From the IMG/VR virus record IMGVR_UViG_3300024520_000047, positions 181,875 through 245,874 of that record: a DNA stretch of 64,000 nt. The stretch is one strand, 5' to 3'. The translations under genes were made by a program, and so were the position numbers. Numbering within the stretch: position 1 is the first letter of the stretch; each line of letters starts with the position of its first letter. This document shows, piece after piece, positions 1 to 64,000 of the stretch. The notes beneath the pieces were generated by a model. It had not been told where the DNA came from. It saw only the letters and a list, made by a program, of their open reading frames with translations, and made no database searches.

Positions 1-1450
1 AGGGATTTTGTTCTAACAATATATCTGTAAAAGTTTTCTTTTCATAAAATAACACACATCCTGTGGTGGTCCCGCTAGGGATAACCACACGTCCACTATT
101 ATATCTAAATTGATTATCATTAACTATTTCAGTAATAACCGCAAAATCTTCTGGATATAAATCTGTATTAAAATCAGAATTTAAAGAATTAGTTACAGTT
201 ACAATATTACCCACTTCTTGACCGTGATTAGGATAATTAACTAACACAACACCTGATGGTGAAGCGATAGACATTGAGACACCACAAGTAATAAAATGAG
301 TATCACATGCGGTATCACCAGTTCGTATTTTTAATAATGTTTCTACAGTCCATCCACATTCTGGCCTATTGGGTAAAACTTTATAGGGGTAACCATCTAA
401 TTGGTAAAATCCTTGATAAAAACCACCATAAAGTTGTTGGTAATACCCTTCAGTTCCTCCAGTTACACTCACAATACTATAGTTGGTACGGTGTTGAGTA
501 TAACCAGTAATTTGTTTCATTTTAAATCTTCTATCATAATGGAGATGGTCATATTTATATTGGTCAGGCATCTCAACCCATAACTTTAAACTCTCTACTT
601 GACAAGGAACCTTCAAATACCCTACATTAGTTGTAGTATGTGCTGTAAAGATACCCAAATTAACACTACTTCCTGATTGAATTATTTTTGCTTTACTAAG
701 AGTTACTGTGTAAGCGCTACTACCTGTAAAAACACAACATCCAGAATATTGTAAATTATTCTTTATAATTTCAAAATTATTAGTAATTGAAGTCCCTGTT
801 GATGTTAATCCTGATACATTACATGGATATAAGAATTGAAAAGCTGTTTCGGTTGAGACCTCTGTTGGTGTTGTGGGGCTCCATGTAGCACCACTAAAAT
901 AACAAATTCCTGAGGTAGGTGTGGTAGTTCCTGTGACTGTTCCAGTAATGGCAGTTAAGGAAATGAATTCTCTCAGACACCAATCATACTCGGTGGTATT
1001 ACCACTCATATATTTAACAAGGGAGTTATCTATGCCTGTCAGTCCTACATCACAAATAGATTCTACAAAATTAGTATTTGCGGTGTAAACACTATTTTCA
1101 CATTTAGGGCATGAACATTTAGCGTTGCTAATTGTGGGTGTGTGGTTTTCCCAATATGATAAACTTAATAACGTATTATTATCATAATATTGATTACATG
1201 ATAGATTAGGTTGCCAAGTACTATTAGTATCATTTAAGTCAATCCAAAAACCTAAACAGTTAGACGAAAATGTTATTCCACTCAAATAATCATCTAAGTG
1301 GTCCCACACACATATAATGTATGGGGAATAAATTACTTCCTTATTATAGTCTTTTTCATCCGCCGCTAAAAAGAAATCGTAGTAGCTACTATAATCCAAT
1401 CTTGCGTCTAATTTATTGAAATAATAGTTATTTAAATTTTGTGGTCCCAT
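1..1450 (-). CDS. Virion structural protein, Cys/Thr/Gly-rich, truncated by window start (not in ORF track)
   Basis: Manual translation from ATG at 1450 (MGPQNLNNYYFNKLDARLDYSSYYDFFL...GGFYQGFYQLDGYPYKVLPNRPECGWTVE...) stays open to base 1; TATTTAT motif 5 nt upstream. Confidence 0.75.
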   Translation of the reverse strand, partial: MGPQNLNNYYFNKLDARLDYSSYYDFFLAADEKDYNKEVIYSPYIICVWDHLDDYLSGITFSSNCLGFWIDLNDTNSTWQPNLSCNQYYDNNTLLSLSYWENHTPTISNAKCSCPKCENSVYTANTNFVESICDVGLTGIDNSLVKYMSGNTTEYDWCLREFISLTAITGTVTGTTTPTSGICYFSGATWSPTTPTEVSTETAFQFLYPCNVSGLTSTGTSITNNFEIIKNNLQYSGCCVFTGSSAYTVTLSKAKIIQSGSSVNLGIFTAHTTTNVGYLKVPCQVESLKLWVEMPDQYKYDHLHYDRRFKMKQITGYTQHRTNYSIVSVTGGTEGYYQQLYGGFYQGFYQLDGYPYKVLPNRPECGWTVETLLKIRTGDTACDTHFITCGVSMSIASPSGVVLVNYPNHGQEVGNIVTVTNSLNSDFNTDLYPEDFAVITEIVNDNQFRYNSGRVVIPSGTTTGCVLFYEKKTFTDILLEQNP

Positions 1451-1455
1451 TTAAG

Positions 1456-1485
1456 ATAAATATTTACTATCTATTTAATATTTAT
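1456..1485. promoter_or_regulatory. Back-to-back putative late promoters (TATTTAT on each strand)
   Basis: ATAAATA at 1456-1462 serves the minus-strand gene; TATTTAT at 1479-1485 serves the plus-strand gene at 1501. Confidence 0.6.
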
Positions 1486-1500
1486 AGTAAAAACAAATAG

Positions 1501-2175
1501 ATGAAAGAATTAACACATGATGGTACTTGTAATAGGGTTCATCCCGATATTTCTCACGAAAAATGGGAAGAAAAAGAACAAAAAAAAGAAGAAACTAATG
1601 AAGAACAAGAATTAGATGAACTTGTTGATTATGATGGTTCACTATTAAGTTCTAAAATTCCTCTAGGGATTAATAAGACGAATAAAATAAGTAGAAGTAC
1701 TTCAGATGATGTTGTTAAAACCGCACACCAAAAAGGTAATGGTTTGGGGTATTACTATAAGCGTTACTGGGGGGAATCATATCTGGGTGGTGGATTAAGT
1801 GATGTTGAGGATATAGACACCATGTCAGCAGATGAAACAATTGACCATTTTGAAGATGAGTACGGATTAAGTCCATTAAGGGCACACGAAAAAGCGTCAG
1901 AATATGGTAAAATTGTAAATGGTAGTGAAGAAGATTTGCATGATGAGAAACAACGGATTGTAGAATTAGGTAATAATAAAATGAAAGATATGTTAGAAAT
2001 ATTATTAAGTAAGGACGCTAAAAATACAGAACGTGGGTTGGTAGACACGGATAAGCCTATAGAATTACACGATGAGAATAACGATAATCCCATACTAACT
2101 AAAATGGGTACTAAATTTAAACAAGCTTGTGATGCTCACGGAATTAATCCACAAGACATATTAAAAAATATATAA
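1501..2175 (+). CDS. Hypothetical acidic protein, probably late/virion-associated
   Basis: 224-aa ORF, first of a tightly packed plus-strand operon behind TATTTAT. Confidence 0.7.
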   Translation: MKELTHDGTCNRVHPDISHEKWEEKEQKKEETNEEQELDELVDYDGSLLSSKIPLGINKTNKISRSTSDDVVKTAHQKGNGLGYYYKRYWGESYLGGGLSDVEDIDTMSADETIDHFEDEYGLSPLRAHEKASEYGKIVNGSEEDLHDEKQRIVELGNNKMKDMLEILLSKDAKNTERGLVDTDKPIELHDENNDNPILTKMGTKFKQACDAHGINPQDILKNI

Positions 2176-2628
2176 ATGCCAGATAAAAATTTATATGATA
2201 GAACATTTGAGGTTCCTGATAAATGCATTGAACATATAAAAAATGCATTTACAAATTTTAATGGTCCAAAAACAACAGAAGGGTATGAACGTGCAAAAAA
2301 TATTTTAAAAAATCCAAATATTAGTTTACCCCTATTAAAAAAAATAAATAACTTTTTTAGAAATGAAGAAGAAGGGACTGCACCATATAATTTAACTGGT
2401 GGTGATTACGGTAAAAAAATATTTCAAAAAATGGAGGACCAAGTACGTAGAGGTGAGTCTTCTTCACGTAAAAATAAAATGAGAGGTGGTATGATGAATA
2501 CCCACTATAAAGAACATGAAAAGGACCAAAATGCTAACCCTACGGGTGTAAATGTCCCAAAAGTAGATAGCGTCCCCGCATTAATCGAACAAATAAAGAA
2601 AATTAAAAAACTTATAAACTATTTATAA
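2176..2628 (+). CDS. Hypothetical protein with C-terminal LIEQIKKIKKLINYL helix
   Basis: 150-aa ORF abutting upstream gene. Confidence 0.7.
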   Translation: MPDKNLYDRTFEVPDKCIEHIKNAFTNFNGPKTTEGYERAKNILKNPNISLPLLKKINNFFRNEEEGTAPYNLTGGDYGKKIFQKMEDQVRRGESSSRKNKMRGGMMNTHYKEHEKDQNANPTGVNVPKVDSVPALIEQIKKIKKLINYL

Positions 2629-2638
2629 AAAAAAAGTT

Positions 2639-2962
2639 ATGGCACAAGAACAACAAACAAATCCAGGTGAAAAAATGACAGAAGTTGCAAAAGCAGAAAG
2701 AGATAAGCTATTTCCAAAAAACGAGTATAGCCCAAAATCAGAATTTTATAGTCCCCAACACCCCAACGCTTTAGCGGATGGTGACGATAAAGGAAGAGGT
2801 ACTAGCGTATATTTAGGGGTACACGACACTAAAACCGGTACAAAACTAGATATTCTTACGAGAGATGATTTAGTAAAAACTAACGCTTACAACTCTAAAA
2901 ATAACTATTCTGTTCCTGACGATGAGGCTACAACAGGTACTGTTGGATTAACACCTTCTTAA
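2639..2962 (+). CDS. Hypothetical protein
   Basis: 107-aa ORF in operon, A-rich start context. Confidence 0.65.
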   Translation: MAQEQQTNPGEKMTEVAKAERDKLFPKNEYSPKSEFYSPQHPNALADGDDKGRGTSVYLGVHDTKTGTKLDILTRDDLVKTNAYNSKNNYSVPDDEATTGTVGLTPS

Positions 2963-2977
2963 TAAAGTTTTAAGAAA

Positions 2978-3340
2978 ATGAAACTTTACAACACCCTACA
3001 TTCACTTATATTAGAAGTAGCTTCTAGGGAAGACACCAAACAAGCTATTGAAAATAAATTAAGGACACTTATTTATTATGAAGGTGATACCGTTAATAAC
3101 CCAGGGTGGAGAACAATCGAACCAGTTTGTGCTGGGACAACAAAAAGAAATAATCCAGTTCTTAGAGCATGGCAAACAGAGGGGGCTACAGATACCGAAG
3201 TTCCTGGTTGGAAATTTTTTAGATTGGATAGGATTAGAAATTGGCAACCGACACTGGATGAGTTTACTGAAGCCCGTCCTGGTTACAACCCAAACGGCGA
3301 TAAAAGTATGAATCAAGTGTGGTTCAACGCAAAATTTTAA
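2978..3340 (+). CDS. Stand-alone WYL-domain-like protein
   Basis: RTIEP...LRAW...WKFFRLDRI matches the WYL signature (RxVxP...LxAx...RxFRxDRI); no HTH domain. Confidence 0.7.
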   Translation: MKLYNTLHSLILEVASREDTKQAIENKLRTLIYYEGDTVNNPGWRTIEPVCAGTTKRNNPVLRAWQTEGATDTEVPGWKFFRLDRIRNWQPTLDEFTEARPGYNPNGDKSMNQVWFNAKF

Positions 3341-3349
3341 TAAAAAGAA

Positions 3350-3970
3350 ATGGATAAACTACAACAATCTTTATTAAACGCTAAAAGATTTATGGAGCAC
3401 GATGCATTAAAAAGTGCCTCCCGAACAGCATCAACACCACGGACACAAGAACCTGAAATGGGTGAACCAATTATGGCTCACCAAGTACCAAATATGAATA
3501 TAAATGAAAGTAGTATTCCGTCAGCGGCACCAGAAATGACAATGGCACCGAAATCAAAAATGACTAAAGAATCTATTTTAAATTCCAAATTGCCCGACGC
3601 GATAAAACAAGCAATGTTAAGTAATCCAATACCTGACCCTATCCCAGATAACGCCTTATCACCCCAATTCATAAATGAAGTTAGTAAAAAAATGAATTCA
3701 CAAGACTACAGTATAAGTAATATGAGAGCAACGGCTAATTCAAACGTTAAAAAAGAAATCGTTGACCCCATACCGTCATTAATTCCAGACCCACCACCTA
3801 CCCCAGATTCAAGTTCTTTAAAAGAAACAATTAAAGAATGTTTAAAGGAAATTTTAGAAGAAGAAAATTTAATCGTTGAATCTAAAAATCTAAAAGAAAA
3901 TTTACAATTACGAGTAGGAAACAAAGTATTTACAGGAACTATTAAAAATGTAAAAACAATAAAAAAATAA
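3350..3970 (+). CDS. Hypothetical Pro/Met-rich protein
   Basis: 206-aa ORF, last gene before terminator; several LxE motifs near C-terminus. Confidence 0.7.
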   Translation: MDKLQQSLLNAKRFMEHDALKSASRTASTPRTQEPEMGEPIMAHQVPNMNINESSIPSAAPEMTMAPKSKMTKESILNSKLPDAIKQAMLSNPIPDPIPDNALSPQFINEVSKKMNSQDYSISNMRATANSNVKKEIVDPIPSLIPDPPPTPDSSSLKETIKECLKEILEEENLIVESKNLKENLQLRVGNKVFTGTIKNVKTIKK

Positions 3971-3994
3971 AATACGTTTAAATTTTGTGTTTTT

Positions 3995-4019
3995 ATGGGG
4001 ACTATTGGTCCCCATTTTT
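3995..4019 (+). terminator. Rho-independent terminator
   Basis: ATGGGGAC-TATTG-GTCCCCAT hairpin followed by T-run, after the 1501-3970 operon. Confidence 0.8.
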
Positions 4020-4020
4020 G

Positions 4021-4052
4021 TTTGACAATTTCTTTAATTATGGTTATGTTTC
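4021..4052 (+). promoter_or_regulatory. Host-sigma promoter for glycosylation operon
   Basis: TTTG-N20-TATGTTTC (near Bacteroidota TTTG/TAnnTTTG); also reads as TTGACA-N17-TATGTT. Confidence 0.6.
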
Positions 4053-4077
4053 AATGTAACAAAATTAATTTAATAGA

Positions 4078-5301
4078 ATGTCAAAATACAAAATTTTAGT
4101 TCTTCCCAGTGACAGAACAGGTGTATCCAAATTTAGGTCTGTAGACCCACACGTATGTTTACAAAAATTATATCCAGACGAATTTTGGGTCGATATAGAT
4201 TATGAACCTAAACTTAATGACGAAAATTATTTAAAAAAATATGATTTAATACATTACCATAGGTCATTACACGCCGATTATAAATTATCACAAAAAACTA
4301 TACCACTATTAAATAAATTAGGGATACCACATATTATGGATGTGGATGATTACTGGTTACCCAATATTGAACATCCCGCGTATATGTTAGTAAAAGGTAA
4401 TGGTATGGACCAACTTATAATGGATAACCTCAAATTAGCACAATATGTTACTACTACAACCCCTCTTTTTGCTAAGGAAATAAAAAGATTATGCTCTAAT
4501 GTACATGTATTGCCCAACGCTATTGACCCAAAAGAAAAACAATTTACAGCTAACCCTACAAAAAGTGACCGAATTAGGATTGGGTGGTTGGGGGGTTCTT
4601 CACATTTAGCAGACCTTCGTATATTAGAAGGTGTCGTAGATAAATTACTTCATTTTAAAGATAAAATACAGTTTGTTTTATGTGGTTTTGACACTAGGGG
4701 GACTATTACCGAATTTAACCAACAAACCAAACAACAAAAACAAAGACCCATTAAACCCAAAGAGTCGGTATGGTTTGAATATGAAAAAATATTTACAGGA
4801 AATTATAAATTGGTTGGTGATGAACAGAAAAAACAATTAATGCAATTTAAATTTGGTGAAGAGTATAAAAATTCTGACACACCTTACCGTAGAGTGTGGA
4901 CTAAACCCATCACCACATATGCCGAAAACTATAATAAATTTGATATAAGTTTAGCACCATTAAAACACCATAAATTTAATGAGGTCAAATCTCAATTAAA
5001 GGTCATTGAATCTGGATTCCATAAAAAAGCACTTATCGCACAGAATTTTGGCCCATATCAAATAGACTGTATAAACGCTTATGAACGAGGAGGCACATTT
5101 AATAAATCAGGGAACGCTATACTAATTGATGAAACTAAAAATCATAAACATTGGTTCCAACAACTTAAAAGACTTATTGAAAATCCAACATTAATTAAGG
5201 ATTTAGGCGAAAATTTATATGAGACAGTCCAAAAATATCATATAGAAAATGTAACTAAAGAAAGAGCTCAAATTTATAGAGACATAATAAATAAACACTA
5301 A
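4078..5301 (+). CDS. Glycosyltransferase, GT-B (GT4-like)
   Basis: DVDDYW, IGWLGGSSH, DISLAPL...FNEVKSQLKVIESG motifs typical of GT4-like enzymes. Confidence 0.75.
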   Translation: MSKYKILVLPSDRTGVSKFRSVDPHVCLQKLYPDEFWVDIDYEPKLNDENYLKKYDLIHYHRSLHADYKLSQKTIPLLNKLGIPHIMDVDDYWLPNIEHPAYMLVKGNGMDQLIMDNLKLAQYVTTTTPLFAKEIKRLCSNVHVLPNAIDPKEKQFTANPTKSDRIRIGWLGGSSHLADLRILEGVVDKLLHFKDKIQFVLCGFDTRGTITEFNQQTKQQKQRPIKPKESVWFEYEKIFTGNYKLVGDEQKKQLMQFKFGEEYKNSDTPYRRVWTKPITTYAENYNKFDISLAPLKHHKFNEVKSQLKVIESGFHKKALIAQNFGPYQIDCINAYERGGTFNKSGNAILIDETKNHKHWFQQLKRLIENPTLIKDLGENLYETVQKYHIENVTKERAQIYRDIINKH

Positions 5302-5315
5302 AACTAAAATAAAAG

Positions 5316-5552
5316 ATGTATTACATAGCAATTGTCGCATTTGAAACTGGGGTAATAGATAATCAAGGAAACCCAAAAATTAAAAAATTTAAATATATTG
5401 TAGAATCAGAATCAGTATATGAAGCTACTGAAAGATTAAGTCACTACTTAAGTGAAGATACTAGAGATTCCGAAATTGTTTCTTTAGTTAAAGCTCCCTA
5501 TGAAGATATTTTACACCCAACTTTAACACCAAAATATTATAGTAATGTTTAA
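5316..5552 (+). CDS. Small protein resembling Bacteroidota DUF4494
   Basis: KYIVESESVYEATERL...EIVSLVKAPYEDIL pattern recalls DUF4494 (YLVDAxSFTEAEAR...IKxAxYSEL). Confidence 0.45.
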   Translation: MYYIAIVAFETGVIDNQGNPKIKKFKYIVESESVYEATERLSHYLSEDTRDSEIVSLVKAPYEDILHPTLTPKYYSNV

Positions 5553-6231
5553 AAACATCAATAAACTACTTTTTTTAAATATGGAAACTGTTCCATTATC
5601 TAAATGTTATGAAGACTTTAGGGATGATTACCCTCACCATTATAAATTATGGGTAGAAAGTATTGGAAAAATGTCACACACTAAGGACCAATCGAATCAA
5701 AAAAATTTTGACGAGGATACTTCGTGGATACCCGAGTTTAGTAAAATAATCAGTATTAGTATCGGATTCGTAACTCCAGATGGTGAAAGACATATAAAAT
5801 CATTTATTTATCACGACGAAAAAAAATTATTATTAGAATTAAAAGAAACTTTAGAAAAAGTAGAAAAATTAGGTTTTGACATTTGTGGTCATAATATAAA
5901 AAAATTCCATTTACCTTTTATTAATAAACGAATGATTATTAATGGTATAACACCCCCTAAAATATTGCCTAAATATGACGATAAACCTTGGGAAACAAGA
6001 GTAATAGACCTTAAAGAAATGTGGAATGTTGGGTACTATAAATCTTATACAACTTTAGATTTGATAATGTTTTCATTAGATTTAGAGCCTAAAAACATAG
6101 TAAAAGCTAAAGAGACTATCTTTTCCTTATATTGGGAAGAAAAAAATACGAATAAAATAAAAGAGATTAGTGAAGATTATATATCGGCATTAATGGATAT
6201 ATCAGTAAAAATTAATACATTAAATGATTAA
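5545..6231 (+). CDS. DEDD 3'-5' exonuclease-fold protein with degenerate active site
   Basis: LFLNMETVP / GHNIKKFHLPFI / IDLKEMW correspond to LFLDIETVP / GHNxKxFDxPFI of PolB-like exonucleases. Confidence 0.65.
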   Translation: MFKNINKLLFLNMETVPLSKCYEDFRDDYPHHYKLWVESIGKMSHTKDQSNQKNFDEDTSWIPEFSKIISISIGFVTPDGERHIKSFIYHDEKKLLLELKETLEKVEKLGFDICGHNIKKFHLPFINKRMIINGITPPKILPKYDDKPWETRVIDLKEMWNVGYYKSYTTLDLIMFSLDLEPKNIVKAKETIFSLYWEEKNTNKIKEISEDYISALMDISVKINTLND

Positions 6232-6853
6232 AGAATTTAAAGAAATTAAAAACGTTGTTAAAAATCTTAATAAACTTAAAGAGTTAACGACAGATTTAGA
6301 TATTGAAAAAGGTAAATCGCTAGAAGAAGTTTTGGGCTTAGATTTACAGGATATTGAAAATATAACGACACCTTCAGAAAAACCTAAAATAGATATTAAA
6401 TTTATAAATAAAAGTGATAACGATGACCCATCCTATTTTCATGAGGGTGATAGTGGATTCGATTTTCGGGCCCACATTCCTAATTACGACCCACTCGAAA
6501 CCCCCAATATCGTGGTAGAAGTGGGAAAAGTATCTATAATACCTACGGGCCTTTACTTTGGGATTCCTAAGGGTTATGAATTACAAGTAAGGCCACGTAG
6601 TGGATTAGCAGCAAAATTTAATATTACTGTCTTAAATACACCCGGAACAGTAGACAGTAATTATCGAGGAGAAGTTAAAATAATATTAATTAATCTAGGT
6701 GAGACAGATTTTCAAATCGAAAATGGTGATAGGGTAGCTCAAGGGGTGATAACGCCTGTACTCACACCAGAGTGGTCTCAAATGGTAAAAGTAAATAAAC
6801 TAAGTTCAACGGACAGAGGAGAAGGGGGATTTGGAAGCACGGGGAAAATTTAA
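6224..6853 (+). CDS. dut: Trimeric dUTPase with ~55-aa N-terminal extension
   Basis: All five motifs: GDSGFD, RPRSGLA, GTVDSNYRGE, GDRVAQ, RGEGGFGSTG. Confidence 0.95.
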   Translation: MIKEFKEIKNVVKNLNKLKELTTDLDIEKGKSLEEVLGLDLQDIENITTPSEKPKIDIKFINKSDNDDPSYFHEGDSGFDFRAHIPNYDPLETPNIVVEVGKVSIIPTGLYFGIPKGYELQVRPRSGLAAKFNITVLNTPGTVDSNYRGEVKIILINLGETDFQIENGDRVAQGVITPVLTPEWSQMVKVNKLSSTDRGEGGFGSTGKI

Positions 6854-6858
6854 ATTAA

Positions 6859-7824
6859 ATGCAAAAAAGAATAATATTAATTACTGGTGGAGCCGGATTT
6901 ATTGGTTCTCATCTGGTTAAATATATGGTAGATAAGTATCCATCATATGAAATTCATGTGGTGGATAATCTCACATATGCTGGAAATAAAAAAAATTTAG
7001 ATGGTTATTTAGATAAAATAACTTTCCATGAAATAGATATTTCAGATAATCGTTTTATAAATGCTATTTTTAATATAAATAAATTTGACGGGGTTATTAA
7101 TTGTGCTGCTGAAACTCACGTAGATAACTCTATAGAATCACCACAGATATTTTTTACCAGTAATGTTGCTGGAACATTAAATTTAATAGAATCATCAGTT
7201 AAACATTCTGCACGTTTTTTACAAGTATCCACCGATGAAGTATACGGTGGTTTAGAATACAATGATGGTAGGACATTTTATGAATTCACACCATTTGCTC
7301 CATGTTCCCCATATGCCGCATCTAAAGCTGCTGCTGATTTAATGGTTCTTTCATTTGTGAATACCTACGACCTAAATGCTGTAATTACCCATAGTTCCAA
7401 TAATTTTGGGCCTGTACAACATTTGGAGAAATTAATACCAAAAACAATTAATTGTTTGAAGAACGATGAACAAATTCCAATATATGGAGATGGAAAAAAT
7501 ATTAGAAATTGGATTCATGTTAATGACCATGTGACCGCAATAGATAAGGTTTTTCATCTAGGTAAAAAAGGAGAACGGTATAATGTTGGTTCACCAATGG
7601 AATTAACTAATGTAGATTTAGTAAAAAAGATTTGTAATATTTACGACGCATTAAAGGGATTTAAAGCGGGGACATCTCATAGATTAATAACTTTTGTAGA
7701 AGACCGATTAGGTCATGATTTAAGATATTCCATAAATTACGATAAAATTTCCACTAAACTTAGGTGGAAACCAGAGTCTAATTTTATTTTAGCTTTAAAT
7801 GAAACTATAAAATCTTACATATAA
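6859..7824 (+). CDS. rmlB: dTDP-glucose 4,6-dehydratase
   Basis: TGGAGFIG, AAETHVDNSI, STDEVYG, SPYAASKA, DRLGHDLRY. Confidence 0.92.
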   Translation: MQKRIILITGGAGFIGSHLVKYMVDKYPSYEIHVVDNLTYAGNKKNLDGYLDKITFHEIDISDNRFINAIFNINKFDGVINCAAETHVDNSIESPQIFFTSNVAGTLNLIESSVKHSARFLQVSTDEVYGGLEYNDGRTFYEFTPFAPCSPYAASKAAADLMVLSFVNTYDLNAVITHSSNNFGPVQHLEKLIPKTINCLKNDEQIPIYGDGKNIRNWIHVNDHVTAIDKVFHLGKKGERYNVGSPMELTNVDLVKKICNIYDALKGFKAGTSHRLITFVEDRLGHDLRYSINYDKISTKLRWKPESNFILALNETIKSYI

Positions 7825-9353
7825 TGAGTATTAGTATTATATATAGCACTCGTAAAATTGACCCACACTTTAAAGTTCATGCAGAAAAAAGTTGTGGTAT
7901 CCCTAAGGTAGAAATTATTCCCATAGAAAACCCTAATGGAATTTCATTAGCTAAAACATATAATGACGCATTAAAAAAAGCTTCCTACGATATTGTGGTC
8001 TTTACTCATGATGACATAATTTTTGAAACTCGTAATTGGGGACCCAAATTATTAAAGTTATTTAAAAAAAATCCAGAGTTCGGAGTTATCGGAATAGCGG
8101 GTACTACAGACTTAATCGATGGTAGGTGGTGGACTATCAAGGAATCTATGAATGGTATAGTTAGTCACCAGCATGAAGGAAAAAAATGGACAAACACATA
8201 TTCACCCCATCAGGGAAATAAAATAACTGAAATGGTCGTATTAGATGGGTTATTTTTTGCTATAGATAAAACTAAAATTAAACATGTATTTGACGAATCT
8301 TTCGAAGGATTTCATTTTTATGAAATACCATTTTTCTTTAAAAATTATTTAGACGGCGTTAAATTAGGATTAACCACATATTTTAAAATTACACACCTAT
8401 CTATAGGAAGAACCAATGAAGAATGGGAACAAAATAAAATTAAATTTGAAGAAAAATTTAAAGACTCATTACCTGTAAGGTTAACCAATAATAAAACTTT
8501 TGACGAAAAATTAAATTTCGATAGAGATAGTATTGGTTTCGGGATGGTAACCTACAAAGCAGAGCATAGAATAAAACAAAGTGCTTTTACCGTACCTAAA
8601 TGGGTAAAAAATTTTGTTATTGTAAATGACGGAACACCGTATGACAAAGATTCCTATCCCTCTCATGCTCACATAATTCAACATGAAACCAATAAATCTG
8701 TTGGTGCTGCGAAAACAACCGCTATTAATCATCTTTTAAAAACTGACTGTGAACATATTTTCATAATGGAAGACGATATCTTAATAAAAGATGAGGGGGT
8801 GTTTGAAGAATACATAAAGCATTCTTTAATTTCGGGAATAAAGCATTTAAATTTTGCACTGCACGGTCCAGCTAATAAAAAAGGTAGTAAGGGATTTAGT
8901 ACATTAGACGATAGACAAGATGTGGATGGTGAACCAAACCCACGAATGATTATACCCTACCCAGAAAAAGATGTAAAAATAGCCTTATACCCAAACTGTG
9001 TAGGTGCATTTTCATACTATTCCAGACCGGTATTAGAAGACCTAGGTGGGTTTGACCCAGTTTTTAAAAATGCTTGGGAACATGTGGAACACACATATCA
9101 AGCCATTAAAAAAATGTATCACCCAGCATTTTGGTATTTCGCGGATATTGATGGGAGCTGGGAGTATTTAACCGACATACCAAATTCAATAGAAGAAAGT
9201 ACTATTGCTCACACACCAACATGGAATGAAAATTTTAGAAAGGGAACATTGTGGTATAAAAAGAAACACGGAGTATCCCCAACAGAAACCCCTGTTGCAA
9301 CACCAGAAATGGTTAAACAACAATTACAAGTAATATTTCAAAATAGAGGATAA
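7824..9353 (+). CDS. Two-domain GT-A (GT2-like) glycosyltransferase
   Basis: N-domain FTHDDI...LDGLFFA; C-domain VNDG...FIMEDDI; two DxD-type motifs. Confidence 0.8.
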   Translation: MSISIIYSTRKIDPHFKVHAEKSCGIPKVEIIPIENPNGISLAKTYNDALKKASYDIVVFTHDDIIFETRNWGPKLLKLFKKNPEFGVIGIAGTTDLIDGRWWTIKESMNGIVSHQHEGKKWTNTYSPHQGNKITEMVVLDGLFFAIDKTKIKHVFDESFEGFHFYEIPFFFKNYLDGVKLGLTTYFKITHLSIGRTNEEWEQNKIKFEEKFKDSLPVRLTNNKTFDEKLNFDRDSIGFGMVTYKAEHRIKQSAFTVPKWVKNFVIVNDGTPYDKDSYPSHAHIIQHETNKSVGAAKTTAINHLLKTDCEHIFIMEDDILIKDEGVFEEYIKHSLISGIKHLNFALHGPANKKGSKGFSTLDDRQDVDGEPNPRMIIPYPEKDVKIALYPNCVGAFSYYSRPVLEDLGGFDPVFKNAWEHVEHTYQAIKKMYHPAFWYFADIDGSWEYLTDIPNSIEESTIAHTPTWNENFRKGTLWYKKKHGVSPTETPVATPEMVKQQLQVIFQNRG

Positions 9354-10117
9354 TGATTAATTTTAAAGACGTTACATTTATAGTACCCGTAAGATTTGAT
9401 TCAGAAGATAGAAGAAATAATTTCCAAATATCAATGAATTATCTATTAAGGAACTTTGACACAAATATAATTGTATTAGATAGTGATAAAAAATCTAACA
9501 AAGATTTTGTTAAATCTGTTTCAGAAAAGATTAAATACGTTTTTGAAGAAAATAACGAAAAACTATTTCATAGGACAAGATTATTAAATGATATGACTAA
9601 AATGGCAGAAACAGAAATAATTGTTAATTATGATGTTGATGTTATCTTCCCAGTAGAACAATACCTAGATGCTAAGAAAAAAATAGAATCAGGATGTACA
9701 ATGTGTTTTCCGTATGCTGGAAAATTTTACGACATACCTAAAAAATTGTTTAAAAATATTAATGACGATTCATTAGATACAATACCACTAAATAATTGTA
9801 CTCTATTTAATCCAAATTCCGTTGGTGGTGCTATCTTTTTTGATAAAAAAAAATATGGGGACATTGGTTGGGAAAATGAAAATTTTGTATCGTGGGGGCA
9901 TGAAGACTGGGAAAGAATAGTTAGAGCCCAAAAAATGGGACATCAAGTATGTCGAACTAATGGGATTTTATATCATTTAACTCATTATAGAAATTTTAAT
10001 AGTTCTGACCAAAATCCATATTATAACTTTAATGGCCAAGAAATGCAAAAAATTAAAACGATGTCAAAAGAACAATTAAGTGAGCACATTAAAAAATGGA
10101 AATGGATAAAAAAATAA
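9353..10117 (+). CDS. GT-A glycosyltransferase (GT2/GT7-like)
   Basis: NYDVDV; GGAIFF...ENENFVSWGHEDWE matches the GT7-type WGxED motif. Confidence 0.8.
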   Translation: MINFKDVTFIVPVRFDSEDRRNNFQISMNYLLRNFDTNIIVLDSDKKSNKDFVKSVSEKIKYVFEENNEKLFHRTRLLNDMTKMAETEIIVNYDVDVIFPVEQYLDAKKKIESGCTMCFPYAGKFYDIPKKLFKNINDDSLDTIPLNNCTLFNPNSVGGAIFFDKKKYGDIGWENENFVSWGHEDWERIVRAQKMGHQVCRTNGILYHLTHYRNFNSSDQNPYYNFNGQEMQKIKTMSKEQLSEHIKKWKWIKK

Positions 10118-10126
10118 ATAAATAAA

Positions 10127-10906
10127 ATGAAATTAATAGAAGAATCTCTTATAAAAAATGATAAAATTATTAAAGAGTTAAAAAATAAAGCTGCCCAAGA
10201 AGGTGGAAAGAGACACCCTAACACTAAGGATATTTTTAATAGTAATACACAAAAAGGGCATTCCCAATTGGGCCAATATGGGGTAATCAAATCTATTTTT
10301 AAAAAATTGGAGGTAACCAACAAATATTATGTAGAATTTGGTGCAATGAATGGAACCTCACTATCAAATACTGCCGATTTACGAATACATGAAGGTTGGA
10401 GTGGTTTATTATTGGAGGGTACGTCACAGAGTATGCCCAATATTAATTTACATGGTAATACATGGGTTACTAAAGACAATATTAATGAAATTTTTAAAAA
10501 ACATAATGTACCACATATTTTTGATGTGTTAAGTATCGATATAGATGGTAATGATTATTGGGTGTGGGAAGCATTAAATTACGCCCCCCGTTTAGTAGTG
10601 ATAGAAACTAATCCGGGAATATCTAACGAATATCCAGTTGCCATTGAAGAGAATTGCCAAAATACAAATGAGGGTTATTTTGGGGCAAATTTACATGCTT
10701 TTTATGATTTAGCAAAACACAAAGGTTATGAATTAGTTACTACGTTAAGGTGGGATGCTTTCTTTGTAAAAAAAGAAGAATTTCATAAATTAGGGATACC
10801 ATTGATAAGTAAAAAAGAATGCATATCAGAATATTTCCACCCTTCGCCATTTTGGCTTAACTTTAAAAGTAATAAAAAATGGATACATTTAGAAAATAAA
10901 AAATAA
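10127..10906 (+). CDS. FkbM-like SAM methyltransferase
   Basis: YYVEFGAMNG...SNT, GLLLEG, VLSIDIDGNDYWVW. Confidence 0.7.
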   Translation: MKLIEESLIKNDKIIKELKNKAAQEGGKRHPNTKDIFNSNTQKGHSQLGQYGVIKSIFKKLEVTNKYYVEFGAMNGTSLSNTADLRIHEGWSGLLLEGTSQSMPNINLHGNTWVTKDNINEIFKKHNVPHIFDVLSIDIDGNDYWVWEALNYAPRLVVIETNPGISNEYPVAIEENCQNTNEGYFGANLHAFYDLAKHKGYELVTTLRWDAFFVKKEEFHKLGIPLISKKECISEYFHPSPFWLNFKSNKKWIHLENKK

Positions 10907-10940
10907 AATCGATGAAGACTATAAAAAAAATATTTTATAA

Positions 10941-11795
10941 ATGATAGAAATATATTTTGCTCCTGCGTGGGGTTTATCTAATAAAGAAATGACCGATTGG
11001 TATAAAAAGCAGACACCTAGGAATGAGGGGGTATGGGAAGATACTATTTGTGTTTATGATAAAAACGAAGCCAATTATATTATAATGCAAGACACCACAA
11101 CTGAAAACATAGATAAAACTAAAACAATATTTTTTGGAAAAGAGCCTAATCATATAGCCAAACATAGGTGTAATAACTGTATGAAAGAGTTACACCATGA
11201 AAAAGGTAATACTTGGATGCCACAAGTTTGGTGGTTAGACTTTACTTATGATGAGTTAATAAATTTAAAACCATTCAAAAAATCAAAAAATCTAAGTGTT
11301 ATAAATTCAATTAAACAGTCAACAGAAGGCCACAGAAAAAGAATTAATTTAATAAACAATTTAGTTAAAAAATACCCTATAAATGTTGATGTTTGGGGTT
11401 CTATCACTAGTGGTAGGGAAAACACAGGGCCTTATAAAACTAAGTTACCACCAAAAGATAAGAAGAATGGTATATTACCCTACAAATACCACCTAACTAT
11501 TGAGAACGGTTCTTCACCTTATTATTTTTCTGAAAAAATTGTCGACCCTTTACTATGTTGGTCAATGCCTATATACTGGGGTTGTAAAAATATAGATAAA
11601 TTTTTACCTAAAGGCTCATATATTAATATTGATATTAATAAGAAGGGGGTTGAAGATGAAATAATTAGTATTTCTAAAAGTAACATTATGGAAGAGAATA
11701 TAGATAATATTGCTGAGGCAAGAGAGTTAATGTTAAATAAATATAATTTATGGCCTACAATAAAAAAATCTTTCATCGAAGATAATTTTTTTTAA
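10941..11795 (+). CDS. GT10 family alpha-1,3/4-fucosyltransferase-like
   Basis: YKYHLTIENGSSPYYFSEKI...PIYWG is the GT10 fucosyltransferase motif. Confidence 0.8.
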   Translation: MIEIYFAPAWGLSNKEMTDWYKKQTPRNEGVWEDTICVYDKNEANYIIMQDTTTENIDKTKTIFFGKEPNHIAKHRCNNCMKELHHEKGNTWMPQVWWLDFTYDELINLKPFKKSKNLSVINSIKQSTEGHRKRINLINNLVKKYPINVDVWGSITSGRENTGPYKTKLPPKDKKNGILPYKYHLTIENGSSPYYFSEKIVDPLLCWSMPIYWGCKNIDKFLPKGSYINIDINKKGVEDEIISISKSNIMEENIDNIAEARELMLNKYNLWPTIKKSFIEDNFF

Positions 11796-11798
11796 AAA

Positions 11799-12536
11799 AT
11801 GAATAAACTATCAATCCTATCACCACTTAAAATAACGACTAAAAAACAATTTGATATTTTTGTAAGGTGTTTATCTACATATAAAAATATAATACAAAAT
11901 GAAAATACAGAATTTTTAGTGGTTAACGAATCTACCGATAATTTTAGAAATATGGTAGAAGATGAAATAAAATCTATAAAAAAAAATGTTATATTTTTAA
12001 ACGTTAATGGTATGGTAAATTCAGTTAAGGAATTAATAAAAAAATCAAAAAATAAATATATAATGTTTTTTTTAGATGATGTTGAATTATTATTTGAACC
12101 TAATACGTGTATTAATGATTGTATTTCGGTTATGGATGAAGATGATTCCATAGACCAAATAAAAATTGGCGGTGGTAAAGTACATAGCTCTAATGAAAAA
12201 CAAATAGACGTATTTAAAACAACACACCAACCAGTAAAAATTAATAACAACATTGTATGGTTAAATGAATCAAGTAAGGAAGAACCGGCATACCTAATTT
12301 CACAATGGAATAGTATTATGAGGTCTAAGTTACTTAAGAGTTTAGTTAAAAAATTAAACACTAATTTTAATAACTGGGATGCTTTTACTGTTCAATGTTC
12401 TAAAATATATAATAAAAAAAGTAAAGAAACTAAAATTGGTTGGTTAAATTTGAGCCCTGGTTTATATGCTTGGGGAAGGACCCAAGTTTCTTTTGAAAAC
12501 TACAAATTAAATTATGATAAAAACAATAGGGGATAG
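11799..12536 (+). CDS. GT2-like glycosyltransferase (divergent)
   Basis: KYIMFFLDDV DxD-like motif; glycosylation operon context. Confidence 0.5.
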   Translation: MNKLSILSPLKITTKKQFDIFVRCLSTYKNIIQNENTEFLVVNESTDNFRNMVEDEIKSIKKNVIFLNVNGMVNSVKELIKKSKNKYIMFFLDDVELLFEPNTCINDCISVMDEDDSIDQIKIGGGKVHSSNEKQIDVFKTTHQPVKINNNIVWLNESSKEEPAYLISQWNSIMRSKLLKSLVKKLNTNFNNWDAFTVQCSKIYNKKSKETKIGWLNLSPGLYAWGRTQVSFENYKLNYDKNNRG

Positions 12537-13107
12537 TCATTCAGATAGTAAATGGAGTAATTGGGCTTCAGTACCAGGTGTAGAAACCAATTGGTTGAAG
12601 GGTCAGGGTAAACTAGCTTATTCTATCGGTAGAGATGGTATTAATATAACTGATTATAATATAATGGAGGGTGATACTGTTATTTTTTGTTTTGGTGAAA
12701 TAGATTGTAGGTGTCACGTACATAAACATATAACTAAAAATAAATCGTATAAAGACGTTATTGATGGTATTGTTTTTTCTTATGTGAATGCTGTTAAAAA
12801 AAATGTAAATACCATACCTAACACTAGATTTTGTATATACAATGTAATACCACCCGTTAGAAAATTAAAAGTACACCAAAATCCAGAATACCCACATTTA
12901 GGTTCTGATAATGATAGAAAAAATTATCATGAATATTTTAATAAAAAATTAAAAGAACAATGTGTAGAAAATAATTTTGTTTTTTTTGGTGTTTATGAAG
13001 AATATTCAGATGAAGAAGGTTTTTTAAAAAAAGAAATGAGTGATAATAATGTACACCTAAGAGACCCTAAACCAAGGATTAATTTTATTAAGAAATATTT
13101 AATATAA
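12514..13107 (+). CDS. SGNH/GDSL hydrolase-fold protein (possible acetylesterase or acetyltransferase)
   Basis: IGDSH, FGEIDCRCH, C-terminal DNNVH (DxxH). Confidence 0.65.
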   Translation: MIKTIGDSHSDSKWSNWASVPGVETNWLKGQGKLAYSIGRDGINITDYNIMEGDTVIFCFGEIDCRCHVHKHITKNKSYKDVIDGIVFSYVNAVKKNVNTIPNTRFCIYNVIPPVRKLKVHQNPEYPHLGSDNDRKNYHEYFNKKLKEQCVENNFVFFGVYEEYSDEEGFLKKEMSDNNVHLRDPKPRINFIKKYLI

Positions 13108-13113
13108 GTAATT

Positions 13114-13836
13114 ATGGAACCACTAAAAAAATGGCAAGAATTAACACAAAAAGAAAAAGAAAATTTTACTTTAAATAATAAAATTAAAGTAAAACATTGG
13201 TTAATAGATGGTAGGAATAATAAAAGTAAATTAAACGGTTTTTATGATAAAAAACTGGTTAATTCAATGATTGAAAAAATAAGAAATAAGGAAGTTAGTT
13301 ATTACGGACAATCAGATAAAGAATTATATGCCCTCTTAGAAAAAATAAATCTAAAAGATAAAAATGTTGCTATAATAGGTTCTACACAACCTTGGTATGA
13401 ATCTATAGTTATACATTATGGTGGCAAACCCGTAACTATAGAGTATTCAAAATTAAAAACAAATGATGATAGATTAAAATTACTAACAGTAGAAGAATTT
13501 TATAAAAACCCAGTTAAGTTTGATATAATATTTTCAATATCGTCTTTTGAACACGATGGATTAGGTAGGTATGGTGACCCAATAAACCCTTTTGGGGATA
13601 TTGACGCTATGTCAAAAATGAAAGATATTATAAAAGAGGATGGTTTATTATTCCTAGCTGTACCAATAGGTTTAGATACTATTTTTTGGAATGCTCATAG
13701 AATTTATGGTGAACATAGATACCCTAAATTAATAGAAGGCTGGGAAATTGTTGATAAAGTGAGTTTTAATGAAGGTAGATTAAAAAAAGAAAACGGAATG
13801 TACCAACCCGTTGTCGTATTAAAAAAAAAGAAATAA
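13114..13836 (+). CDS. DUF268-like methyltransferase-fold protein
   Basis: IIGSTQPWYE...SISSFEHDGLGRYGDPINPFGD...LAVPIG. Confidence 0.7.
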   Translation: MEPLKKWQELTQKEKENFTLNNKIKVKHWLIDGRNNKSKLNGFYDKKLVNSMIEKIRNKEVSYYGQSDKELYALLEKINLKDKNVAIIGSTQPWYESIVIHYGGKPVTIEYSKLKTNDDRLKLLTVEEFYKNPVKFDIIFSISSFEHDGLGRYGDPINPFGDIDAMSKMKDIIKEDGLLFLAVPIGLDTIFWNAHRIYGEHRYPKLIEGWEIVDKVSFNEGRLKKENGMYQPVVVLKKKK

Positions 13837-13838
13837 AC

Positions 13839-14372
13839 ATGTTAAAATTACATTTAGGTTGTGGTGATAAAATATTACCAAACTTTACAAATATAGATAT
13901 AAGACCAATGAAAGGCGTTGATTTAATTGAAGATATTAGTACGCTAAAGAAGATAGAAGATAATAGTGTTGAATTGATTTATGCTTGTCATGTTTTAGAA
14001 CATTTTGGTAGGTATGAATATGTTAATGTTTTAACTAGATGGTTCAATCTATTAAAGGATGGTGGTAAATTGAGGTTAGCGATTCCAGATTTCGAAAAGG
14101 TCGTAAATTATTATAATGAAACTAAAGATTTAAAAAAAATAATGGGTTTTTTATATGGTGGGCAAACTTATGAACAAAATTACCATTACTGTACTTGGGA
14201 TTTTAATACAATTAGTGAAGACTTAAAGTCTATTGGTTTTAAAGAGGTTTACAAGTATAACTGGAGGGATACTGAACATTCTGAAGTAGATGATTTTTCA
14301 CAAGCATACTTACCACATATGGATAAAGAAAATGGTGAACTAATGAGTTTAAACATTGAAGCAATTAAATAA
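13839..14372 (+). CDS. Class I SAM-dependent methyltransferase
   Basis: LHLGCG, IYACHVLEH, LKDGGKLRLAIPD. Confidence 0.85.
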   Translation: MLKLHLGCGDKILPNFTNIDIRPMKGVDLIEDISTLKKIEDNSVELIYACHVLEHFGRYEYVNVLTRWFNLLKDGGKLRLAIPDFEKVVNYYNETKDLKKIMGFLYGGQTYEQNYHYCTWDFNTISEDLKSIGFKEVYKYNWRDTEHSEVDDFSQAYLPHMDKENGELMSLNIEAIK

Positions 14373-14379
14373 TATTAAT

Positions 14380-14931
14380 ATGGAACTAGAAGTACAACAA
14401 AATTTAAATACGGATAATTGGTTCAATTACCAAGATTTTTATAAAGTAATTTCCGAAAAGGATTTTAATGTTTTTATAGAAGTTGGCACATGGAAAGGCC
14501 ATTCTATTTGTTATTTAGGTAATTTACTTAAAAATAAGAATGTTAAGATTTATGCGGTAGATTTATGGGATGAAACATATAAATACGAAGATAACCCCAG
14601 ACTTAAAAAACAAAAAGTTATTTTACATGATATTTTTAAACAAAACCTAAAAAATAATGGTCTAAGTGATAAGATTGTAGATATTAAGAGTTTATCATGG
14701 GAAGCCGCATCAAATTTTAAAGATGGAGAAGTAGATTTTGTTTTCATAGATGCCGACCACGAATATGAGTCTGTGATTAAAGATATTAAAGCGTGGTTAC
14801 CCAAAATCAAAAAAAACGGTATAATTTCAGGACATGATTACTTTAACCCTTGTGGGGTAAAAAAAGCCGTAGATGAGATTTTCGGTGATGACGTACTGTT
14901 TAACGGCCCTTGTTGGTTTGTAGAATTATAA
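14380..14931 (+). CDS. Class I SAM methyltransferase (Methyltransf_24-like)
   Basis: IEVGTWKGHS, AVDLW, FVFIDADHEYE, GIISGHDY; start moved from 14356 to the ATG after the upstream stop. Confidence 0.85.
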   Translation: MELEVQQNLNTDNWFNYQDFYKVISEKDFNVFIEVGTWKGHSICYLGNLLKNKNVKIYAVDLWDETYKYEDNPRLKKQKVILHDIFKQNLKNNGLSDKIVDIKSLSWEAASNFKDGEVDFVFIDADHEYESVIKDIKAWLPKIKKNGIISGHDYFNPCGVKKAVDEIFGDDVLFNGPCWFVEL

Positions 14932-14934
14932 AAT

Positions 14935-15543
14935 ATGCCTATATCAGATAAATATAAATTAATTTTTGTTCACATACCTAAAAATGCTGGTACTGCGATA
15001 ACAAACACTTTAGAGATGACAGATATTGGTCATCATGGCTGGGGTTATTATAAATATAAGTACCCTAACAAATGGCAAAATTATAAAAAAATAAGTGTTA
15101 TTAGAAACCCTTGGGATAGGATTGTTTCGTGTTATGAATACGCTAAAATGGAGAAAAGTTATTGGCACGCAAAAGAAGGTAAGGCTAGAGCGGGTAAACA
15201 TTTAGATTATGATTTACTAAAAGACAAATCATTTGAACAATGTTTAGATATTTTAAAAAACACACCTCAAAAATTAAAACACCAAGGTTGGAGAAACCAA
15301 TCAGACTACATATATAAAAATAACCAACTAATGGTTGATTACACTCTAGATATGGATGAAATTAATGATAAATTAGGGGACATACTTGGTTTTGAAATTA
15401 ATATACCTAAAATCAACGTTAGTAATAATAAAAACTATAGAGATTATTACGTTAACAATAATTTAATAGATATTGTATCTAAAAATTATAAAATAGATTT
15501 AATAAATTTTAATTATGAAGAATCATTTAATATCTTATCCTAG
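14935..15543 (+). CDS. Sulfotransferase (family 2-like)
   Basis: FVHIPKNAGT (5'-PSB loop) and IRNPWDRIVSCY (3'-PB motif). Confidence 0.85.
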   Translation: MPISDKYKLIFVHIPKNAGTAITNTLEMTDIGHHGWGYYKYKYPNKWQNYKKISVIRNPWDRIVSCYEYAKMEKSYWHAKEGKARAGKHLDYDLLKDKSFEQCLDILKNTPQKLKHQGWRNQSDYIYKNNQLMVDYTLDMDEINDKLGDILGFEINIPKINVSNNKNYRDYYVNNNLIDIVSKNYKIDLINFNYEESFNILS

Positions 15544-16171
15544 GTCGGGTAATCATTGGGTTAGGTTTATTGTGGAGTGGTTTTCTGGTAAACCAACTAA
15601 AGGTATGAGCAAAGACGATAAACCCATATATATTAATTTAGTTAATAAGGATACTCTAAGTCATGTCTCTGGTACTGATTATATACTTTTTAAAAATCAT
15701 TGGTACTCAAACATTAAACCTAATGAAAACTTAATTTTAATAGTTAGAAACCCCAAGGAAGCTATTATGAGACATAAAAATAAATTTACTGATGATGATT
15801 TAAAATGGTTTATGGGTTTAATAAAATCTTTTCATAACCATAAAGGTAATAAAATGTTAATTTATTATGAAGACCTGCTAACTCAACCCGAGAATAACAT
15901 AGAAAAACTTTTAAAATTTTTAAATATTTTAGATAAAAAAAAATTAAGTATTTTTATGAGTAAGTATGAAGAATTATTTAATGAATCTATAAATGTTTAT
16001 GATAATACAGGTAAAAAAGAAATAATTTCAGGTGGTAAAGGTAGGGTTTCTAAGACTAAGGGTAAGAAATTAAATTTCCATAGTAATTCATTAACCAATA
16101 AAGATAATCAAAGATTTATAAATTATTTGAACAAGAGTGGGGTAAAAAAATACATAATTAGATATGAATAA
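15515..16171 (+). CDS. Sulfotransferase (family 1-like)
   Basis: ISYPRSGNHWVR and IVRNPKEA PAPS-binding motifs; IYYEDLL. Confidence 0.75.
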   Translation: MKNHLISYPRSGNHWVRFIVEWFSGKPTKGMSKDDKPIYINLVNKDTLSHVSGTDYILFKNHWYSNIKPNENLILIVRNPKEAIMRHKNKFTDDDLKWFMGLIKSFHNHKGNKMLIYYEDLLTQPENNIEKLLKFLNILDKKKLSIFMSKYEELFNESINVYDNTGKKEIISGGKGRVSKTKGKKLNFHSNSLTNKDNQRFINYLNKSGVKKYIIRYE

Positions 16172-17192
16172 AAAAGTTTTAATCACAGGCATCAATGGTC
16201 AAGATGGTTCATATCTTGCAGAATTATTATTAGAAAAAGAATATGAGGTGTGGGGTATCGTAAAAAGAAATTCGGTTTCTGAAACACAATCAACTAGGAT
16301 TGAACATCTATTAGAAAATACACGTTTTAATACTGAATATGCAGATTTAACTGATATGGCCTCCTTAATTAGGGTATTATCTAAGATACAACCAATAGAA
16401 ATTTATAATTTAGCAGCCCAATCACATGTTAGAATTAGTTTTGACCAACCAATTTATACCGCAAATGCAACAGGATTAGGAACACTTAATTTATTAGAAG
16501 CTTGTAGAATGGTTTCACCTAATTCTAAAATATATCAGGCATCATCTTCTGAAATGTTTGGTAATAATATTGACGAAGATGGTTATCAAAGAGAAACAAC
16601 ACCAATGAACCCCGTATCACCTTATGGTTGTGCAAAAGTATTTTCATATAACATTTGTAGAAATTATAGAAATTCATATGGGATGAAAATATGGAATGGG
16701 ATATTATTTAACCATGAGTCACCAAGACGTGGAACTAATTTTGTAACTAATAAAGTGGTTAAAGCAGCGGTTAGGATAAAATTAGGGTTACAATATAATT
16801 TACAACTCGGTAATATGGATGCAACTAGAGATTGGGGCCATGCAAAAGATTACGTTGAAGCTATGTGGTTAATGTTACAAACAAAAAATCCAGATGATTA
16901 TGTTTGTGCTACTGGTGTTTCCCACTCAGTCAAAGATTTGGTTGAATATACATTTAATTCATTAGGTTTAAATTATCAAGATTACATTCATAAAAATGCA
17001 AAACATTTCAGACCTGAAGAGTTAAAAAATTTAAAAGGTGATTCTAGTAAAATAAGAAATGAGTTGGGCTGGGAGCCTACATATACATTTGAATCTATGT
17101 TGGATGAAATGGTAGAATATTGGATTGATTATTATGGATTTGATTATTTGCGATTAGAAAACGGAAGCTTAAGATTTCAAAAAAGAAATTAA
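16164..17192 (+). CDS. gmd: GDP-mannose 4,6-dehydratase
   Basis: ITGINGQDGSYLAE, NLAAQSHV, SPYGCAK, GILFNHESPRRG, RDWGHAKDY. Confidence 0.97.
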   Translation: MNKKVLITGINGQDGSYLAELLLEKEYEVWGIVKRNSVSETQSTRIEHLLENTRFNTEYADLTDMASLIRVLSKIQPIEIYNLAAQSHVRISFDQPIYTANATGLGTLNLLEACRMVSPNSKIYQASSSEMFGNNIDEDGYQRETTPMNPVSPYGCAKVFSYNICRNYRNSYGMKIWNGILFNHESPRRGTNFVTNKVVKAAVRIKLGLQYNLQLGNMDATRDWGHAKDYVEAMWLMLQTKNPDDYVCATGVSHSVKDLVEYTFNSLGLNYQDYIHKNAKHFRPEELKNLKGDSSKIRNELGWEPTYTFESMLDEMVEYWIDYYGFDYLRLENGSLRFQKRN

Positions 17193-17195
17193 AAC

Positions 17196-18131
17196 ATGAA
17201 AAGAATATTAGTAACTGGAGGTAATGGATTAGTTGGGTCCCAATTCGTGGGTGAAAACTATGCTTATTTCTCATCAAAAGATTGTGATTTAAAAAATACT
17301 GGAGAAACAGAAAATTTATTTAAGGATGGTTGGGACGCTATAATTCATTGTGCCGCTAAAGTAGGTGGATTAGGTGGAAATATGAATTTTAAAGGAGAAT
17401 TTTTTTATGATAATATCATGATAAACACAAATGTTATAGAATCTGCTAGAAAGTTTGGTATTAAAAACTTAGTGGCATTCCTATCTACATGTGTTTTTCC
17501 CAATGATGTGGAGTACCCACTTACCGAAAAAAAGATTCATTTGGGTCCCCCACACTTTTCAAATGATGCATATGCATATGCAAAACGTATGGCAGATGTC
17601 CAAATTAGAGCATATAGAGAACAATATGGATTAAACTATAAATCTGTTATACCAACCAATATTTATGGTCCCAACGATAACTTTGATATAGAAAATGGGC
17701 ATGTTGTACCATCATTAATCCATAAATGTTATATTGCAAAAGAAACAGGAACACCTTTAACAATATGGGGTAGTGGAAAACCATTAAGAGAATTTATATT
17801 TAGTAAAGATATTGCTAAATTAACTGAATGGGTATTAGATAATTATAATGAAGATGAACCAATTATATTATCTACTTCAGAAGAAATATCAATTAAAGAA
17901 GTGGTGGAGATGGTAGTTGAGTTAATGAACTTTAGAGGTAAAATTATATGGGATAAAGATAAGCCTGATGGGCAATTTAGAAAACCTAGCGATAATAGTA
18001 AAATTAAACATTATTTACCAGATTTTAAATTTACTTCATTATATATGGGATTAGCTGAAACTATTTCTCATTTTTTAAATAATTATGATGTCCTTAGAAA
18101 AGGAAACTATACACTTTCAGACCATATATGA
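17196..18131 (+). CDS. fcl: GDP-L-fucose synthase
   Basis: VTGGNGLVG, CAAKVGG, LSTCVFP, YAYAKR, PTNIYGP, WGSGKPLREF, DGQFRKP. Confidence 0.95.
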   Translation: MKRILVTGGNGLVGSQFVGENYAYFSSKDCDLKNTGETENLFKDGWDAIIHCAAKVGGLGGNMNFKGEFFYDNIMINTNVIESARKFGIKNLVAFLSTCVFPNDVEYPLTEKKIHLGPPHFSNDAYAYAKRMADVQIRAYREQYGLNYKSVIPTNIYGPNDNFDIENGHVVPSLIHKCYIAKETGTPLTIWGSGKPLREFIFSKDIAKLTEWVLDNYNEDEPIILSTSEEISIKEVVEMVVELMNFRGKIIWDKDKPDGQFRKPSDNSKIKHYLPDFKFTSLYMGLAETISHFLNNYDVLRKGNYTLSDHI

Positions 18132-18144
18132 TTAAATTAGTTAT

Positions 18145-18723
18145 ATGAGTAAAAAAATCATTTCAATACAGATTGATGGGGTTATTAGAGATACTGTAGA
18201 TAAAATTTTGGAGATATATGAAGCAGAAAATAAAATAACTCTGGAAAGACCCCTACCTTCCTTAGACTTACAAAAAGAATTAAATTTTAATTCCAAAGAA
18301 GAGTTAATAGATTTTATTTATGTGGAATCACCTATGCGGGTATTCGGTTACGCGAAAGAAATAGAAGATGACAGTGTATTATTTTTAAATGAGATATATA
18401 AAAAATTTAGAGATACTTATAAAATTGTTCTTTTTTCTAATGAAGTAGAGAAATCTAAACCCGCAACTCTAATGTTTTTAGCTAGAATAGGTTGTCTTAT
18501 AGACAATGTACAATTTTACCCACTAGAAGATTATAAAACTATATGGACTGAAAGTGATATTATAATTTCAGCTTCAACTGAAATTATAAAAAATAAACCA
18601 AAGGATAAAATTTTTATTAAATATGAAAATTACTACAATGATGATGTAAAATCAGAATTTAATATAAATTCCCTTAAACAATTATTAGAAAATGAATATT
18701 TTGAAAGAAATGAATTCGCTTAA
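18145..18723 (+). CDS. HAD/NT5C-like protein with degenerate catalytic motif
   Basis: ISIQIDGVIRD equivalent to the IDIDGVLRD motif I, nucleophile Asp replaced by Gln. Confidence 0.5.
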   Translation: MSKKIISIQIDGVIRDTVDKILEIYEAENKITLERPLPSLDLQKELNFNSKEELIDFIYVESPMRVFGYAKEIEDDSVLFLNEIYKKFRDTYKIVLFSNEVEKSKPATLMFLARIGCLIDNVQFYPLEDYKTIWTESDIIISASTEIIKNKPKDKIFIKYENYYNDDVKSEFNINSLKQLLENEYFERNEFA

Positions 18724-19009
18724 AGATTTCCAACTCGATATCATGGGAATGAAAATGATTATCGATATGGACGAATTAATAACTCAGGTTATACTTGATA
18801 AAAAAGAAATTGATGGTAAACTTGTTGATGATTTCGCTATTAATGCCCCAAAATATGAGATTTTTAGAATACTGTTAGAAGTAATTCTAACTTCTCAAGA
18901 AGAAATGGATAATAAAATGGGATATAAAAGTCTTGATAATTCAGGATTTCCCTTTAAATTAGCATTTAATACCTTAATCGAACATAAAATTTTAAAAGAA
19001 ATTAATTAA
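18692..19009 (+). CDS. Hypothetical protein
   Basis: 105-aa ORF overlapping upstream gene in operon. Confidence 0.6.
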   Translation: MNILKEMNSLKDFQLDIMGMKMIIDMDELITQVILDKKEIDGKLVDDFAINAPKYEIFRILLEVILTSQEEMDNKMGYKSLDNSGFPFKLAFNTLIEHKILKEIN

Positions 19010-19011
19010 AA

Positions 19012-20103
19012 ATGACAGAACAAACTGAAAATGCGAAAAAAATAGAAGAAGCACTTAATATTGTTAAAAACAAAGAATCTAAAATCTATTTTCTTACACA
19101 AGACACTAAAGGAAGACCAGCCGCGTCTGTAACTTATATTTATGAATTAGTAAGTACACTAAATAATCTGGGATATAATGCTATTATTCTTCATGAAAAA
19201 AATGACTATAAATTAAAGAGTGATGATGAAGGAATGGGCATTGAAGAATGGCTAGGGTCCGAATATACAGAATTACCACACGCTTCAGTGGAAGAAGGAC
19301 AACTCACTGTTGGTCCTTCAGATTTCCTTATAGTTCCAGAATTATTTGCTCATGTTATGGAACAGACAAAAGATATGACATGTACTAAAATAGTTTTATG
19401 TCAAGCTTATGACTATATTTTTGAAATGTTACAACCCGGAATTAATTGGGCACATTATGGTTATCATAAAGCAATAACAACTTCTACTTCCACTAAAGAG
19501 TATATTAATAGTATGTTTCCAAATATTGAAGTGAGTATAATTCCAGTAAGTATCTCAAATAAATTTACACCGATTGAGAAACCTAAACAGCCTCTAATAG
19601 CTATCCACACTAGAGAACCTAGAGATACGATGAAAATTGTAAAAGCTTTTTATGCGAGATTTCCACAATTTAAATGGATTACATTTAGAGATATGAGGGG
19701 GATGACAATAGAACAATTTAGTGAAGCTTTAGAGGATGCGTGTGCGGGTGTATGGGTTGATGACGTTTCTGGTTTTGGAACCTTCCCATTAGAATGTATG
19801 AAGGTAGGAATTCCTGTTATAGGTAAGATACCAAACCTCAGACCTGAATGGTTAAGGGAAGAAAACGGTTTTTGGACGTTTGAACAAAATCAAATGGTGG
19901 ATATTATAAACGCCTTTATTAAAACGTGGTTAGAAGATAGTGTTCCTGAAAAATTATTCACAGAAATGGAAGAAACAATAAAACCATATGATAGTGAAAC
20001 ACAAAAAAAAGAACTTACCACAGTTTTTGGGGGTCTTTTTGGTAGCCTTACCACAGAATTAGAAGGGGCATTAAATAAATTTACAATAAACGAAGAAAAT
20101 TAA
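19012..20103 (+). CDS. Glycosyltransferase, GT-B (GT4-like)
   Basis: DFLIVPE; SGFGTFPLECMKVGIPVIG resembles EGFGLPxLEAMxxGxPV. Confidence 0.7.
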   Translation: MTEQTENAKKIEEALNIVKNKESKIYFLTQDTKGRPAASVTYIYELVSTLNNLGYNAIILHEKNDYKLKSDDEGMGIEEWLGSEYTELPHASVEEGQLTVGPSDFLIVPELFAHVMEQTKDMTCTKIVLCQAYDYIFEMLQPGINWAHYGYHKAITTSTSTKEYINSMFPNIEVSIIPVSISNKFTPIEKPKQPLIAIHTREPRDTMKIVKAFYARFPQFKWITFRDMRGMTIEQFSEALEDACAGVWVDDVSGFGTFPLECMKVGIPVIGKIPNLRPEWLREENGFWTFEQNQMVDIINAFIKTWLEDSVPEKLFTEMEETIKPYDSETQKKELTTVFGGLFGSLTTELEGALNKFTINEEN

Positions 20104-20104
20104 T

Positions 20105-20905
20105 ATGAAAGACATTACAATTTTAATACCAGTACACACTATTAATGATAAATTAGATGAATACTTTACCAACGCTATTACAAGCATTAAAACACAAAAA
20201 AGTATACCGTCAAATATTTTAATAGTTAGCTCAACAGACAATAAATTAACAACTTACCTAGACTCTTTTGACTTTGGGGATTTAAATGTAGAAATTATAA
20301 AAAATGAAGGAGATACTACATTTATGGGCCAAGTAAACTACGGAGTTAATAAAATACAAACAAAATGGTTTTCCATACTAGAATATGATGATGAATATTC
20401 AAATATATGGTTTTCTAATGTGGAAAAGCATTACGACTATTATAATGATGTGGATGTATTTTTACCCTTAGTGGTAGATGTTACGGAAGATGGTCAATTT
20501 GTTAGTTTTACAAATGAAGCTGTATGGGCTATGAATTTCAGTGACAAAATGGGTTATTTAGATAATGCATGTTTGTTAAGATACCCTAATTTCCAAACTA
20601 GTGGTATGGTTATAAATAAAGAAAAATTTGAGGATATTGGTGGGTTTAAACCATCTGTAAAATTAACTTTTGTTTATGAATTTTTATTACGTGCAACATA
20701 TAACGACCTTAAGGTTTTCACTATCCCAAAAGTAGGTTACAAACATACAAACATGCGAGAAGGCTCTTTATTTTGGGATTATCGATATACTGAAGGTACC
20801 AATAAAATAGAACCCCAAGAAGCGTCTTTTTGGATTGAAACGGCAAAAAAAGAATATTTTTTCACTACTGATAGAGGTATAACGTACACCCCAGAAGTAG
20901 TTTAA
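20105..20905 (+). CDS. GT2 family glycosyltransferase
   Basis: ITILIPV, WFSILEYDDE, FEDIGGF, YEFLLRA. Confidence 0.8.
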   Translation: MKDITILIPVHTINDKLDEYFTNAITSIKTQKSIPSNILIVSSTDNKLTTYLDSFDFGDLNVEIIKNEGDTTFMGQVNYGVNKIQTKWFSILEYDDEYSNIWFSNVEKHYDYYNDVDVFLPLVVDVTEDGQFVSFTNEAVWAMNFSDKMGYLDNACLLRYPNFQTSGMVINKEKFEDIGGFKPSVKLTFVYEFLLRATYNDLKVFTIPKVGYKHTNMREGSLFWDYRYTEGTNKIEPQEASFWIETAKKEYFFTTDRGITYTPEVV

Positions 20906-20906
20906 T

Positions 20907-21605
20907 GTGCCTAGACCTAAAAAAAATAAGATGTATTTTGGGGAACCCCAAGAACAGGCAGTACGTATGTTTTTAACTGCTCATACTTTTACTGAAAGAA
21001 ATAAAATTTATGTAGAGTATTTAAAGGACCCATTAAATAAAATGATAGATAGTATCATTAGAAGATACAAACTATATAGAAAAAATGAGGATTTTAGAGA
21101 TATCCACGCTGATGTCCTTTCATTTTTAATGACCAAAGCAGAAAAATTTAAACCAGAAAAAAATAAAAAAGCTTATTCATATTTTGGTACTATTTGTAAA
21201 AATTATTTAATGGGTCAAATAATAAAAGACCAAAAACTTCAAAATAGACATATTTCATATGAGGGGGTGTCCACTTTTTTGGAAAAAAGAGAAGACCTTA
21301 TTTATTATATGAATCAAGAACCGGCGGACCATAATAAAATTTTTGTTTCCCTGATTGATAAGATTGAATCTTTTATGTCAGAAACACTTTTAAATGAAAA
21401 TGAAATAAAAGTAGGAAGTGCTTTGATTGAAGTTTTCACAAATTATGATGAAATATTTATTCATGGTGATGGAAATAAATTTAATAAAAATTTAGTTCTA
21501 CTTAATTTAAGAGAGATGACAAATTTATCTACAAAAGAAATTAGAAATTCTCTTAAAAAATATAAAATGATATATAAGATTATATCTGAAGAACAATTAG
21601 ATTAA
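20907..21605 (+). CDS. Phage late sigma factor (T4 gp55-like), GTG start
   Basis: KFKPEKNKKAYSYFGTICKNYL resembles sigma region 2 of gp55-type factors; lacks region 4; immediately precedes structural genes. Confidence 0.65.
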   Translation: MPRPKKNKMYFGEPQEQAVRMFLTAHTFTERNKIYVEYLKDPLNKMIDSIIRRYKLYRKNEDFRDIHADVLSFLMTKAEKFKPEKNKKAYSYFGTICKNYLMGQIIKDQKLQNRHISYEGVSTFLEKREDLIYYMNQEPADHNKIFVSLIDKIESFMSETLLNENEIKVGSALIEVFTNYDEIFIHGDGNKFNKNLVLLNLREMTNLSTKEIRNSLKKYKMIYKIISEEQLD

Positions 21606-21649
21606 TAATCTTTAGCTACAGGTATTTATGGCTATAAAACTATGTAAAA

Positions 21650-22018
21650 ATGCCTAGACCGAAAAAAAAACAAATTACCCTCCAAAAAGAAAGTGTACTT
21701 GCGTTAATGCAAGAAATTTACAATGAATGTATAGAACAACGTAATACCGCTATTAGAATCCAAAATAAAATGTTAGGGTTTATGCATGGTCCAGAAGATT
21801 TACAACTTTTAGGACCTGTTATAAAAGAACAACAAAAAATTATAGATTCTACAATAGAAAAAAAAATCCAACTAACTAAAATTCAAAGTGCTTTAGCACA
21901 AAAACAACTAGGTGGTGAACTTGAACTCGGCACACTTAGTACTATAGACCGAGAAACAATACAAAATCTTATGTCTAAAGATGATGATAACACCACCCCC
22001 AATGAGTATAAAATTTAA
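21650..22018 (+). CDS. Helical coiled-coil protein, possibly small terminase-like
   Basis: 122 aa, two long predicted helices, TATTTAT at 21623-21629; function is a guess from architecture. Confidence 0.35.
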   Translation: MPRPKKKQITLQKESVLALMQEIYNECIEQRNTAIRIQNKMLGFMHGPEDLQLLGPVIKEQQKIIDSTIEKKIQLTKIQSALAQKQLGGELELGTLSTIDRETIQNLMSKDDDNTTPNEYKI

Positions 22019-23937
22019 TGGCTGTAGATGTTGAAAATAGTAAAACTGAAGGGTTAAAAAAGCTTCAAAATTTAAAAAGTACTAATGATGCTATTGATTC
22101 TCTAAATAAATTAGATGGACTCAACACATTAATGAGTTCTATTGATTCCACCAAAACAGAAGACTCCAACATGCTAGACTATTTCTTGGATTTACTTCAA
22201 ATTGTGGGGGGTCCAGATGTTGTAAAAAAATTAAGAAGTAAAACAGCTAAAGTTACTGATTCATTAGCAGAAGAATGTAAAGAAATTATATTTGAGGAAT
22301 TAATACAATTTATTAATTGTAATTTAGATTTTGTTATACCATCAGCGGATGGCATAATTAATTCAAATGTAACTACAGATGCTAATTTAATGACATTAAA
22401 GGTCAAAAGTTTAGACCCATTTTCAATGTTAAAAACAAATCCTACTAGTACTGTTGGGAAGGCTCTTTATGAAAAATTACAACCAGCCGTAGGTCAATTA
22501 CCATATTCTACAAATCAAGAATTATTTAATAGACTGCAAAACCCATTTTTACCACAAGATTATTTTGGTGCGTCTGGAGAAAGACTATTCACTATAGAGT
22601 TCGATGGGAATGACTCATATAATGTAAGACCTGTAGGGTTAGACAATACATTTGACGATAACTATATTACCACAAGTAATGATAGAAAAATAACTACCTT
22701 TTTAAGAGATTATTTTGATTCTATCAAAATATTTGAGGGACAAAATTTTTTAGCTAACTTATTAAATGCTTTATCTGGATTTTTAGATGTCCAAGTAGAT
22801 TTAAGTGGTGAAGAAGTGGAGTTAAATGGAAAATTTGGGGAAACTATAAAAAAAATATTAGGGTTATGTGGTGATGATGGTGACGGTTCTTCTGGTGCAC
22901 CAATAACCGCGTCGGGAATTGGTCATTTATCAGAAGATGGTATTTCATTAGAACCAGATAGTCCTTTCTGGGATTTTGGTCCACAAGAATTAAGAAATTT
23001 AGAAGAAGAAACAAATTTAAAATTAAAAGGTTTAATTAAATTTATTACATGTGATGACATTGAGGGTGAAATAAACATAGATGGATTAAATGGTCAAATA
23101 CTTTCAATAATAAATGAAAATAATGGTGTGGTAGAAGGTGTTAAAATAAATAACGCTATTGAAAATGTTATTAATGGTATGGGTACCGATGAAAATGATT
23201 TAGGGTTCAAATTACCTCAACTACAGGTCGAATTCGATTTAAACATTTTAAAAAAATTACCACAAATACTAGTAAGTCTCATCTTAACACCAAAAATCTT
23301 ACTGGGTATTGGAATTGCTTTAAAAGCTGTTGGTGAATTTTTCGAAACCAATGATATTATGGAATTAGTTAAGAAATTCTCTCGCCTCATAGTAAAAATA
23401 GTAAAAAGAATATTCAAACTTATAATTGAACTTATCTGGGAAGAAATTAAAAAGATGATAATACAATTAGTTCAAAAAATATTAGCAGAGGTTATAAATG
23501 AAAAACAAGCAAAACAATTAGCTATTATTTCTTCACTTATTCAAACACTATTAGCTGCTACTGATATCATAGATAATTTAAATAATTGTAGAAGTATTTT
23601 AGATACACTATTAAAATACTTAAAAATTCCACCAATACCTAGTGTAGATGTACCCAAAAATTTATTATTCGCATCTGCTTCTAGACCAGGTTTTAGTGAT
23701 GTTAGGGCATTCCAAAATGTATTAGAGAATTTACAAACAGCAGGCATAAATACAGAACCCCACGCTGACGGGTCAACTAATCAAACAGTAGTAATGTTAT
23801 ATAATGCCATAAAGGGAGTAGAAAAAGAAAGAACTGAAAATTCTGTAGTTAAAGTAGCTACATATGCTCAAAATGTACAAACTTCTGGGGGACCCGGTGT
23901 AACAGAAACTGGAACAGGTACAGGTGTAATTGTTTAA
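22018..23937 (+). CDS. Large hypothetical virion (baseplate/tail region) protein
   Basis: 639-aa ORF in late operon upstream of gp5-like gene. Confidence 0.55.
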   Translation: MAVDVENSKTEGLKKLQNLKSTNDAIDSLNKLDGLNTLMSSIDSTKTEDSNMLDYFLDLLQIVGGPDVVKKLRSKTAKVTDSLAEECKEIIFEELIQFINCNLDFVIPSADGIINSNVTTDANLMTLKVKSLDPFSMLKTNPTSTVGKALYEKLQPAVGQLPYSTNQELFNRLQNPFLPQDYFGASGERLFTIEFDGNDSYNVRPVGLDNTFDDNYITTSNDRKITTFLRDYFDSIKIFEGQNFLANLLNALSGFLDVQVDLSGEEVELNGKFGETIKKILGLCGDDGDGSSGAPITASGIGHLSEDGISLEPDSPFWDFGPQELRNLEEETNLKLKGLIKFITCDDIEGEINIDGLNGQILSIINENNGVVEGVKINNAIENVINGMGTDENDLGFKLPQLQVEFDLNILKKLPQILVSLILTPKILLGIGIALKAVGEFFETNDIMELVKKFSRLIVKIVKRIFKLIIELIWEEIKKMIIQLVQKILAEVINEKQAKQLAIISSLIQTLLAATDIIDNLNNCRSILDTLLKYLKIPPIPSVDVPKNLLFASASRPGFSDVRAFQNVLENLQTAGINTEPHADGSTNQTVVMLYNAIKGVEKERTENSVVKVATYAQNVQTSGGPGVTETGTGTGVIV

Positions 23938-23939
23938 AG

Positions 23940-24131
23940 ATGGATTTAAAAGAAACAATAGAAAATTATAAAAAAGCGTCAAATCAAGATTTGTATAATG
24001 TATTAGCTTTTCTTAAAGAGCGCTTTGAAAGTGACAAAAAACGTGTGGTCGAAATAACACATCAAATAGATGCTATAGAAAAAGACTATAATAAATTATA
24101 TGCGGAGTATAAAAAAAGATTAAATGGCTAA
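23940..24131 (+). CDS. Small coiled-coil hypothetical protein
   Basis: 63-aa ORF coupled to both neighbours. Confidence 0.6.
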   Translation: MDLKETIENYKKASNQDLYNVLAFLKERFESDKKRVVEITHQIDAIEKDYNKLYAEYKKRLNG

Positions 24132-25794
24132 TAAGGTTATATATTTTGGTGTTTGTGTGGATAATCAAGACCCAGCATTATCTGGAAGAATTCGTGCTGT
24201 ATTAGATTCTAACTGGGAAGGAAAAACACCAAAAGATTATGATGCCGACCAATTAGAGGCATTACTCTCTACAGAAGCGGGTAATCCTGATTTAATTAAA
24301 AAATATGGGTCTGGAGAGAGTGGTGTACAAAAACTTAAATGGTCTGAAAATGACCCACATTTGTGTTCTCCTTTTCTTCCTGCTTTTATTAATATAATTC
24401 CACAAACAAATGAAAATGTTAAAATAATTCTATATGACCCAGATAATCCTACACAAAATAAGGAATATGTCGGTCCTAGTATTTCTAGTCCTAGTAACTA
24501 CCCATACCAACAATTTGCAGGGGGCAGACAAGGAACATCTAAAGGAAATAGGGTAAAACGAGACCAAAATATAACAGATTCAGATATATCTACAAATACA
24601 TTTGCTTATCCCGATAAAATAGCTTTAGATGGAAGAAATAATTCCGATTTAATATTTGGTGATTCTGAAGTATTATTACGTGCAGGAAAATTTATCTCAA
24701 ATCCCAAAACCCCAGAATTTCCAGTATTTAACCCACAAATGTCTACACTACAAATAACTAACTATCCCAGTAAACTTACTTTAGAAGAAAAAGAAATAAC
24801 TAAAGAAATCGTCGAAGAAGTGGATATAAAATATTTGGTGGAATATGAAATATTTAATTTAGAGTCAGAAACTACATTTGATGGGAAAATCACACTATAT
24901 GAAATTTTAAGTAACCCACCATTAGTTTCATTACCTACTAGTGTTGGGGTAGGACTAACTACAGAAATTTATAATACCAAAGCACGGGTTACACTAAATT
25001 TCCAATCCCAATTTGTAAGTGGTGCTACCTACCTTATAGATAATTTTTTAAATGAGGTTGATGGGAGAGATAACACATCATTAAAAACTGGACCATTTGA
25101 GGGTATTAATTGGACAAAGAGTGCCGGTGATGGTGACGACATAATTAATATTGGTACATCAGCATCCAGTGACGAAGCTCTTAATCTATACCCCTTTTAT
25201 TTTAGACCCTCACTTGAATTTCAAAAAGAATTAGATGTGGTAAACCCTAACGATAGTGGTGTTGTACAGGAAAGGAAAAAATTAAATGCACAACAATTTA
25301 CAAAAGATATTAGATTAATAGGTGTGAATGGAGACAAACACTATGGTTTAAAAATATCCAGAGACCAGTCTACTAATGAGATAAAAAAGGAGACTACTAA
25401 AATCGATGAAGCGAAATTGGATGAGACCACAAGAGAAGGGATTATAAATGCTATTAGTAATAAAATTTTATTATACTCTCATGATAGTAGTATTGCCGAT
25501 AAAGAAAAAAGAAACCCATTAGTAGAAAACACTAATAACGCTCCAAGTGGTGACAATATGGGTGTGGACCAAAAAACTCAGATAACCCTCAATGATAAAG
25601 AAATGGAACCTGTGGTAAGAGGTGACCAATTAGTTAAAGTTTTAACTATGATAGTGGACTATCTGGGAAAACATGAACATGGTTTACCAGGAACAGCACC
25701 ATTTAATGAAACTAAATCTGGACCAACACTAAAAGAAGTGGAAAAAATATTACAAGATAAGAATTTTCTTAATCAGAATATAAGAATCAACTAG
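24124..25794 (+). CDS. Baseplate hub/spike protein (gp5/VgrG-like OB fold plus C-terminal spike)
   Basis: N-terminal GVCVDNQDPALSGRIRA OB-fold motif; C-terminal PVVRGDQL...HEH...GTAP with HxH metal motif. Confidence 0.7.
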   Translation: MANKVIYFGVCVDNQDPALSGRIRAVLDSNWEGKTPKDYDADQLEALLSTEAGNPDLIKKYGSGESGVQKLKWSENDPHLCSPFLPAFINIIPQTNENVKIILYDPDNPTQNKEYVGPSISSPSNYPYQQFAGGRQGTSKGNRVKRDQNITDSDISTNTFAYPDKIALDGRNNSDLIFGDSEVLLRAGKFISNPKTPEFPVFNPQMSTLQITNYPSKLTLEEKEITKEIVEEVDIKYLVEYEIFNLESETTFDGKITLYEILSNPPLVSLPTSVGVGLTTEIYNTKARVTLNFQSQFVSGATYLIDNFLNEVDGRDNTSLKTGPFEGINWTKSAGDGDDIINIGTSASSDEALNLYPFYFRPSLEFQKELDVVNPNDSGVVQERKKLNAQQFTKDIRLIGVNGDKHYGLKISRDQSTNEIKKETTKIDEAKLDETTREGIINAISNKILLYSHDSSIADKEKRNPLVENTNNAPSGDNMGVDQKTQITLNDKEMEPVVRGDQLVKVLTMIVDYLGKHEHGLPGTAPFNETKSGPTLKEVEKILQDKNFLNQNIRIN

Positions 25795-25819
25795 ATATTT
25801 ATAATTAAAGAAAAAAGTA

Positions 25820-27373
25820 ATGAGTAATCATAAGTCCTATTTTAGTAAAAATAACACCCTTATTTGTTTTAGTGAAACCAATACTGCAAAAAATCCAGTC
25901 ACTGAAATTTTTTACGGTGGAAACGCGTCACGTTATATTTGTCAACCTACAGGCATAAGTACAGATATATGTTTAAATGAAAATGGTGTAGCTATTACTG
26001 GACATACAAGAATTAGGATAAATAATTCTTTTAGTCGTTTCATATTTGATTTAGACATCACAGATTTAAAAGAGAAGGTTGGGGATAGGACTATCATTTT
26101 ATCTGGCGGATGTGGTAATTCTGCTACAACACATACATTAAGAATGGTGAATACTTCATTTTTTGATAAGGAACTACTAAATACATTAACATCTAAAAAT
26201 TCCAGAAGAGCGACCTCGTTCCAACTTGTTTTAGTAAAATTAACTGGAACAACAACTGGTGGTGACTGGTCTGAAGGTGTGGGTTATGACTATACAGACC
26301 AATCTAGTGACTTTGAGGGATTAAATGATAAATCTTATTCTGAAAGACCGAGTAACTGGTACGAAGCTACGACATTAGAGTCATGGAATTGTGATGGTGG
26401 ATATACGTGGAATACTTGTTCACCATCTATAATAGACACCCAAACCTTTGATAATGGTAATGAGAATATCGAATTTGATATGACCTCAGAAATTAATTCC
26501 AGATTATCAACAACCGCATCAACAGGATACGCAATTGGTTTTGTGGAAGGATTAGAGAACCTAACAGGGTTAACTGAGAGTTATTCCGTTGGGTTTTTTA
26601 CTAAATACACTCAAACATTTTTTGAACCATATCTTGATACTAACTATCATGATTATATTGACGACTCTCGTTCATTTTTCTATGAAGGGAAAACTAACTG
26701 TTTATACCTATATGTGAATGCTGGTGGATTACCGGTAAATTTAGACTCTCTACCGACCGTTGAAATTAGAGATAATAGTGGAACATTACTTAACACTTTA
26801 ACCGCTTCACAGGTCACCAAAGGAATATATTGTGTATGTTTTTCCATACCTTGTGATACCTACAGTACCCCGTGTTTATTTAATGATGTTTGGTCTAATA
26901 TTGTTATTGCTGGAGTTTGTCAAAGCTCAGTTACAAATAAATTCACATTAAGAGCTAATGAAGAATATTTTAATATTGGTACTAATGCTGGGTTACCACA
27001 AAAGTATGGGTATTCAGTTTCTGGTATTAAAAGAGACGAAAAAATAGTTAATGGTGATATTAGAAAAGTTATTGTGTCTGTAAGAAAAGAATATAGTACT
27101 GATGTCCCAGTAGCTGTTACAAATATAAAATACCGACTCTATGTAAAACAAGGTACTACAGAAGTAGAGACCACTCCATGGACAAATGTTAACAGAGCAT
27201 ATAACCAAAATTATTTTACTGTGGACACTGGCGACATGATACCTAATGAATATTATTTAGACATTCAAGCTGTTTCTAATCTAGAAGTGAACACATATTT
27301 TCAAACCTTAAAATTCCAAGTAGTTAATCAAGCTAATTATTTTGGTAACCCACCAGCAGATTATCGCCAATAA
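25820..27373 (+). CDS. Virion structural protein (beta-rich, Cys-containing)
   Basis: 517-aa ORF; TATTTAT at 25796-25802; Thr/Gly/Cys-rich like other structural genes here. Confidence 0.6.
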   Translation: MSNHKSYFSKNNTLICFSETNTAKNPVTEIFYGGNASRYICQPTGISTDICLNENGVAITGHTRIRINNSFSRFIFDLDITDLKEKVGDRTIILSGGCGNSATTHTLRMVNTSFFDKELLNTLTSKNSRRATSFQLVLVKLTGTTTGGDWSEGVGYDYTDQSSDFEGLNDKSYSERPSNWYEATTLESWNCDGGYTWNTCSPSIIDTQTFDNGNENIEFDMTSEINSRLSTTASTGYAIGFVEGLENLTGLTESYSVGFFTKYTQTFFEPYLDTNYHDYIDDSRSFFYEGKTNCLYLYVNAGGLPVNLDSLPTVEIRDNSGTLLNTLTASQVTKGIYCVCFSIPCDTYSTPCLFNDVWSNIVIAGVCQSSVTNKFTLRANEEYFNIGTNAGLPQKYGYSVSGIKRDEKIVNGDIRKVIVSVRKEYSTDVPVAVTNIKYRLYVKQGTTEVETTPWTNVNRAYNQNYFTVDTGDMIPNEYYLDIQAVSNLEVNTYFQTLKFQVVNQANYFGNPPADYRQ

Positions 27374-27374
27374 A

Positions 27375-27406
27375 TTTGGTAACTAATATTTTTTTTATTA
27401 TCTTTG
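27375..27406 (+). promoter_or_regulatory. Bacteroidota sigma-A type promoter
   Basis: TTTG-N20-TATCTTTG, perfect match to -33/-7 consensus. Confidence 0.8.
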
Positions 27407-27432
27407 TAGTATAAACTTAAAATACTATAACA

Positions 27433-27927
27433 ATGAAAAAAACAATTCTATTATTATTAACGATTTCTTTCAATATCATTTCCTACGCACAAACAGATTT
27501 GGATGTTTTATTATATTATAAAATCTGTGAATATAGAACTGAAAACGACCTTCCGTGTTGGGAATGGGATGAAAAAGCTTGGAAAGTAGCAAAAAGTCAT
27601 TCCGAATATCAAAGTCAAACTGGGTATATGGGGCATGATGGTGGGTCTAAAATTAGACGTTATGCTGGACAACGATTTACATATTATAACTTTGAATGGT
27701 CTTATGTTGGTGAAAATTGTGCTGTAGCTGATAGTAAAGGAATGGAAATGATGGAAATAGCAGATAGAATAATGGTTCTTTGGAAGGCTTCCCCATCCCA
27801 CAATAAATTACTTCTCTCCACCAATGCACGATTTGCGGGTGTAAGTTGTGTTAAAGGTACAGACTATAAATGGTCTAGTAATTATTATTATTGGACATAC
27901 GCCACACTTAATATATATAGGCAATAA
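27433..27927 (+). CDS. Secreted CAP/SCP-domain protein
   Basis: Signal peptide MKKTILLLLTISFNIISYA; HSEY...GH, GENCA, WKASPSHNKLLL. Confidence 0.8.
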   Translation: MKKTILLLLTISFNIISYAQTDLDVLLYYKICEYRTENDLPCWEWDEKAWKVAKSHSEYQSQTGYMGHDGGSKIRRYAGQRFTYYNFEWSYVGENCAVADSKGMEMMEIADRIMVLWKASPSHNKLLLSTNARFAGVSCVKGTDYKWSSNYYYWTYATLNIYRQ

Positions 27928-27955
27928 AAAAACCCCTCTTTAGGAGGGGTTTTTT
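27926..27955. terminator. Bidirectional rho-independent terminator
   Basis: AAAAAAACCCCTC-TTTAG-GAGGGGTTTTTT between convergent CAP and capsid genes. Confidence 0.9.
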
Positions 27956-27973
27956 ATTATAGATAAAGTTAGA

Positions 27974-29770
27974 TTATCTCAACTCTCTGATATCGAAAGT
28001 TCTTACACCATCTACTGTGATTGCTCCGTAGAATCTGTTGTTAACCACTTTCTTCGCGTATCTGGTCATGATACCTTTGATAGGTGCGAAGTTGAATGGA
28101 TTATACATCGTTGGTGTTAACTGAAGTGGTACATATGGTGCGTATACATATCCAGTATCAAGTAGAGATGTTCCTTTGTGTCCGATTAATATCTTATTAG
28201 CCGGGAAGTAAGGGTCTCTATATACTGTGTAACGTCCACTTAATGAACCTACTTTTTCAATACCCATGTTGTATTGGTCTTGTTCTGGTGCTGCGTTTGA
28301 CACGTGGAAGTATTCCAAATCGTCAAATATTGCAGATACCTCTGAAGAACATACAATCCAGTTAGCCCCACCTCTTAGTGTAGACTTGTGGATTTGAGCG
28401 GAAATTTGGTTGATTGCGGTAATCAGGGTTTGGTTCCAATCTTTTTGAGTATATGGAGCCTGACCAGCTGTAAACCTTTTCCAACCATTATAATCCCACC
28501 TTAATGTCCAAGATGCGGCAGCTCTTAGGTCTCTTAAGATTTCCCTGTCAATTTCTGCAGCGATTTCTTCAGATAATAGAGCTGTCAATTCAGCTTCGGC
28601 ATCAATGTTGTGGAATGCACTAACATCTTGTGCTAATTCTGGTGACCATTGTGCTCTTAATTTTCTTTCTGTCACTGAAACAGTTACTGCTTCAAGGTCG
28701 AAAGAAACTTCAGCCAATTCAGTTTCAAATTCAAGGTCTTGGTAGATTCTATAAGTTCCACTGAATACTGGTGCGACACCACCTGGTATATTTATTCCCA
28801 TGTAACCATCAGGTGAATTACAATCTATACAAGCGGGACATGTTAAATCCAGTTCAATAAAGATTACACCGTTTGAGTCACAAATATCGTGGAATGACCC
28901 ACCAGGGAATACAGTTGAGGTAGTTGTACCATATTGTACAATTCCAGAACCATATTTTTGAGTAACTACCCTAAATGGAATATGTGTTGTGTTTGCTACA
29001 ATATGTGTTTTACCTGTAGCGGCACAACAAGCTAAATCCGCACTGGAAGTGTAAATCAATCCAGATAAGAATTCTTCAGTATCCATTTCATTACCATTTG
29101 GTCCAATCAATTTTCCAGCTCCTGCGTTAGAGAAACCTCCCATTGAGAGAATTACACTTCGTAAACCACCATCAGTACAACCTGTAACGCCAGCTGCTTG
29201 TGCAGCAGCAACGATAGTCGAATCGATAAGTGTGTTACCCGTACTCCATGCTTGAACTGTAGTAGTTCTAGTTACAGCAGAAAAAGCTCCTTTTGACCTG
29301 TCGAATAACCCACCACCTGGTTGGTCTTCGTAAAATTGGTCATAAAGGTCAATTGGTGAGAATGTTGTATTATCATTCGCAAAAGCACCACCCACTGGGT
29401 TAGTGTGCTCTTCTAGACCTGCAATGTTTGTTCTTTCAGAAATTTTAGGTACAAAGTAGAACAATTTACCAATTGGTAAGTTCATAGCTTGTACAGAAAC
29501 GATATCGTTTGCCAATAATTTTGAGAATACTCTCCTAATGATTGGAAAAACAACCGTTTCAAATGAACCTGAAGCGTCAGCTGTTGTAGCCTCGTTAATC
29601 AGGTGTGTTGCTTGGTTTTCGTATAACTGGGCAATGTTTTCTCTTTCGTGACCTTTAAGTCCCGCAAGGAATCCAAGCTTGTCCCATTTTCCTATGGTAT
29701 CTTCGCGAATAACTTTCAGGTGTTTTAACCCTATGTTACCGACCATACCAGATTCTAATAATGCTCCCAT
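27974..29770 (-). CDS. gp23: Major capsid protein (T4 gp23-like) with Cys-rich insertion
   Basis: VSVQAMNLPIGKLFY, VTVSVTERKLRAQWSPELAQD, LSEEIAAEIDREI, YAPYVPL, GIMTRYA. Confidence 0.96.
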   Translation of the reverse strand: MGALLESGMVGNIGLKHLKVIREDTIGKWDKLGFLAGLKGHERENIAQLYENQATHLINEATTADASGSFETVVFPIIRRVFSKLLANDIVSVQAMNLPIGKLFYFVPKISERTNIAGLEEHTNPVGGAFANDNTTFSPIDLYDQFYEDQPGGGLFDRSKGAFSAVTRTTTVQAWSTGNTLIDSTIVAAAQAAGVTGCTDGGLRSVILSMGGFSNAGAGKLIGPNGNEMDTEEFLSGLIYTSSADLACCAATGKTHIVANTTHIPFRVVTQKYGSGIVQYGTTTSTVFPGGSFHDICDSNGVIFIELDLTCPACIDCNSPDGYMGINIPGGVAPVFSGTYRIYQDLEFETELAEVSFDLEAVTVSVTERKLRAQWSPELAQDVSAFHNIDAEAELTALLSEEIAAEIDREILRDLRAAASWTLRWDYNGWKRFTAGQAPYTQKDWNQTLITAINQISAQIHKSTLRGGANWIVCSSEVSAIFDDLEYFHVSNAAPEQDQYNMGIEKVGSLSGRYTVYRDPYFPANKILIGHKGTSLLDTGYVYAPYVPLQLTPTMYNPFNFAPIKGIMTRYAKKVVNNRFYGAITVDGVRTFDIRELR

Positions 29771-29810
29771 TTTAATTTTATTTTTTTTTTGTAAGCGTTT
29801 ATTTAATTTA

Positions 29811-31493
29811 TTATAACTTAGACATAATCTCTTTCATCCTAGTAATTTGAGGATTTTCATATGTCTTAGTTTCAATCAAGTTAATTGATGACCCCCGTGA
29901 AGGAGTTTTAGTAATGGTTTTTTGAACCGATTCAGTTAATGATTTTGCCTCAGCACCCAAATCACTTGAGATTTGCCTGTACAAAGATTTACTTTCATTA
30001 AGTGTTTTTACATTGTCAAAACGTCTAAGAATATTGATTTTCTCTTTTTTAGTGGTAGTGTGTTCAGTAAACAGTTTCGTTGAATACGCTAAATTAGCGT
30101 TAAAAACTGCTACTTCATTCAATTTACCTCTAAATATTTTTAAAGCATTTCTATATTCTTTATTTTTTGCTTTGTAATTGCGATTTTCATTTTGAAGTTT
30201 TTTGGATATTTCAACAATTTCGTTGATGGTTTGTTTCTGTTTCCTAGATTCACTAAGGTCTAAGTTTCTATTATTAGTAAAAGCTTTTCTTAAGCCCCTA
30301 CCTTTTTTAGAGCCAAAACCTGTAGTTCTAGAAGCTTCATCAACCTCTTGTTCTTTGGAAGCCACACCCTCTAAAGGATTGTTCTTATCTTGTTTATAAG
30401 CTGTTTCCATTGAGTTGAGGTCAGCACCAACTAATTTGTTTATAAACTGACGTGGACATTTAGGTCCCATTTGTTTACAAGCAAGAAAAGCATTCCATTT
30501 GTAATCGTTTTCGTCACAACCTTCAGAACCTTCTTGTTTACACCAGCTTTGATAATTACGTAAACTGTTATAAATTTTAAAGTCGCCCATAAATTGTTCA
30601 TTTAACGATTGGTCATTTTGATGCCCCCAACCATGTGAATGGTCCTTTTTTCTATTACCCCATTTACCATAGGATAAAGATTGGTCATCATGACCTGCTC
30701 CTAATCGCATGCCCATAGATTCATGTTCACGGTCATAGTCACCTTGACGTTCCTTAAATTCATGTCGAGTTTTTTGACTACGTCCCCTACTTCCAAAATC
30801 AGAACCTCCTTGGTCACCATGTGATGAACCACTATGTCCATCATATCCTGGGTCTGTATCTTTAAAATCAGGGTAGTCTACACCACCTTGGTCTCCTTTA
30901 TACATACCACGTTCATCGAGTTCGATTTCATATAAAGTTTCATCATCATCCCCTTCATTAAGTTCAGGTTCTATGTCAACATCTTGTTCAAACTCAATGT
31001 CTTCTTGTTCCATATTTTCTTCATTTAAATCGCCTATCCCTTCATTTATAAAAGGATAGTTTTTTAGTTTATTCTCGGCCAATTCGATTTTATATGATGT
31101 ACCAGCTTCCTGGTCTTCAATATCGATAACATTATCATCTTGTGTTACCACAATTCCGTCTTCTGCTCCCATTGATTTAAAAACTTTGAGAACTTCATCG
31201 TCTGATGCTGTTGTTAGGTCGAGTGGTTCATCCGAGTCCACTTCCATGGACACCATTGCTTCTTCTTCTTCATCAGGTAGTCCGCCTACCTCTTCTTCTT
31301 GGTCTTCATTTTCTATCTCGTCAAATTCTTCAACGTCCTCGAATTCATCTTGTTCGTTTAAAGATTCTTTAACAAGCTCTTCAATTTCTTGCTTCATTGT
31401 TGAAGCGAGTATTTCTTTTGCGTTAGATTTAACAGCCTCTTCTAATTGTTGTGCCTCTAAAAGAGCCTGTTCTAATACTGATTTTTTTTCCAT
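29811..31493 (-). CDS. Prohead core scaffolding protein with inserted segments
   Basis: Between protease and capsid genes; acidic, coiled-coil ends; many LxE motifs. Confidence 0.8.
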   Translation of the reverse strand: MEKKSVLEQALLEAQQLEEAVKSNAKEILASTMKQEIEELVKESLNEQDEFEDVEEFDEIENEDQEEEVGGLPDEEEEAMVSMEVDSDEPLDLTTASDDEVLKVFKSMGAEDGIVVTQDDNVIDIEDQEAGTSYKIELAENKLKNYPFINEGIGDLNEENMEQEDIEFEQDVDIEPELNEGDDDETLYEIELDERGMYKGDQGGVDYPDFKDTDPGYDGHSGSSHGDQGGSDFGSRGRSQKTRHEFKERQGDYDREHESMGMRLGAGHDDQSLSYGKWGNRKKDHSHGWGHQNDQSLNEQFMGDFKIYNSLRNYQSWCKQEGSEGCDENDYKWNAFLACKQMGPKCPRQFINKLVGADLNSMETAYKQDKNNPLEGVASKEQEVDEASRTTGFGSKKGRGLRKAFTNNRNLDLSESRKQKQTINEIVEISKKLQNENRNYKAKNKEYRNALKIFRGKLNEVAVFNANLAYSTKLFTEHTTTKKEKINILRRFDNVKTLNESKSLYRQISSDLGAEAKSLTESVQKTITKTPSRGSSINLIETKTYENPQITRMKEIMSKL

Positions 31494-31596
31494 AGTGCTT
31501 TACTGTTATCAGTTTTTGCTAAGTTTATTTGTTAATAAATATTATGAAAGCTCTAAAAATTCTATTTTAGAGAGAATTGTCTAATAAAAATTGAAA

Positions 31597-32307
31597 TTAA
31601 TACCCAGAAATAAAATTATCTAGTTTATTCATTAAATTAAGTGACCCAGATAACGCGTTAGATGTTAACTCTTCTTGGTCCTTTTCATGTGTTAATGATT
31701 CATCATAAAGTTCTTTTTCTTCTAAAGTTTTAAACAGATACGCACCAGGAGTAGATGGAGAAGAAACCAAGTCAAAACAAATTAATTCAAAATCATCTTG
31801 AACCACATTTTGATTTCCCTCTCGTTGTAAGGACCCCACTCCTCGAGAGGAAATTCCTAACGTTACGCCATAACGTAATAAGTTTGCTGCAATATCCCCG
31901 ACACAATCTATATTTCCAGTTTTGTGATAAGCGGGAGAAGTTAATATTTCTAACTTACCCATTAACACATTTCCGTCCCAATAAGTTTCTAATACCCTAT
32001 GTGAACTTCTTTCTAAATCTACTAAAGAAGATTCGGGGTGATTAAGTTCGGAAAGCGCACTTCCCATGTCTATCAGTTTTTGATAGTTTTGTACTTCTCT
32101 TTTTAAAATTGCTTCTGGATAAATTCTGCCGTTTCTGTTTTCTACTCCGGCTTTTTGTAAAATGGCATGAAATATTATTGGCCCTTCTTGTATAGACCTG
32201 TCTTTCATTTCTTTAATGACTTTGGTATTGTCTGATGGTGAAATTCTCCCCGCGTCGTACTCAATTAAAATACCCGTTCCTATTTCATTGGGTTTTAATA
32301 TTTTCAT
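31597..32307 (-). CDS. gp21: Prohead protease (T4 gp21-like)
   Basis: NRNGRIYP, LSELNHP, SHRV, GISSRGVGS, DLVSSPSTPGAY. Confidence 0.93.
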   Translation of the reverse strand: MKILKPNEIGTGILIEYDAGRISPSDNTKVIKEMKDRSIQEGPIIFHAILQKAGVENRNGRIYPEAILKREVQNYQKLIDMGSALSELNHPESSLVDLERSSHRVLETYWDGNVLMGKLEILTSPAYHKTGNIDCVGDIAANLLRYGVTLGISSRGVGSLQREGNQNVVQDDFELICFDLVSSPSTPGAYLFKTLEEKELYDESLTHEKDQEELTSNALSGSLNLMNKLDNFISGY

Positions 32308-32354
32308 ATTTTACTTTTAATATAAATAGTAAAATACTAATAAAACTTCTGGGA

Positions 32355-32786
32355 TTATTTTTTGGTGGGATAGAATTTAAAATCTGTAAATTTATTTAAG
32401 GTATCATTAATAATGGTATTTAGTACTTTACCCGCGTTACCTTCTATAATTTTAGATTTTATACTTTCTTCTTTTTTTAAGAATAGAGTTATTTCACAAC
32501 TCATATAGCTTCTTTTATTTTCTCTTATGCCACTAGTTCTAATATCTAGGTCTACTATATGTTTGTTTGATATAAATAAATCTGTACTGGTAGTTTCTAA
32601 AATATTGTATTTTATTTTTCTTTTTAATTTGCCTACCACCCTATCCCAATTTTCCGATTCATGGTTTGGAGAAAACCATGATGATATATTCAAATATATG
32701 GATTTGGGTTTTTTATAGTCTACACTTCCGTAATAGGTTCTGAATTTTGAATTTAGATTTAATTTAAATTGTTTTCCTGTCTTCAT
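32355..32786 (-). CDS. Hypothetical protein
   Basis: 143-aa ORF in head operon. Confidence 0.65.
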   Translation of the reverse strand: MKTGKQFKLNLNSKFRTYYGSVDYKKPKSIYLNISSWFSPNHESENWDRVVGKLKRKIKYNILETTSTDLFISNKHIVDLDIRTSGIRENKRSYMSCEITLFLKKEESIKSKIIEGNAGKVLNTIINDTLNKFTDFKFYPTKK

Positions 32787-32844
32787 AAAAATTTTATTAT
32801 AAATTAAATATAAACCTATTATATCTAATTGTCAAAAATTTCAA

Positions 32845-33117
32845 TTAAACATCTTCATCACCAACATCATACTCTTGTTTAATTGGTGTTTTTGGTGTTT
32901 TATTATCTCCGTTGGGTGAGAATTGTTCTGAAGCGGTAAAACCAAGTCCTACCATTACAATCCACTGCATAGATTCGTAGATGTTTTTAGAAACTTCTAA
33001 ATCAGTAAATAAATCTACGACAAAACCCAACATCATTAAAAGAAAAGCAATAAAAGTAACCACCCTCTTACTAGAGACCTTACCCTCCTTACTTAACATA
33101 TTTTTCCAAAAAGACAT
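32845..33117 (-). CDS. Small two-TM membrane protein (holin-like)
   Basis: Basic N-terminus then two hydrophobic segments (VVTFIAFLLMMLGFVV; MQWIVMVGLGF). Confidence 0.5.
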   Translation of the reverse strand: MSFWKNMLSKEGKVSSKRVVTFIAFLLMMLGFVVDLFTDLEVSKNIYESMQWIVMVGLGFTASEQFSPNGDNKTPKTPIKQEYDVGDEDV

Positions 33118-33848
33118 TAGAGAATAGTTTTATTTAATTCTTTTATTTTTAATAATGAATTTTTAGAAAAATTACCTTCGTTAATTTTATGTTTAGTTTC
33201 TTCTAATTTTAAAGTTAACTTAGAATCTGAAGTTTCTTTAATTAAACTATCTAATTTTGTTATAGCTTCATTAATATTTTCTTGGTATTCTTCATACAAC
33301 TCTTCTTTTCCTTTAGAATATAATTCTTTAAACTTTTTCTTATCACCACTAGAAAGATTATCAAACCGTTCATTAAATTTTCTAGTAGCTACATTTATAA
33401 GTAATGAGTTTGGTACATTAGATTCTTTTAACTGGATAGATGATTTACGTGTTAAATGATTTAGTAATTCTTTCCTGCCTTTAACCATACTATCTATTCG
33501 TTTTACACTTTCGTTAAAAACTAATAAATCTAAATGATTATAAATTTTATTGGTGGTTTCAGTAATATATGGTTTAAATTTACTAATAGTGTTATTTACA
33601 GTATTAGTTTTTAAATTCTTTTTCTTACTTTTTAAAATTTTAATTACTTGTGTGAGATAAGCTTCAGCTAATGATTTATCGTCAAATCTTTTATTTTCAA
33701 CTTGGGAATATAAAATAAAAAATTCTCTACTTTGTTTGTTTTCTTTTAATGCATTCATAAGGGAATGGAATGCGTTCTTAAAAACAGGTTTGTTATTAAA
33801 AGTATTAACTAATACAGTATCTAAATTATTTTTAACTTTACCAAACAT
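33117..33848 (-). CDS. Hypothetical basic helical protein (prohead core region)
   Basis: 243-aa ORF downstream of portal; TATTTAT motif at 33864-33870. Confidence 0.6.
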   Translation of the reverse strand: MFGKVKNNLDTVLVNTFNNKPVFKNAFHSLMNALKENKQSREFFILYSQVENKRFDDKSLAEAYLTQVIKILKSKKKNLKTNTVNNTISKFKPYITETTNKIYNHLDLLVFNESVKRIDSMVKGRKELLNHLTRKSSIQLKESNVPNSLLINVATRKFNERFDNLSSGDKKKFKELYSKGKEELYEEYQENINEAITKLDSLIKETSDSKLTLKLEETKHKINEGNFSKNSLLKIKELNKTIL

Positions 33849-33874
33849 AATAATTGTTTGATAATAAATATCTA

Positions 33875-35683
33875 CTACTTTAATAAATTTTCTAATTCTG
33901 ATGCTACATCCTTCAAATTAGAGTTACCTTTTTCTAAATTAAAATTATTGTTATCTATTTTTTCAAGAATTAATGGTAATTCAGACTCATCTACAGAAGC
34001 TAATTCAAGACCTTCACCACCTAGTCCTTCCCCACCTAGGTCTTCTGGAGGAGTTTCCTCACCACCCATTTCTAAACCAGTGTCAGCTGGTTCTTCTATT
34101 TCACCTTCAGCTTCAGCTCCTTCTTCAGCTCCACCAGCGTCGGGTACCGTTTCCCCATATAATTTATCTATATTTGCAAATAAACCAGTTTTCTTTATAA
34201 TTGTAGCTGTTTGATTAAGTTCTTCACCTACAGCTTTTTCTATTCTTTGTTGTTGTAAATCAAGTTTAATTTCTTCATCTGAAAATCCTAATACATTCTT
34301 TTTAGCCCATGTTGCTGAGGCTGGTAATATACCACTACCTGGGTCTGTAGTCACTTCTCTATAAAGGGCAACTTTCTCTTTCCATTGCTCAATTTTTAAT
34401 AACTCAGATTGGGTTGATGGGTTGGTCAGACCTAAAGTAAAATTACCCAATTCATCTTCAAAACCTAATAAATAAAGATGTATTATTGCAATTTTATTTA
34501 ATTCTTGAATCATTGCTTTTTGTATTCTATTAATGCTTCTAGCAAATCTAATGTCTTGGATGGCTAAATTTTTACCTTCCCCAACGACATCTTCAAACCC
34601 TAAAAATGCTTTAGGTATTCGTAATGCGGCTAATAATTTTTTCTGTATATATTCGATATCTGCTATTTCTGCAAGATTTTGAGCTCCCGGTAACGTATCT
34701 ATTGGGTTGGGTGCATTTAAATCTCTTACTGGGATAAAAAAGTCTTGGTCAACTGCCATTTGATTATAACGTAAATCCACATTTCCAGTATCTTTATCTA
34801 CAATAGGGTCACGCTTAAATTTATTAGCTACTCGTTGGACATACGCTTCAACATCTTTGTCATCCATATTTCCCACATATACTTTAAATACTCGTCTTTC
34901 TGGAGCTCTAGATGTCCTATAAATTAACATAGCATCTTCAGCTAACAATAATTGTTTCCAAATTCTACGTGCTTTTTCCAACATGGAAGTACCATATGGG
35001 AGTCTCCTATCATCAGATAATAATCTAAAATGAGCCATTTCCCATGTGTTAAATTCCATATTTTTATTTTTCCAAATAAATTTTACTTCTCGCTCTTCTT
35101 CTCCAGTATCGTGTTGGTAAAGTTTCATTCCTCTCTCAACCCTTTCAATTTCGATGTTAGGTAATTGGCTGGCTCCCACTATACCTTTTTTGGGGTCTAT
35201 TTTTAAATAAACAAAATCGTCTCCGTACTTTGCAGTATTACGAGTCCACATAGGTAAATTGGTTTCTATATCTAAAACATTGTTGAATAGGTCACCTAAA
35301 ATACTTTTTATTCTTTTAGATTCGGAATATATATTCAACATAAATCCTCTTTCAGATATGGTACAGCATTCTTCCGCCACTATATCTAATGCAGCAGAAA
35401 GTTCTGGAGTAAACTCCATTGACTCGTAATCATAATAAGCCGCTAATCTAGTTGGCTCATAATAAACCGCTTGAGAATATAACTGACTTTCTATTTTTTG
35501 CCATTGATTGGCTAAATATTGTCCTTGTTGTAATTCTAATTTCGACTTATCAAAATCAGCCTTGGACGTAGTCCGTAAAATTTGTTTTTTATCAACAGTA
35601 AAACTACGTTTATCAACAGTTGGACCTTCCGCACCAAACATAGCGGTAAGTCTTTGGAATATTGTCATTTTTGGTTCAGCCAT
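33875..35683 (-). CDS. gp20: Portal protein (T4 gp20-like) with acidic C-terminal tail
   Basis: YRTSRAPERRVFKVYVGN, DFFIPVR, IDTLPG, DIEYIQKKL. Confidence 0.95.
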   Translation of the reverse strand: MAEPKMTIFQRLTAMFGAEGPTVDKRSFTVDKKQILRTTSKADFDKSKLELQQGQYLANQWQKIESQLYSQAVYYEPTRLAAYYDYESMEFTPELSAALDIVAEECCTISERGFMLNIYSESKRIKSILGDLFNNVLDIETNLPMWTRNTAKYGDDFVYLKIDPKKGIVGASQLPNIEIERVERGMKLYQHDTGEEEREVKFIWKNKNMEFNTWEMAHFRLLSDDRRLPYGTSMLEKARRIWKQLLLAEDAMLIYRTSRAPERRVFKVYVGNMDDKDVEAYVQRVANKFKRDPIVDKDTGNVDLRYNQMAVDQDFFIPVRDLNAPNPIDTLPGAQNLAEIADIEYIQKKLLAALRIPKAFLGFEDVVGEGKNLAIQDIRFARSINRIQKAMIQELNKIAIIHLYLLGFEDELGNFTLGLTNPSTQSELLKIEQWKEKVALYREVTTDPGSGILPASATWAKKNVLGFSDEEIKLDLQQQRIEKAVGEELNQTATIIKKTGLFANIDKLYGETVPDAGGAEEGAEAEGEIEEPADTGLEMGGEETPPEDLGGEGLGGEGLELASVDESELPLILEKIDNNNFNLEKGNSNLKDVASELENLLK

Positions 35684-35726
35684 AATTAATTATAAATTTA
35701 CTAATTTTTTTACTCATGTAAATGAA

Positions 35727-35987
35727 TTATTCAACATAGTCACACATAACATAGGCGGCAGTTATGGGAGGGCTACATTTCCCACCATATACGTAAGTAA
35801 CACAATTATCTACGATTTTATCATCACACGTTTCACAACATTCTACAGTAGGTTTTATTTTCTTAGATTTAAGAATAGGTTTATTAAATTCTGGAGGGAA
35901 TGGTTTCCAAGCATAGACATCTTGAAATAAAGCTTGTCTTAATAACTTTCCACTTTTTTTTCTACTACTTCTCCCAAAGCCTGGCAT
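35727..35987 (-). CDS. Small Cys-rich protein
   Basis: 86 aa, six Cys in C-terminal half; between terminase and portal. Confidence 0.6.
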   Translation of the reverse strand: MPGFGRSSRKKSGKLLRQALFQDVYAWKPFPPEFNKPILKSKKIKPTVECCETCDDKIVDNCVTYVYGGKCSPPITAAYVMCDYVE

Positions 35988-36008
35988 ATAACTTAATTTA
36001 ATTATTGT

Positions 36009-37727
36009 TTATTTTAATCCTGTATATAACCATAAATAGTCATTGGGGTCATTTGATTTTGGTGGCAATACATGAGATGTAGCTCTTCCTGGTGTAAAAA
36101 CAGGTTTTCCGTTGTTTTTGGGTAACTTTCTTTCATCCATTGTCCAACTATCAATCATAGCTTTAGCTTGTGCAATATTGTTTTTTAATTGTGTAAAAGA
36201 ATTTTGTGCAACATATAAGGCCATAGACATAGACATAATCAAATCATCATGTTGTCCTCTCATGTGGTCAGGTCTGCCATTAATATATACAAATGTTTTT
36301 AATTCATTAAATAACCTTCTAGAATAAATCTTAAATCCAGTTCTTAATTGTTCCTCTAATGCTTGGACAATTTGAGCTCGTTTACTGTTAAAATTTATGC
36401 CTGGTACTTTGGTATCTGGGTTAAATTTCCACATTTCTGTGGCCTTAATTCCATCGTAATATAAGTCTTTATATCCAAGTTCTATCATTTTACGTGAAGT
36501 GGCTACACCCATTCCTCCAGTAATATCTATCACCACAAAACAACTATATTTGGTGGCCCATTTATGTGCCAAATCAGCGGCAATATCTGGTGGTAATTTT
36601 CCTAAATATTCTACTACTTGTTCTCTCTCATCAAAATCTATTATCTCAAAGCCAGTTGAATCCTCACTATCTCCTCGTGACACATCTATTCCCATTATAT
36701 ACTTATGCCCCACAATGGGTTCTTTCCACACCCACAAACCATTCCCCACCCATTTTTCTATAGGTTCAGTTAATTTTTCTTTTATTTTTTCCGTAGTTTC
36801 TATGGGTATAACGTTATCTCCGGACCCTAAAAACGCACATTCTAATTCCTGTGATATTTTTCTCCTATCAAACTTTAATTTCTTACACATTTCTTCAAAC
36901 CAAAAAGAAAAGGGTTTATATCCGGTTTCTATTAAAGACTCAAAATCCTCTTCTTTTTGATTAGATAATATTTTAATTTCAACATACTCTTCTCTATTTA
37001 AAAGAAAATGAACAATATCTTTAGTTTTTATCCACTGTAAATTTTTACTAAATCTAGGGTCATAATACCAACTCAAAGTACTAATTTGGAAATTATTAAT
37101 TTCTCTAATTGCTTGGTCATACACCTCATAATATATTTGGTCAAATCCGTTTGGTGTAGAGATGACAATAACCTTACCTCCTGTCGCAAGTGAGGCCATA
37201 CAAGCCGCCCATAAATTGGAACCAGCTTCGATATATGCAGCTTCATCAAAAATTAATATGGTTGGTGTATATCCACGTAACGCATCTACCGAGGTGGCAA
37301 CTGCTTTAACCTCTGAACCATTATTTAACTTATAATGTTTTTGTGAATTTTTATCTTTATCAAATCCAGAATTTACCCAATCGGGCCATTGGCGAAGAAA
37401 AGTTTTTATTTTATTTGCCATTTCCGTAGCAGTATCTAATTTATTAGCTAAAATAAGTACTTTTTCTGGACTATCTTCGGATGCAAATTGAAGTTTTTTG
37501 GATATCCAAGCTGAAGTAGCGGTAGAGACACCGGCTTGTCTATATTTGAGAACTATATTATCATCATAATTTTCAAAATCATGAATCATATTTTGTTGTT
37601 CAGGAAATAATTCAAATGGAACGTGTTTATTTTGGGTATTGTCGTATGTTTCTAAATAAGTTTTTAAGGCATAGTAGGTATCCTTATGGCATTTCACATA
37701 TTCTTGTATGAGTTCTTGTCTAGTCAT
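36009..37727 (-). CDS. gp17: Terminase large subunit (T4 gp17-like)
   Basis: LKYRQAGVST (Walker A), LIFDEAA (Walker B), ISTPNG, QELECAF, GIDVSRG, HDDLIMS. Confidence 0.95.
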   Translation of the reverse strand: MTRQELIQEYVKCHKDTYYALKTYLETYDNTQNKHVPFELFPEQQNMIHDFENYDDNIVLKYRQAGVSTATSAWISKKLQFASEDSPEKVLILANKLDTATEMANKIKTFLRQWPDWVNSGFDKDKNSQKHYKLNNGSEVKAVATSVDALRGYTPTILIFDEAAYIEAGSNLWAACMASLATGGKVIVISTPNGFDQIYYEVYDQAIREINNFQISTLSWYYDPRFSKNLQWIKTKDIVHFLLNREEYVEIKILSNQKEEDFESLIETGYKPFSFWFEEMCKKLKFDRRKISQELECAFLGSGDNVIPIETTEKIKEKLTEPIEKWVGNGLWVWKEPIVGHKYIMGIDVSRGDSEDSTGFEIIDFDEREQVVEYLGKLPPDIAADLAHKWATKYSCFVVIDITGGMGVATSRKMIELGYKDLYYDGIKATEMWKFNPDTKVPGINFNSKRAQIVQALEEQLRTGFKIYSRRLFNELKTFVYINGRPDHMRGQHDDLIMSMSMALYVAQNSFTQLKNNIAQAKAMIDSWTMDERKLPKNNGKPVFTPGRATSHVLPPKSNDPNDYLWLYTGLK

Positions 37728-37769
37728 CTCTTTATAATAAATAGTGAAAAGACTTAAATGATTCTAATG

Positions 37770-39158
37770 TTAGGATTGTCTTCTTAGGAAAGCTAATTCT
37801 TCTTGGGTTAGAGACGCCATTCCACTTTTACCTATTTTATCTAGTATAACGTCAACACTCATTTCTTCTTCAGATTCTTCTTGTGGGATGTCTAACGACC
37901 CTAAAACATCACCACCTTCAGGTTCTATAGTAGCAACTCCTTCGTCCCCTCCTTCATCATCATAATCTGTAGGTAAAGATTCTTCATAATCTTCTTTAGA
38001 TATTTGGTTAATAATTTCTTGGGTAATTCTTTGTAATTCTTCCTTACCTTCATCATTACCAGCTAAAATATTTTTAGTAAGTCTAAACATATCTTTCGCA
38101 TCCATATTAGCAAACTCACTAAATAGATAATTTTGTATTTCAGTTTTATCGTCTTGCATTAAATCCATAGGATAAGCCTCCCTGAATTTTTCCCATATAA
38201 TTGGCCCTAACCTTAAATCCCACACCTCAGCTGTTAGAGTATCTTCAGCGTCCATGACCCGTTGTGCTTGGTTGGGGTCATCTGGTAGACCTTGAGTGGC
38301 TAGTATTTCCATAACACCTTTTATTAATTCATGTACCAAAACTGGAAAAGTAATGCCTCGTGCAATGATGGTTGGTGGGTCCGTGTCTGGGTCTATCTCT
38401 TCTTTTCCTGCCATGCTTTCTCCACTTTCCGCCATCATCATGGTAGTTTGGTCTGGCATTATCCAATATACCAAATCATTTATAGACATCATAACACCGT
38501 ATAAATTAATAAGATTTGGGTCTATATTATTTAATTCCTCTTCTACCATATGAAAAAGATAATGCCCTTTTTTGGAAGCTCCTTGAATTAATTGGTTTAA
38601 AAACCTTCTTTTTTGTTTTTCAATATCAAAATCTTCAAATTCTTCCATCGCTTCTTCTTCCCCTTCTTCACTAGGTGGCTCTTGTTGCATTCCCTCCATA
38701 TCTATCTCACCCATCCCAACTATTTTCGCATCAAATTGAAGAGCGTCATCGGGAATGGCCATCTCCTCTTTTACTATTTTAACTGCTAATTCTTCTAATT
38801 CTTCTTTATGGGCAGCTTCAATTCTAAATATTTCTTGGACTGATTGCATTAACATCTGTTGTAATTGCATCATACTTTGGGGGTTTAATTGCTCAATTCC
38901 AGTATAACGTTTTACATTGTCAATTACTTGTTTAAACCTATCGGAAGCAACTAATTCTTCGAATGTGCTTGGTATGCCCTCTTCGGGAACTTTAGGGTAC
39001 GCTTGAGAACCCGCACCAGGAAATTCCCCACTTTCTATTTTTGATTGTATACTGGGATGCATTCTTTCTGGGCCCTCATAACTGATAGGTGCTTCATATA
39101 AGTTAGTCTTAATTTTTTCTATTTGGGATTTACTATACTCTTTTACTTTTTTACGCAT
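37770..39158 (-). CDS. Conserved-looking hypothetical morphogenesis protein
   Basis: 462-aa acidic ORF directly upstream of terminase. Confidence 0.65.
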   Translation of the reverse strand: MRKKVKEYSKSQIEKIKTNLYEAPISYEGPERMHPSIQSKIESGEFPGAGSQAYPKVPEEGIPSTFEELVASDRFKQVIDNVKRYTGIEQLNPQSMMQLQQMLMQSVQEIFRIEAAHKEELEELAVKIVKEEMAIPDDALQFDAKIVGMGEIDMEGMQQEPPSEEGEEEAMEEFEDFDIEKQKRRFLNQLIQGASKKGHYLFHMVEEELNNIDPNLINLYGVMMSINDLVYWIMPDQTTMMMAESGESMAGKEEIDPDTDPPTIIARGITFPVLVHELIKGVMEILATQGLPDDPNQAQRVMDAEDTLTAEVWDLRLGPIIWEKFREAYPMDLMQDDKTEIQNYLFSEFANMDAKDMFRLTKNILAGNDEGKEELQRITQEIINQISKEDYEESLPTDYDDEGGDEGVATIEPEGGDVLGSLDIPQEESEEEMSVDVILDKIGKSGMASLTQEELAFLRRQS

Positions 39159-40560
39159 AATCTTGGTGATTTATAAAAAGTGAATCAAAATCTAACCATG
39201 ACGGTAATTCATGTTTAGCGTCTTCTACATTGTTATCTATAGCTTTGGGTCGTGGGTTTGGTCCAGGTTTGGGTTTATATGGATTTCTTCGTTGTGGTTT
39301 GTGTGGTGTTTTAGTAGGTGTTTTAGTAGGTGTTTTAGTAGGTGCCGGTGAATCCATAACAGCAATTTCATTAATGGTTCTTAAAAGGTGGCCCTTAGAC
39401 ATAAATGGTCTTTCATATTTTTCCACTAATCCCATCAACCAATTTTCCACCATCTCTTTATCAATTGATTCTTTCTGATATCCAGTAGATTTTTTAACAC
39501 CCATTACACAGGCTTCAAAATCCTTTTCTTCTTTATCGGTATAAGTGTCCTTTTTTCTTCCAGTTAATCCTAATTTAGATGTACATATGGCCCATGGATT
39601 ATTACCGTCCTTAGCTTTTTCCATTAATTCTTTTTTGGTTATGGTTTCGAACATGGCCATACCATCATCTGCGTTATCGTCATTATCTGGTCCTTTTTGT
39701 GGTGCGTCTTGGTCAGTATCCATTCCCGCTACGTCTTTTTGTACGTGTACTAATTCATCATCTTCATGTAAACCACTACTATGAACTCTAGGTCCTTCTG
39801 ATTGGTGTCCTCCCTCTTTAGGGTTTGAAAATGAATATCTAGGTTCGGGAGCTCCACCAAGCTCATTTAATTCTCCAGCAAACCCCCCCTCATCGTAGTC
39901 ATTACCAGCATAAGAATCACGAGGACCTTCAGAGTCAAAACCTCGAGCGTCAGGATTATTAAATGATGGTGTGTCTAAATATTTTGCATTTCCACTGTAT
40001 TGCCCTTCATCTTGGTCGGTTCCAGCACCTATTAATGTTCCTTTATTGTTAGTAGAATAGTAAGAATCCATAGGTCCTTGAGATGTTGAAAAACCACCAG
40101 CATCTTTATTATAAAAGGAAGTAGCGTCAAAATCACCAGCCCCACCATACATTATAGTTTCATACATTTCAAATTCATTTACATCACCAGAACCTAATAG
40201 CGTAACCTGCTTACCATCTTTATCATAATCTATAATAGGTTCATTATTAGGTGTTAATTCCTCTTCTTCAGACATACTAGTAGTGACAGTTGCTTTATCG
40301 TTTTCAATACTAAGGTCTTCTGGTTTTAATTCTAATGTGTCGTCTGTAACTTTTTCTGCAAAAGCTTTCTTATCCGACTCCACACCTAAATTATAAACAT
40401 TTTCTTCTTCTTGTTTAGTTACTACCTCATTAAGAATTTTGGTGTGTAATGTGTGTAGCTGTTGGTCTGTAAATTTAAGTAGGGTACTTAATGTAAATCC
40501 CTCTTTAACTAATTTTGAGTATATGGATACTCTATCTAATTTTGTATTCTGTCTCTTCAT
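39151..40560 (-). CDS. Hypothetical low-complexity protein with internal peptide repeats
   Basis: 469 aa; three SFxNxxxxGxxS(E/Q)GP repeats, PTKT repeats, NPWAICT...ACV segment, multiple LxE sites. Confidence 0.7.
   Translation of the reverse strand: MKRQNTKLDRVSIYSKLVKEGFTLSTLLKFTDQQLHTLHTKILNEVVTKQEEENVYNLGVESDKKAFAEKVTDDTLELKPEDLSIENDKATVTTSMSEEEELTPNNEPIIDYDKDGKQVTLLGSGDVNEFEMYETIMYGGAGDFDATSFYNKDAGGFSTSQGPMDSYYSTNNKGTLIGAGTDQDEGQYSGNAKYLDTPSFNNPDARGFDSEGPRDSYAGNDYDEGGFAGELNELGGAPEPRYSFSNPKEGGHQSEGPRVHSSGLHEDDELVHVQKDVAGMDTDQDAPQKGPDNDDNADDGMAMFETITKKELMEKAKDGNNPWAICTSKLGLTGRKKDTYTDKEEKDFEACVMGVKKSTGYQKESIDKEMVENWLMGLVEKYERPFMSKGHLLRTINEIAVMDSPAPTKTPTKTPTKTPHKPQRRNPYKPKPGPNPRPKAIDNNVEDAKHELPSWLDFDSLFINHQDYA
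39305..39344. repeat. 12-bp coding tandem repeat x3.3
   Basis: GGTGTTTTAGTA x3 plus GGTG, encoding PTKTPTKTPTKTP. Confidence 0.9.
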
Positions 40561-40939
40561 TATAATTTAAAATTAAATCTCTACTATATAGTTTATCTTG
40601 GACAGAACTTTTATCTTCCCCAAATCTAAAAACTAAACGGGTTTCGTTTTGGGTCTCTTCTTCACCATATTTTTCCCAAGCTAAAGATATAACATCATCT
40701 ATAGCATCTGTAAATGAAAAATAATCCGAGTTTTGAACTAATTCAAACTCAATACCTTCTCTAGAAAACACCCCTACCTTTTCAATATACTCTAATTCGG
40801 GTGGTTGTGGTTTACCAGCTGCAGGAACACTGTCCCATTCTTCACCCCACAAGTTTTCTAATTTATTAGAAAAAATAAACTCATACACATAATTTCCTTT
40901 AAAATTAGGTCCCAATTCATTAATGTACACTAATTTCAT
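40532..40939 (-). CDS. Hypothetical protein
   Basis: 135-aa ORF in operon. Confidence 0.7.
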   Translation of the reverse strand: MKLVYINELGPNFKGNYVYEFIFSNKLENLWGEEWDSVPAAGKPQPPELEYIEKVGVFSREGIEFELVQNSDYFSFTDAIDDVISLAWEKYGEEETQNETRLVFRFGEDKSSVQDKLYSRDLILNYNEETEYKIR

Positions 40940-40941
40940 TT

Positions 40942-42306
40942 TTACGCTTTTGTTCCGTATTTAGTAATTTCTACTAAGTTTTTTCCTTTTTTAAAAACTA
41001 AACTTCCTCTTGTGTTATTTCCCATAAAATCAAAATCTTTATTTTCATTTAAAAAATTTTTAACTGTAACTTCCTGTTCATAAGTCGAAATAGAATTAAG
41101 AATATCTTTCTTTACTTTAGTTTGAGTAATTGCGTCCGAAAGTAGTTGGTTTTTTTTCTCTTCCATTAACTCTTTATTCAATTCTCTATTTATTTTTATC
41201 TTACTTTTTTCTTGTGAGGAATATTTAAAATATTTGGAAATTGTTTTATGTGTTTTTCCTTCATTAAAAATATCTGCTATAGCTTCTGCCGCGTCTAACG
41301 CTATTGCCTCATCTTCTATATCTGCTTTTAATCCTTCTTCTTCATCAAACGCCTTACGCAACCCGTAATCCATCGCGGCACCTCCCGCTGCCTGTGCGGC
41401 GGCTCTCCCAACAGTAGGCCAAAACTCCTTTAGTTCTTCTTCACTATCTAAATCAATTATGCCTTCACCAAGTTCAATATCTAAATCACTTTCTTCTTCA
41501 CCACCTAAAGCTATTTCTTCTTCTCCACCTAAGTCCATTTCTTCGTCACCACTTAATTCAACATCGAACTCACCCTCTTCAGTGTATTCCATCCCTTCAT
41601 CACCCTCAATTTTGGATATGATATCTTCCACATCTTCTTCGGATAGTTGAGCTAAATCTACTGCTGAAATTACAGAGTTTAAAACATATTTTATAAGGTC
41701 ACCATCTAATTCAGTTTCTGGGATGTCCCTTAATTTTTGACCTAATTTTCCAGTGAGCTTTTGTATCGATTTAGTAAAATTTTCTTCATCGTCTGATGTT
41801 TCTTCTACATCCATAGAAAAGTCCTCTATTTCTTCATCACCGCCTAAATCTATTTCTTCTTCTCCACCTAAATCTATTTCTTCGTCACCACCTAAATCTA
41901 TTTCTTCATCAGCTTCAGGTGTTTTTAAAACATACTTGGTGTCTTCTTCTTGCTCCCCAATAAGATTTAATTGTTTTCCCGAATTATGGTTTTCATTTAA
42001 TGGTTTCATCAATAAATTTAATTTCTTTAATGCTTTGGAAAATGAAGGAAAAATATATTTCTTATTATTTAACATACCGTCTAAATAATTGTAACCACTT
42101 TTACCTTCTTTTAATATACTATATTGTGAATTTTCTCTAATTATACCATAGTTTTTACCATCTGCCGCGGTAACTGAATATTCTAAATTTGCTGTTTTAT
42201 GTGTGGATTTTGTTTCAACCGCACCATAATTAGCTATTTCCATTATTCTTTTTAATTTTTGGTCCAGTGGTAATTTCTCACTTCCAATTGATTTTAAGTC
42301 TGCCAT
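40942..42306 (-). CDS. Acidic hypothetical protein (probable internal head/core protein)
   Basis: 454 aa, very Glu/Asp-rich centre with EEIDLGG(D/E) repeats and LxE sites. Confidence 0.7.
   Translation of the reverse strand: MADLKSIGSEKLPLDQKLKRIMEIANYGAVETKSTHKTANLEYSVTAADGKNYGIIRENSQYSILKEGKSGYNYLDGMLNNKKYIFPSFSKALKKLNLLMKPLNENHNSGKQLNLIGEQEEDTKYVLKTPEADEEIDLGGDEEIDLGGEEEIDLGGDEEIEDFSMDVEETSDDEENFTKSIQKLTGKLGQKLRDIPETELDGDLIKYVLNSVISAVDLAQLSEEDVEDIISKIEGDEGMEYTEEGEFDVELSGDEEMDLGGEEEIALGGEEESDLDIELGEGIIDLDSEEELKEFWPTVGRAAAQAAGGAAMDYGLRKAFDEEEGLKADIEDEAIALDAAEAIADIFNEGKTHKTISKYFKYSSQEKSKIKINRELNKELMEEKKNQLLSDAITQTKVKKDILNSISTYEQEVTVKNFLNENKDFDFMGNNTRGSLVFKKGKNLVEITKYGTKA
41825..41910. repeat. 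24-bp coding tandem repeat x3.5
   Basis: TCTATTTCTTCNTCWCCRCCTAAA units encoding EEIDLGG(D/E). Confidence 0.85.
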
Positions 42307-42328
42307 TTTTAATTATTTTTTACTTATT

Positions 42329-42721
42329 TTAACTATTTAAATATCCCATACCAATCAGGGTGTAGGGACTTATTGGGTTTATTACTGTAGGTTGGGTGTC
42401 GCCAGATAACCAACTTACCGCTCTCTGAGCACTACCATCAGGATTATTACAATCATGGCATGTACACACTATGCAGAGACCTTCAGGTAATGGGGAAATC
42501 CCAGTAAGTGTATTTATAACCACGTCTACAGTTCCTGAAGGTGGAACCTCAATAGTATTTCCATTAACTGTTACTGTAAGAGTTCCTCCGGTTACACTAT
42601 TGTAAACTTGGAAACATTTACCTGTTCCTGTTATGGTACCACTGCCCGTGTCCATAATGGAGTATACGTCTGCCCCACAATAAACCTCATTCCCATATGA
42701 TAATCCTGCATAATTTGCCAT
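42329..42721 (-). CDS. Small Thr/Gly/Cys-rich virion protein
   Basis: 130 aa; TATTTAT motif at 42741-42747. Confidence 0.6.
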   Translation of the reverse strand: MANYAGLSYGNEVYCGADVYSIMDTGSGTITGTGKCFQVYNSVTGGTLTVTVNGNTIEVPPSGTVDVVINTLTGISPLPEGLCIVCTCHDCNNPDGSAQRAVSWLSGDTQPTVINPISPYTLIGMGYLNS

Positions 42722-42773
42722 ACTATAATCTATTTTTTATATAAATATTCGTTCTATGATAAAAAAAACCTAT

Positions 42774-43538
42774 TTAGTCCAGACTTAAACTTAAATCTTT
42801 AACTTTATTTTTTAAATCAAATAATTTCTTAATATACCCAGTTCTTCTTAAAAATTTAAAAGCTAAGTTTTCGTATGAAAACTCACCACCCACTTCGAGA
42901 CCCGATTTACGGAATTTTTTTAATCTTTCTTTTATTTTTTCAATAGTTTCGAGTGTTTCCTCACTGTTCATTTGATAAGCTTTATATTGTATATTGTCAA
43001 TAATTTCCATCCACCCAGTAGCTTTATCAAGTACCTTTTCAATATCAACCCCAGGGTCACCAGCGACAGGTTTTTTTAACCATTTATTAAATAAAACTGA
43101 ATATACCCCACTTGCAAAATGAATTTCTTCGGTATTTTGTACGTATACTTCCACATCATATCCTTTTATAGTGATATCGTGTGACGCATTCCATAAATTT
43201 TTCTTAGTATTAAGAATATTTGTAACTAGATTTTCATTTCCATCGATATCACCAAAATTCACTAAAATATGAAGGTCTATATCGGAAAATCTGGACCAAT
43301 TATAATTACTTATACTTCCAGTTATTACAATATCTTCAATAGTACAGTCTTTAGTTTCAATATCACAATCTAAATTATCTATATCTACAAAATCTAAAAA
43401 ATCATTTGCTATAATTAATAATTTATCTGCTATATCGGGCCGTAAAACATATTCTTTATTGTTATCTAATGTCCAAATATGTGGGTTAAGTGTTTTTTTT
43501 ACTTCAAAACTCTGTAAAATATTTTGTGCAAGATTCAT
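42774..43538 (-). CDS. Pol-beta superfamily nucleotidyltransferase
   Basis: ITGSISNYNWSRFSDIDLHI fits hG[GS]x9-13DhDh; third acidic residue in DVEVYVQ. Confidence 0.75.
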   Translation of the reverse strand: MNLAQNILQSFEVKKTLNPHIWTLDNNKEYVLRPDIADKLLIIANDFLDFVDIDNLDCDIETKDCTIEDIVITGSISNYNWSRFSDIDLHILVNFGDIDGNENLVTNILNTKKNLWNASHDITIKGYDVEVYVQNTEEIHFASGVYSVLFNKWLKKPVAGDPGVDIEKVLDKATGWMEIIDNIQYKAYQMNSEETLETIEKIKERLKKFRKSGLEVGGEFSYENLAFKFLRRTGYIKKLFDLKNKVKDLSLSLD

Positions 43539-43568
43539 AACAATAAATACTTCTTAATGATATTAAGA

Positions 43569-43814
43569 TTAGTTAAGTAATTTATATTTATATTTTCTTG
43601 CAATTTCTTTATTAAAGAAAACACCTTGACTTTTAGCTCTTCGTAAATTAGCTGCTACTACATCTGAAATATCCTCATAAAGATATTTCCGCCCCCCATT
43701 AAATTCTATTATTAATTCTCCAGTTTCTCTATCGTATGTAGAACCTTTAATGTTAGAAGATTTATAAATATTTACTATCTTTTGTCCTTGATAAATTTCT
43801 GATATTACACTCAT
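43569..43814 (-). CDS. KTSC domain protein
   Basis: SSNIKGSTYD...LIIEFNGGRKYLY...AKSQGVFFNKEI; start moved to ATG 43814 because the longer frame runs into the terminator. Confidence 0.85.
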   Translation of the reverse strand: MSVISEIYQGQKIVNIYKSSNIKGSTYDRETGELIIEFNGGRKYLYEDISDVVAANLRRAKSQGVFFNKEIARKYKYKLLN

Positions 43815-43837
43815 TATTTTTATTTTATATATATGTA

Positions 43838-43860
43838 AAAACCCCCACAAGGGGGGTTTT
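43838..43860 (-). terminator. Rho-independent terminator after dnaK
   Basis: AAAACCCCC-ACAAG-GGGGGTTTT hairpin. Confidence 0.8.
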
Positions 43861-43861
43861 A

Positions 43862-45727
43862 TTATTTTACTTCTTCATATTCTACATCTGTAGTTTCAGG
43901 GTCATCTTCAGGTGGTGGTGTTGTGTCACCTTCAGTTTGTTCGTATAACTTACTAGAAATAGTTTGCCATTTGGAATTAAGGTCGTCCATATTAACTTTA
44001 ATTTCATCTAAATCTTCATTTTTGTGAGATTCCCTTAACTTATTAACTGATTCTTGGAGTAACTGTTTATCGTCGTCATTTAATTTTTCATCAAACTCAG
44101 TAATTTGTCTTTCCGTTTGAAAAATCATGGAATCCGCCTCATTTAGTTTATTGATTTTTTCTAACTTTTCTGAATCCTCTTTAGAGTTTTTCTCAGCTTC
44201 CATTTTCATTTTATTAATTTCTTCCTCATTGAGACTATTACCAGATTCGATTCTAATTTTTTGTTCTTTATTAGTTCCTTTATCTTTAGCACTAACACTT
44301 ATAATACCATTTGCGTCAATATCAAAAGTGACCTCAATTTGGGGAATACCTCTTTGTGCAGGTGGAATATCAGTTAATTGAAAATTACCTAATTTTCTAT
44401 TATCCATAGCCATTGGCCTTTCTCCTTGTAGTACATGAATATCTACTGCGGGTTGATTATCTATAGCTGTAGAAAATACTTGGGATTTACTCGTTGGGAT
44501 TGTAGTGTTTGCATCTATAAGTTTAGTCATAACACCCCCCATAGTCTCAATACCTAATGAAAGTGGTGTTACATCTAAAAGTAATACGTCATTAACATCT
44601 CCCGTAAGAACACCCCCTTGTATTGCAGCACCCATAGCTACAACTTCATCTGGATTTACACCTTTAAATGGTTTCTTTTTAAAAAATTTCTCAACAGATT
44701 TTTGTATAGCTGGAATTCTGGTAGACCCACCAACTAAAATAACCTCATCAATGTCTCCAATAGTTAAACCACTATCTTTAAGTGCTTTTTTACATGGGAC
44801 CATTGTTTTCGTCACTAATTTATCAATCATAGATTCGAACTTAGCTGTAGTTAGTTTTTTAACCAAGTGCTGGGGTCCTGTACTATTAGCACTTAAATAT
44901 GGTAAATTGATATCTGTGGAATTTGAAGACGACAATTCTATTTTAGCTTTTTCAGCCGTATCTTTCAATCTTTGTAAAGCGATAGCGTCTTTACTTACAT
45001 CTATTCCAGTATCTGATTTAAATTCATTAATTAACCAATCAATTATAATTTCATCAAAATTATCTCCCCCAAGATGTGTGTCTCCATTAGTAGAGAGTAC
45101 TTCAAATACACCACCACCTATTTCAAGAATAGAAACATCAAATGTTCCACCACCCAAATCGTAAACCACAACTTTTTTGTCTTGATTTTCATCTAAACCA
45201 TAAGCTAATGCCGCTGCGGTAGGTTCGTTTATAATACGTAAAACATTTAACCCAGCAATTTCACCAGCTTCTTTAGTAGCGTTTCTTTGGGAATCATTAA
45301 AATAAGCGGGTACTGTAATAACAGCATCCGTTACCTTAGTTCCTAAATACTCCTCTGCCGTTTTTTTCAAATTTTGTAAAACTATAGCTGAAATTTCTTG
45401 TGGTATATATGACTTTCCATCCACACTAATTTTAATACTATCATTAGTGCTTTTTTCTATTTTATATGGAATTTTACTTATTTCTTTTTTTATTTCACTG
45501 AATTTACTTCCAATGAATCTTTTTACCGAATAAATGGTATTTTCTGGATTAGTTACTGATTGTCTTTTTGCCGAGTCACCAATTACTCGTTCATTGCTTT
45601 TAAAAGCAACAATAGAAGGTGTTGTTCTTTTACCTTCTAAATTTACTATGACTTCAGGTGTACCACCTTCAATTACTGAAACGCATGAATTTGTGGTTCC
45701 TAAGTCAATCCCTATTACTTTTGACAT
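43862..45727 (-). CDS. dnaK: Hsp70 chaperone DnaK
   Basis: [42 protein letters not shown]; C-terminus DVEYEEVK. Confidence 0.98.
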
Positions 45728-45763
45728 ATTTTTATTTTTTTTATTGTCTTTTATTGTTTTATG

Positions 45764-45791
45764 AATATAAATTCGTTAATCTTATTGTCAA
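45764..45791 (-). promoter_or_regulatory. Putative dnaK promoter
   Basis: TTGACA-N16-TATATT on minus strand. Confidence 0.5.
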
Positions 45792-45814
45792 TAAGTATAC
45801 CGTTTAATTATTTA

Positions 45815-45848
45815 TGACATACTGTCACCATATACTGACATATTGTCA
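45815..45848. promoter_or_regulatory. Tandem palindromic operator-like sites between divergent dnaK and clpC
   Basis: TGACA-TAC-TGTCA (45815-45827) and TGACA-TAT-TGTCA (45836-45848), 21 bp apart. Confidence 0.65.
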
Positions 45849-45897
45849 CTACTTGATTTTAAAAGGTATTAATGTATTATTTATAATAAAAAATGTT

Positions 45898-47949
45898 ATG
45901 ATAGAACCGACAGGAAGTTTTGCAGAATTTGAAAAGGGTAAACCCCAAAATTTACCTAAAAAAGAATCACTTTCATCGAAAAGTGGAACACCAGTACTAG
46001 ATAATTTTTCAAGAGATTTGATAAAATATGCGGAAGAAGGAAAATTAGACCCCGTGGTTGGGAGAGAAAAAGAAATTAATAGAATAGCCCAAATTTTATC
46101 ACGAAGAAAAAAAAATAATCCAGTATTAATAGGTGAACCAGGGTGTGGAAAAACCGCACTAGTAGAAGGGTTGGCTATGAAAATAAATGAAGGTAAATGT
46201 CCTCGTAATTTATTAGATAAAAGAATTGTGGGATTAGACCTAACATCCATCGTAGCTGGTACCAAATATAGGGGTCAGTTTGAAGAAAGAATGAAAGCTA
46301 TAATTGATGAATTAGTAGAACATGAAGAAATTATAATTTTTATTGATGAGATTCATACCGTCGTTGGAACCGGAAATGCTTCTGGTTCATTGGACGCCGC
46401 CAACATATTTAAACCCGCATTAGCACGGGGGGAGGTACAATGTATTGGAGCAACCACCATAAATGAATATAGAGAAAATATTGAAAAGGATGGTGCTCTA
46501 GAAAGAAGGTTTCAAAAAATAATAGTCGAACCCACAACTGTAGAAGAAACATTACAAATACTTAAAAATTTAAAAGAACGTTATGAAGAACACCATAAAG
46601 TTAATTATAGTGATGAGTCTTTAGAAGCTTGTGTGTTATTATCTGAAAGATATTTGACTCACAGAGAATTTCCAGATAAAGCTATAGATATTATGGATGA
46701 AGTGGGAGCTAAAGTACAAGTAGAATTAGAATACCCTAAAGAAATTGAGGATTTAAGACGAATACTTAGTGATTTAAAAGAAGAAAAGGTAGAGGTGGTA
46801 AAATCACAAAAATATGAAAAAGCCGCGGAATTAAGAGATAAGGAACGCACAGTTTTAGGTACTCTTGAAGAAAAAAAATTGGCGTGGGAAATGGAATTAG
46901 AAGATAGTCGTAAACCAGTAACGGAAGATGATATATATGATGTAGTTTCCCAAATAACAAAGATACCCATATCTAGATTAGACACTAATGAAACAAAAAC
47001 ATTACTGAGTTTAGAGAGCTCTCTTCAAAAAATTGTAATAGGTCAAAATGAAGCTGTCAAGAAAGTTGCAAGAGCCATCAGGCGTAATAGGGTTGGGATT
47101 AGAGATAATAAAAAACCAATTGGTTCTTTCATGTTTTTAGGTTCCACGGGTGTTGGTAAAACTCACTTAGCTAAAGCGATTGCACGTGAGGTGTTCGGTA
47201 ATGAAGATTCTTTAATACGGTTAGATATGTCAGAATATAAAGAAAAATTCAATTCAACAAGATTGATTGGTTCACCACCTGGATATGTTGGTTATAATGA
47301 AGGGGGTCAACTAACTGAAGCTGTTCGCAAAAAACCCTATTCGGTAATATTGTTAGATGAAATAGAAAAAGCTCATTCCGATATTTATGACCTATTATTA
47401 CAAATATTTGATGAAGGGCATATAACTGATAGTTTAGGGAGAGTCATTAATTTTAAAAATACCCTTATCATTATGACCTCTAATGTGGGAGCTAAACAAA
47501 TGGGTGAATTTTCAAACCCTTTAGGGTTCACAACGAAAGATTCTGAATCAAGAACAGAGGAAGCGGTATCACAAATATTGAAAAAAGCACTAAAAAATAC
47601 CTTTAAGCCAGAATTTCTAAATAGGGTAGAACATAATATAATATTTAAAAGTTTAGAAAAAAAATCTATTAGTAAAATAGTAAGGTTGGAACTGAATCAC
47701 TTACAAGAAAGATTAAAAGAAAAAAAATACCACATGACTTTTGATAAAAAGGTAACTGATTTTATTGTAAAAGAAGGGTATGACGATAAATTCGGTGCAA
47801 GACCAATAAAAAGAGCAATTCAAAATAAGTTAGAAGATTTTATTTCTGAAGAAATATTAAAAGGAAATGTCGTGGAACACAATACCTACACTATGAGAAT
47901 TAATAAAGATAATGAAATTACTATAAACGAAGAAAGTGATAATGAGTAG
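45898..47949 (+). CDS. clpC: ClpC-type AAA+ unfoldase lacking the N-terminal Clp_N domain
   Basis: Two Walker A motifs ([16 protein letters not shown]), UVR coiled coil ([10 protein letters not shown]), ClpP-binding LGF loop; start moved from 45814 to 45898 as the extra 28 codons cover the operator. Confidence 0.88.
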
Positions 47950-47953
47950 TTTA

Positions 47954-50341
47954 TTAGGCAATAACTGCTCCATATGAACCAGTAACTATCCAACCAGCAT
48001 CTGCATCCCAAAGTAAATCAATCGAATCTCCCGCATCTGTTAGTGTAAAACTACTATATGGGCTAGTCCACGTATTAATGGTCATGGAACCAGTAAGTGA
48101 ATCGTCATACACATAAATAGTCAATCTTTGTCCCTGACTACCATTAGGTAAAGACCCCGGAGCCGGGGACGAACCTATTTGTGCTATTCTCCAAATAGAT
48201 TTTTTACTTATAGAGGGTGAAACATCGGCATCTGTAGTTACTATCCCTGTTTTATGTATTTGAGCTTCTGCGATTAAAGTATCACCTATGTAAGTAGTAC
48301 TTAATGTAGTTACCCCTGTGCCCGTTAAATCACCATCAACAACAGCTTCAGGGCCTATTGTAACGGGTGAACAACCAGTTATGGTAGACACGTATAATGT
48401 TCCACCAAACTCACATAAATCTACATTGGGCATATAAACTGTATCGTCGGCATTTCCTGTAATGCCAAACCCACCAAGTACTGCACTTCTATCTCCATTG
48501 ACTATGGAGTTAAAAGAATGTGCAAATGAAGTTAAACCTGAAGCTGTGGAACCACTACCCCCCGCGTGGGAACCTGAACCAGCCGCTACAGTTTTAATAT
48601 TTTGAGCATGAGACGCGTCTCCTGACGCTATGGGCCCAATATCGGTTGGTCCTGGGATGCCTATCTCAATATTTGGTCCTCCTTCTGCATGTGCCCACTT
48701 ACCACTAGCAATTGTATTATGTCCTTGAGCGTGAGAACCATAATTACCACTTGCAATCGTATAACCACCTTCAGCGTGAGAACCTGTACCTGAGGCTAGA
48801 GTATTATATCCTTCAGCGTGACCTACTGCCTCTGTTGTTGCAGAGGTTTGGTATCCCTCAACGTGTGAATAATCAGCGTCTGCTGTAATAATTGTCTGAT
48901 ATCCTTCACCATGTGAATAATTACCTATAACTGTAGTGTAAAATCCTTCCGCGTGAGAATAATCACCATGAGCTTTTGTTCCTCTTCCTTCCGAGTGTGC
49001 TGTAACTCCAGTTGCTTCTGTTTGGAATCCTTGAGCGTGACAATAATATTTTGCTCCACTGCCCGCTAATGTCCCATATCCTTCTGCGTGAGACATATGA
49101 GTCATAGCAGATGTTTGGGCCCCTTCAGCGTGAGACCCAATACCTAAAGCATACCCACCAATATAGAGACTAGCCCCAGGAAGTATATAACCACCTTCAG
49201 CGTGAGAACAAGCTCCTATAGCTAGTGACCCATATCCTTCTGCGTGAGAAACTTGTCCACTAGCTAAGGTAAAACCACCTTCTGCGTGAGCACCCATTGT
49301 AGTTGCTGAAGTAGGTGCTATTGTAGGTAAGTCTCCAGTTTTTATTGAGCCACCTTCAGCGTGTGAAGCAGTACCACTTGCGAGATTCCCCCACCCTTCA
49401 GCGTGAGAATAGTTTTCTATTGCTCTTGTATAAGACCCTTCAGCATGGGACGACAGTCCACTAGAAATTGTAGTGTGTCCTTCAGCGTGTGAAGCTATAC
49501 CATACGCTTTAGTATCTATGCCTTCAGCGTGTGAACCATAACCTATCGCTGTCGTATCTTTACCTTCAGCGTGAGATGTGTCTCCAGTTGCCCACGAACT
49601 GTCTCCCTCCGCATGAGAATAGTTCCCTTCAGCTTGTGTACTTATACCTTCCGCATGTGAACTATTACCATATGCTTGAGTGTCTGTACCTTCAGCGTGT
49701 GAACCCTGTCCTGTTGCTATAACACCAGTTTTCCACCCATAACCTTCCGCGTGAGCACCTCTACCGATAGCTATATTAGTCGCCAACCCACCATCACTGT
49801 ACCCCTCAACGTGTGAACCATAACCTATCGCTGTCGTATCTTTACCTTCAGCATGAGATGAAGTTCCCGTCGCCCAAGTGTTTTCGCCTTTAGCGTGAGA
49901 ATAGTTCCCTTCAGCTAATGTGGTACTTCCCCACGCTATAGAATTAATGCCTGTTGCGGATGAAGTAATATGTTGGATAGGACTATGTTCTGTAACAGCA
50001 TCTAAACACGCGTATCTATTATTTATATATAAATTAGTTATACAACTACCACTTCCACCACTAAATACAGTATCTGCGGGGTCTAATAGACCAAACATTA
50101 TCGTATCTCCCGAAATAAAGGTTGTAATTCCGCTGGTTCCTTGAAGTCGTCTAAAATTTAATGCCCCATCATTAGGGTTAGCTGTCTTACTCACATAGAG
50201 ACCTATACCACCAGAACCTAGATTATTTCCAATGGTATTATCTATTTTTTGACTTAAAATACTAAGATTACCATCTAACTCACCATGAGTTAATGCGTTA
50301 CTTTGGCTTAATCTTAAATAAAATGGAATTGGTAATGGCAT
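47954..50341 (-). CDS. Tail fibre/adhesin with ~30 SHAEG beta-roll repeats
   Basis: 14-aa xxTxAxGxxSHAEG repeats (YadA-head-like); N-terminal LTHGELDGN; TATTTAT at 50359-50365. Confidence 0.75.
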   Translation of the reverse strand: MPLPIPFYLRLSQSNALTHGELDGNLSILSQKIDNTIGNNLGSGGIGLYVSKTANPNDGALNFRRLQGTSGITTFISGDTIMFGLLDPADTVFSGGSGSCITNLYINNRYACLDAVTEHSPIQHITSSATGINSIAWGSTTLAEGNYSHAKGENTWATGTSSHAEGKDTTAIGYGSHVEGYSDGGLATNIAIGRGAHAEGYGWKTGVIATGQGSHAEGTDTQAYGNSSHAEGISTQAEGNYSHAEGDSSWATGDTSHAEGKDTTAIGYGSHAEGIDTKAYGIASHAEGHTTISSGLSSHAEGSYTRAIENYSHAEGWGNLASGTASHAEGGSIKTGDLPTIAPTSATTMGAHAEGGFTLASGQVSHAEGYGSLAIGACSHAEGGYILPGASLYIGGYALGIGSHAEGAQTSAMTHMSHAEGYGTLAGSGAKYYCHAQGFQTEATGVTAHSEGRGTKAHGDYSHAEGFYTTVIGNYSHGEGYQTIITADADYSHVEGYQTSATTEAVGHAEGYNTLASGTGSHAEGGYTIASGNYGSHAQGHNTIASGKWAHAEGGPNIEIGIPGPTDIGPIASGDASHAQNIKTVAAGSGSHAGGSGSTASGLTSFAHSFNSIVNGDRSAVLGGFGITGNADDTVYMPNVDLCEFGGTLYVSTITGCSPVTIGPEAVVDGDLTGTGVTTLSTTYIGDTLIAEAQIHKTGIVTTDADVSPSISKKSIWRIAQIGSSPAPGSLPNGSQGQRLTIYVYDDSLTGSMTINTWTSPYSSFTLTDAGDSIDLLWDADAGWIVTGSYGAVIA

Positions 50342-50388
50342 ATCTACTTATTTACTATATAAATATCGCCAGTATAAAAAAGAGAAGT

Positions 50389-51210
50389 TTAAAAGAGTAA
50401 TTGGGAATAATCTTTTTCTTGGTGTTTAAATGTATGTCTAGTATTCCCCAGCTTTTTAAGAATATTTTTTCCTAGTAAAATTGCATTACTAACATCTTCT
50501 ACTACAACATATTCATTTTTTGTGTGGTATCTATAATAACCAGTTGCAAAATTTAAACATGGAAAATCAAAATTTTTCTTTAACATCATTGTGTCGGTAT
50601 ATGGATGATATAACCATTTAATATACCCGTGATTTAATATAATATCCTTAACTGATTCAAAAAACAAACTTTTTTCTTCATACAGTTGGACACCCATTAA
50701 AGTTTTACTCATTGTATCATTTTCTGTAGAGTCAAATTGTATTGCGTAGCCCACATTTTTAAAAAACTCTGGGTCTGCTTGTTTTGAACCGTGACATCCA
50801 GTTTCTTCTGCAACGGGAAAGAAAACTTTACACGTGTCTACTTCTCGAAGAATTTCCATACATGTAAACACCCCAGCTTTATCGTCTCCACCAATACCTG
50901 TTGGTTCTCCAGTTTCTTTTTCATAAGCTTTTAAAGCAAATTTAGGTTCATTTTGTGCATTTAACCTATATTCCTCCTCTATAACCATATCAACTTTTGG
51001 GTGAACAGTATCTAAGTGAGCAACCAAGCAAGGATAAATCTCACTCTGGCCTTTGGTAATATAAAGACACCCCAAGTCGTCTTGATAAAAGGACACACCA
51101 TTTATTTGTTGTAACTCATTTATCAAAAATTCAATTAGGTCGTCTTCCTCCCAAGTATAGGTCGGAACGGCTAACAAATTTTTTAATCGTTGTAATTGTT
51201 TATTTTCCAT
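50389..51210 (-). CDS. M20/M28/M42-type zinc metallopeptidase
   Basis: VAHLDTVH, GGDDKAG, AEETGCHGS metal-ligand motifs. Confidence 0.8.
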   Translation of the reverse strand: MENKQLQRLKNLLAVPTYTWEEDDLIEFLINELQQINGVSFYQDDLGCLYITKGQSEIYPCLVAHLDTVHPKVDMVIEEEYRLNAQNEPKFALKAYEKETGEPTGIGGDDKAGVFTCMEILREVDTCKVFFPVAEETGCHGSKQADPEFFKNVGYAIQFDSTENDTMSKTLMGVQLYEEKSLFFESVKDIILNHGYIKWLYHPYTDTMMLKKNFDFPCLNFATGYYRYHTKNEYVVVEDVSNAILLGKNILKKLGNTRHTFKHQEKDYSQLLF

Positions 51211-51214
51211 AACA

Positions 51215-51246
51215 CAAAGATAATACTATTTTCTAATAAAACCAAA
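51215..51246 (-). promoter_or_regulatory. Bacteroidota sigma-A type promoter
   Basis: TTTG-N20-TATCTTTG on minus strand just before peptidase ATG. Confidence 0.8.
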
Positions 51247-51251
51247 TAAAT

Positions 51252-51398
51252 TTAATTAATAATTGTTTTAAGTTTAATTAATAATTGTTTTAATCTATTT
51301 TTATACCATTTTTTAGACCACCCATCTAAGTACCCATGCATTACCAATTCTGTTTTAACTTTAAGAATTTCTTCTTTTAATTTTTCTACTTTTTTCAT
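51252..51398 (-). CDS. Small 48-aa protein (below ORF-track cutoff)
   Basis: MKKVEKLKEEILKVKTELVMHGYLDGWSKKWYKNRLKQLLIKLKTIIN; TATTTAT at 51414-51420. Confidence 0.5.
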   Translation of the reverse strand: MKKVEKLKEEILKVKTELVMHGYLDGWSKKWYKNRLKQLLIKLKTIIN

Positions 51399-51442
51399 AA
51401 ACTCTTTTTTTAAATAAATATTTCATTTATATTTGTTTTCAT

Positions 51443-51516
51443 GCTCCCGTAGCTCAACTGGATAGAGCAACAGCCTTCTAAGCTGTAGGTTATAGGTTCG
51501 AGTCCTATTGGGAGTA
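51443..51516 (+). tRNA. trnR: tRNA-Arg (UCU)
   Basis: Full cloverleaf: GCTCCCG/TGGGAGT acceptor, ACAGC-CTTCTAA-GCTGT anticodon arm, ATAGG-TTCGAGT-CCTAT T arm; CCA not encoded. Confidence 0.95.
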
Positions 51517-51599
51517 CGTAAAAAATTTTGTAATATTCTTTGTATTGTCAAGTATTTATATTACATTTATAATTAGTTCTTTGAAAATATTTAAAATAT

Positions 51600-52013
51600 G
51601 GGGGTGACTGGAATTGATTGGCATACACCGATAAAAGTCAGCACGTCGAGGCTAAACTAACCTTGGAAAACTGGTTTAACTTTCTAAAACGGCAACGTAT
51701 TAGATACCATGACAACTCTTGGACTTATCCATGACGAGTCAACTGTGACTGTAGCGTAACTAGGTTACGACTATTTTTAGTCCCGTTCTTACTATAGAAT
51801 TTAAGATTTGTTTCTTTAGTTTGTAGAACGTCATAAGACAAATCGAACTCACCGTAGTCATTTAGGTGATTAAAATATTAAATGACTGGGACTCTGGATG
51901 GTTGTTTATTCTATGAAAGATTAGTCCGAGGATAAAAGAATAAACTAAACGTGTAGGATAGATTTCTATAGTTGATGAGCAAGACGCGGGTTCGAATCCC
52001 GCCACCTCCACCA
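51600..52013 (+). ncRNA. ssrA: tmRNA
   Basis: 5' GGGGGTGACTGGAATTGA; 3' GCGGGTTCGAATCCCGCCACCTCCACCA; G3-U Ala identity pair; internal tag ORF 51691-51759. Confidence 0.93.
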
Positions 52014-52026
52014 TATTAAATTAATT

Positions 52027-52137
52027 AAGTGGGTACCTGAGACGGACGCTTCGTAGCCTGTAATGGATAGAATGGGTAAGACCATTTAGGGTATTAATCT
52101 CCATTGAGACCCGCGTTCTTGGAGAACCCACTTTTTT
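52027..52137 (+). ncRNA. Putative structured RNA downstream of tmRNA
   Basis: Closing helix AAGTGGGT/ACCCACTT plus nested helices AATGGA/TCCATT, AATGG/CCATT, ACGG/CTGT, then T-run. Confidence 0.4.
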
Positions 52138-52981
52138 ATTTTCCTAAATTTTGGGTGAATTTACCCATATATTTTTGTAGTAAGTCACTCATGATGCCTC
52201 CACCATCTGACTTACTCTGTTGGTATGAAGCCGCGGTATCTGTTGGTGGTTCCTCAACCTTTTCACCGTACTTCACTTTTTCTTTTCCCTCTTTTTCTTT
52301 ATCATCAAGTACGCCCTGTACCTCATCTTTCTTTTGTTTTAATTTACCACATAAAACCTCTTTTACTTTTCCTTCTATTTCTTGATATATAGCACTATTG
52401 TCCCCTATATCAGTTAAACTATTACGTAATACCTGTTCAAAAGTACCGTCAAGCCCTATAGTAGATTCACCTAATTTAAAAGCTCCATATTCTATAATTC
52501 CTTTTGTTAGAAATGGTGCTAAAAAGTTACAATCAAGTAATTTGGGGATGTCCCATATTGGTACGTTTCCTAATGCAATCCCTACAAATTTTCCTAACTC
52601 TCCTGTTATTCCAAAAGTCCCTAATAACCACCTCCATAACTTTTCTCTTACGGTACCCCATAAAGAACCCAAAATACCTTGATTCTGGGACATCGTGAAC
52701 TCCTGTTCTGACAAATATTTTTTATTATGTTTTAAAGAATAAGAAATTTCATCTAATGTAAATCCCCTACTTGTAAGACGATGCATATCTCTAACAAAAT
52801 TTTCACATATAACATCAGGTGATTTCCCAATATTTTTACGTTCAAATCGGTCTGCCCAATTAATTAATCTTATGTTTTTGGATTCAGATAACACTGGTTG
52901 TTTGGGTATCGACATTTCAGATTGTGCTACACTCTCAATAAATTCAACTAATTCTGACTCTGTAAATTTAATTTTTGACAT
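52136..52981 (-). CDS. Putative internal head protein with amphipathic/hydrophobic helices
   Basis: N-terminal KIKFTESELVEFI leader, LSE sites, Gly/Trp-rich hydrophobic middle. Confidence 0.65.
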   Translation of the reverse strand: MSKIKFTESELVEFIESVAQSEMSIPKQPVLSESKNIRLINWADRFERKNIGKSPDVICENFVRDMHRLTSRGFTLDEISYSLKHNKKYLSEQEFTMSQNQGILGSLWGTVREKLWRWLLGTFGITGELGKFVGIALGNVPIWDIPKLLDCNFLAPFLTKGIIEYGAFKLGESTIGLDGTFEQVLRNSLTDIGDNSAIYQEIEGKVKEVLCGKLKQKKDEVQGVLDDKEKEGKEKVKYGEKVEEPPTDTAASYQQSKSDGGGIMSDLLQKYMGKFTQNLGK

Positions 52982-52988
52982 TTCTTAA

Positions 52989-55271
52989 TTATTTTTTTCT
53001 ATTTCTTCGTTTATTTTGACGTGCTCTACGTTTTTCTTTTTTGGTTGGTTTTGGGTCTCCTTTTCCCGTCAATCCATATTCAGATTTAACTTTAGAACTT
53101 CCACCCCCAATAAAATTAAAGTCATCATAACAGTGAGATAAGGCTTGATATACATTTTTACCACCTTTTTTAGGTAATAATTCAGCACTATAACTAATTA
53201 AATCCTTACACCCTTCTTTTGTTGGTGCTAATTTAACCTCATCTTCTAATGTCTTCGTAATGTTTTTCATATCTTCTTGGGTCCCTTTAAATTCGGGTAC
53301 TTTAACTTCTTGATTGGAGGAAGCTACGTCCTCTTTAGGTGTGGACATTGCTTTTAACATAAAAGAAGCGGTTTCTGGGCCAATAACTCCGTCAACCTTT
53401 AATCCGTTAGTCGATTGATAATTTTTAACAGCAGTGTGGGTTGAATCATCAAATACGCCGCTTTCATTCATTCTTAAAAATTTCTGTATTCTATTGATTG
53501 ATGTCCCTTTTTGTCCTTTTTTAATTAATCCGTTTCCCGCTGCGGCATCTTCTAATGATGGAGCAGTGGTTGCACTTGGTGTAGATTTTTCTTTCTTTTC
53601 TTTACTACTACTATTGTCATCCCCACTTCTTCTTCTGCTAATTTTATGTCTGTCATCATCAGAGTCATATTTTACAGTATACTTACCTTCACTAACTAAT
53701 TGACTTTCATTTAAAACTTTTCTTAAATCATGAATAGACTCTTCTAATACCTCAAAATCATTAACCCCCATTGCCATAGATATCGCGGCACCTTGTATAA
53801 CACTTGGTTTTCTTTTTGCTGTATTTGGGTTATCCTCCACTAAATCATCTATATATTCATCAGCTGTTCCTTCAGGTCCTTCTATCATATCTAAGGTTTC
53901 ACCTTTTTCATAAACCACACCATTAACCTCTATATCATCACTTAAAGTCATTAAATCACTACCTTCGTCAGCCTTATTAAATATTTTCATTACTTTAGCT
54001 TTATCTTCATCATCTTCTATAACAAATGTTTCACCATCTAAAGTCCTAAAGTATACTTTATCTTCAGAATTTTCAATATATTCAAACATTCCCATATAAT
54101 CTTTACTACCAGCACCAAAAACTATTGCAGTATTAGACGCCCCTGCTGTGTCTACAAAGACATCCACAGTCTGACCACCAAAAAGAGTTTTAAATGTTAT
54201 TCGATAGGCTGGTAATCCTTCTGGTCTTTCAAATAAATCCTTAGACAGGTCTTCCATCTCTTTTTCTAAATCTTCTATAGTATAAATTCTTTTTCCGTTA
54301 ATTATACATAAAGGTTTATCTTGTAATATAGTTAAAATGGGTTGGAAATCTGATTCATTTAATTCGTCACCCAATTCTTCTATTAAAGAACCATATTTTA
54401 AATCATAGATTCCTGTTAAGTGAGAACAATCATATAATGTAGCTACATTTCTAAAGGCATTGTATATACTTTCTTCATCTGTACCCGCACCTTCAGTAGC
54501 ACCAAACGAAATAAAATCCACTAATCCTTTACCGAAATATTTTTCACCACCTTCTGTAGCGTCTTGAATCATGTCAGCTAACCCCGCTAATTGTGCTTCG
54601 CTTTGAAAGGTAAATGGGATTTCTTCAGTTAATCCCTGCTTTTCAGCTTCGTCATATACCGCAGGATTAAAAGCAATTGCTAATATGTCTTCTTGACTTA
54701 GTGTACCACCATTTGCCCATTGTTCCATGGATGCTGCCGCGTCTCCCGGTCCCTTTCCAGACATATTACTAGCTGCCAGATATCCTCCGCCCCCCAATAC
54801 GGTTAAAGCTTTTAACCCTCCTAAAACACGTGCATTTAAAATAGATTTACTTTGGGCGGCAGTTAATGTTTTTGCTCCACCGGGTAATTTTCCTAAACTT
54901 AATCCACCAGAAGCTATTTTACCAACATTCTTGGTCCCTAAACCAGCTTTAGCTAACCCACCTGTTGGTACTTTGGTAATCCCCCGCATAAATTTAGGTA
55001 AAACACGTGCTCCACCTCGTGCAATCCATGGTCCTAATCTTGCTAATCCACCTACAATAGCCCCCCAAAACTCTAGTTGTAATTCCCCATCAATTGGTGG
55101 TGTATCGGTGATAATTTCTTTGTTTTCTTTTATAACTTTAGGTTTTATTCTACTGTCATTGGTATTTCCCAACAATACCTTTTTAGTTTTTGATGGAAAA
55201 TCCTTACTGTAACTCTCCAAATAGACCATTTTTTTTAATTCTTCCTCAAGTGTTTTTTTTGGTTTTTTCAT
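52989..55271 (-). CDS. Multidomain virion protein: Gly-rich membrane helices, annexin repeat, peptidoglycan-binding domain
   Basis: GAGTDEESI...LGDEL annexin repeat; LIKKGQKG...VKNYQSTNGLKVDGVIGPET PG_binding_1 motif. Confidence 0.75.
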   Translation of the reverse strand: MKKPKKTLEEELKKMVYLESYSKDFPSKTKKVLLGNTNDSRIKPKVIKENKEIITDTPPIDGELQLEFWGAIVGGLARLGPWIARGGARVLPKFMRGITKVPTGGLAKAGLGTKNVGKIASGGLSLGKLPGGAKTLTAAQSKSILNARVLGGLKALTVLGGGGYLAASNMSGKGPGDAAASMEQWANGGTLSQEDILAIAFNPAVYDEAEKQGLTEEIPFTFQSEAQLAGLADMIQDATEGGEKYFGKGLVDFISFGATEGAGTDEESIYNAFRNVATLYDCSHLTGIYDLKYGSLIEELGDELNESDFQPILTILQDKPLCIINGKRIYTIEDLEKEMEDLSKDLFERPEGLPAYRITFKTLFGGQTVDVFVDTAGASNTAIVFGAGSKDYMGMFEYIENSEDKVYFRTLDGETFVIEDDEDKAKVMKIFNKADEGSDLMTLSDDIEVNGVVYEKGETLDMIEGPEGTADEYIDDLVEDNPNTAKRKPSVIQGAAISMAMGVNDFEVLEESIHDLRKVLNESQLVSEGKYTVKYDSDDDRHKISRRRSGDDNSSSKEKKEKSTPSATTAPSLEDAAAGNGLIKKGQKGTSINRIQKFLRMNESGVFDDSTHTAVKNYQSTNGLKVDGVIGPETASFMLKAMSTPKEDVASSNQEVKVPEFKGTQEDMKNITKTLEDEVKLAPTKEGCKDLISYSAELLPKKGGKNVYQALSHCYDDFNFIGGGSSKVKSEYGLTGKGDPKPTKKEKRRARQNKRRNRKK

Positions 55272-55314
55272 TATTATTCTTTTTTTTATAAATATATTAT
55301 TTTTTCTTTAAAGT

Positions 55315-56259
55315 TTATTGTCCTTGCATGGCACCAACCATTTCTTCTTGGTCTTTAATATTTAACGAATCAAAAGCTTCCTCACCTTCTTTTGAACCTA
55401 AAAATTCTTTAAATTTACTATTCACATCTCCCTCTGACATGGTGTCTATTGCGGCACTTCCACCCGCAATACCTGTTAACCACCCAATAAATTTAACCCA
55501 TAGTTTAGTTCTATTCAATAATCCCTTACGTTGCATTCTCGTTAAAATACCCCCACTTCTAAATATTCTTATATTTTTTACCCCTTTAGCTGATAATTCC
55601 GCAGCTTCTCTAAAAACTCTACTATACGTTTTTACATCTTTGGAAAATGTCTTTAAAAATGGTACTTTACCTAATTTTGCTGCGGTTTTTGCTAAAAATC
55701 CAGTAACTTTAGAATCTCCCATTGCTCCCAAGACAGCTTTTCCTTCTTTAGTTTTTCCCATATTTTTTGCCACCTTAAGTGCATCACCAGTTTTTAATCC
55801 AGCATTAATTGCTGTTTTATTAACCTTCCCCAATTTCATAATACCAATAAATGGTTTGGCTATTAAATCTCCAACGTAAGGCACAACAGAAATTAAACTT
55901 AACATACCATATAACATATCACCCTGTCTAAAATAAGATACAGCATTAACTGTATCCGCTATTCCGGTTGGGTCTACAATACCAACCACATCTAACATTG
56001 TATTATACCACCTACTTTCTTGTAGTGGGTTTGCCTTTCCTCTACTAATAGAATATGTGTCAGCCCAGTGAGTTACCCCACCAGCGGGATTTGCCGGTCC
56101 TCTTGTTAACCCAGACTCCCATTGTTTAGCTCCTGTTCCACCAGCATCTGAAACACCAGTTTCTACACCAGCACCTTCAGTGCCACCTTCAAGTTCTTGT
56201 TCTTCAAGTGAGGTTCGTATAATAGATATTAGTTCTGTTTCACTGAGAAATACCTTCAT
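55315..56259 (-). CDS. Putative internal head protein with pre-toxin TG-like domain
   Basis: LDVVGIVDPTGIADTVNAVSY...GDMLYGMLSLISVVPYVG; N-terminal KVFLSETELISII leader. Confidence 0.6.
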   Translation of the reverse strand: MKVFLSETELISIIRTSLEEQELEGGTEGAGVETGVSDAGGTGAKQWESGLTRGPANPAGGVTHWADTYSISRGKANPLQESRWYNTMLDVVGIVDPTGIADTVNAVSYFRQGDMLYGMLSLISVVPYVGDLIAKPFIGIMKLGKVNKTAINAGLKTGDALKVAKNMGKTKEGKAVLGAMGDSKVTGFLAKTAAKLGKVPFLKTFSKDVKTYSRVFREAAELSAKGVKNIRIFRSGGILTRMQRKGLLNRTKLWVKFIGWLTGIAGGSAAIDTMSEGDVNSKFKEFLGSKEGEEAFDSLNIKDQEEMVGAMQGQ

Positions 56260-56261
56260 TA

Positions 56262-56561
56262 TTAACCATTCATTTTAACATCAACAGTGACTGTTACACC
56301 GACTTTACCATCATTTGTCTTCCACTTCCATGTTTTCTTTAGCTTATCGTCTTCTAAGGTTTCAGTCATACTTTTATTACGAAGACTAAAAGCTCCTTTA
56401 GTTGCTTCCAAATGACCAACAACATCCTTAAAAGTTTTTTCTGCTGATGGATGTGATTTTGTTGGTGTTGGTTCGTCTTGTTTTTCTTCTTGTTCCTTTA
56501 AAGTCGTTTCTATTACTTTAATTAATTCACTTTCAGTAAGTCTAATTGTTTTATTTTTCAT
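56262..56561 (-). CDS. Small protein with RLTESELIKVI leader
   Basis: 99-aa ORF in operon. Confidence 0.65.
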   Translation of the reverse strand: MKNKTIRLTESELIKVIETTLKEQEEKQDEPTPTKSHPSAEKTFKDVVGHLEATKGAFSLRNKSMTETLEDDKLKKTWKWKTNDGKVGVTVTVDVKMNG

Positions 56562-56878
56562 AATGTTACTTTATCGTTTATCCATTCTTTCAGATATTCC
56601 TTTGATACCTGAGTAATTTTTTTATTTATTGTTGGGGACAAGTAATCTTCCTCATCCGACATCTCACAAACAGCTTCACTTATTAATTCTTTTTGAAATT
56701 TTTCTTTTATAAGACTAATAGAATTATAAACCTTGAAACCGTTATGCTCATATAAAAAATCTAGGTAATTAAAAATTTTTTCACGCAAGGCTTGTTCTGG
56801 TATTGATTCATATCTTTCATTTAAAATATCATTTACAATACTATTTAAATAATAGTTAAGCCTAAATTTTTTACCCAT
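56558..56878 (-). CDS. Hypothetical late protein
   Basis: Start moved from 57052 to 56878 (MGKKFRLNYY): TATTTAT at 56895-56901, and the longer frame overlaps the plus-strand lipoprotein. Confidence 0.6.
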   Translation of the reverse strand: MGKKFRLNYYLNSIVNDILNERYESIPEQALREKIFNYLDFLYEHNGFKVYNSISLIKEKFQKELISEAVCEMSDEEDYLSPTINKKITQVSKEYLKEWINDKVTL

Positions 56879-56901
56879 GACTTTATTTTTATTAATAAAT
56901 A

Positions 56902-56933
56902 TTTGTAAAGGTGCTAATAATTTATTACTTTTG
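56902..56933 (+). promoter_or_regulatory. Bacteroidota sigma-A type promoter
   Basis: TTTG-N20-TACTTTTG. Confidence 0.75.
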
Positions 56934-56960
56934 TAGTATAAACTAAAAAAACCCATAACA

Positions 56961-57866
56961 ATGAAAAATATATTAACTACAGTACTTTTAATTATATGTA
57001 TCTTATCATTTAATAGTTGTAAGAAATATGAATTTGATGAGCCGTTGCCCACTATTGAGAATAATGAATGGATATTACAAAGTGGTAGGGTTTACGTGGA
57101 AAATTTAGATAATGGTGAACTTAAATATTATGACCATTTTGGTCCTAATAGAACTACTAGTAATTTAGACATTTTTGGTGGTTCACAGAGTGATATAGAT
57201 AATATTAACATTTCTCAAACCTCTTGGTATTTTTCAGATGGTAATTTTATTTTAGATAACTCGGTTTATTATGGATATACATCTATGGGTAGTGGTATAA
57301 ATGTGCAATATACAATAATTGGAGTGCCACCATTTGGGTCTTCACGTAATATTGGTGTTTTAGAATTAAACGACAATATTCTTACTATTATTGTATATGA
57401 ATCTAATGAATCCCATAATGGGGTTAACTACCATTATTTTTCTACATTAACATTTAAACGTATAGGTACAACGTGTTCTACATGCACTACAGAATCAATA
57501 AATGGTTATACGTATTCTGGTATCGTGGGTACAGTTATAGAAGAACCCACCACTTTAGATGGTACTTCGTGGATAATTACTCGTTATGATGAAGGAATGG
57601 CACCATATTACCCTAATGATACACTAACATTTATAAGTCAGGTGGTTTATACCTTAAATAATACTGGCGGATATACTTATTCCCTATCTAATATCGCTGG
57701 TAACAACATGCATAGTTTAACATTATATGATTGTACCACTTTTGGTGGTAACTATAGTGGTCAATTATCTCTTTCATTTATTGAAGCTGGAGAAATTAAT
57801 AATGTGACTATGACTGGTGTGTTTGGCACAAACGGTACTATCCAAGTGTGGATGGAGAAATTATAA
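56961..57866 (+). CDS. Lipoprotein with two beta-rich (lipocalin-like) domains
   Basis: Signal peptide II ending FNS-C followed by KKYEFDE (K/D/E-rich Bacteroidota lipoprotein export signal). Confidence 0.75.
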   Translation: MKNILTTVLLIICILSFNSCKKYEFDEPLPTIENNEWILQSGRVYVENLDNGELKYYDHFGPNRTTSNLDIFGGSQSDIDNINISQTSWYFSDGNFILDNSVYYGYTSMGSGINVQYTIIGVPPFGSSRNIGVLELNDNILTIIVYESNESHNGVNYHYFSTLTFKRIGTTCSTCTTESINGYTYSGIVGTVIEEPTTLDGTSWIITRYDEGMAPYYPNDTLTFISQVVYTLNNTGGYTYSLSNIAGNNMHSLTLYDCTTFGGNYSGQLSLSFIEAGEINNVTMTGVFGTNGTIQVWMEKL

Positions 57867-58019
57867 TTAATGTTCTTCTGAGTTAGTAAAATAATTATCT
57901 AGAGACCCGTCATTTAATTCATACGCGTTTTCCATTTTTTTAACACAATCAGACACTAAGCCCCAATCAGTTTCTTCTATTGCTACATTTAAAAGTTCTA
58001 TGATTTCATCTATTTCCAT
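57867..58019 (-). CDS. Small acidic 50-aa protein (below ORF-track cutoff)
   Basis: MEIDEIIELLNVAIEETDWGLVSDCVKKMENAYELNDGSLDNYFTNSEEH; abuts lipoprotein stop. Confidence 0.55.
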   Translation of the reverse strand: MEIDEIIELLNVAIEETDWGLVSDCVKKMENAYELNDGSLDNYFTNSEEH

Positions 58020-58112
58020 AATTTTAAAAAGTTTTTGTGAATAAGTATTATATATTTTTAGAAAAGACTAAAAACCAGTTTCCTTTTTACAAATTTATAA
58101 GTAAATTATTTT

Positions 58113-59126
58113 ATGAAAAAGAAGGAATTAAAAGCTAACCACCCCGAGTTGGACATACATTTAGTTGACGTACTTAATCTTTTAGACCCATCTCAAACTA
58201 ACAAATACACCCAATTTTTAATTAAAGAATTTAAAAAAATTTATTCTAATTTCGAAAAATCAGAAAGGATACATCCAACCCTACACACCCCAACCATAGG
58301 TAAACTTTTTAAAAGTGGTTCAGTTTTAGAACACCACATTCTAGATTTTATTATTGAAATTTTAGGTAAAGAAAATATACACGCTTTAATAGATTTTAAT
58401 ACACATTTAGAAAATAAAAGAACTCAAATTACCGATATATCTAAACTGGAATCTTTTGGTGATGTACATGAACAACTTGTACTAGCAGAATTAAAATATA
58501 GTAATAATAAAATTAAAAAAGAAGTTAGTACGTTATACGACGATGGTGTGTGGTTAATAATAAAACCATTAACTTATGAATCCTCTAAAGTTTATGGTGC
58601 TTCTACCAAATGGTGTACGTCACAACGAGATAACCCACGACCATTTTATGAATACTCTAAAGAAGGCATATTTTTATATATTATTAATAGAGTAACAAAT
58701 AAAAAAATTGCAGTTAACTGGACTATTGATGGTTCACATATAGAGTTATCGTGGTGGGATGAGGTAGATAATCGGTTAGATTCAATGCAAACTCAACTAC
58801 CAAAACACATACTAGAAAAAATAAAAGAATTACTAAAAAGTGAAAACTTACCTAACCATAATTTTTTTAATAAAAAAGAAAAAAATAAATGTGAAGATGT
58901 TTTAAATAAATATAGTTCTGTAATACCGTCACCAGACGCGTGGGCTGTGTATAATCGTAATACTGAAACAAATGACTGGTATTCTATGAGTGATGGTAAT
59001 AATTGGACTATTAGTGATGAATCAGATGTACACTCTATGGGTGTAGATGAAGTTATTAATAAAACTTTAGAATATAATTACACCTATAAATCACTTAAAA
59101 AGTCATTAGAGGATTTAAACGATTAA
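58113..59126 (+). CDS. Hypothetical protein with YGxxTKWC motif (PcfJ-like fold possible)
   Basis: IKPLTYESSKVYGASTKWCTS...FYEY...LYII, a motif frequent in large-phage proteins. Confidence 0.5.
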   Translation: MKKKELKANHPELDIHLVDVLNLLDPSQTNKYTQFLIKEFKKIYSNFEKSERIHPTLHTPTIGKLFKSGSVLEHHILDFIIEILGKENIHALIDFNTHLENKRTQITDISKLESFGDVHEQLVLAELKYSNNKIKKEVSTLYDDGVWLIIKPLTYESSKVYGASTKWCTSQRDNPRPFYEYSKEGIFLYIINRVTNKKIAVNWTIDGSHIELSWWDEVDNRLDSMQTQLPKHILEKIKELLKSENLPNHNFFNKKEKNKCEDVLNKYSSVIPSPDAWAVYNRNTETNDWYSMSDGNNWTISDESDVHSMGVDEVINKTLEYNYTYKSLKKSLEDLND

Positions 59127-61624
59127 CCCCAATAATGTTTATATGTATTCTCGTTTAAGGGTTCTGGGGTATCTATAGGGTTACTTTCAAACCCCACTTC
59201 TTTAGTAGAAAAAGGACTTTGTCCTTCATTTTTAAAAATTAATACCTCACCTTTATTACTAGGCCCAAACACAAAATAATCTACATTAGATGGATTATAA
59301 TACTTTAACCCGGTAGACTTAACAACGTGTTGATTTTTTCTTTTATAAAAACCATATAGGGGTTTGGCTTGGTACGTATGCATCTTACCACTCTCTTTAT
59401 TTTTAACCTCAATATCAACCCCGCTCACCGCATCTCGTCTTAAACCAGGATTTGCCTTCCAAATAACTTCATACCCATCTCCGTACCAGTCTTTTAAATA
59501 GTTCGACGCTCCAGTTTCATTTTTAATTCCGTACCCCCACGTACTATGATTTGCAGCTGTTAATTTTTTAAGAGTATCACTATTAGGGTGAAATAAATCC
59601 TTTTTATTGTAATATATAAAATCCACAAATTCATCTATATTAAAATTAAGGGGTAAATTATTCTGAGTTAAATACGATTCATAACTCTCAAGTAATATAT
59701 TTCTAACTACTGGATTAGTGTTAAAAAAATTCAGTATAGACCACCCATAATCACTTCCTTTGGCTACTTCAAAATTTAGAATTCCTTCCATGTGCTCATC
59801 GGTTGGCTTACCCCAACTATGATTAATATTTAGGTCCTTATCCTTGTATATTTCTTTTAAAGAATTATCAATAACTTCTTTAACTTTCCCCATCCAAGTT
59901 TTAGGTCCTCTATGTTTCCATTGGTAGTCACTTTTTATGGTATCTAATTTAAAATTATCTGGAATAAGGTGTTGGAGTGTTGGTCTTGTTTCTTTATTTA
60001 ATACAACATATAACCCCCCTCTTTTAGAGGTTCTAAAATTTCCTGCTTGTACTTCAGCCCATTTATTTGGGTCATCTTCATTTCTTAATGTAATGAATTG
60101 TGTGTCTGGGTCAGGTAGACCGGAAGTACCATTAAAAAATAAAATATGGTTAAATTTTCCACTCCCTAAAGCAGCCTTTTTGTACGTAATTTCTTTATAT
60201 TCTTCTTCTTTCAATATATTTTCTTTTGTTTCTGTAGGTGGTCCTAGTTTACGGTAAACATCCACATCTGGTAATAAGGGCATATTTTTAAATTGTTCGT
60301 TTTCTGGGTCGATAATCCACCTTACAAGGATTTTTTCACCCAATGCAGGCATACTCTCAAAACCCATAACAACACCCTTAGTTGCAACGGGAATGGGGTT
60401 CCATGGGTCTTCCATGTGAAGTAATTGAATGACATCTCCTATCTCTACTGGGGGGTTAGTACCCTTACTTTCATTAAGTCTTCTACGCTCTTGGGCATCT
60501 TCTAAAAACTTTCCACTTAAAATAAATGTATATAAACGACGAGCAATAGATTTAAAAACAGCATTAACATTTTCCATTGACATGTCACCATCTGAATTTT
60601 CTATTGTACTTAATGCACTCCGTGTCAATGCGTCTCTCACACTTTGGGCATTTTCCCATAAATAAAGTAAATCTTCATTTCCATATTCATGAAAAAATTT
60701 ATCGTAATCTGGGGGAAAGGCATTATTTTCTTCGGCCCATCTTAATATTTCCCCCGCGTATTCTCCCTTTAAATTAGATTCAGCGTCAGTTAAAAATGGA
60801 GATAAATCAGTCATGATTGGATTATAACGGCCCCAACTTCTAAGTCTCTCTACAAAATCGGCCACCAATATTCGGTCATTTCCTCTAAGGGCTTTTAATA
60901 AATCCACATTACCTAATAATCTTTCCATATCATCAGCCATTGCTTCTTTTAATATTCTACTTTCGTCTACTTCCCCTCGTCCCGATGATTTTAAATTATA
61001 CCCATCATCTGGATTATCAGTTAAATTAATTTTTTCTAAATGCCTTGGAGTTAATAATTCTTCTACCGGTATACCTGCACTTTTTAACTCCATCATAAAA
61101 TTATATAATGTGTTATAATCTTTTTTAAGATTTTCGTCGAGACATTTACCCACACAATCTGGGTCTATACCGTAGTCACCACAATAACATCGGAATTCCA
61201 TTACAATATCATAAAAAACGTCGAATAATAAAATTGCAAATACCCAGTCTAGGTGAACACCCTTTAATATTTGTAATTTATTATCTAATGTTGGGTAAAA
61301 TTCGAAAAACTTAGAACTACGTTGGTGGAATCCTTGTGCCTCCCTTGAAGTGGCAGGTGGGATATCACCTAATATTTCTGAAAAGTCAGGAGTTTCAAAA
61401 TCGGGATTAAGTAGCCCTAGCTTGGTCCCTTCTTTTACCGCGTCATCTAGAATGTATAGGGCATCATCAAAATTTGCTGAGGGGTCAGTAAAACTTTCCG
61501 CGTAAGTACTGGGGTGGTAAGTTTTATATAATTGTCTATATAAATTACCCTTATGTGGTTTCCAAAATTTCTTTAAAAAATATTTGAAGGGTTCTATGGG
61601 TGGTAGTGTCTCGTATTCTTCCAT
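59123..61624 (-). CDS. Multidomain protein with DUF4314-like and C-terminal PD-(D/E)XK nuclease-like domains
   Basis: GDVIQLLHMEDPWNPIPVATKGVV (DUF4314-like); E...D...GVD...TYQAK nuclease-like motif; domains separated by ILKE/LNE. Confidence 0.6.
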   Translation of the reverse strand: MEEYETLPPIEPFKYFLKKFWKPHKGNLYRQLYKTYHPSTYAESFTDPSANFDDALYILDDAVKEGTKLGLLNPDFETPDFSEILGDIPPATSREAQGFHQRSSKFFEFYPTLDNKLQILKGVHLDWVFAILLFDVFYDIVMEFRCYCGDYGIDPDCVGKCLDENLKKDYNTLYNFMMELKSAGIPVEELLTPRHLEKINLTDNPDDGYNLKSSGRGEVDESRILKEAMADDMERLLGNVDLLKALRGNDRILVADFVERLRSWGRYNPIMTDLSPFLTDAESNLKGEYAGEILRWAEENNAFPPDYDKFFHEYGNEDLLYLWENAQSVRDALTRSALSTIENSDGDMSMENVNAVFKSIARRLYTFILSGKFLEDAQERRRLNESKGTNPPVEIGDVIQLLHMEDPWNPIPVATKGVVMGFESMPALGEKILVRWIIDPENEQFKNMPLLPDVDVYRKLGPPTETKENILKEEEYKEITYKKAALGSGKFNHILFFNGTSGLPDPDTQFITLRNEDDPNKWAEVQAGNFRTSKRGGLYVVLNKETRPTLQHLIPDNFKLDTIKSDYQWKHRGPKTWMGKVKEVIDNSLKEIYKDKDLNINHSWGKPTDEHMEGILNFEVAKGSDYGWSILNFFNTNPVVRNILLESYESYLTQNNLPLNFNIDEFVDFIYYNKKDLFHPNSDTLKKLTAANHSTWGYGIKNETGASNYLKDWYGDGYEVIWKANPGLRRDAVSGVDIEVKNKESGKMHTYQAKPLYGFYKRKNQHVVKSTGLKYYNPSNVDYFVFGPSNKGEVLIFKNEGQSPFSTKEVGFESNPIDTPEPLNENTYKHYWG

Positions 61625-61675
61625 CTTCTATAAATAGTTATAGACTTATTTAAAAAAATATAGTATCTTATTCAT

Positions 61676-62020
61676 ATGAATAAAGAAATGATTATATGTA
61701 TATTACTTTTTTTGGTTGGGCAATCTATGGTGTGGTTCCAATTAAATGGGCAATTTCTGTGGCCTGTTTTTAAAAAATATGAAGGTTTAATTATTCTATC
61801 TGGGATTCCTATAACTTGGGTGTTTTTAATAGCGACGAGATACGGTTATTCCGCGTTTGGTGGTTTATTATGGCCTCAAAGATTTTTAGCCTTTGTGGGG
61901 GGAATTATTATTTTTAGTGTCTTTACCTGGTTATTTAAGGGTGAGGGCATTTCAGCCAAAACTTTTGTATGTTTAGCGTTAGCAAGTAGTATTTTATTCA
62001 TACAAATTTTATGGAAGTAA
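61676..62020 (+). CDS. Small four-TM membrane protein (SMR/DMT-like)
   Basis: 114 aa, four hydrophobic segments. Confidence 0.55.
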   Translation: MNKEMIICILLFLVGQSMVWFQLNGQFLWPVFKKYEGLIILSGIPITWVFLIATRYGYSAFGGLLWPQRFLAFVGGIIIFSVFTWLFKGEGISAKTFVCLALASSILFIQILWK

Positions 62021-62100
62021 TGAAATTTACACAATTTAAATGATATTTATAATCGTGACTAGTGACATAAATTAAAGTAAAAAAAAGGAGGAAAGTAATT

Positions 62101-62131
62101 AAAAAAAAGGGACCCTAAGGTCCCTTTTTTT
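62101..62131. terminator. Bidirectional rho-independent terminator
   Basis: A8-GGGACC-CTAA-GGTCCC-T7 between convergent genes. Confidence 0.9.
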
Positions 62132-62216
62132 GTGAAGTGGAAAGTAAAAGAAAGTAATTACCGAGTAGGTAATACAAAGATAAATATCACACTAATTACG
62201 ATAAGTTACTTTTTTT

Positions 62217-62534
62217 CTATTTTTTTTCCTTTTTAAGTAGTTCTACCCACTTTTCTGAAACTATTTTATAATAAAATTTGTCATTTGCAAAATATAAGGA
62301 TTCACCAAACCCTTTATTAATTAATTGTCCTATTAGTGGAGCTTTGTCGTCACCCCACCCAATACTGATGGTGGTGTACTTATTAGTTTTTTTATTTGGT
62401 AGGTCCGATTTAATAGGGTTCATTAAGCGATTAATTAGTTGTGGCTTAGTACCAGATACTTTTAATCCTTTTTCTTTACAAAGGGATTTTAATCCTTTTA
62501 CTGTCATTTTTCTATATTTTTTCTCTGTATTCAT
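62217..62534 (-). CDS. SAP-domain DNA-binding protein
   Basis: MTVKGLKSLCKEKGLKVSGTKPQLINRL is a canonical SAP motif. Confidence 0.8.
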   Translation of the reverse strand: MNTEKKYRKMTVKGLKSLCKEKGLKVSGTKPQLINRLMNPIKSDLPNKKTNKYTTISIGWGDDKAPLIGQLINKGFGESLYFANDKFYYKIVSEKWVELLKKEKK

Positions 62535-62538
62535 AATA

Positions 62539-62569
62539 CAAAGATAAACAAAAAAAATTAAACTACAAA
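62539..62569 (-). promoter_or_regulatory. Bacteroidota sigma-A type promoter
   Basis: TTTG-N19-TATCTTTG on minus strand. Confidence 0.8.
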
Positions 62570-62587
62570 ATTAAATGAAAAATATTT

Positions 62588-62893
62588 TTAAAAATCGTCT
62601 TCGTTAAATGGGTTCATTTGACTTTTAAGTTGGACCATTATCTTAGAATAGTCATTCATGGGACCCACGAAATCATTTCTTACCTTACCTAATTCGTGTT
62701 TCAACCTATCTTGTACCAGTATTCCCTCAACTAATGAAGAAAACACATCCATCGAATCTCTAAATTTCATATAATTTTCGAATAGGGTCTTCATCATGGC
62801 TTCCTCATCCTGTGCTCCTATATTTGGGTCGTCATACCCACCCACCTCATTAAGTAGTTTTTGATATTGTGAATTATTTAATTTAACTTTCAT
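62588..62893 (-). CDS. Hypothetical late protein with KVKLNNSQYQKLLNE leader
   Basis: 101 aa; TATTTAT at 62898-62904. Confidence 0.65.
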   Translation of the reverse strand: MKVKLNNSQYQKLLNEVGGYDDPNIGAQDEEAMMKTLFENYMKFRDSMDVFSSLVEGILVQDRLKHELGKVRNDFVGPMNDYSKIMVQLKSQMNPFNEDDF

Positions 62894-62918
62894 AATAATA
62901 AATATATCTTAAAATTGT

Positions 62919-62950
62919 TTTGGTAATTACAATATTTTTATTTATCTTTG
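62919..62950 (+). promoter_or_regulatory. Bacteroidota sigma-A type promoter
   Basis: TTTG-N20-TATCTTTG, 4 nt before ATG 62955. Confidence 0.8.
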
Positions 62951-62954
62951 TATT

Positions 62955-63410
62955 ATGAAAAGATTACCAAAGAAAATACAAAAAATAATTAAAAGAGAAA
63001 GATTTACTCTGGATACCACCACACCCAATGACCGTTACACAAAGGGGGTTAAAGTCACCTATCGTATTAGTGGAATTACAACTGCTGACGCAAAATGGTT
63101 TAAGGAAAGTACACCAATGGATAAAAATTTGTGTCAGGATATTTGGGTGAATATAAAAGTAAGTGGGGTGGCTGAGACTGGTAACTATCAAGACTTAGAA
63201 AAGAAGCTACGGCCTATCGGTGATGTAGCAAAATGTAAAAGAAGTTCTAGATGGGGGTATAATTCTTTATGGGGTTACCAATACCACAAAAAAATTAGAG
63301 TACACCTTCGCCGTCACACTAAATCTGAAATTGAGAATTTTCTAAAACTAGTTGGGATTCAGGCCCAAGGATGGGTTAATTTAAAAATTAAAACTATCGG
63401 GTGGGAATAG
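62955..63410 (+). CDS. Hypothetical basic protein
   Basis: 151-aa ORF with its own host-type promoter. Confidence 0.65.
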   Translation: MKRLPKKIQKIIKRERFTLDTTTPNDRYTKGVKVTYRISGITTADAKWFKESTPMDKNLCQDIWVNIKVSGVAETGNYQDLEKKLRPIGDVAKCKRSSRWGYNSLWGYQYHKKIRVHLRRHTKSEIENFLKLVGIQAQGWVNLKIKTIGWE

Positions 63411-63411
63411 A

Positions 63412-63759
63412 TTAACGATTCTTTTTAATGTAAGACATTCTATCTTCCATTTCATTTACATCTTGAACAAACTTGTGAACCTGCTCTTCATCTATAAACT
63501 TACTAACTTCATTTAAGTGGTCAACCACCAAACCATGTCTATCATCTGATAAGGCGTGGTTTTCTGGTTGCATCTTTAATTGACCTTGTTGTGAACTTAG
63601 AGTACCCTGCATTCTCCACTCATTTAGTGAAGTTTTTTCTTCCTCAGTATGAAGATTTCTAATTCGTTTAGTTTCAGCAGAAGAGTTATTATAATGTCTG
63701 GGGTCTTCTTTCCTTCTATTATATTTGTGCCCTTCCCAACGTGGATGATTTAAGTTCAT
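63412..63759 (-). CDS. Hypothetical late protein
   Basis: 115 aa; TATTTAT at 63771-63777. Confidence 0.6.
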   Translation of the reverse strand: MNLNHPRWEGHKYNRRKEDPRHYNNSSAETKRIRNLHTEEEKTSLNEWRMQGTLSSQQGQLKMQPENHALSDDRHGLVVDHLNEVSKFIDEEQVHKFVQDVNEMEDRMSYIKKNR

Positions 63760-63812
63760 AGTTTTTATATATAAATAGTGACAAAACCGTTAAAATTGTT
63801 TACATTTATTAA

Positions 63813-64000
63813 ATGGCAGAATTTAGAGAAATTTTAGTAAAAGCTTATACAAGACTCGATGGAACATTAGTTTGTTCACATTTACGAACTATAAAGGCTA
63901 TCCCTAAAAAATCCCCTAAAAAAATCCAGACAAAAAAAATAATAGACCCAAATCAATTATCTTTGGATTTAGAAAAACCTTTAAATAAAAATCATATGGA
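63813..64000 (+). CDS. Hypothetical basic protein, truncated by window end
   Basis: MAEFREILVKAYTRLDGTLVCSHLRT... open to the end of the window. Confidence 0.5.
   Translation, partial: MAEFREILVKAYTRLDGTLVCSHLRTIKAIPKKSPKKIQTKKIIDPNQLSLDLEKPLNKNHM

What the first reader, a model, noticed from the sequence alone, without database searches (positions are those of the whole stretch)
1456..63777. Late-promoter motif TATTTAT, the reverse complement of the T4 late promoter core
Seen: TATTTAT on the sense strand 4-41 nt before the ATG of at least 16 structural or putative late genes on both strands (1456, 1479, 21623, 25796, 31535, 32322, 33864, 37737, 42741, 43543, 50359, 51414, 55288, 56895, 61630, 62898, 63771). 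Accessory genes instead carry TTTG-N19/20-TAnnTTTG. Known: T4 gp55 recognises TATAAATA on the sense strand. Inference: the gp55-like sigma at 20907 has a new specificity. Gaps of only 4-5 nt imply near-leaderless late mRNAs. The genome is AT-rich, so enrichment needs formal testing.
Basis: partly seen in the sequence, partly recalled or inferred. Interest (0 to 1): 0.62.

Follow-up and report, generated by a model that had tools for sequence, protein, structure and literature searches.

The report
Conserved TATTTAT late-type phage promoter
An uncultured 246-kb T4-related jumbo phage, probably of marine Bacteroidota, carries an almost invariant TATTTAT box just upstream of its virion genes; it looks like a one-element promoter read by a phage sigma factor, often placed so that the mRNA would start at the AUG.

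Summary
All 17 listed sites exist in the sense orientation. In the window, sense TATTTAT occurs 19 times in the 50 nt before start codons, against 3.8±2.1 in shuffles. In the whole 245,874-bp genome it occurs 52 times against 10.7±3.2. The antisense form is not enriched. The box is conserved upstream of orthologous genes in hundreds of metagenomic relatives while the flanks diverge. It has no upstream partner element. It is followed by conserved A's 5-7 nt downstream, and it lies either 4-5 nt or about 11-16 nt from the ATG. I read it as a single-element, -10-like promoter with a start site 5-6 nt downstream, leaderless in about a third of cases. It drives head, tail, packaging and lysis genes. 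The window's 232-aa protein (20907-21605) is a sigma-region-2 protein whose best structural match is T4 gp55, so it is the most likely reader. That link is unproven, because a second phage sigma (regions 2 and 4) lies outside the window. "Reverse complement of T4" is a coincidence: in the same orientation the box differs from T4's TATAAAT at two central bases. The genome also has Bacteroidota-type host promoters and a TTGACA-type class. No transcript data could be obtained.

The parts
1456..1462 (-). TATTTAT box, 5 nt before the ATG of the 1090-aa gene whose 5' part is window 2..1450 (leaderless geometry)
1479..1485 (+). TATTTAT box, 15 nt before the ATG at 1501; divergent partner of the box at 1456
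2620..2626 (+).
20907..21605 (+). 232-aa sigma-like protein: a region-2 domain most like T4 gp55, plus an extra C-terminal helical domain; candidate reader of the box
   Evidence: Pfam Sigma70_r2 E 8.6e-4, below cut-off. Family profile against PDB: SigA region 2 E 2.6e-3, T4 gp55 E 0.084. AF2 model pLDDT 90.7. Best structural match T4 gp55 7d7d_F, Z 10.5, 118 residues aligned. hhalign against T4 gp55 E 1.7e-4.
21623..21629 (+). TATTTAT box between the sigma gene and the next gene (ATG at 21650, gap 20); its position is conserved in 71 of 74 relatives
21650..22018 (+). Conserved 122-aa helical-hairpin protein that always follows the sigma gene and is always led by the box; function unknown
25796..25802 (+). 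TATTTAT box, 17 nt before the ATG at 25820
31535..31541 (-). TATTTAT box, 41 nt before the ATG at 31493; heads the two-gene unit ending with the major capsid gene 27974..29770
32322..32328 (-). TATTTAT box, 14 nt before the head maturation protease gene 31597..32307
33864..33870 (-). TATTTAT box, 15 nt before the ATG at 33848
36032..36038 (-).
37737..37743 (-). TATTTAT box, 9 nt before the large terminase gene 36009..37727; conserved in relatives with 63-90% identical terminase while the flanks diverge
42741..42747 (-). TATTTAT box, 19 nt before the ATG at 42721
43543..43549 (-). TATTTAT box, 4 nt before the ATG at 43538 (leaderless geometry)
50359..50365 (-). TATTTAT box, 17 nt before the 795-aa YadA-head-repeat (fibre-like) gene 47954..50341
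51414..51420 (-). TATTTAT box, 15 nt before a 49-codon ORF (51252..51398); weakest gene assignment
55288..55294 (-). TATTTAT box, 16 nt before the 760-aa peptidoglycan-binding, endolysin-like gene 52989..55271
56895..56901 (-). TATTTAT box, 16 nt before the ATG at 56878 (an internal ATG of ORF 56558..57052, likely the true start)
61630..61636 (-). TATTTAT box, 5 nt before the 833-aa gene 59123..61624 (leaderless geometry)
62898..62904 (-). TATTTAT box, 4 nt before the ATG at 62893 (leaderless geometry)
63771..63777 (-). TATTTAT box, 11 nt before the ATG at 63759

Best explanation
TATTTAT, with extended consensus (A/G)-A-TATTTAT-W-N3-A-W-R, is the single, -10-like promoter element of a phage-specific transcription class in a T4-related jumbo phage lineage that infects Bacteroidota. 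Host core RNA polymerase carrying a phage sigma opens the DNA at the box and starts at an A 5-6 nt downstream of it. The most likely sigma is the gp55-like protein encoded at window 20907-21605. No -35/-33 element is used, as at T4 late promoters. In about a third of the promoters the initiating A is the A of the ATG, which gives leaderless mRNAs. In most others the leader is only about 6-12 nt, which fits a host that does not use Shine-Dalgarno pairing. The class drives head, tail, packaging and lysis genes, so it is probably late. Host-type TTTG-N19-21-TAnnTTTG promoters serve accessory and early genes. A third class, TTGAC(A/T)-N16-19-TAnnnT, precedes the DNA polymerase, DnaK and ClpB genes. 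Shown here: enrichment, orientation, spacing, conservation, lack of an upstream element, and the sigma fold. Inferred: that the box is a promoter, the start site, the timing, and which sigma reads it.
For: Enrichment and strand specificity. The heptamer is nearly invariant: there are 50 exact copies in the -30..-11 zone, against at most 10 for any one-mismatch variant in a similar zone. Phylogenetic footprints: the box is kept upstream of the terminase gene in relatives with 63-90% identical terminase while flanks diverge. It is kept between the sigma gene and the next gene in 71 of 74 loci whose sigma is 56-68% identical. It is also present in contigs of 32-33% identical homologs (L178, L181). 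The same positional peak appears in three groups of relatives. Pooled over 474 sites there is no information upstream of position -2, and TTTG at a -33-like distance occurs in 22 of 474 sites against 29 of 474 in a control window. Spacing over 2256 upstream regions is bimodal: 94 sites at gap 4, 28 at gap 5, and a second mode at 11-16. In 341 leadered sites, A stands at +5, +6 and +7 after the box in 80, 75 and 85%. This is the place taken by the A of ATG in the short-gap class. Host-type promoters in the same genome show the same 4-nt gap in 7 of 14 cases. In Flavobacterium the TAnnTTTG box lies at -12..-5 (PMC9723704), which puts +1 on that A. The box sits mainly at heads of transcription units: 48 of 119 genes with at least 20 nt of upstream spacer have it, against 11 of 134 tightly packed genes. 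Genes served. Sigma evidence. No phage RNA polymerase was found. Host phylum: Bacteroidota-type promoters, SD-like 4-mers before only 7 of 253 genes, and a similar lineage predicted on Flavobacteriia (PMC12619734).
Against: There are no transcript 5' ends and no timing data, because no RNA run was listed. A second phage sigma with regions 2 and 4 exists and co-occurs with the box in relatives, so assigning the box to the gp55-like protein rests only on the one-element architecture. The similarity to gp55 is weak in sequence (hhalign probability 50%). The protein also has an unexplained C-terminal domain that aligns loosely with region 4 of full-length sigmas. No gp33, gp45 or gp44 homolog was found; the record is only about 77% complete. 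The box also precedes a DnaB-like helicase and a polynucleotide kinase. Gene starts come from a simple longest-ORF rule, so individual gaps may be off.
Confidence: 0.6

Rival explanations
1. The box is a promoter element, but it is read by the other phage sigma (genome 79688-80482, 264 aa, regions 2 and 4), or by both sigmas in turn. The gp55-like protein would then have another target or another role.
For: The second sigma matches Pfam region 2 (E 1e-15) and region 4 (E 5.8e-14). It is present in 4 of 5 large relatives that also use the box. Presence or absence therefore cannot separate the two sigmas.
Against: A sigma with region 4 is expected to use a two-part promoter, and the box has no upstream partner. 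The genome has a separate two-part class, TTGAC-N16-19-TAnnnT (9 promoter-sense copies, 0 in the other orientation, 0.8 expected), that would suit this sigma. The gp55-like gene is physically tied to a box-led gene in 71 of 74 relatives.
Confidence: 0.2
2. The box is a variant host promoter. It would be read by host sigma-A or a host alternative sigma without any phage sigma, possibly after modification of the host enzyme by a phage factor.
For: With a 5-nt gap the box lies at -12..-6. It then shares T-12, A-11, T-8 and T-6 with the Bacteroidota TAnnTTTG box at -12..-5.
Against: G at the position after the box is rare (4%), where host promoters have a conserved G. There is no TTTG at -33. The host-type class is distinct and serves other genes. 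Two phage sigmas are conserved in the lineage.
Confidence: 0.08
3. The box acts at the RNA level. UAUUUAU would be an AU-rich translation enhancer, for example for ribosomal protein S1, or a processing site in an organism without Shine-Dalgarno pairing.
For: The box lies close to start codons. The host group does not use SD sequences (PMC9723704).
Against: It is absent from most tightly packed internal genes. Its distance to the ATG varies from 4 to more than 40 nt, while the A-rich signal 5-7 nt after it stays fixed relative to the box, not to the ATG. It is an exact heptamer rather than a compositional bias.
Confidence: 0.07
4. Chance: the copies are a by-product of AT-rich intergenic DNA.
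For: The genome has 33% G+C, and the total count of the heptamer in the window equals expectation.
Against: Observed 52 against 10.7 +/- 3.2 (max 23) in shuffled upstream regions. There is strict orientation bias and conservation in diverged relatives.
Confidence: 0.01

Closest known systems
T4 late promoters (TATAAATA at -13..-6) read by gp55 with gp33 and the gp45 sliding clamp
   Same: Both are a single AT-rich -10-like element with no -35 partner. Both are almost invariant and sit in front of virion genes of a T4-related myovirus (terminase of the gp17 family). Here a phage protein has a sigma region-2 domain whose best structural match is gp55. In the same orientation, 5 of 7 bases are identical (TAT-AA-AT against TAT-TT-AT).
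   Different: The two central bases differ, and the T4 box itself is not enriched here. The box lies 1-2 nt closer to the inferred start. The sigma is 232 aa with an extra C-terminal domain, against 185 aa for gp55. No gp33, gp45 or gp44 homolog was detected. The host is Bacteroidota, not Enterobacteria. Many promoters have a leaderless layout.
Bacteroidota sigma-A promoters (TTTG at -33, TAnnTTTG at -12..-5)
   Same: The distance to the start and to the ATG is the same. The TA and two of the T positions are shared. Both classes in this genome include leaderless arrangements with a 4-nt gap.
   Different: The box has no -33 element, A instead of T at -7, and no G at -5. The two classes serve different sets of genes.
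Sigma cascades of large phages that use host RNA polymerase (Bacillus phage SPO1 gp28, then gp33/gp34)
   Same: There are several phage-encoded sigma-family proteins and several promoter classes in one genome. Here these are host sigma-A plus two phage sigmas, and three statistically supported promoter classes.
   Different: The order of use and the pairing of sigma to class are not established here. The motifs are unrelated to those of SPO1. The comparison to SPO1 rests on my own knowledge of that system, not on a test made here.
'Moraphages', large aquatic phages predicted on Flavobacteriia (PMC12619734)
   Same: Both are jumbo phages related to T4 and Lak phages. Both have DnaK and a Clp-type ATPase and count sigma factors among core genes. 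Both have a predicted Bacteroidota host (DnaK and ClpB).
   Different: Membership of this genome in that lineage was not tested by phylogeny. The text of that paper holds no analysis of moraphage promoters; its single use of the word 'promoter' is in another context.

Membership tests
T4-type late transcription system (gp55 / gp33 / gp45) | A gp55-type sigma: a region-2 homology domain that binds the clamp helices, with no region 4 | tested here: inconclusive
   Residues 9-132 match T4 gp55 best (7d7d_F, Z 10.5, 118 aligned). hhalign E 1.7e-4, probability 50%. PDB profile search E 0.084. About 100 extra C-terminal residues align loosely with the C-terminal parts of full-length sigmas.
T4-type late transcription system (gp55 / gp33 / gp45) | Promoter consists of TATAAATA alone, centred near -10 | tested here: not met
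   TATAAATA is not enriched upstream of genes (10 against 7.9 +/- 2.7). The enriched box is TATTTAT. The one-element architecture is shared.
T4-type late transcription system (gp55 / gp33 / gp45) | A gp33 co-activator | tested here: not met
   T4 gp33 finds no match in the record. The sigma-adjacent 122-aa protein is unrelated to gp33 by hhalign (probability 0.1%) and has a different predicted fold. The sequence search is weak for such small proteins, and the record is about 77% complete.
T4-type late transcription system (gp55 / gp33 / gp45) | A gp45 sliding clamp and gp44/62 loader that couple late transcription to replication | tested here: not met
   No match to Pfam PF02916, to T4 gp45 or to T4 gp44. 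A distant or unrelated clamp, or one in the missing ~23% of the genome, is not excluded.
Sigma-70 family | A region-2 fold with the conserved 2.2-2.4 segment | tested here: met
   Pfam Sigma70_r2 gives a sub-threshold hit (19.5 bits). A family profile hits SigA region 2 of three solved holoenzymes (E 2.6e-3 to 9.4e-3). Nearly all top structural matches are sigma domain 2.
Bacteroidota sigma-A promoters | TTTG at -33 and TAnnTTTG at -12..-5 | tested here: not met
   The TATTTAT sites lack TTTG at the -33-like distance (22 of 474 against 29 of 474 in a control window) and lack the G after the box (4%). A separate set of sites in the same genome does meet the definition.
Leaderless mRNAs | A primary 5' end at the A of the start codon | not testable with these tools
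   Only geometry is available: a sharp mode of 4-5 nt between box and ATG. No RNA run was listed.

The most novel reading that the evidence does not exclude
A whole uncultured lineage of jumbo phages of marine and freshwater Bacteroidota would run a three-sigma programme: host sigma-A, then a phage sigma with regions 2 and 4, then a gp55-like sigma. In this reading the gp55-like factor has gained a C-terminal domain that replaces the gp33/clamp co-activators of T4. It reads a new heptamer, TATTTAT, placed so that a large share of late mRNAs are leaderless. That would be a late-gene strategy adapted to a host without Shine-Dalgarno translation.
Probability: 0.3. Interest if true: 0.7.

Novelty: new variant of a known kind. 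Interest (0 to 1): 0.55.

Why it matters
This would give the first promoter map for a widespread but uncultured group of jumbo phages of Bacteroidota. The sigma family has more than 8000 scored matches in the 90%-identity protein clusters and none among 50,697 phage records in GenBank. A near-invariant heptamer with fixed geometry lets one annotate transcription units and gene starts in these genomes. It also offers a testable case of how gp55-type sigmas change specificity. It suggests that leaderless mRNAs are used systematically by phages of hosts that lack Shine-Dalgarno pairing. The box together with its sigma could become an orthogonal expression switch for Flavobacteriia, where genetic tools are scarce.

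Tried and rejected
1. Megablast of 24 kb of the window against phage records gave no match.
2. tblastn of the sigma against phage records gave no match.
3. The search for RNA sequencing runs listed none, so read laying was not used and no start site could be mapped.
4. I looked for a phage RNA polymerase as an alternative reader of the box. PHROG and Pfam scans of large and giant ORFs and a search for a DxDGD-type catalytic motif found nothing.
5. Host inference from the GDP-mannose dehydratase gene was uninformative. The best matches were about 55% identical and spread over many phyla.
6. Distant sigma homologs (32-33% identical) were looked up for a changed motif, but their contigs are only 1-3 kb. 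A scan of viral contigs with one of them returned only members of the main family, and a scan with another returned nothing.
7. The 122-aa protein next to the sigma gene was tested as a gp33 analogue. It shows no sequence relation and no informative fold match; it is a helical hairpin.
8. The promoter upstream of either sigma gene could not be classed. The gp55-like gene overlaps the stop codon of the preceding gene in all relatives. The other sigma gene has no conserved upstream motif.
9. The generic sigma-70 consensus scan is not enriched in the window. Only the stricter TTGAC-N16-19-TAnnnT pattern in intergenic DNA is enriched.

Full report
CONTEXT. The window is the last 64 kb of a single 245,874-bp virus record with 33% G+C. 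The record is 96% coding under the standard code and is estimated about 77% complete. The large terminase belongs to the T4 gp17 family. Its closest cultured relative is only 27% identical, a Flavobacterium phage. The window encodes the major capsid protein, the portal, the terminase and a head protease. It also encodes DnaK, ClpB, a fibre-like protein and a peptidoglycan-binding protein. A cluster of sugar-nucleotide and glycosyltransferase genes is present, as is one tRNA-Arg. Outside the window lie a tail sheath, a baseplate wedge protein, a family-B DNA polymerase, a ribonucleotide reductase and an SbcC-like protein. No phage RNA polymerase was found. A 2025 paper describes a similar lineage, the 'moraphages'. 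These are predicted to infect Flavobacteriia, carry DnaK and have sigma factors among their core genes. The paper contains no promoter analysis (PMC12619734).

THE OBSERVATION. All 17 coordinates hold TATTTAT on the strand of a downstream ATG, with 4-41 nt between. The heptamer is not over-represented overall (61 copies against 59 expected). Its placement is what stands out.
- Genome-wide, 50 copies start at -30..-11 from start codons in the sense orientation. That compares with 15 antisense and 1-5 per 10-nt bin further upstream.
- In -40..-1 there are 52 copies against 10.7±3.2 in 1000 dinucleotide-preserving shuffles (max 23). The antisense form is at expectation, 23 against 16.5±3.9.
- In the window alone the figures are 19 against 3.8±2.1.
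- In true intergenic DNA, 46 copies point toward a gene and 10 do not.
- Inside genes there is no strand bias.
- Single-mismatch variants are rare: at most 10 each, against 50 exact copies in the -30..-11 zone.

CONSERVATION. Upstream of the terminase gene the box is kept in IMG/VR relatives whose terminase is 63-90% identical, while the surrounding spacer is freely diverged. The positional peak recurs in three groups of relatives, including those with 61-62% identical terminase. In 71 of 74 distinct loci that carry a 56-68% identical homolog of the window's sigma-like gene, the box lies between that gene and the next one, usually exactly 4 nt before the ATG. It is also present after the sigma gene in two short contigs of 32-33% identical homologs.

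ANATOMY. Pooling 474 distinct sites shows no information upstream of position -2. There is no TTTG at a -33-like distance: 22 of 474 sites, against 29 of 474 in a control window. The base before the box is A in 67% and almost never T. The base after it is A or T, and G in only 4%.

Over 2256 upstream regions of relatives, the distance to the start codon is bimodal. There is a sharp mode at 4 nt (94 sites) and 5 nt (28 sites), and a broad mode at 11-16 nt. In this genome the counts are 6 and 10 sites at 4 and 5 nt. In 341 sites with longer gaps, A stands at the 5th, 6th and 7th base after the box in 80, 75 and 85%. The A of the ATG occupies this same place in the short-gap class.

The box sits mainly at the heads of transcription units: 48 of 119 genes with at least 20 nt of spacer have it, against 11 of 134 tightly packed genes.

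READING. These features fit a one-element, -10-like promoter with a start site 5-6 nt downstream. They do not fit an RNA-level signal. The host-type promoters of the same genome give an internal calibration. There are 13 full TTTG-N17-21-TAnnTTTG matches in promoter-sense spacers, none in the other orientation, and 0.2 expected. Seven of the 14 that lie just upstream of a gene end exactly 4 nt before the ATG. In Flavobacterium psychrophilum the TAnnTTTG box lies at -12..-5 (PMC9723704), which puts +1 on the A of those ATGs. TATTTAT with a 5-nt gap then occupies -12..-6. The short-gap class is therefore best read as leaderless, not 'near-leaderless'.

SD-like 4-mers precede only 7 of 253 genes. 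Together with the -33/-7 promoters and the literature on the related lineage, this points to a Bacteroidota host. The same F. psychrophilum study states that translation initiation in this group does not rely on Shine-Dalgarno sequences, and found 5.5% leaderless mRNAs.

WHICH GENES. The box directly precedes, or heads the unit of, these genes:
- the head protease, the capsid operon, the portal operon and the terminase;
- a fibre-like protein and a peptidoglycan-binding protein;
- the tail sheath, the baseplate wedge unit and a head-tail adaptor-like protein.

The DNA polymerase, ribonucleotide reductase, SbcC, DnaK and ClpB genes lack it, as does most of the sugar gene block. There are exceptions: a DnaB-like helicase and a polynucleotide kinase have a box. 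'Late' is thus a reasonable label, but it rests on gene content only.

WHO READS IT. The 232-aa protein at 20907-21605 has only a sub-threshold Pfam region-2 hit and no match in phage records. More than 8000 scored matches turned up in the 90%-identity clusters of public metagenomes, several named hits being from Tara, some on contigs of 260-310 kb. Clustered at 50% identity, 1159 clusters match. A profile of the family hits region 2 of solved SigA chains (E 2.6e-3) and T4 gp55 (E 0.084). A confident model (pLDDT 90.7) has T4 gp55 in its transcription activation complex as its best structural match (Z 10.5, 118 residues), followed by many sigma domain-2 structures. hhalign against T4 gp55 gives E 1.7e-4, better than against the genome's other sigma (E 2.6e-3).

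gp55 reads a single -10-like element in the open complex (PMC7892883), which matches the one-element box. However, the protein has about 100 extra C-terminal residues that align loosely with the C-terminal parts of full-length sigmas. No gp33, gp45 or gp44 homolog was found. A second phage sigma with clear regions 2 and 4 lies at genome 79688-80482 and co-occurs in 4 of 5 large relatives.

A third promoter class, TTGAC(A/T)-N16-19-TAnnnT, has 9 promoter-sense copies, none in the other orientation, and 0.8 expected. It precedes the DNA polymerase, DnaK, ClpB and other genes. The tidy pairing is host sigma-A with the -33/-7 class, the two-domain phage sigma with the two-part TTGACA class, and the gp55-like sigma with the one-part TATTTAT class. 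This pairing is inference.

RELATION TO T4. The reverse complement of TATTTAT is indeed ATAAATA. Because the signal is strictly strand-specific, this has no mechanistic meaning. In the same orientation the box differs from T4's TATAAAT only at the two central bases, and it lies 1-2 nt nearer the inferred start. T4's own box is not enriched here. It is equally close to the host -7 box, with TA and two T positions shared. This parallels how T4's box resembles the E. coli -10 element; that last remark rests on established knowledge, not on a test made here.

VERDICT. This is a new variant of a known kind: a phage late-type promoter with a phage sigma. It is well supported by statistics and by comparison with relatives, but it lacks transcript evidence.

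LIMITS. Gene starts come from a longest-ORF rule. No RNA data could be obtained. The record is incomplete.

Noticed in passing
outside the window: genome 79688-80482 (-), locus L085:7688-8482: A second phage sigma factor of 264 aa, with Pfam region 2 (E 1e-15) and region 4 (E 5.8e-14). It is present in 4 of 5 large relatives. Its target promoter is unknown.
   Followed up: partly
window 4022-4050 (+), 32835-32807 (-), 45791-45764 (-), 45721-45749 (+): A third promoter-like class, TTGAC(A/T)-N16-19-TAnnnT. It lies upstream of the genes at 4078 and 32786, of DnaK and of ClpB. Elsewhere in the genome it precedes the DNA polymerase gene. There are 9 promoter-sense intergenic copies, 0 in the other orientation, and 0.8 expected.
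   Followed up: partly
window 27375-27406 (+), 51246-51215 (-), 56902-56933 (+), 62919-62950 (+), 62569-62539 (-): Bacteroidota-type promoters, TTTG-N19-21-TA(T/C)CTTTG. Three of them end exactly 4 nt before the ATG, so some host-type transcripts would also be leaderless.
   Followed up: partly
whole genome: There are almost no Shine-Dalgarno-like sequences. SD-like 4-mers occur in -20..-4 of only 7 of 253 genes, fewer than in a control window further upstream (14). An A-rich tract lies at -14..-10.
   Followed up: yes
window 21650-22018 (+): A conserved 122-aa protein always follows the gp55-like sigma gene. It has a basic N-terminus (PRPKKK, as at the sigma's own N-terminus), a long helical hairpin and an acidic tail. 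It is unrelated to T4 gp33 by sequence and has no informative fold match. It could be a transcription co-factor.
   Followed up: partly
window 43862-45727 (-) and 45814-47949 (+): DnaK (Hsp70) and a ClpB-type double-AAA ATPase are encoded divergently from one 86-nt spacer. The DnaK is 61-66% identical to those of 0.6-0.7 Mb uncultured phages.
   Followed up: no
window 16164-20905 (+): A sugar-nucleotide gene set lies directly upstream of, and translationally coupled to, the sigma gene. It comprises a GDP-mannose 4,6-dehydratase, an NAD-dependent epimerase and a family-2 glycosyltransferase.
   Followed up: no
window 43838-43860 and 27933-27949: G+C-rich hairpins with T runs on both strands look like bidirectional terminators. 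One follows DnaK. The other lies between the convergent capsid gene and the gene at 27433-27927.
   Followed up: no
window 51443-51517 (+): A tRNA-Arg (anticodon TCT) lies in a 900-nt stretch with only very short ORFs.
   Followed up: no
outside the window: genome 5366-14485, 19995-27368, 103211-112516 (all -): Three giant ORFs of 3040, 2458 and 3102 codons have no Pfam domain apart from a weak HD hit. The 2458-codon ORF is led by a TATTTAT box 5 nt from its ATG.
   Followed up: partly

What the first reader, a model, noticed from the sequence alone, without database searches (positions are those of the whole stretch)
4078..20905. 17-kb cytoplasmic glycan synthesis and decoration locus with no export machinery
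Seen: about seven glycosyltransferase-like genes, Gmd+Fcl, RmlB, 3-4 methyltransferases, 2 sulfotransferases and an SGNH protein in one tightly coupled operon. None shows a signal peptide or TM segment, and there is no Wzx/Wzy/ABC exporter or priming transferase in the window. Known: Gmd+Fcl make GDP-L-fucose; virion glycosylation is documented in giant viruses and some mycobacteriophages; T-even phages glycosylate DNA. Inference: the acceptor is cytoplasmic, most likely virion proteins (structural ORFs here are Ser/Thr-rich) and less likely modified DNA bases, giving a complex phage glycocalyx.
Basis: partly seen in the sequence, partly recalled or inferred. Interest (0 to 1): 0.82.

Follow-up and report, generated by a model that had tools for sequence, protein, structure and literature searches.

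The report
Exporter-less glycan island in marine jumbo phage
A large uncultured seawater phage that probably infects Bacteroidota carries an 11-kb swappable block of soluble enzymes for a fucose-type, methylated and sulfated sugar chain next to two glycosyltransferases conserved across its whole clade, but the sequence alone cannot show whether the sugar goes onto the virus particle, the host surface or the DNA.

Summary
Window 6859-20905 encodes RmlB, Gmd, an Fcl-like reductase, six glycosyltransferases, four methyltransferase-like proteins, two sulfotransferases and a weak SGNH match. All are co-directional and tightly packed, and none has a TM-like segment. No exporter, polymerase or priming transferase was found in the window. 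The 5' end of the stated range (4078-6853) is not glycan synthesis, apart from one possible glycosyltransferase.

The new result is the architecture. Window 6859-18131 is a flexible island between dUTPase and, in relatives, PhoH. In 74 related loci, 534 island ORFs fall into 201 clusters. All annotated families are soluble sugar-pathway enzymes, none of the 534 ORFs has two or more TM-like segments, and four relatives lack the island. Window 18145-20905 is a clade-wide core found in at least 561 viral contig stretches: a HAD-like protein, a 105-aa ORF, an Agt/AmGGT-like GT-B and a GT-A.

The phage is a distant T4-like jumbo phage (245-293 kb) from seawater, probably with a Bacteroidota host.

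The acceptor is unresolved. My estimates are: phage (virion) proteins about 0.4, host lipid-linked glycans about 0.3, DNA about 0.1, other about 0.2.

Similar clusters are already described in large cyanophages, so this is a new variant of a known kind.

The parts
3995..4050 (+). Terminator-like hairpin (3995-4015) followed by a promoter-like site (4022-4050). This is the only sizeable intergenic gap ahead of the gene block.
   Evidence: By eye it also reads as TTTG-N20-TATGTTTC, close to the Bacteroidota -33/-7 type. The related locus L016 has a terminator followed by a similar site at the same place. Function is inferred, not shown.
4078..5301 (+). 407-aa clade-conserved protein, a possible glycosyltransferase. 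It lies outside the flexible island.
   Evidence: phrog_7162 'glycosyltransferase', E 2e-39. No Pfam match above noise. Homologs at 25-35% identity in Phapecoctavirus, Campylobacter phages and huge phages. Also present in relatives that lack the island.
5545..6853 (+). PolB-type 3'-5' exonuclease-like protein (5545-6231) and dUTPase (6224-6853). These form the conserved left flank of the island and are not glycan genes.
   Evidence: dUTPase NF001862, 160 bits against a cutoff of 103. Synteny.
6859..7824 (+). dTDP-glucose 4,6-dehydratase (RmlB). First gene of the flexible island.
   Evidence: TIGR01181, 375 bits, above the 365 cutoff. Pfam GDP_Man_Dehyd and Epimerase.
7824..10117 (+). Two GT-A glycosyltransferases: a 509-aa Glyco_tranf_2_5 protein with an unassigned C-terminal half, and a 254-aa Glyco_transf_7C/GT2 protein.
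   Evidence: 75-82% identical copies in L016 and L017.
10127..10906 (+). 259-aa protein, probably an FkbM-type methyltransferase.
   Evidence: No Pfam or PHROG match. Atlas feature and structure neighbours carry Methyltransf_21. This is a lead only.
10941..12536 (+). GT10-type fucosyltransferase (10941-11795) and a GT2 glycosyltransferase (11799-12536).
   Evidence: Glyco_transf_10, 2.9e-13; Glycos_transf_2, 2.4e-5.
12514..13107 (+). 197-aa protein with a weak SGNH/GDSL match, possibly an O-acetyl esterase or transferase.
   Evidence: Lipase_GDSL_2, E 0.004, 18 bits against a cutoff of 32.9. Weak.
13114..14931 (+). Three SAM methyltransferases: DUF268 (13114-13836), Methyltransf_11 (13839-14372) and Methyltransf_24 with weak matches to the sugar O-methyltransferases CmcI and TylF (14356-14931).
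   Evidence: 7e-34, 5.6e-5, 1.4e-23.
14935..16171 (+). Two sulfotransferases: Sulfotransfer_2 (14935-15543) and Sulfotransfer_1 (15515-16171). PAPS would have to come from the host.
   Evidence: The first belongs to a family of about 196-aa proteins with 145 matches among 90%-identity cluster representatives (E at most 0.001), found on large phage contigs.
16164..18131 (+). [quoted passage not shown] Right end of the flexible island.
   Evidence: Gmd is present in 33 of 74 related islands and the Fcl-like gene in 27 of 74.
18145..19009 (+). Clade-conserved core, part 1: a 192-aa HAD/NT5C-like protein that lacks the nucleophile Asp, and a 105-aa ORF of unknown function.
   Evidence: Atlas lead. 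The alignment A3 shows Q, E or S at the first Asp of the DxD motif. Syntenic in 77 loci.
19012..20103 (+). Clade-conserved core, part 2: a 363-aa GT-B (GT4-like) glycosyltransferase homologous to AmGGT/Agt.
   Evidence: AlphaFold model with pLDDT 79. Best PDB match 8xsg, TM 0.69/0.73. Profile E 6e-12 to 8xsg. At least 561 viral contig stretches encode a relative. No match in 50,697 GenBank phage records.
20105..20905 (+). Clade-conserved core, part 3: a 266-aa GT-A (GT2) glycosyltransferase with an invariant YDDE (DXD-type) motif.
   Evidence: Alignment A4. Model with pLDDT 66; the best PDB neighbours are the GT-A fucosyltransferase WrtF, TM about 0.55. No match in GenBank phages.
20907..21605 (+). 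Sigma-70 region-2-like protein, possibly a late sigma factor. Conserved right flank.
   Evidence: Weak Sigma70_r2 and TIGR02937 matches. Always follows the core.
27933..27949 (.). Bidirectional terminator-like hairpin that ends the plus-strand block.

Best explanation
This is a two-tier, wholly cytoplasmic glycosylation system of a marine jumbo phage that acts on phage proteins, most plausibly virion surface proteins.

The clade-wide core is a GT-A and an Agt-like GT-B with two small partner proteins. It would lay down a conserved inner glycan on a conserved phage acceptor. The flexible island would supply extra nucleotide sugars: GDP-L-fucose from host GDP-mannose, and a dTDP-4-keto-6-deoxyhexose. 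It would also supply four further glycosyltransferases, including an alpha-1,3/4-type fucosyltransferase, plus O-methyltransferases and PAPS-dependent sulfotransferases. Together these would build a strain-specific, methylated and sulfated outer glycan, in the way an O-antigen sits on an LPS core.

Shown: the enzyme families, their solubility, the conserved-core and variable-island architecture, and the lack of any export or priming gene.

Inferred: that core and island act in one pathway, the order of steps, the early timing, and above all the acceptor.
For: 1. All island and core products are soluble. The same holds for 534 ORFs of 74 related islands, where no ORF has two or more TM-like segments.
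2. The Pfam censuses list only nucleotide-sugar enzymes, glycosyltransferases, methyltransferases, sulfotransferases and aminotransferases.
3. Island content is so variable (201 clusters, 113 of them singletons) that no island gene is common to all. The step that touches the acceptor must therefore lie outside the island. The adjacent clade-wide glycosyltransferases are the obvious phage-encoded candidates.
4. The core GT-B is homologous (E 6e-12, TM about 0.7) to AmGGT. AmGGT is more than 50% identical to Agt, which elongates glucose on N-glucosylated peptides in the cytoplasm (PMC12159676).
5. The core families are virus-only in the Atlas. They are absent from 50,697 GenBank phage records, so they are not recent captures from a host surface-glycan locus.
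6. There are working precedents. Chloroviruses encode GMD, GMER and soluble glycosyltransferases expressed early, and glycosylate their capsid protein in the cytoplasm (PMC5408694). Mycobacteriophage capsid and tail-tube proteins are glycosylated (as cited in PMC12619734). Virion glycoproteins were detected in the jumbo phage XacN1 (PMC5852040).
Against: - No acceptor is identified.
- No structural protein has S/T-rich tracts or C-terminal extensions like those of glycosylated mycobacteriophage proteins.
- No NGT/HMW1C-type or other recognisable protein-priming transferase was found in the window.
- Soluble glycosyltransferases are equally typical of lipid-linked glycan assembly. The core GT-A resembles an O-polysaccharide fucosyltransferase.
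- PhoH separates island and core in 65 of 74 relatives, so the two may be functionally unrelated neighbours in a hyperplastic region.
- The block lies behind a host-type promoter-like site and lacks the TATTTAT motif found in front of head genes. It is therefore not co-regulated with virion genes.
- About 70% of the genome was not examined.
Confidence: 0.4

Rival explanations
1. Remodelling of the host surface glycan. The soluble phage enzymes act at the inner face of the host membrane on the host's own lipid-linked intermediates: O-antigen or LOS, capsule, or the general Bacteroidota protein O-glycan. The host's priming enzyme, flippase and transferase then carry the altered glycan to the surface. 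This would change receptors and block superinfection or trapping of progeny on debris.
For: - This is the standard reading of very similar Gmd, Fcl, fucosyltransferase and glycosyltransferase clusters in large T4-like cyanophages (PMC9602691, PMC12801897).
- The enzyme families are those of O-antigen and capsule loci.
- The core GT-A's best structural match is an O-polysaccharide fucosyltransferase.
- The island is lower in G+C (27-28%) than the head region and is mosaic, like surface-glycan loci.
- A promoter-like site of host type fits early expression, which surface change needs.
- The phage also encodes envelope-directed proteins: a T9SS-tailed protein and a lipoprotein-like protein.
Against: - In 534 island ORFs not one membrane component was co-captured. 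No match closer than 49% identity was found for RmlB in reference genomes.
- The core glycosyltransferases are virus-specific and conserved across a clade that must span many hosts with different glycans.
- Known phage seroconversion systems (Gtr, Oac) are membrane proteins, and none is present.
- No case of this mechanism has been demonstrated for a lytic marine phage.
Confidence: 0.3
2. DNA hypermodification. At least the conserved core (GT-B and GT-A, next to a nucleotidase-like protein, dUTPase and exonuclease, and immediately upstream of the late-sigma-like gene) glycosylates a hydroxymethylated base in phage DNA. The island genes might extend that sugar.
For: - Phage GT-A and GT-B enzymes related to LPS and teichoic-acid enzymes put mono- to trisaccharides on 5hmC (10.1101/2023.12.21.572611).
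- The neighbours are nucleotide-metabolism genes.
- The 192-aa partner has an NT5C-like fold by Atlas features.
- From my own recollection, T4 alpha-glucosyltransferase also sits directly upstream of gene 55. I did not check this here.
Against: - No thymidylate-synthase-like hydroxymethylase, 5-methylpyrimidine dioxygenase or C5 cytosine methyltransferase was found in the 64-kb window or the 10 kb on either side. None appears among the ten conserved neighbours of the core in 77 loci.
- Such pathways are usually clustered (10.1101/2023.12.21.572611).
- The core glycosyltransferases have no tblastn match in any GenBank phage, including those with glycosylated DNA. T4 AGT and BGT are not among the top 50 fold matches.
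- The nucleotidase-like protein lacks its nucleophile.
- Six or seven transferases plus methylation and sulfation far exceed any known DNA glycan.
Confidence: 0.1
3. Another cytoplasmic or released product. The enzymes might make a free oligosaccharide, a glycolipid or a glycosylated small molecule, or they might glycosylate host cytoplasmic proteins as part of takeover. The conserved core and the island may serve unrelated functions.
For: - AmGGT itself uses free oligosaccharides and not glycopeptides (PMC12159676).
- PhoH separates the core from the island, and four relatives keep the core without any island.
- No acceptor is identifiable.
Against: - An 11-kb investment with multi-step decoration is typical of exposed, recognised glycans and not of metabolites.
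- A released polymer would need an exporter, and none is seen.
- There is no precedent in phages.
Confidence: 0.2

Closest known systems
'LPS / cell-wall synthesis and modification' gene clusters of large T4-like cyanophages (P-SSM2, S-SCSM1, S-SCSM2R, S-CAM7)
   Same: Both are large marine T4-like myoviruses. They share Gmd, GDP-fucose synthase, RmlB, GT10/GT11 fucosyltransferases and many GT2 and GT1 genes in a variable region. None has export machinery, and the acceptor is unproven. Gmd is about 50-52% identical (PMC9602691, PMC12801897).
   Different: This is a different phage lineage: the capsid protein is about 33% identical to cyanophage gp23, and the host is probably Bacteroidota. Here there are two sulfotransferases and three to four O-methyltransferases. 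The site is fixed, between dUTPase and PhoH. The adjacent clade-wide glycosyltransferase core has no homolog in any GenBank phage.
Chlorovirus (PBCV-1) cytoplasmic glycosylation of the major capsid protein
   Same: Both have virus-encoded GMD plus GMER and a glucose 4,6-dehydratase, soluble glycosyltransferases without signal peptide or TM segment, early expression, and methylated 6-deoxy sugars. The chlorovirus glycan core is conserved with variable decoration; I state this last point from my own knowledge (PMC5408694).
   Different: Chloroviruses are eukaryotic giant viruses and their genes are scattered, not clustered. The acceptor there is proven, and here it is unknown. No homology of the glycosyltransferases beyond fold was shown.
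Mycobacteriophage virion glycosylation (Che8-type; Freeman et al. 2023, known to me only through citations in PMC12619734 and PMC12801897)
   Same: Phage-encoded glycosyltransferases, and from my own recollection O-methyltransferases as well, modify capsid and tail-tube subunits in the cytoplasm.
   Different: No sequence relationship was found: the core glycosyltransferases have no tblastn match in any GenBank phage. The structural proteins here have no S/T-rich C-terminal extension. This system is far larger and includes sulfation.
NGT/Agt cytoplasmic protein N-glycosylation of Pasteurellaceae
   Same: The conserved GT-B is a sequence and structure homolog of AmGGT/Agt. Both are soluble enzymes that extend a sugar already attached to an acceptor.
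   Different: No NGT (HMW1C-like, GT41) was found in the window. Identity is only about 18%. AmGGT itself prefers free oligosaccharides (PMC12159676).
Bacterial O-antigen and capsule loci (Wzx/Wzy or ABC-transporter pathways)
   Same: The nucleotide-sugar genes, glycosyltransferase families, low G+C and mosaic hypervariability are alike. The core GT-A resembles WrtF.
   Different: There is no initiating phosphoglycosyl transferase, flippase, polymerase, ABC transporter, chain-length regulator or ligase, either here or in 74 related islands.
'Moraphages', aquatic jumbo phages of Flavobacteriia (PMC12619734)
   Same: Both have 200-307 kb genomes from aquatic samples, a predicted Flavobacteriia host, a phage DnaK, and a capsid protein near that of Rhodothermus phage. 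Four putative glycosyltransferase orthogroups are reported in the moraphage core genome.
   Different: Membership was not tested because no moraphage sequences were at hand. The paper places moraphages outside the T4 group, and it does not describe the island, the sulfotransferases or the core-plus-island layout.

Membership tests
Wzx/Wzy- or ABC-transporter-dependent surface polysaccharide locus | Initiating phosphoglycosyl transferase (WecA/WbaP type: Glycos_transf_4 or Bac_transf) | tested here: not met
   No such Pfam family in any ORF scanned. None appears in the censuses of related islands.
Wzx/Wzy- or ABC-transporter-dependent surface polysaccharide locus | Polytopic flippase and polymerase, or an ABC-2 permease with its ATPase | tested here: not met
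   No ORF with more than one TM-like segment in 1-61000. The only multi-TM ORF is a 114-aa protein at 61676-62020 without a family match. Zero of 534 related island ORFs have two or more TM-like segments.
Wzx/Wzy- or ABC-transporter-dependent surface polysaccharide locus | Nucleotide-sugar synthesis genes plus several glycosyltransferases in one cluster | tested here: met
Phage seroconversion modules (GtrABC, Oac) | Membrane-embedded GtrA flippase, GtrB bactoprenol glucosyltransferase, GtrC, or an acyltransferase_3 protein | tested here: not met
   No matching Pfam family and no TM proteins in the cluster.
Phage DNA glycosylation (T-even alpha/beta-GT; 5hmC sugar hypermodification clusters) | A nearby enzyme that makes the hydroxymethyl base (ThyA-like hydroxymethylase, or C5-methyltransferase plus 5mYOX/TET) | tested here: not met
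   Absent from 84 kb (window plus 10 kb each side) and from the conserved neighbourhood in 77 loci. The rest of the genome was not examined.
Phage DNA glycosylation (T-even alpha/beta-GT; 5hmC sugar hypermodification clusters) | Glycosyltransferase homologous to a known DNA glycosyltransferase | tested here: not met
   No tblastn match of either core glycosyltransferase in 50,697 phage records. T4 AGT and BGT are not in the top 50 PDB fold matches. I did not compare against the enzymes of Pyle et al.
Phage DNA glycosylation (T-even alpha/beta-GT; 5hmC sugar hypermodification clusters) | Modified nucleosides in virion DNA | not testable with these tools
   Needs LC-MS of nucleosides or native long-read signal.
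Virus-encoded cytoplasmic glycosylation of virion proteins (chlorovirus or mycobacteriophage type) | Virus-encoded soluble glycosyltransferases and nucleotide-sugar enzymes without secretory signals | tested here: met
Virus-encoded cytoplasmic glycosylation of virion proteins (chlorovirus or mycobacteriophage type) | Glycan covalently attached to capsid or tail proteins | not testable with these tools
   No isolate exists. No acceptor motif or S/T-rich extension was found.
Virus-encoded cytoplasmic glycosylation of virion proteins (chlorovirus or mycobacteriophage type) | Sequence homology to the proven viral enzymes | tested here: not met
   Only fold-level similarity to giant-virus and phage GT1/GT4 proteins. 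No tblastn match in GenBank phages.
NGT/Agt cytoplasmic N-glycosylation | Agt-type GT-B elongating enzyme | tested here: met
   Profile E 6e-12 and TM 0.69/0.73 to 8xsg, AmGGT.
NGT/Agt cytoplasmic N-glycosylation | NGT (HMW1C-like GT41) priming enzyme | tested here: not met
   No GT41-type Pfam match in any window ORF.
Glycan gene clusters of large T4-like marine phages (cyanophage 'LPS genes') | T4-like structural module, plus Gmd, Fcl, fucosyltransferase and multiple glycosyltransferases in a variable region without exporters | tested here: met
   Gp23, gp20 and gp21 families. Enzymes. Variability. Cyanophage Gmd about 50-52% identical.

The most novel reading that the evidence does not exclude
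A clade of aquatic Bacteroidota jumbo phages wears a phage-made glycocalyx. A conserved inner glycan is laid on virion proteins by the clade-wide GT-A and GT-B core. A hypervariable outer part, fucose-rich, O-methylated and sulfated, is encoded by a swappable island, so it would be in effect a phage O-antigen. Because marine Flavobacteriia specialise in binding sulfated fucans, such a coat could even act as bait for host glycan-binding proteins. That last step is pure speculation.
Probability: 0.35. Interest if true: 0.85.

Novelty: new variant of a known kind. Interest (0 to 1): 0.55.

Why it matters
Large marine phages often carry 'LPS-like' sugar genes whose target has never been shown. This clade offers a clean test case. 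It has a fixed insertion site and a conserved two-transferase core present in hundreds of viral contigs. It also includes natural relatives with no island, which can serve as controls. Its enzyme set predicts an easily detectable product: methylated, sulfated deoxyhexose glycans.

If the target is the virion, protein glycosylation would extend to tailed phages of Gram-negative marine bacteria. That would bear on adsorption, particle stickiness, grazing and carbon flux. If the target is the host surface, this would be a lytic-phage route to receptor remodelling that uses only soluble enzymes. Either outcome would re-annotate a common class of 'auxiliary metabolic genes'.

Tried and rejected
- Megablast of the island against GenBank phages found nothing.
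- RmlB against reference genomes, to find a donor or host, gave at most 49% identity in unrelated taxa. This is uninformative.
- No RNA sequencing run was listed for Gmd, so expression and transcript starts could not be checked.
- I laid contigs of four seawater runs with partial k-mer share on 10101-16100, hoping to see cassette swaps. They hold the same phage at low depth and at least 99% identity, so the partial share reflects coverage and not variation.
- The Atlas lead that the 192-aa core protein is an NT5C nucleotidase is not upheld. The nucleophile Asp is missing in all ten relatives.
- The 556-aa and 639-aa ORFs downstream of the sigma-like gene looked to me like baseplate or tape-measure proteins. 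They have no Pfam, PHROG, PDB or GenBank-phage match, so I make no such claim.
- The count of sigma-70-type promoter matches is not above chance. I use only the position of the site at 4022-4050.
- The 114-aa four-TM ORF at 61676-62020 was considered as a small flippase. It has no family match even at E 1, and a near-identical variant contig lacks it.
- Walking the remaining 180-230 kb of the genome was not feasible at 10 kb per look-up. The whole-genome check for exporters and hydroxymethylases therefore remains undone.
- I rejected treating Gmd as part of the conserved core, because it is present in only 33 of 74 islands.

Full report
WHAT THE WINDOW IS

The window is the last 64 kb of a 245,874-bp seawater metagenome contig (JGI 3300024520). 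The same phage also sits on a 293,317-bp contig from a sister sample.

It is a distant T4-like phage. It has a Gp23-family capsid protein (27974-29770, minus strand), a gp21-type prohead protease, a gp20-type portal and a T4-type large terminase. The capsid protein is only about 41% identical to its best GenBank relatives: uncultured huge phages, Microcystis phage Mel-JY01, Flavobacterium phage immuto and Rhodothermus phage RM378. The window also encodes DnaK and a ClpB-like chaperone.

The host is probably a member of the Bacteroidota. The pattern TTTG-N18-21-TAnnTTTG occurs 8 times against 3.5 expected. Five of those hits lie in intergenic gaps and point at the next gene. In addition, an 830-aa protein just past the window end carries a type IX secretion C-terminal domain.

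The traits match the recently described 'moraphages'. Those are 200-307 kb aquatic phages with predicted Flavobacteriia hosts, a phage DnaK, a capsid protein near that of Rhodothermus phage, and four core glycosyltransferase orthogroups (PMC12619734). I could not test membership.

CHECK OF THE OBSERVATION

- Nucleotide-sugar enzymes: RmlB (above the NCBIfam equivalog cutoff), Gmd (4e-122) and a reductase whose best match is GDP-L-fucose synthase.
- Glycosyltransferases: four GT-A enzymes in the island, one of them a GT10 fucosyltransferase. A GT-B and a further GT-A lie at the 3' end.
- Methyltransferases: three clear ones, plus one FkbM-like lead.
- Sulfotransferases: two.
- SGNH: one weak match.

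Genes abut or overlap. No product in 4078-21605 has a TM-like segment. No exporter, polymerase or priming transferase family appears in any window ORF scanned.

Two corrections are needed. First, 5316-6853 encodes a small ORF, an exonuclease and a genuine dUTPase. The 407-aa protein at 4078-5301 is a glycosyltransferase only by a PHROG match. Second, the structural proteins are not notably Ser/Thr-rich and have no S/T tracts.

THE MAIN NEW RESULT: A FLEXIBLE ISLAND NEXT TO A CLADE-WIDE CORE

I compared the window with relatives from IMG/VR and other assemblies.

The block HAD-like 192 aa, 105-aa ORF, GT-B, GT-A, sigma-like, 122 aa, 639 aa, 63 aa, 556 aa, 517 aa is syntenic in 77 loci. At least 561 viral contig stretches encode a relative of the GT-B.

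Upstream of this block, between dUTPase and PhoH, lies a region of 0 to about 14 kb whose content differs from phage to phage. PhoH is present in 65 of 74 relatives and is missing in this phage.
- 534 ORFs fall into 201 clusters, of which 113 are singletons.
- Gmd occurs in 33 of 74 loci and Fcl-like genes in 27 of 74.
- The remaining families are RmlB/C/D-type enzymes, DegT aminotransferases, UDP-glucose dehydrogenases, FdtA, UDP-GlcNAc 2-epimerase, a sugar kinase and nucleotidyltransferase, GT2/GT10/GT11/GT17/GT1 transferases, FkbM/TylF/MT24 methyltransferases and sulfotransferases.
- None of the 534 ORFs has two or more TM-like segments.
- Four relatives (L044, L045, L048, L049) have no island at all, and the core follows dUTPase and PhoH directly.

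The window's own island (6859-18131) is a mosaic. One relative shares the methyltransferase and sulfotransferase part at 64-93% identity. Two others share the GT2_5, GT7C and GT10 part at 62-82%. Island G+C is 27-28%, against 32-39% in the head region.

The same short sulfotransferase family also occurs in a different, Kdo-type glycan cluster of a 462-kb huge phage.

THE CORE PROTEINS

- **GT-B (19012-20103).** The model is confident (pLDDT 79). Its best solved relative, by both fold (TM 0.69/0.73) and sequence profile (E 6e-12), is AmGGT of Actinobacillus minor. AmGGT is more than 50% identical to Agt, the enzyme that elongates glucose on N-glucosylated peptides in the cytoplasmic NGT/Agt system, although AmGGT itself prefers free oligosaccharides (PMC12159676). 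Other fold neighbours are general GT4 enzymes. T4 DNA glucosyltransferases are not in the top 50.
- **GT-A (20105-20905).** It keeps an invariant YDDE motif. Its best fold neighbours, at modest TM of about 0.55, are the GT-A fucosyltransferase WrtF of a rhizobial O-polysaccharide (PMC12595478).
- **The 192-aa protein.** It has NT5C/HAD-like features but lacks the nucleophile Asp in all relatives.
- **Distribution.** Neither core glycosyltransferase has any tblastn match in 50,697 GenBank phage records or any PHROG family. The Atlas neighbours are virus-only clusters.

EXPRESSION SIGNALS (INFERRED ONLY)

The only real gap ahead of the block holds a terminator-like hairpin followed by a promoter-like site (3995-4050). 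The block ends at a bidirectional terminator (27933-27949).

A motif, TATTTAT, lies within 45 nt upstream of 15 of 67 ORFs, against 1.9% of background windows. It sits mainly before head, terminase and fibre genes. In relatives it is conserved before the 122-aa and 517-aa genes. It is absent from the island here. Among the seven relatives inspected, it occurs upstream of the core block only once (L008, in the gap before its 192-aa core gene).

The glycan genes therefore look like early or middle genes, grouped with nucleotide-metabolism genes and the sigma-like gene. This does not discriminate between acceptors. Chlorovirus glycosyltransferases are also early (PMC5408694).

MECHANISM AND RIVALS

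Island content is too variable to contain a common acceptor-touching enzyme. That step must therefore be supplied by something constant: either the phage's clade-wide glycosyltransferases acting on a conserved phage acceptor, or the host's own priming machinery.

I favour the first option, a two-tier cytoplasmic glycosylation of phage and probably virion proteins, at about 0.4. The reasons are:
- the complete and consistent absence of membrane components;
- the virus-specific core;
- the homology to Agt;
- working precedents in chloroviruses and mycobacteriophages, plus the glycoproteins seen in jumbo phage XacN1 (PMC5408694, PMC12619734, PMC5852040).

Remodelling of the host surface glycan through host lipid carriers and exporters is a serious rival, at about 0.3. 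Soluble transferases are the rule in such pathways. It is also the usual reading of the very similar cyanophage clusters (PMC9602691, PMC12801897).

DNA glycosylation gets about 0.1. No hydroxymethylase, dioxygenase or C5-methyltransferase lies in 84 kb or in the conserved neighbourhood, although such pathways usually cluster (10.1101/2023.12.21.572611). The chemistry is also far more complex than any known DNA glycan. The nucleotide-metabolism neighbours keep this option alive for the core alone.

Other products, or unrelated functions of core and island, take the remaining 0.2.

COMPARISON AND NOVELTY

Glycan gene clusters without exporters are already documented in large marine T4-like phages, and the acceptor is unknown there too. 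The new elements here are:
- the lineage;
- the sulfotransferases and multiple O-methyltransferases;
- the fixed insertion site;
- the island-less natural variants;
- the adjacent glycosyltransferase core shared by hundreds of contigs.

I rate it a new variant of a known kind. It is of moderate interest as it stands and of high interest if the virion reading proves right.

LIMITS

- About 70% of the genome was not examined.
- No transcript or protein data exist.
- TM prediction is a simple hydropathy scan.
- Several assignments are leads rather than tests: the FkbM-like protein, the HAD-like protein, the SGNH match, the sigma-like protein and the WrtF-like GT-A.

Noticed in passing
L030:18996-20456 (about 8.5-10 kb beyond the window end, minus strand): An 830-aa phage protein with a MAM domain and a type IX secretion C-terminal sorting domain (Por_Secre_tail). 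This is a phage-encoded T9SS cargo. It points to a Bacteroidota host and to phage proteins displayed on the host surface.
   Followed up: partly
window 27375-27406 (+), 51215-51246 (-), 56902-56933 (+), 62539-62569 (-), 62919-62950 (+): Bacteroidota-type promoter pattern TTTG-N18-21-TAnnTTTG, mostly TTTGG...TATCTTTG, in intergenic gaps and pointing at the next gene. There are 8 matches in the window against 3.5 expected.
   Followed up: partly
window, within 45 nt upstream of 15 ORFs (e.g. 21650, 25820, 31597-32307, 36009-37727, 47954-50341, 52989-55271, 59123-61624): Recurrent TATTTAT motif upstream of head, terminase and fibre genes: 22% of ORFs against 1.9% of background windows. It is conserved at the same two sites in relatives. 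It is a candidate phage late promoter that differs from T4's TATAAATA.
   Followed up: partly
window 43862-45727 (-) and 45814-47949 (+): A full-length DnaK (Hsp70, 855 bits) and a two-domain ClpB/Hsp100-like AAA+ chaperone, divergently arranged. The phage carries its own disaggregase pair.
   Followed up: no
window 47954-50341 (-): A 795-aa protein with YadA-head-type repeats (the HAEG motif many times over) and 22% Ser+Thr, preceded by the TATTTAT motif. It is probably a fibre or adhesin.
   Followed up: no
L018:1-6654 (the 10 kb upstream of the window, minus strand): A run of six paralogous Laminin_G_3 (concanavalin-like lectin fold) proteins next to a PTL_trimer protein and a 1089-aa protein. 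This is a probable tail-fibre or receptor-binding battery with lectin-type domains.
   Followed up: no
window 27433-27927 (+): A 164-aa CAP/SCP-family protein with a hydrophobic N-terminus, behind a host-type promoter. It is only 35-38% identical in relatives, while its neighbours are 70-80% identical.
   Followed up: no
window 61676-62020 (+): A 114-aa protein with four TM-like segments and no family match. It is present on one near-identical variant contig (L031) and absent from another (L030).
   Followed up: partly
window 56961-57866 (+): A 301-aa protein with a lipoprotein-like signal (hydrophobic N-terminus ending in Cys) and 20.6% Ser+Thr, behind a host-type promoter. It may be an envelope-directed phage protein.
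   Followed up: no
window 27974-29770 (-): The Gp23-family capsid protein is 598 aa. The Pfam model matches in two stretches, leaving an insertion of roughly 230 residues (about 110-337) that is rich in Cys, Gly and Thr.
   Followed up: no
window 51443-51517 (+): A single tRNA-Arg (TCT) inside a 925-nt stretch without an ORF.
   Followed up: no
L028 (huge phage LR756500.1, 462 kb): 3269-15718: An unrelated huge phage carries another exporter-less glycan cluster with the same short sulfotransferase family. It also holds DegT, a GT29 sialyltransferase-like gene, a KpsS/KpsC-like Capsule_synth gene, a pyruvyl transferase, and KdsA, KdsB and KdsD homologs.
   Followed up: partly
L044, L045, L048, L049: Relatives in which dUTPase is followed directly by PhoH and the glycosyltransferase core, with no island. 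In L044 and L045 the core GT-A also seems to be missing.
   Followed up: partly

What the first reader, a model, noticed from the sequence alone, without database searches (positions are those of the whole stretch)
10127..18131. Swappable-looking cassette for a fucosylated, sulfated, methylated glycan
Seen: between flanking GT genes sits an especially AT-rich run of modifier genes: GT10 fucosyltransferase, two different sulfotransferase families with intact PAPS-binding motifs, methyltransferases, SGNH, gmd, fcl. No PAPS synthesis genes (cysC/D/N) occur in the window. Inference: the product would resemble a sulfated fucan. A phage coated in such a glycan could mimic algal polysaccharides that Bacteroidota bind and import, or vary its surface serotype-style by cassette exchange.
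Basis: inference. Interest (0 to 1): 0.65.

Follow-up and report, generated by a model that had tools for sequence, protein, structure and literature searches.

The report
Swappable glycan-gene island in marine phage
A large marine phage that probably infects Bacteroidota carries a gene island for building a fucose-containing, sulfated and methylated sugar chain. Related phages carry different versions of the island at the same spot, but what the sugar chain is attached to is still unknown.

Summary
Window 10127-18131 encodes an FkbM-like methyltransferase, a GT10 fucosyltransferase, a GT2, an SGNH esterase, three more methyltransferase-like proteins, two sulfotransferases of different families, Gmd and Fcl. 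This stretch is the longest AT-rich run of the contig, but only about 5 points below the mean GC.

The window is the end of a 245,874-bp T4-like IMG/VR phage contig found in seawater metagenomes. Bacteroidota-type promoters point to the host. No PAPS-synthesis gene occurs anywhere in the contig.

Cassette exchange is supported. Eleven related lineages keep the same anchors: RmlB and a two-domain GT on the left, and phoH or an NT5C-like gene plus GT4-like and GT2 genes on the right. All eleven differ in between, with perosamine-type, acetyl, carbamoyl, pyruvyl, GT11 or GT25 genes. The sulfotransferase pair is far less diverged at synonymous sites (dS 0.27-0.39) than the backbone (dS above 2), so it was transferred recently.

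"Sulfated fucan" is not supported: there is one fucosyltransferase and no polymerase, flippase or initiating transferase, and every enzyme is soluble.

The acceptor is unresolved. I slightly favour a phage protein or the virion (0.42) over the host envelope (0.36). The closest known kind is the "LPS" islands of T4-like cyanophages, so this is a new variant of a known kind.

The parts
3997..4052 (+). Terminator-like hairpin (3997-4013 plus a T run), followed by a promoter-like TTGACA (4022-4027), 17 nt, then TATGTTTC (4045-4052). This is the likely start of the glycan gene block.
   Evidence: The hairpin folds at -13.9 kcal/mol. The hairpin plus TTGAC[AT] arrangement is conserved upstream of the homologous gene in L007 and L010 (L016 keeps the TTGACA box but shows no hairpin). 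The TTGAC[AT] class occurs 9 times in upstream regions against 3.3 expected. Its function is inferred.
4078..5301 (+). Conserved glycosyltransferase (407 aa), part of the left backbone.
   Evidence: phrog_7162 glycosyltransferase, 2e-39. 53-74% identical in 10 related contigs.
6859..7824 (+). dTDP-glucose 4,6-dehydratase (RmlB), the conserved left anchor.
   Evidence: TIGR01181 scores 375.3, above the 365.1 cut-off. 50-68% identical in relatives.
7824..9353 (+). Two-domain glycosyltransferase (509 aa). The N-terminal GT2_5 domain is conserved. The C-terminal GT domain is variable and marks the left edge of the variable island.
   Evidence: PF13712, 3e-24, over aa 28-173. phrog_2456 and phrog_1579 glycosyltransferase over aa 236-487. 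Only the first 120-250 aa match in relatives.
9353..10117 (+). Glycosyltransferase (GT-A type, Glyco_transf_7C / GT2_2) in the variable part.
   Evidence: PF02709, 5e-8. A counterpart is present in L106 but not in M0904.
10127..10906 (+). FkbM-like methyltransferase (inferred).
   Evidence: No Pfam, NCBIfam or PHROG hit. phmmer gives 1e-10 to L001:3663-4391, which itself hits PF05050 at 1.7e-15. 86% identical to the M0904 copy, dS 0.62.
10941..11795 (+). GT10 fucosyltransferase.
   Evidence: PF00852, 2.9e-13. Aligned to H. pylori FucT 2NZW across the conserved motif.
11799..12536 (+). GT2 glycosyltransferase.
   Evidence: PF00535, 2.4e-5, just above the cut-off.
12514..13107 (+). SGNH esterase or acyl-handling enzyme (O-acetyl removal or transfer).
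   Evidence: AF2 model pLDDT 92.6. Foldseek best hits are sialate O-acetylesterases 6xpg and 7pzh and GDSL lipases. Invariant S8, H9, G39/G61, N110, D177 and H181.
13114..13836 (+). DUF268 protein (methyltransferase-like).
   Evidence: PF03269, 7e-34. That it is a methyltransferase is my own knowledge of the fold class and was not tested.
13839..14372 (+). SAM methyltransferase (Methyltransf_11, weak hit).
   Evidence: PF08241, 5.6e-5. Conserved in M0904, L001, L002 and L018.
14356..14931 (+). O-methyltransferase-like protein (Methyltransf_24; weaker hits to CmcI and TylF).
   Evidence: PF13578, 1.4e-23.
14935..15543 (+). PAPS-dependent sulfotransferase, Sulfotransfer_2 family.
   Evidence: PF03567, 5e-10. 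PAPS-binding residues are invariant in alignment A1. 90% aa identity to M0904, dS 0.27, dN/dS 0.17.
15515..16171 (+). PAPS-dependent sulfotransferase, Sulfotransfer_1-like.
   Evidence: PF00685, 5e-8. Invariant S11, G12, K60, H62 and R78 in alignment A2. AF2 pLDDT 91.4, with PDB fold hits SULT7A1, SULT1C2 and SOT18. 93% aa identity to M0904, dS 0.39.
16164..17192 (+). GDP-mannose 4,6-dehydratase (Gmd).
   Evidence: PF16363, 3.7e-122. TIGR01472 scores 400 against a cut-off of 415.
17196..18131 (+). GDP-L-fucose synthase-like epimerase/reductase (Fcl).
   Evidence: PF01370, 2.5e-47. The best NCBIfam hit is NF047922 Fcl at 233 bits, below its 500 cut-off.
18145..18723 (+). Conserved right anchor (NT5C-like lead). 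In relatives phoH sits just upstream of it; here phoH is missing.
19012..20103 (+). Conserved protein, probably a GT-B (GT4-like) glycosyltransferase. This is a lead only.
   Evidence: PDB 8xsg 'putative glycosyltransferase', E 0.007. Atlas neighbours carry PF00534. 63-68% identical in relatives.
20105..20905 (+). Conserved GT2 glycosyltransferase (right backbone).
   Evidence: PF00535, 5e-6. 69-75% identical in six relatives.

Best explanation
This is a glycan-biosynthesis island at a fixed recombination hot-spot of a T4-like jumbo phage of marine Bacteroidota.

Shown:
- A conserved frame is kept in all relatives. It consists of a GT at 4078, RmlB, the N-terminal GT domain of the 509-aa protein, a GT4-like protein and a GT2.
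- The stretch between the frame genes (about 8.5-18.1 kb) is replaced lineage by lineage.
- In this phage the inserted module encodes Gmd and Fcl, one GT10 fucosyltransferase, two or three further GTs, two PAPS-type sulfotransferases with conserved cofactor sites, up to four methyltransferases and an SGNH esterase.
- All of them are soluble and under purifying selection.

Inferred:
- The enzymes work in the host cytoplasm on host GDP-mannose, dTDP-glucose, SAM and PAPS.
- They build a short, branched hetero-oligosaccharide that carries fucose, sulfate and O-methyl groups. The conserved GTs make the core and the swapped module makes the outer part.

My pick for the acceptor is an inference and close to a tie. 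I favour a phage-encoded, probably virion, protein. This would resemble chloroviruses and mycobacteriophages, so that module exchange changes the particle's surface chemistry.
For: Enzyme identities.

Phage identity and habitat:
- T4-like capsid, portal and terminase genes.
- A 245,874-bp IMG/VR virus record.
- The cassette is held near-identically in 6 seawater metagenome runs.

Host:
- TTTG-N17-22-TAnnTTTG promoters occur in 12 of 91 upstream regions. Shuffles give a mean of 0.5 and a maximum of 3.
- The nearest cultured capsid and portal relatives include Flavobacterium phage immuto.

Fixed locus with variable content: 11 lineages share the anchors but have different interiors.

Recent exchange:
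- The backbone is 67-73% identical at the nucleotide level, while 10116-10929 and 14934-17135 are about 86% identical.
- Four-fold-site identity is 0.84 and 0.76 for the two sulfotransferases, against 0.26-0.43 for the backbone.
- dS is 0.27-0.39 for the sulfotransferases and above 2 for the backbone.
- By backbone similarity the window is closer to L001 and L002, yet its cassette matches M0904.

The genes are functional rather than junk: dN/dS is 0.08-0.26 and catalytic residues are invariant.

Support for a phage-side acceptor:
- No membrane protein is encoded in 1501-21605, and no polytopic membrane protein in the contig, so there is no PGT, Wzx, Wzy or ABC exporter.
- A conserved GT core across phages only 40-75% identical suggests a conserved acceptor.
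- The island adjoins the structural module.
- The same ST2-GT10-ST1-methyltransferase module recurs in two unrelated large-phage backgrounds (L017; L105).
- No cellular locus among the 80 examined has this combination.
Against: - No direct evidence exists for any acceptor.
- The enzyme families (GT25, GT11, GT10, pyruvyl- and carbamoyl-transferases, DegT) are typical of LPS and capsule loci.
- The block seems to start at a host-sigmaA-like promoter, not at the late-type motif that precedes the structural genes.
- The literature on the analogous cyanophage clusters assumes host-surface modification (PMC3037559, PMC7824862, PMC12801897).
- The contig is only 77% complete, so missing export or PAPS genes could lie in the unseen part.
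- Substrate and linkage specificities are unknown.
Confidence: 0.42

Rival explanations
1. Host-envelope remodelling. The phage enzymes act at the inner face of the membrane on host undecaprenyl-linked LPS, O-antigen or capsule intermediates. The host's own flippase and ligase then export the altered, fucosylated and sulfated glycan. This changes the infected cell's surface, blocking superinfection or stopping progeny from re-adsorbing to doomed cells or debris. The island chemistry and the exchange are as in the best explanation; only the acceptor differs.
For: - The families are typical of O-antigen, LOS and capsule synthesis.
- Low-GC variable genes between conserved flanks resemble bacterial O-antigen loci.
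- The promoter in front of the block is host-type and therefore probably early.
- The phage lacks its own initiation and export genes, so it could be plugging into the host pathway.
- Distant homologues of the Sulfotransfer_2 enzyme sit in polysaccharide loci of marine Flavobacteriaceae.
- This is the published hypothesis for cyanophage clusters (PMC7824862, PMC12801897).
Against: - It has never been demonstrated for a lytic T4-like phage. PMC3037559 states that the function is unknown.
- A conserved set of 4-5 GTs across phages that probably infect different hosts fits poorly with host-specific acceptors.
- Surface replacement on a non-growing infected cell is slow.
- The nearest cellular homologues are 34% identical or less, so there has been no recent capture from a host locus.
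Confidence: 0.36
2. DNA hypermodification. The GTs and modifiers decorate a modified base in the phage DNA with a complex glycan to evade restriction, as in T-even glucosylation or the oligosaccharide-bearing thymidine of phage YerA41.
For: - Phage GTs are known to glycosylate DNA (Pyle 2024, as cited in PMC12619734; YerA41 in PMC9023294).
- The island sits beside a dUTPase and an NT5C-like gene.
Against: - The contig encodes a bona fide thymidylate synthase (350 bits against a 325 cut-off) and a bona fide dUTPase. It has no hydroxymethylase-like second copy and no ThyX.
- As far as I know, fucosyltransferase, sulfotransferases and sugar O-methyltransferases are not known on DNA glycans.
Confidence: 0.05
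3. A soluble product. The island makes a free or lipid- or small-molecule-linked glycoside, such as a decoy, signal or storage compound, rather than decorating a virion or the envelope.
For: - All enzymes are soluble and no carrier or export genes are present.
- Sulfotransferase_1-type enzymes often act on small acceptors; the PDB fold hits are SULTs, StaL and Teg12.
Against: - Seven or so GT domains and a conserved GT core point to an oligosaccharide on a defined macromolecular acceptor.
- No aglycone-biosynthesis genes were seen in the block.
Confidence: 0.09
4. Non-functional passenger ('stuffer') DNA that merely fills the capsid.
For: PMC3037559 raised this possibility for the cyanophage LPS clusters. 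The island is AT-rich and variable.
Against: - All ORFs are intact and tightly packed.
- dN/dS is 0.08-0.26.
- Cofactor and catalytic residues are invariant across 20-27 homologues.
- The same functional combination recurs in independent lineages.
Confidence: 0.03

Closest known systems
'LPS' or cell-wall synthesis/modification gene clusters of T4-like cyanomyoviruses (P-SSM2, S-SSM7, S-SM2, S-SCSM2R)
   Same: - T4-like marine myovirus with an enlarged genome.
- A cluster of many GTs (GT10-like, GT11, GT25, GT2) with NDP-sugar dehydratases or epimerases and methyltransferases.
- The clusters lie near phoH and are polymorphic between related phages.
- Their function is unproven (PMC3037559, PMC7824862, PMC12801897).
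   Different: - The host here is probably Bacteroidota, not a cyanobacterium.
- This island has two sulfotransferase families and four methyltransferase-like genes. The Sulfotransfer_2 enzyme has tblastn hits in only 2 of 50,697 GenBank phage records, both uncultured huge phages.
- The hot-spot is bracketed by conserved GTs, and a recent sub-module transfer is documented here.
Virus-encoded capsid glycosylation of chloroviruses (PBCV-1: GMD, GMER, multi-domain GT A064R, O-methyltransferases).
   Same: - Soluble virus-encoded GTs.
- Its own GDP-fucose pathway.
- A multi-domain GT and sugar O-methylation.
- A conserved core glycan with variable decorations between strains.
   Different: - That is a eukaryotic algal virus.
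- No sulfation is known there.
- The capsid attachment is demonstrated there and untested here.
- No sequence relationship was tested.
Mycobacteriophage virion glycosylation (Freeman et al. 2023, as cited in PMC12619734 and PMC12801897)
   Same: Phage-encoded GTs, and in some phages methyltransferases, decorate capsid and tail-tube proteins. The glycans change how the particle is recognised.
   Different: - Those are small siphoviruses of Actinobacteria with one to a few GTs.
- They have no fucose or sulfate genes.
- Glycosylation of the virion is shown by experiment there, not here.
Bacterial O-antigen or capsule loci, and sulfated-glycan loci linked to cysD-cysNC (nodPQ-nodH-like)
   Same: - Low-GC variable GT and modifier genes lie between conserved flanks.
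- A homologue of the Sulfotransfer_1-like enzyme lies in a bacterial contig next to CysD, a CysN-CysC fusion, a second sulfotransferase and GT2 genes.
- Two Flavobacteriaceae loci with a Sulfotransfer_2 homologue appear to have APS kinase within about 7-10 kb, judged from coordinates on the same numbered contig.
   Different: - The phage island has no PAPS synthesis, initiating transferase, flippase, polymerase or exporter.
- The nearest cellular sulfotransferases are 34% identical or less.
'Moraphages', a lineage of large aquatic phages with predicted Bacteroidota hosts (PMC12619734)
   Same: Large aquatic phages with Flavobacteriia predicted as hosts. Four glycosyltransferase orthogroups are in their core genome.
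   Different: - They are mostly from freshwater.
- The paper mentions no sulfotransferase or fucose genes.
- Whether this contig belongs to that lineage was not tested.

Membership tests
T4-like marine myovirus 'LPS/CWSM' gene cluster | T4-like virion module in the same genome | tested here: met
   Major head protein phrog_138 at 7.6e-69, portal phrog_213 at 1e-66, TerL phrog_2 at 8e-38.
T4-like marine myovirus 'LPS/CWSM' gene cluster | Cluster of several GTs with NDP-sugar-modifying enzymes, polymorphic between relatives, near phoH | tested here: met
   phoH borders the island in six relatives but is absent from this contig.
T4-like marine myovirus 'LPS/CWSM' gene cluster | Cyanobacterial host | tested here: not met
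   Bacteroidota-type promoters occur in 12 of 91 upstream regions. The nearest cultured relatives include a Flavobacterium phage.
GT10 alpha-1,3/4-fucosyltransferase | GT10 C-terminal domain with the nucleotide-sugar binding motif, including the conserved Glu-Lys | tested here: met
   PF00852 scores 50.3 bits against a 23.9 cut-off. The motif aligns to 2NZW residues 223-285. Activity and linkage cannot be tested here.
PAPS-dependent sulfotransferase (Sulfotransfer_2) | 5'-phosphosulfate-binding loop (PKxxGT) and 3'-phosphate-binding motif (RxPxxRxxS) | tested here: met
   HIPKNAGT and RNPWDRIVS are present. These residues are invariant in 20 homologues.
PAPS-dependent sulfotransferase (Sulfotransfer_1-like) | Sulfotransferase fold, PSB loop, catalytic His and 3'-PB Arg/Ser | tested here: inconclusive
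   The fold is met: pLDDT 91, and the top 40 or more PDB hits are PAP(S)-bound sulfotransferases. The PSB loop YPRSGNHW, invariant K60/H62 and R78 are present. The canonical 3'-PB serine position holds Arg.
De novo GDP-L-fucose pathway (Gmd + Fcl) | Both enzymes present as equivalogs | tested here: inconclusive
   Gmd: Pfam 408 bits, but TIGR01472 scores 400 against a 415 cut-off. Fcl: the best hit is NF047922 at 233 bits against a 500 cut-off. No GDP-mannose pyrophosphorylase is in the contig, so the host must supply the precursor.
SGNH hydrolase | Flavodoxin-like SGNH fold with Ser, Gly, Asn and His blocks | tested here: met
   The Pfam hit alone was below cut-off.
Sulfated fucan (fucoidan-like) biosynthesis | Fucose-based polymer: several or processive fucosyltransferases plus polymerisation and export machinery | tested here: not met
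   One GT10 only. There is no polymerase, flippase or exporter, and no polytopic membrane protein in 246 kb.
Self-contained Wzx/Wzy- or ABC-dependent O-antigen or capsule locus | Initiating phosphoglycosyltransferase, flippase or ABC transporter, and polymerase or ligase | tested here: not met
   A hydropathy scan of all 246 predicted proteins finds none with more than 5 predicted TM segments and none in the island. The contig is 77% complete.
Phage DNA glycosylation system (T-even type) | Pyrimidine hydroxymethylase providing the attachment base | tested here: not met
   The only ThyA-family gene is a true thymidylate synthase, there is no ThyX, and the dUTPase is canonical.
Virus-encoded virion glycosylation (chlorovirus or mycobacteriophage type) | Glycan covalently attached to a structural protein | not testable with these tools
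   Only circumstantial features are met: soluble GTs, its own fucose pathway, and a conserved core with a variable periphery.

The most novel reading that the evidence does not exclude
Particles of a widespread clade of marine Bacteroidota jumbo phages may be coated with a phage-built oligosaccharide bearing fucose, sulfate and O-methyl groups. The outer part would be swapped between lineages like a serotype. This would be the first sulfated glycan on a bacteriophage particle. It might serve colloidal stability, protection or, more speculatively, engagement of the host's glycan-binding uptake machinery. It would also tie a phage's surface chemistry to whether its host makes PAPS: a strong APS-kinase match was found in only 54 of 101 sampled genomes of the family of Formosa sp. 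PL04.
Probability: 0.3. Interest if true: 0.8.

Novelty: new variant of a known kind. Interest (0 to 1): 0.55.

Why it matters
Large glycan-gene clusters in marine T4-like phages have been known since 2005-2010. Their function is still open; one paper even asks whether they are stuffer DNA.

This locus adds three things:
- It shows the clusters are under purifying selection and are exchanged as sub-modules at a fixed hot-spot.
- It extends them to phages of Bacteroidota, the main degraders of algal polysaccharide.
- It adds sulfation that depends on host PAPS.

It also gives a concrete test system. The conserved GT frame with swappable modifiers predicts a conserved core glycan with a variable periphery. 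That can be looked for on virions or on infected cells. If the glycan is on the particle, phage surfaces in the sea carry serotype-like, anionic glycans. That would bear on adsorption, aggregation, grazing and host recognition.

Tried and rejected
- Megablast of the cassette against 50,697 GenBank phages found no match. tblastn of the GT4-like protein also found none.
- The T4 late promoter TATAAATA is not enriched: 23 matches against 18 expected. A different late-like motif, [AC]TATTTAT[AT], was found instead. It does not precede the island.
- I looked for Ser/Thr-rich tails on structural proteins as possible O-glycosylation sites and found nothing diagnostic.
- I tested whether the fast-evolving 556-aa protein (24124-25794) co-varies with cassette type. 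It is 49% identical to the relative sharing the cassette against 42-43% to the others. With only three comparisons and saturated synonymous sites, this is inconclusive.
- One run held just 11800-12716 of a variant, which is too weak to call population-level mosaicism. No RNA run holds the locus, so expression is untested.
- No cellular locus among the 80 with Sulfotransfer_2 homologues carries the phage's gene combination.
- I did not run complex prediction because I make no binding claim.

Full report
**What the window is.** The window is the last 64 kb of a single 245,874-bp contig, G000:C1:181875-245874. The contig is an IMG/VR virus record, linear, with a CheckV completeness of 77%. The window encodes a T4-type major head protein (27974-29770, minus strand), a portal protein (33875-35683) and a large terminase (36009-37727). 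The nearest named relatives of the capsid and portal are only about 40% identical. They are an uncultured 484-kb phage (LR756508), Microcystis phage Mel-JY01, Flavobacterium phage vB_FspM_immuto and Rhodothermus phage RM378. The cassette DNA is held near-identically (57-98% of sampled words) in six seawater-metagenome runs from six studies. One of these may be the source. No RNA run holds it.

**Check of the observation.** Genes from 4078 to 21605 lie on the + strand, overlapping or separated by at most 35 nt. A 78-aa ORF fills the one apparent gap.
- 10127-10906: no family hit
- 10941-11795: GT10 fucosyltransferase
- 11799-12536: GT2
- 12514-13107: weak GDSL hit
- 13114-13836: DUF268
- 13839-14372: Methyltransf_11
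- 14356-14931: Methyltransf_24
- 14935-15543: Sulfotransfer_2
- 15515-16171: Sulfotransfer_1
- 16164-17192: Gmd
- 17196-18131: Fcl-like epimerase

I strengthened the weaker calls.
- *GT10.* It aligns to the H. pylori alpha1,3-fucosyltransferase structure across the conserved donor-binding motif.
- *Sulfotransfer_2.* The PAPS loops are invariant in 20 homologues.
- *Sulfotransfer_1-like.* The protein folds with pLDDT 91 into a structure whose best PDB matches are all PAP(S)-bound sulfotransferases. It keeps the PSB loop, a Lys-x-His and the 3'-phosphate Arg. The canonical serine position holds Arg.
- *SGNH.* The candidate folds with pLDDT 92.6 onto sialate O-acetylesterases and GDSL lipases, with invariant Ser, Gly, Asn and His.
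- *10127-10906.* It is FkbM-methyltransferase-like only by transitivity.

AT-richness is real but modest. GC is 27-28% against a contig mean of 33.2% (SD 3.3). Three of the five lowest 2-kb windows are contiguous here.

No APS kinase, ATP sulfurylase or CysD exists anywhere in the contig. There is also no sugar-1-phosphate nucleotidyltransferase or RmlC. PAPS, GDP-mannose and dTDP-glucose must therefore come from the host.

**The surroundings belong to the same system.**
- Upstream lie a conserved GT (4078-5301, phrog_7162) and a true dTDP-glucose 4,6-dehydratase (6859-7824, above the TIGR01181 cut-off).
- Next comes a 509-aa protein with two GT domains (7824-9353), followed by a GT-A enzyme (9353-10117).
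- Downstream lie an NT5C-like protein, a probable GT-B protein (19012-20103, a lead only), a GT2 (20105-20905) and a sigma-factor-like protein.
- None of these proteins has a predicted membrane helix. The whole contig encodes no polytopic membrane protein that could be a flippase, polymerase or initiating transferase.

**Comparison with relatives.** I used the flanking proteins 22018-23937 and 4078-5301 as probes in IMG/VR and took exact-protein contexts from ENA and Tara assemblies. This recovered eleven related lineages.

All keep the left anchor. This is dUTPase and the 505-550-aa GT, of which only the first 120-250 aa are conserved, with RmlB between them in most lineages but not in L013, L015 or L106. 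Where the right side is seen, all keep the right anchor: phoH, the NT5C-like gene, the GT4-like gene, GT2 and the sigma-like gene.

Between the anchors no two lineages are alike.
- *UViG_3300006750_000002 (M0904).* It has the window's genes in another order, plus GT25 and a third sulfotransferase.
- *A Tara lineage found in 67 data blocks (L018-L020).* It has GT25, GT10, Methyltransf_24, DUF268, Methyltransf_11, two Sulfotransfer_2 genes, Gmd, Fcl and a thioesterase.
- *L106.* It adds a pyruvyltransferase.
- *L001, L002 and L005.* They combine Gmd with DegT aminotransferases, a perosamine-type route.
- *L010.* It has a UDP-GlcNAc 2-epimerase.
- *L011.* It has a GT11 and a carbamoyltransferase.
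- *L013.* Seen from anchor to anchor, it has DegT plus a GNAT and no sulfotransferase.

Sulfotransferases occur in 6 of the 11 lineages and Gmd in 8. The islands are 0-4 GC points below their flanks in every locus.

This phage alone lacks phoH, both at the island's right edge and anywhere else in the contig.

**Evidence for recent exchange.**
- Between the window and M0904 the backbone is 67-73% identical at the nucleotide level. Positions 10116-10929 and 14934-17135 are about 86% identical.
- Identity at four-fold degenerate sites is 0.26-0.43 for backbone genes, which is saturated. It is 0.84 and 0.76 for the two sulfotransferases.
- By the Nei-Gojobori method (synonymous versus non-synonymous substitution counts), dS is 0.27 and 0.39 for the sulfotransferases. 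It is 0.62 for the FkbM-like gene, 1.08 for gmd, and above 2 or saturated for the backbone.
- By backbone similarity the window is closer to L001 and L002 than to M0904, yet its cassette matches M0904.
- The sulfotransferase pair therefore moved between lineages long after they split.
- dN/dS of 0.08-0.26 shows the genes are maintained by selection.

**Distribution.**
- *Sulfotransfer_2.* It has 138 homologues in the large protein collection. All are environmental and about 196 aa long, and none comes from a named cultured organism.
- Among 50,697 GenBank phage records only two uncultured huge phages match it.
- One of these, LR756508, carries its own cluster: three tandem Sulfotransfer_2 genes, a GT10-like gene, a Sulfotransfer_1-like gene, a Methyltransf_24-like gene, fcl and gmd.
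- An unrelated phage contig (L105) carries ST2-GT10-unknown-ST1-FkbM-FkbM. The combination is thus a recurring functional unit.
- Cellular homologues are 34% identical or less on real chromosomes. Several are in marine Bacteroidota such as Formosa, Aequorivita, Mesonia, Gangjinia, Saprospiraceae and Cyclobacteriaceae. None of the 80 loci has the phage combination.
- *Sulfotransfer_1-like.* A bacterial homologue sits beside cysD, a cysN-cysC fusion, another sulfotransferase and GT2 genes. Cells bring PAPS synthesis to such loci; the phage does not.
- Sulfotransferase-like proteins are annotated in other uncultured phages, in cyanophage S-SCSM1 and in giant viruses. The enzyme class is therefore not new to viruses.

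**Host.**
- In 91 upstream regions of the contig, the Bacteroidota housekeeping-promoter pattern TTTG-N17-22-TAnnTTTG occurs in 12. Shuffles give a mean of 0.5 and a maximum of 3, and the density is 19-fold that of the genome. That this pattern marks Bacteroidota sigma-A promoters is established knowledge, not tested here.
- A second motif, [AC]TATTTAT[AT], precedes the terminase gene and other large, presumably structural, genes beside it. It occurs in 26 regions against 3.9 expected, and is probably the late promoter.
- The glycan block follows a terminator hairpin (3997-4013). A TTGACA-N17-TATGTTTC element comes next. The hairpin plus TTGAC[AT] arrangement recurs in L007 and L010, and L016 keeps the TTGACA box. 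This looks host-type rather than late, though the reading is an inference.
- APS kinase is present in all five Bacteroidota genomes that hold a Sulfotransfer_2 homologue. It gives a strong match in 54 of 101 sampled genomes of the family of Formosa sp. PL04. Host PAPS is therefore plausible but not universal.

**What it most likely does.**

*Shown.* The enzyme set, its conservation, its solubility, the conserved frame with a variable interior, and the recent transfer.

*Inferred.* The enzymes assemble a short, branched hetero-oligosaccharide in the cytoplasm. The conserved GTs lay down a core. The swapped module adds fucose (Gmd, Fcl, GT10), further sugars, sulfate and O-methyl groups, and handles O-acetyl groups.

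It is not a fucan. There is one fucosyltransferase among about seven other GT domains, and nothing to polymerise or export a polymer.

*The acceptor is open.* I slightly favour a phage protein or the virion (0.42) for four reasons:
- A GT core conserved across phages that are only 40-75% identical implies a conserved acceptor.
- No lipid-carrier or export genes are present.
- The island adjoins the structural module.
- The gene set resembles the chlorovirus capsid-glycan system. This last point is from my own knowledge.

Remodelling of the host envelope through the host's own carrier and export system (0.36) is the published guess for cyanophage clusters. It fits the LPS-type enzyme families and the host-type promoter.

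The remaining rivals are weaker:
- *DNA glycosylation (0.05).* It is disfavoured by a true thymidylate synthase, a true dUTPase and the lack of any hydroxymethylase.
- *A soluble glycoside (0.09).* It cannot be excluded.
- *Stuffer DNA (0.03).* It is contradicted by the selection data.

**Comparison with what is known.**
- The closest known kind is the large 'LPS' gene clusters of T4-like cyanomyoviruses. In S-SSM7 the cluster holds epimerases, a GT10-like gene, a methyltransferase, three GT11 genes and a GT25.
- These clusters lie near hli03 or phoH, and their function is stated to be unknown (PMC3037559).
- Their polymorphism has been noted and read as O-antigen diversification against superinfection (PMC7824862). 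S-SCSM2R has 13 GTs, including a GT10 (PMC12801897).
- A lineage of large aquatic phages of Bacteroidota with four core GT families has been described. The paper mentions neither sulfotransferases nor fucose genes (PMC12619734).
- This locus is therefore a new variant of a known kind. It has a different host phylum and adds sulfation and heavy methylation. It also has a clearly delimited hot-spot with conserved GT anchors and direct evidence of sub-module transfer.

**Verdict.**
- The cassette-exchange idea is supported.
- The 'sulfated fucan' reading is rejected.
- The virion-coat and algal-mimicry ideas are untested.
- Interest is 0.55.

Noticed in passing
Whole contig; in the window e.g. 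27375-27406 (upstream of 27433-27927), upstream of 50389-51210(-), 62217-62534(-) and 62955-63410(+): Bacteroidota-type promoters (TTTG-N17-22-TAnnTTTG) occur in 12 of 91 upstream regions, against 0.5 expected. This is a sequence-only indicator of the host phylum.
   Followed up: yes
Window, upstream of 36009-37727(-), 29811-31493(-), 31597-32307(-), 47954-50341(-), 52989-55271(-), 59123-61624(-), 1501-2175(+); also 25795-25803: The motif [AC]TATTTAT[AT] lies 5-40 nt before start codons in 26 of 91 upstream regions (3.9 expected), mostly before structural genes. It is probably this clade's late promoter. The T4 consensus TATAAATA is not enriched.
   Followed up: partly
Window 18131-18145 (junction of fcl and the NT5C-like gene): phoH borders the island in six relatives but is missing here and from the whole 246-kb contig. 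The event that installed this cassette version may have removed it.
   Followed up: partly
Window 24124-25794 (+): This 556-aa protein has no family hit and is by far the fastest-evolving gene of the conserved block: 42-49% identical, against 59-80% for its neighbours. It is slightly closer to the relative that shares the cassette. It is a candidate surface or acceptor protein, but with only three comparisons.
   Followed up: partly
Window 20907-21605 (+): A conserved 232-aa protein (76-80% identical in relatives) has weak Sigma70_r2 and ECF-sigma hits directly after the glycan block. It may be the phage's late sigma factor.
   Followed up: no
L017 (LR756508.1 297825-328436), 14335-24174: A 484-kb uncultured phage carries three tandem Sulfotransfer_2 paralogues with GT10-like, Sulfotransfer_1-like, Methyltransf_24-like, fcl and gmd genes. 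It is an independent, larger version of the module.
   Followed up: partly
L102 and L103 (bacterial contigs of 379-414 kb), 3641-10738: A bacterial homologue of the Sulfotransfer_1-like enzyme lies in a locus with cysD, a cysN-cysC fusion, a Stf0-like sulfotransferase and GT2 genes. This looks like a dedicated sulfated-glycan locus with its own PAPS supply.
   Followed up: no
Window 27974-29770 (-): The major head protein is 598 aa, but the strong match to the T4-type capsid family covers mainly aa 347-575. The N-terminal half is lineage-specific or much more diverged.
   Followed up: no
Window 51443-51517 (+): A single tRNA-Arg (anticodon TCT, reading AGA) lies in the window.
   Followed up: no
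Window 11800-12716, in run X9: One seawater run holds a 2.7-kb contig that matches only the GT2 and SGNH part of the cassette at about 98% identity and then diverges. This hints that this sub-module also sits in another background, but coverage is too low to be sure.
   Followed up: partly
Window 12514-13107 (+): The SGNH protein belongs to a very large environmental family: at least 608 clusters at E of 1e-3 or better, about 195 aa long, on contigs up to 318 kb. It is mostly unannotated and is far commoner than the sulfotransferases.
   Followed up: no
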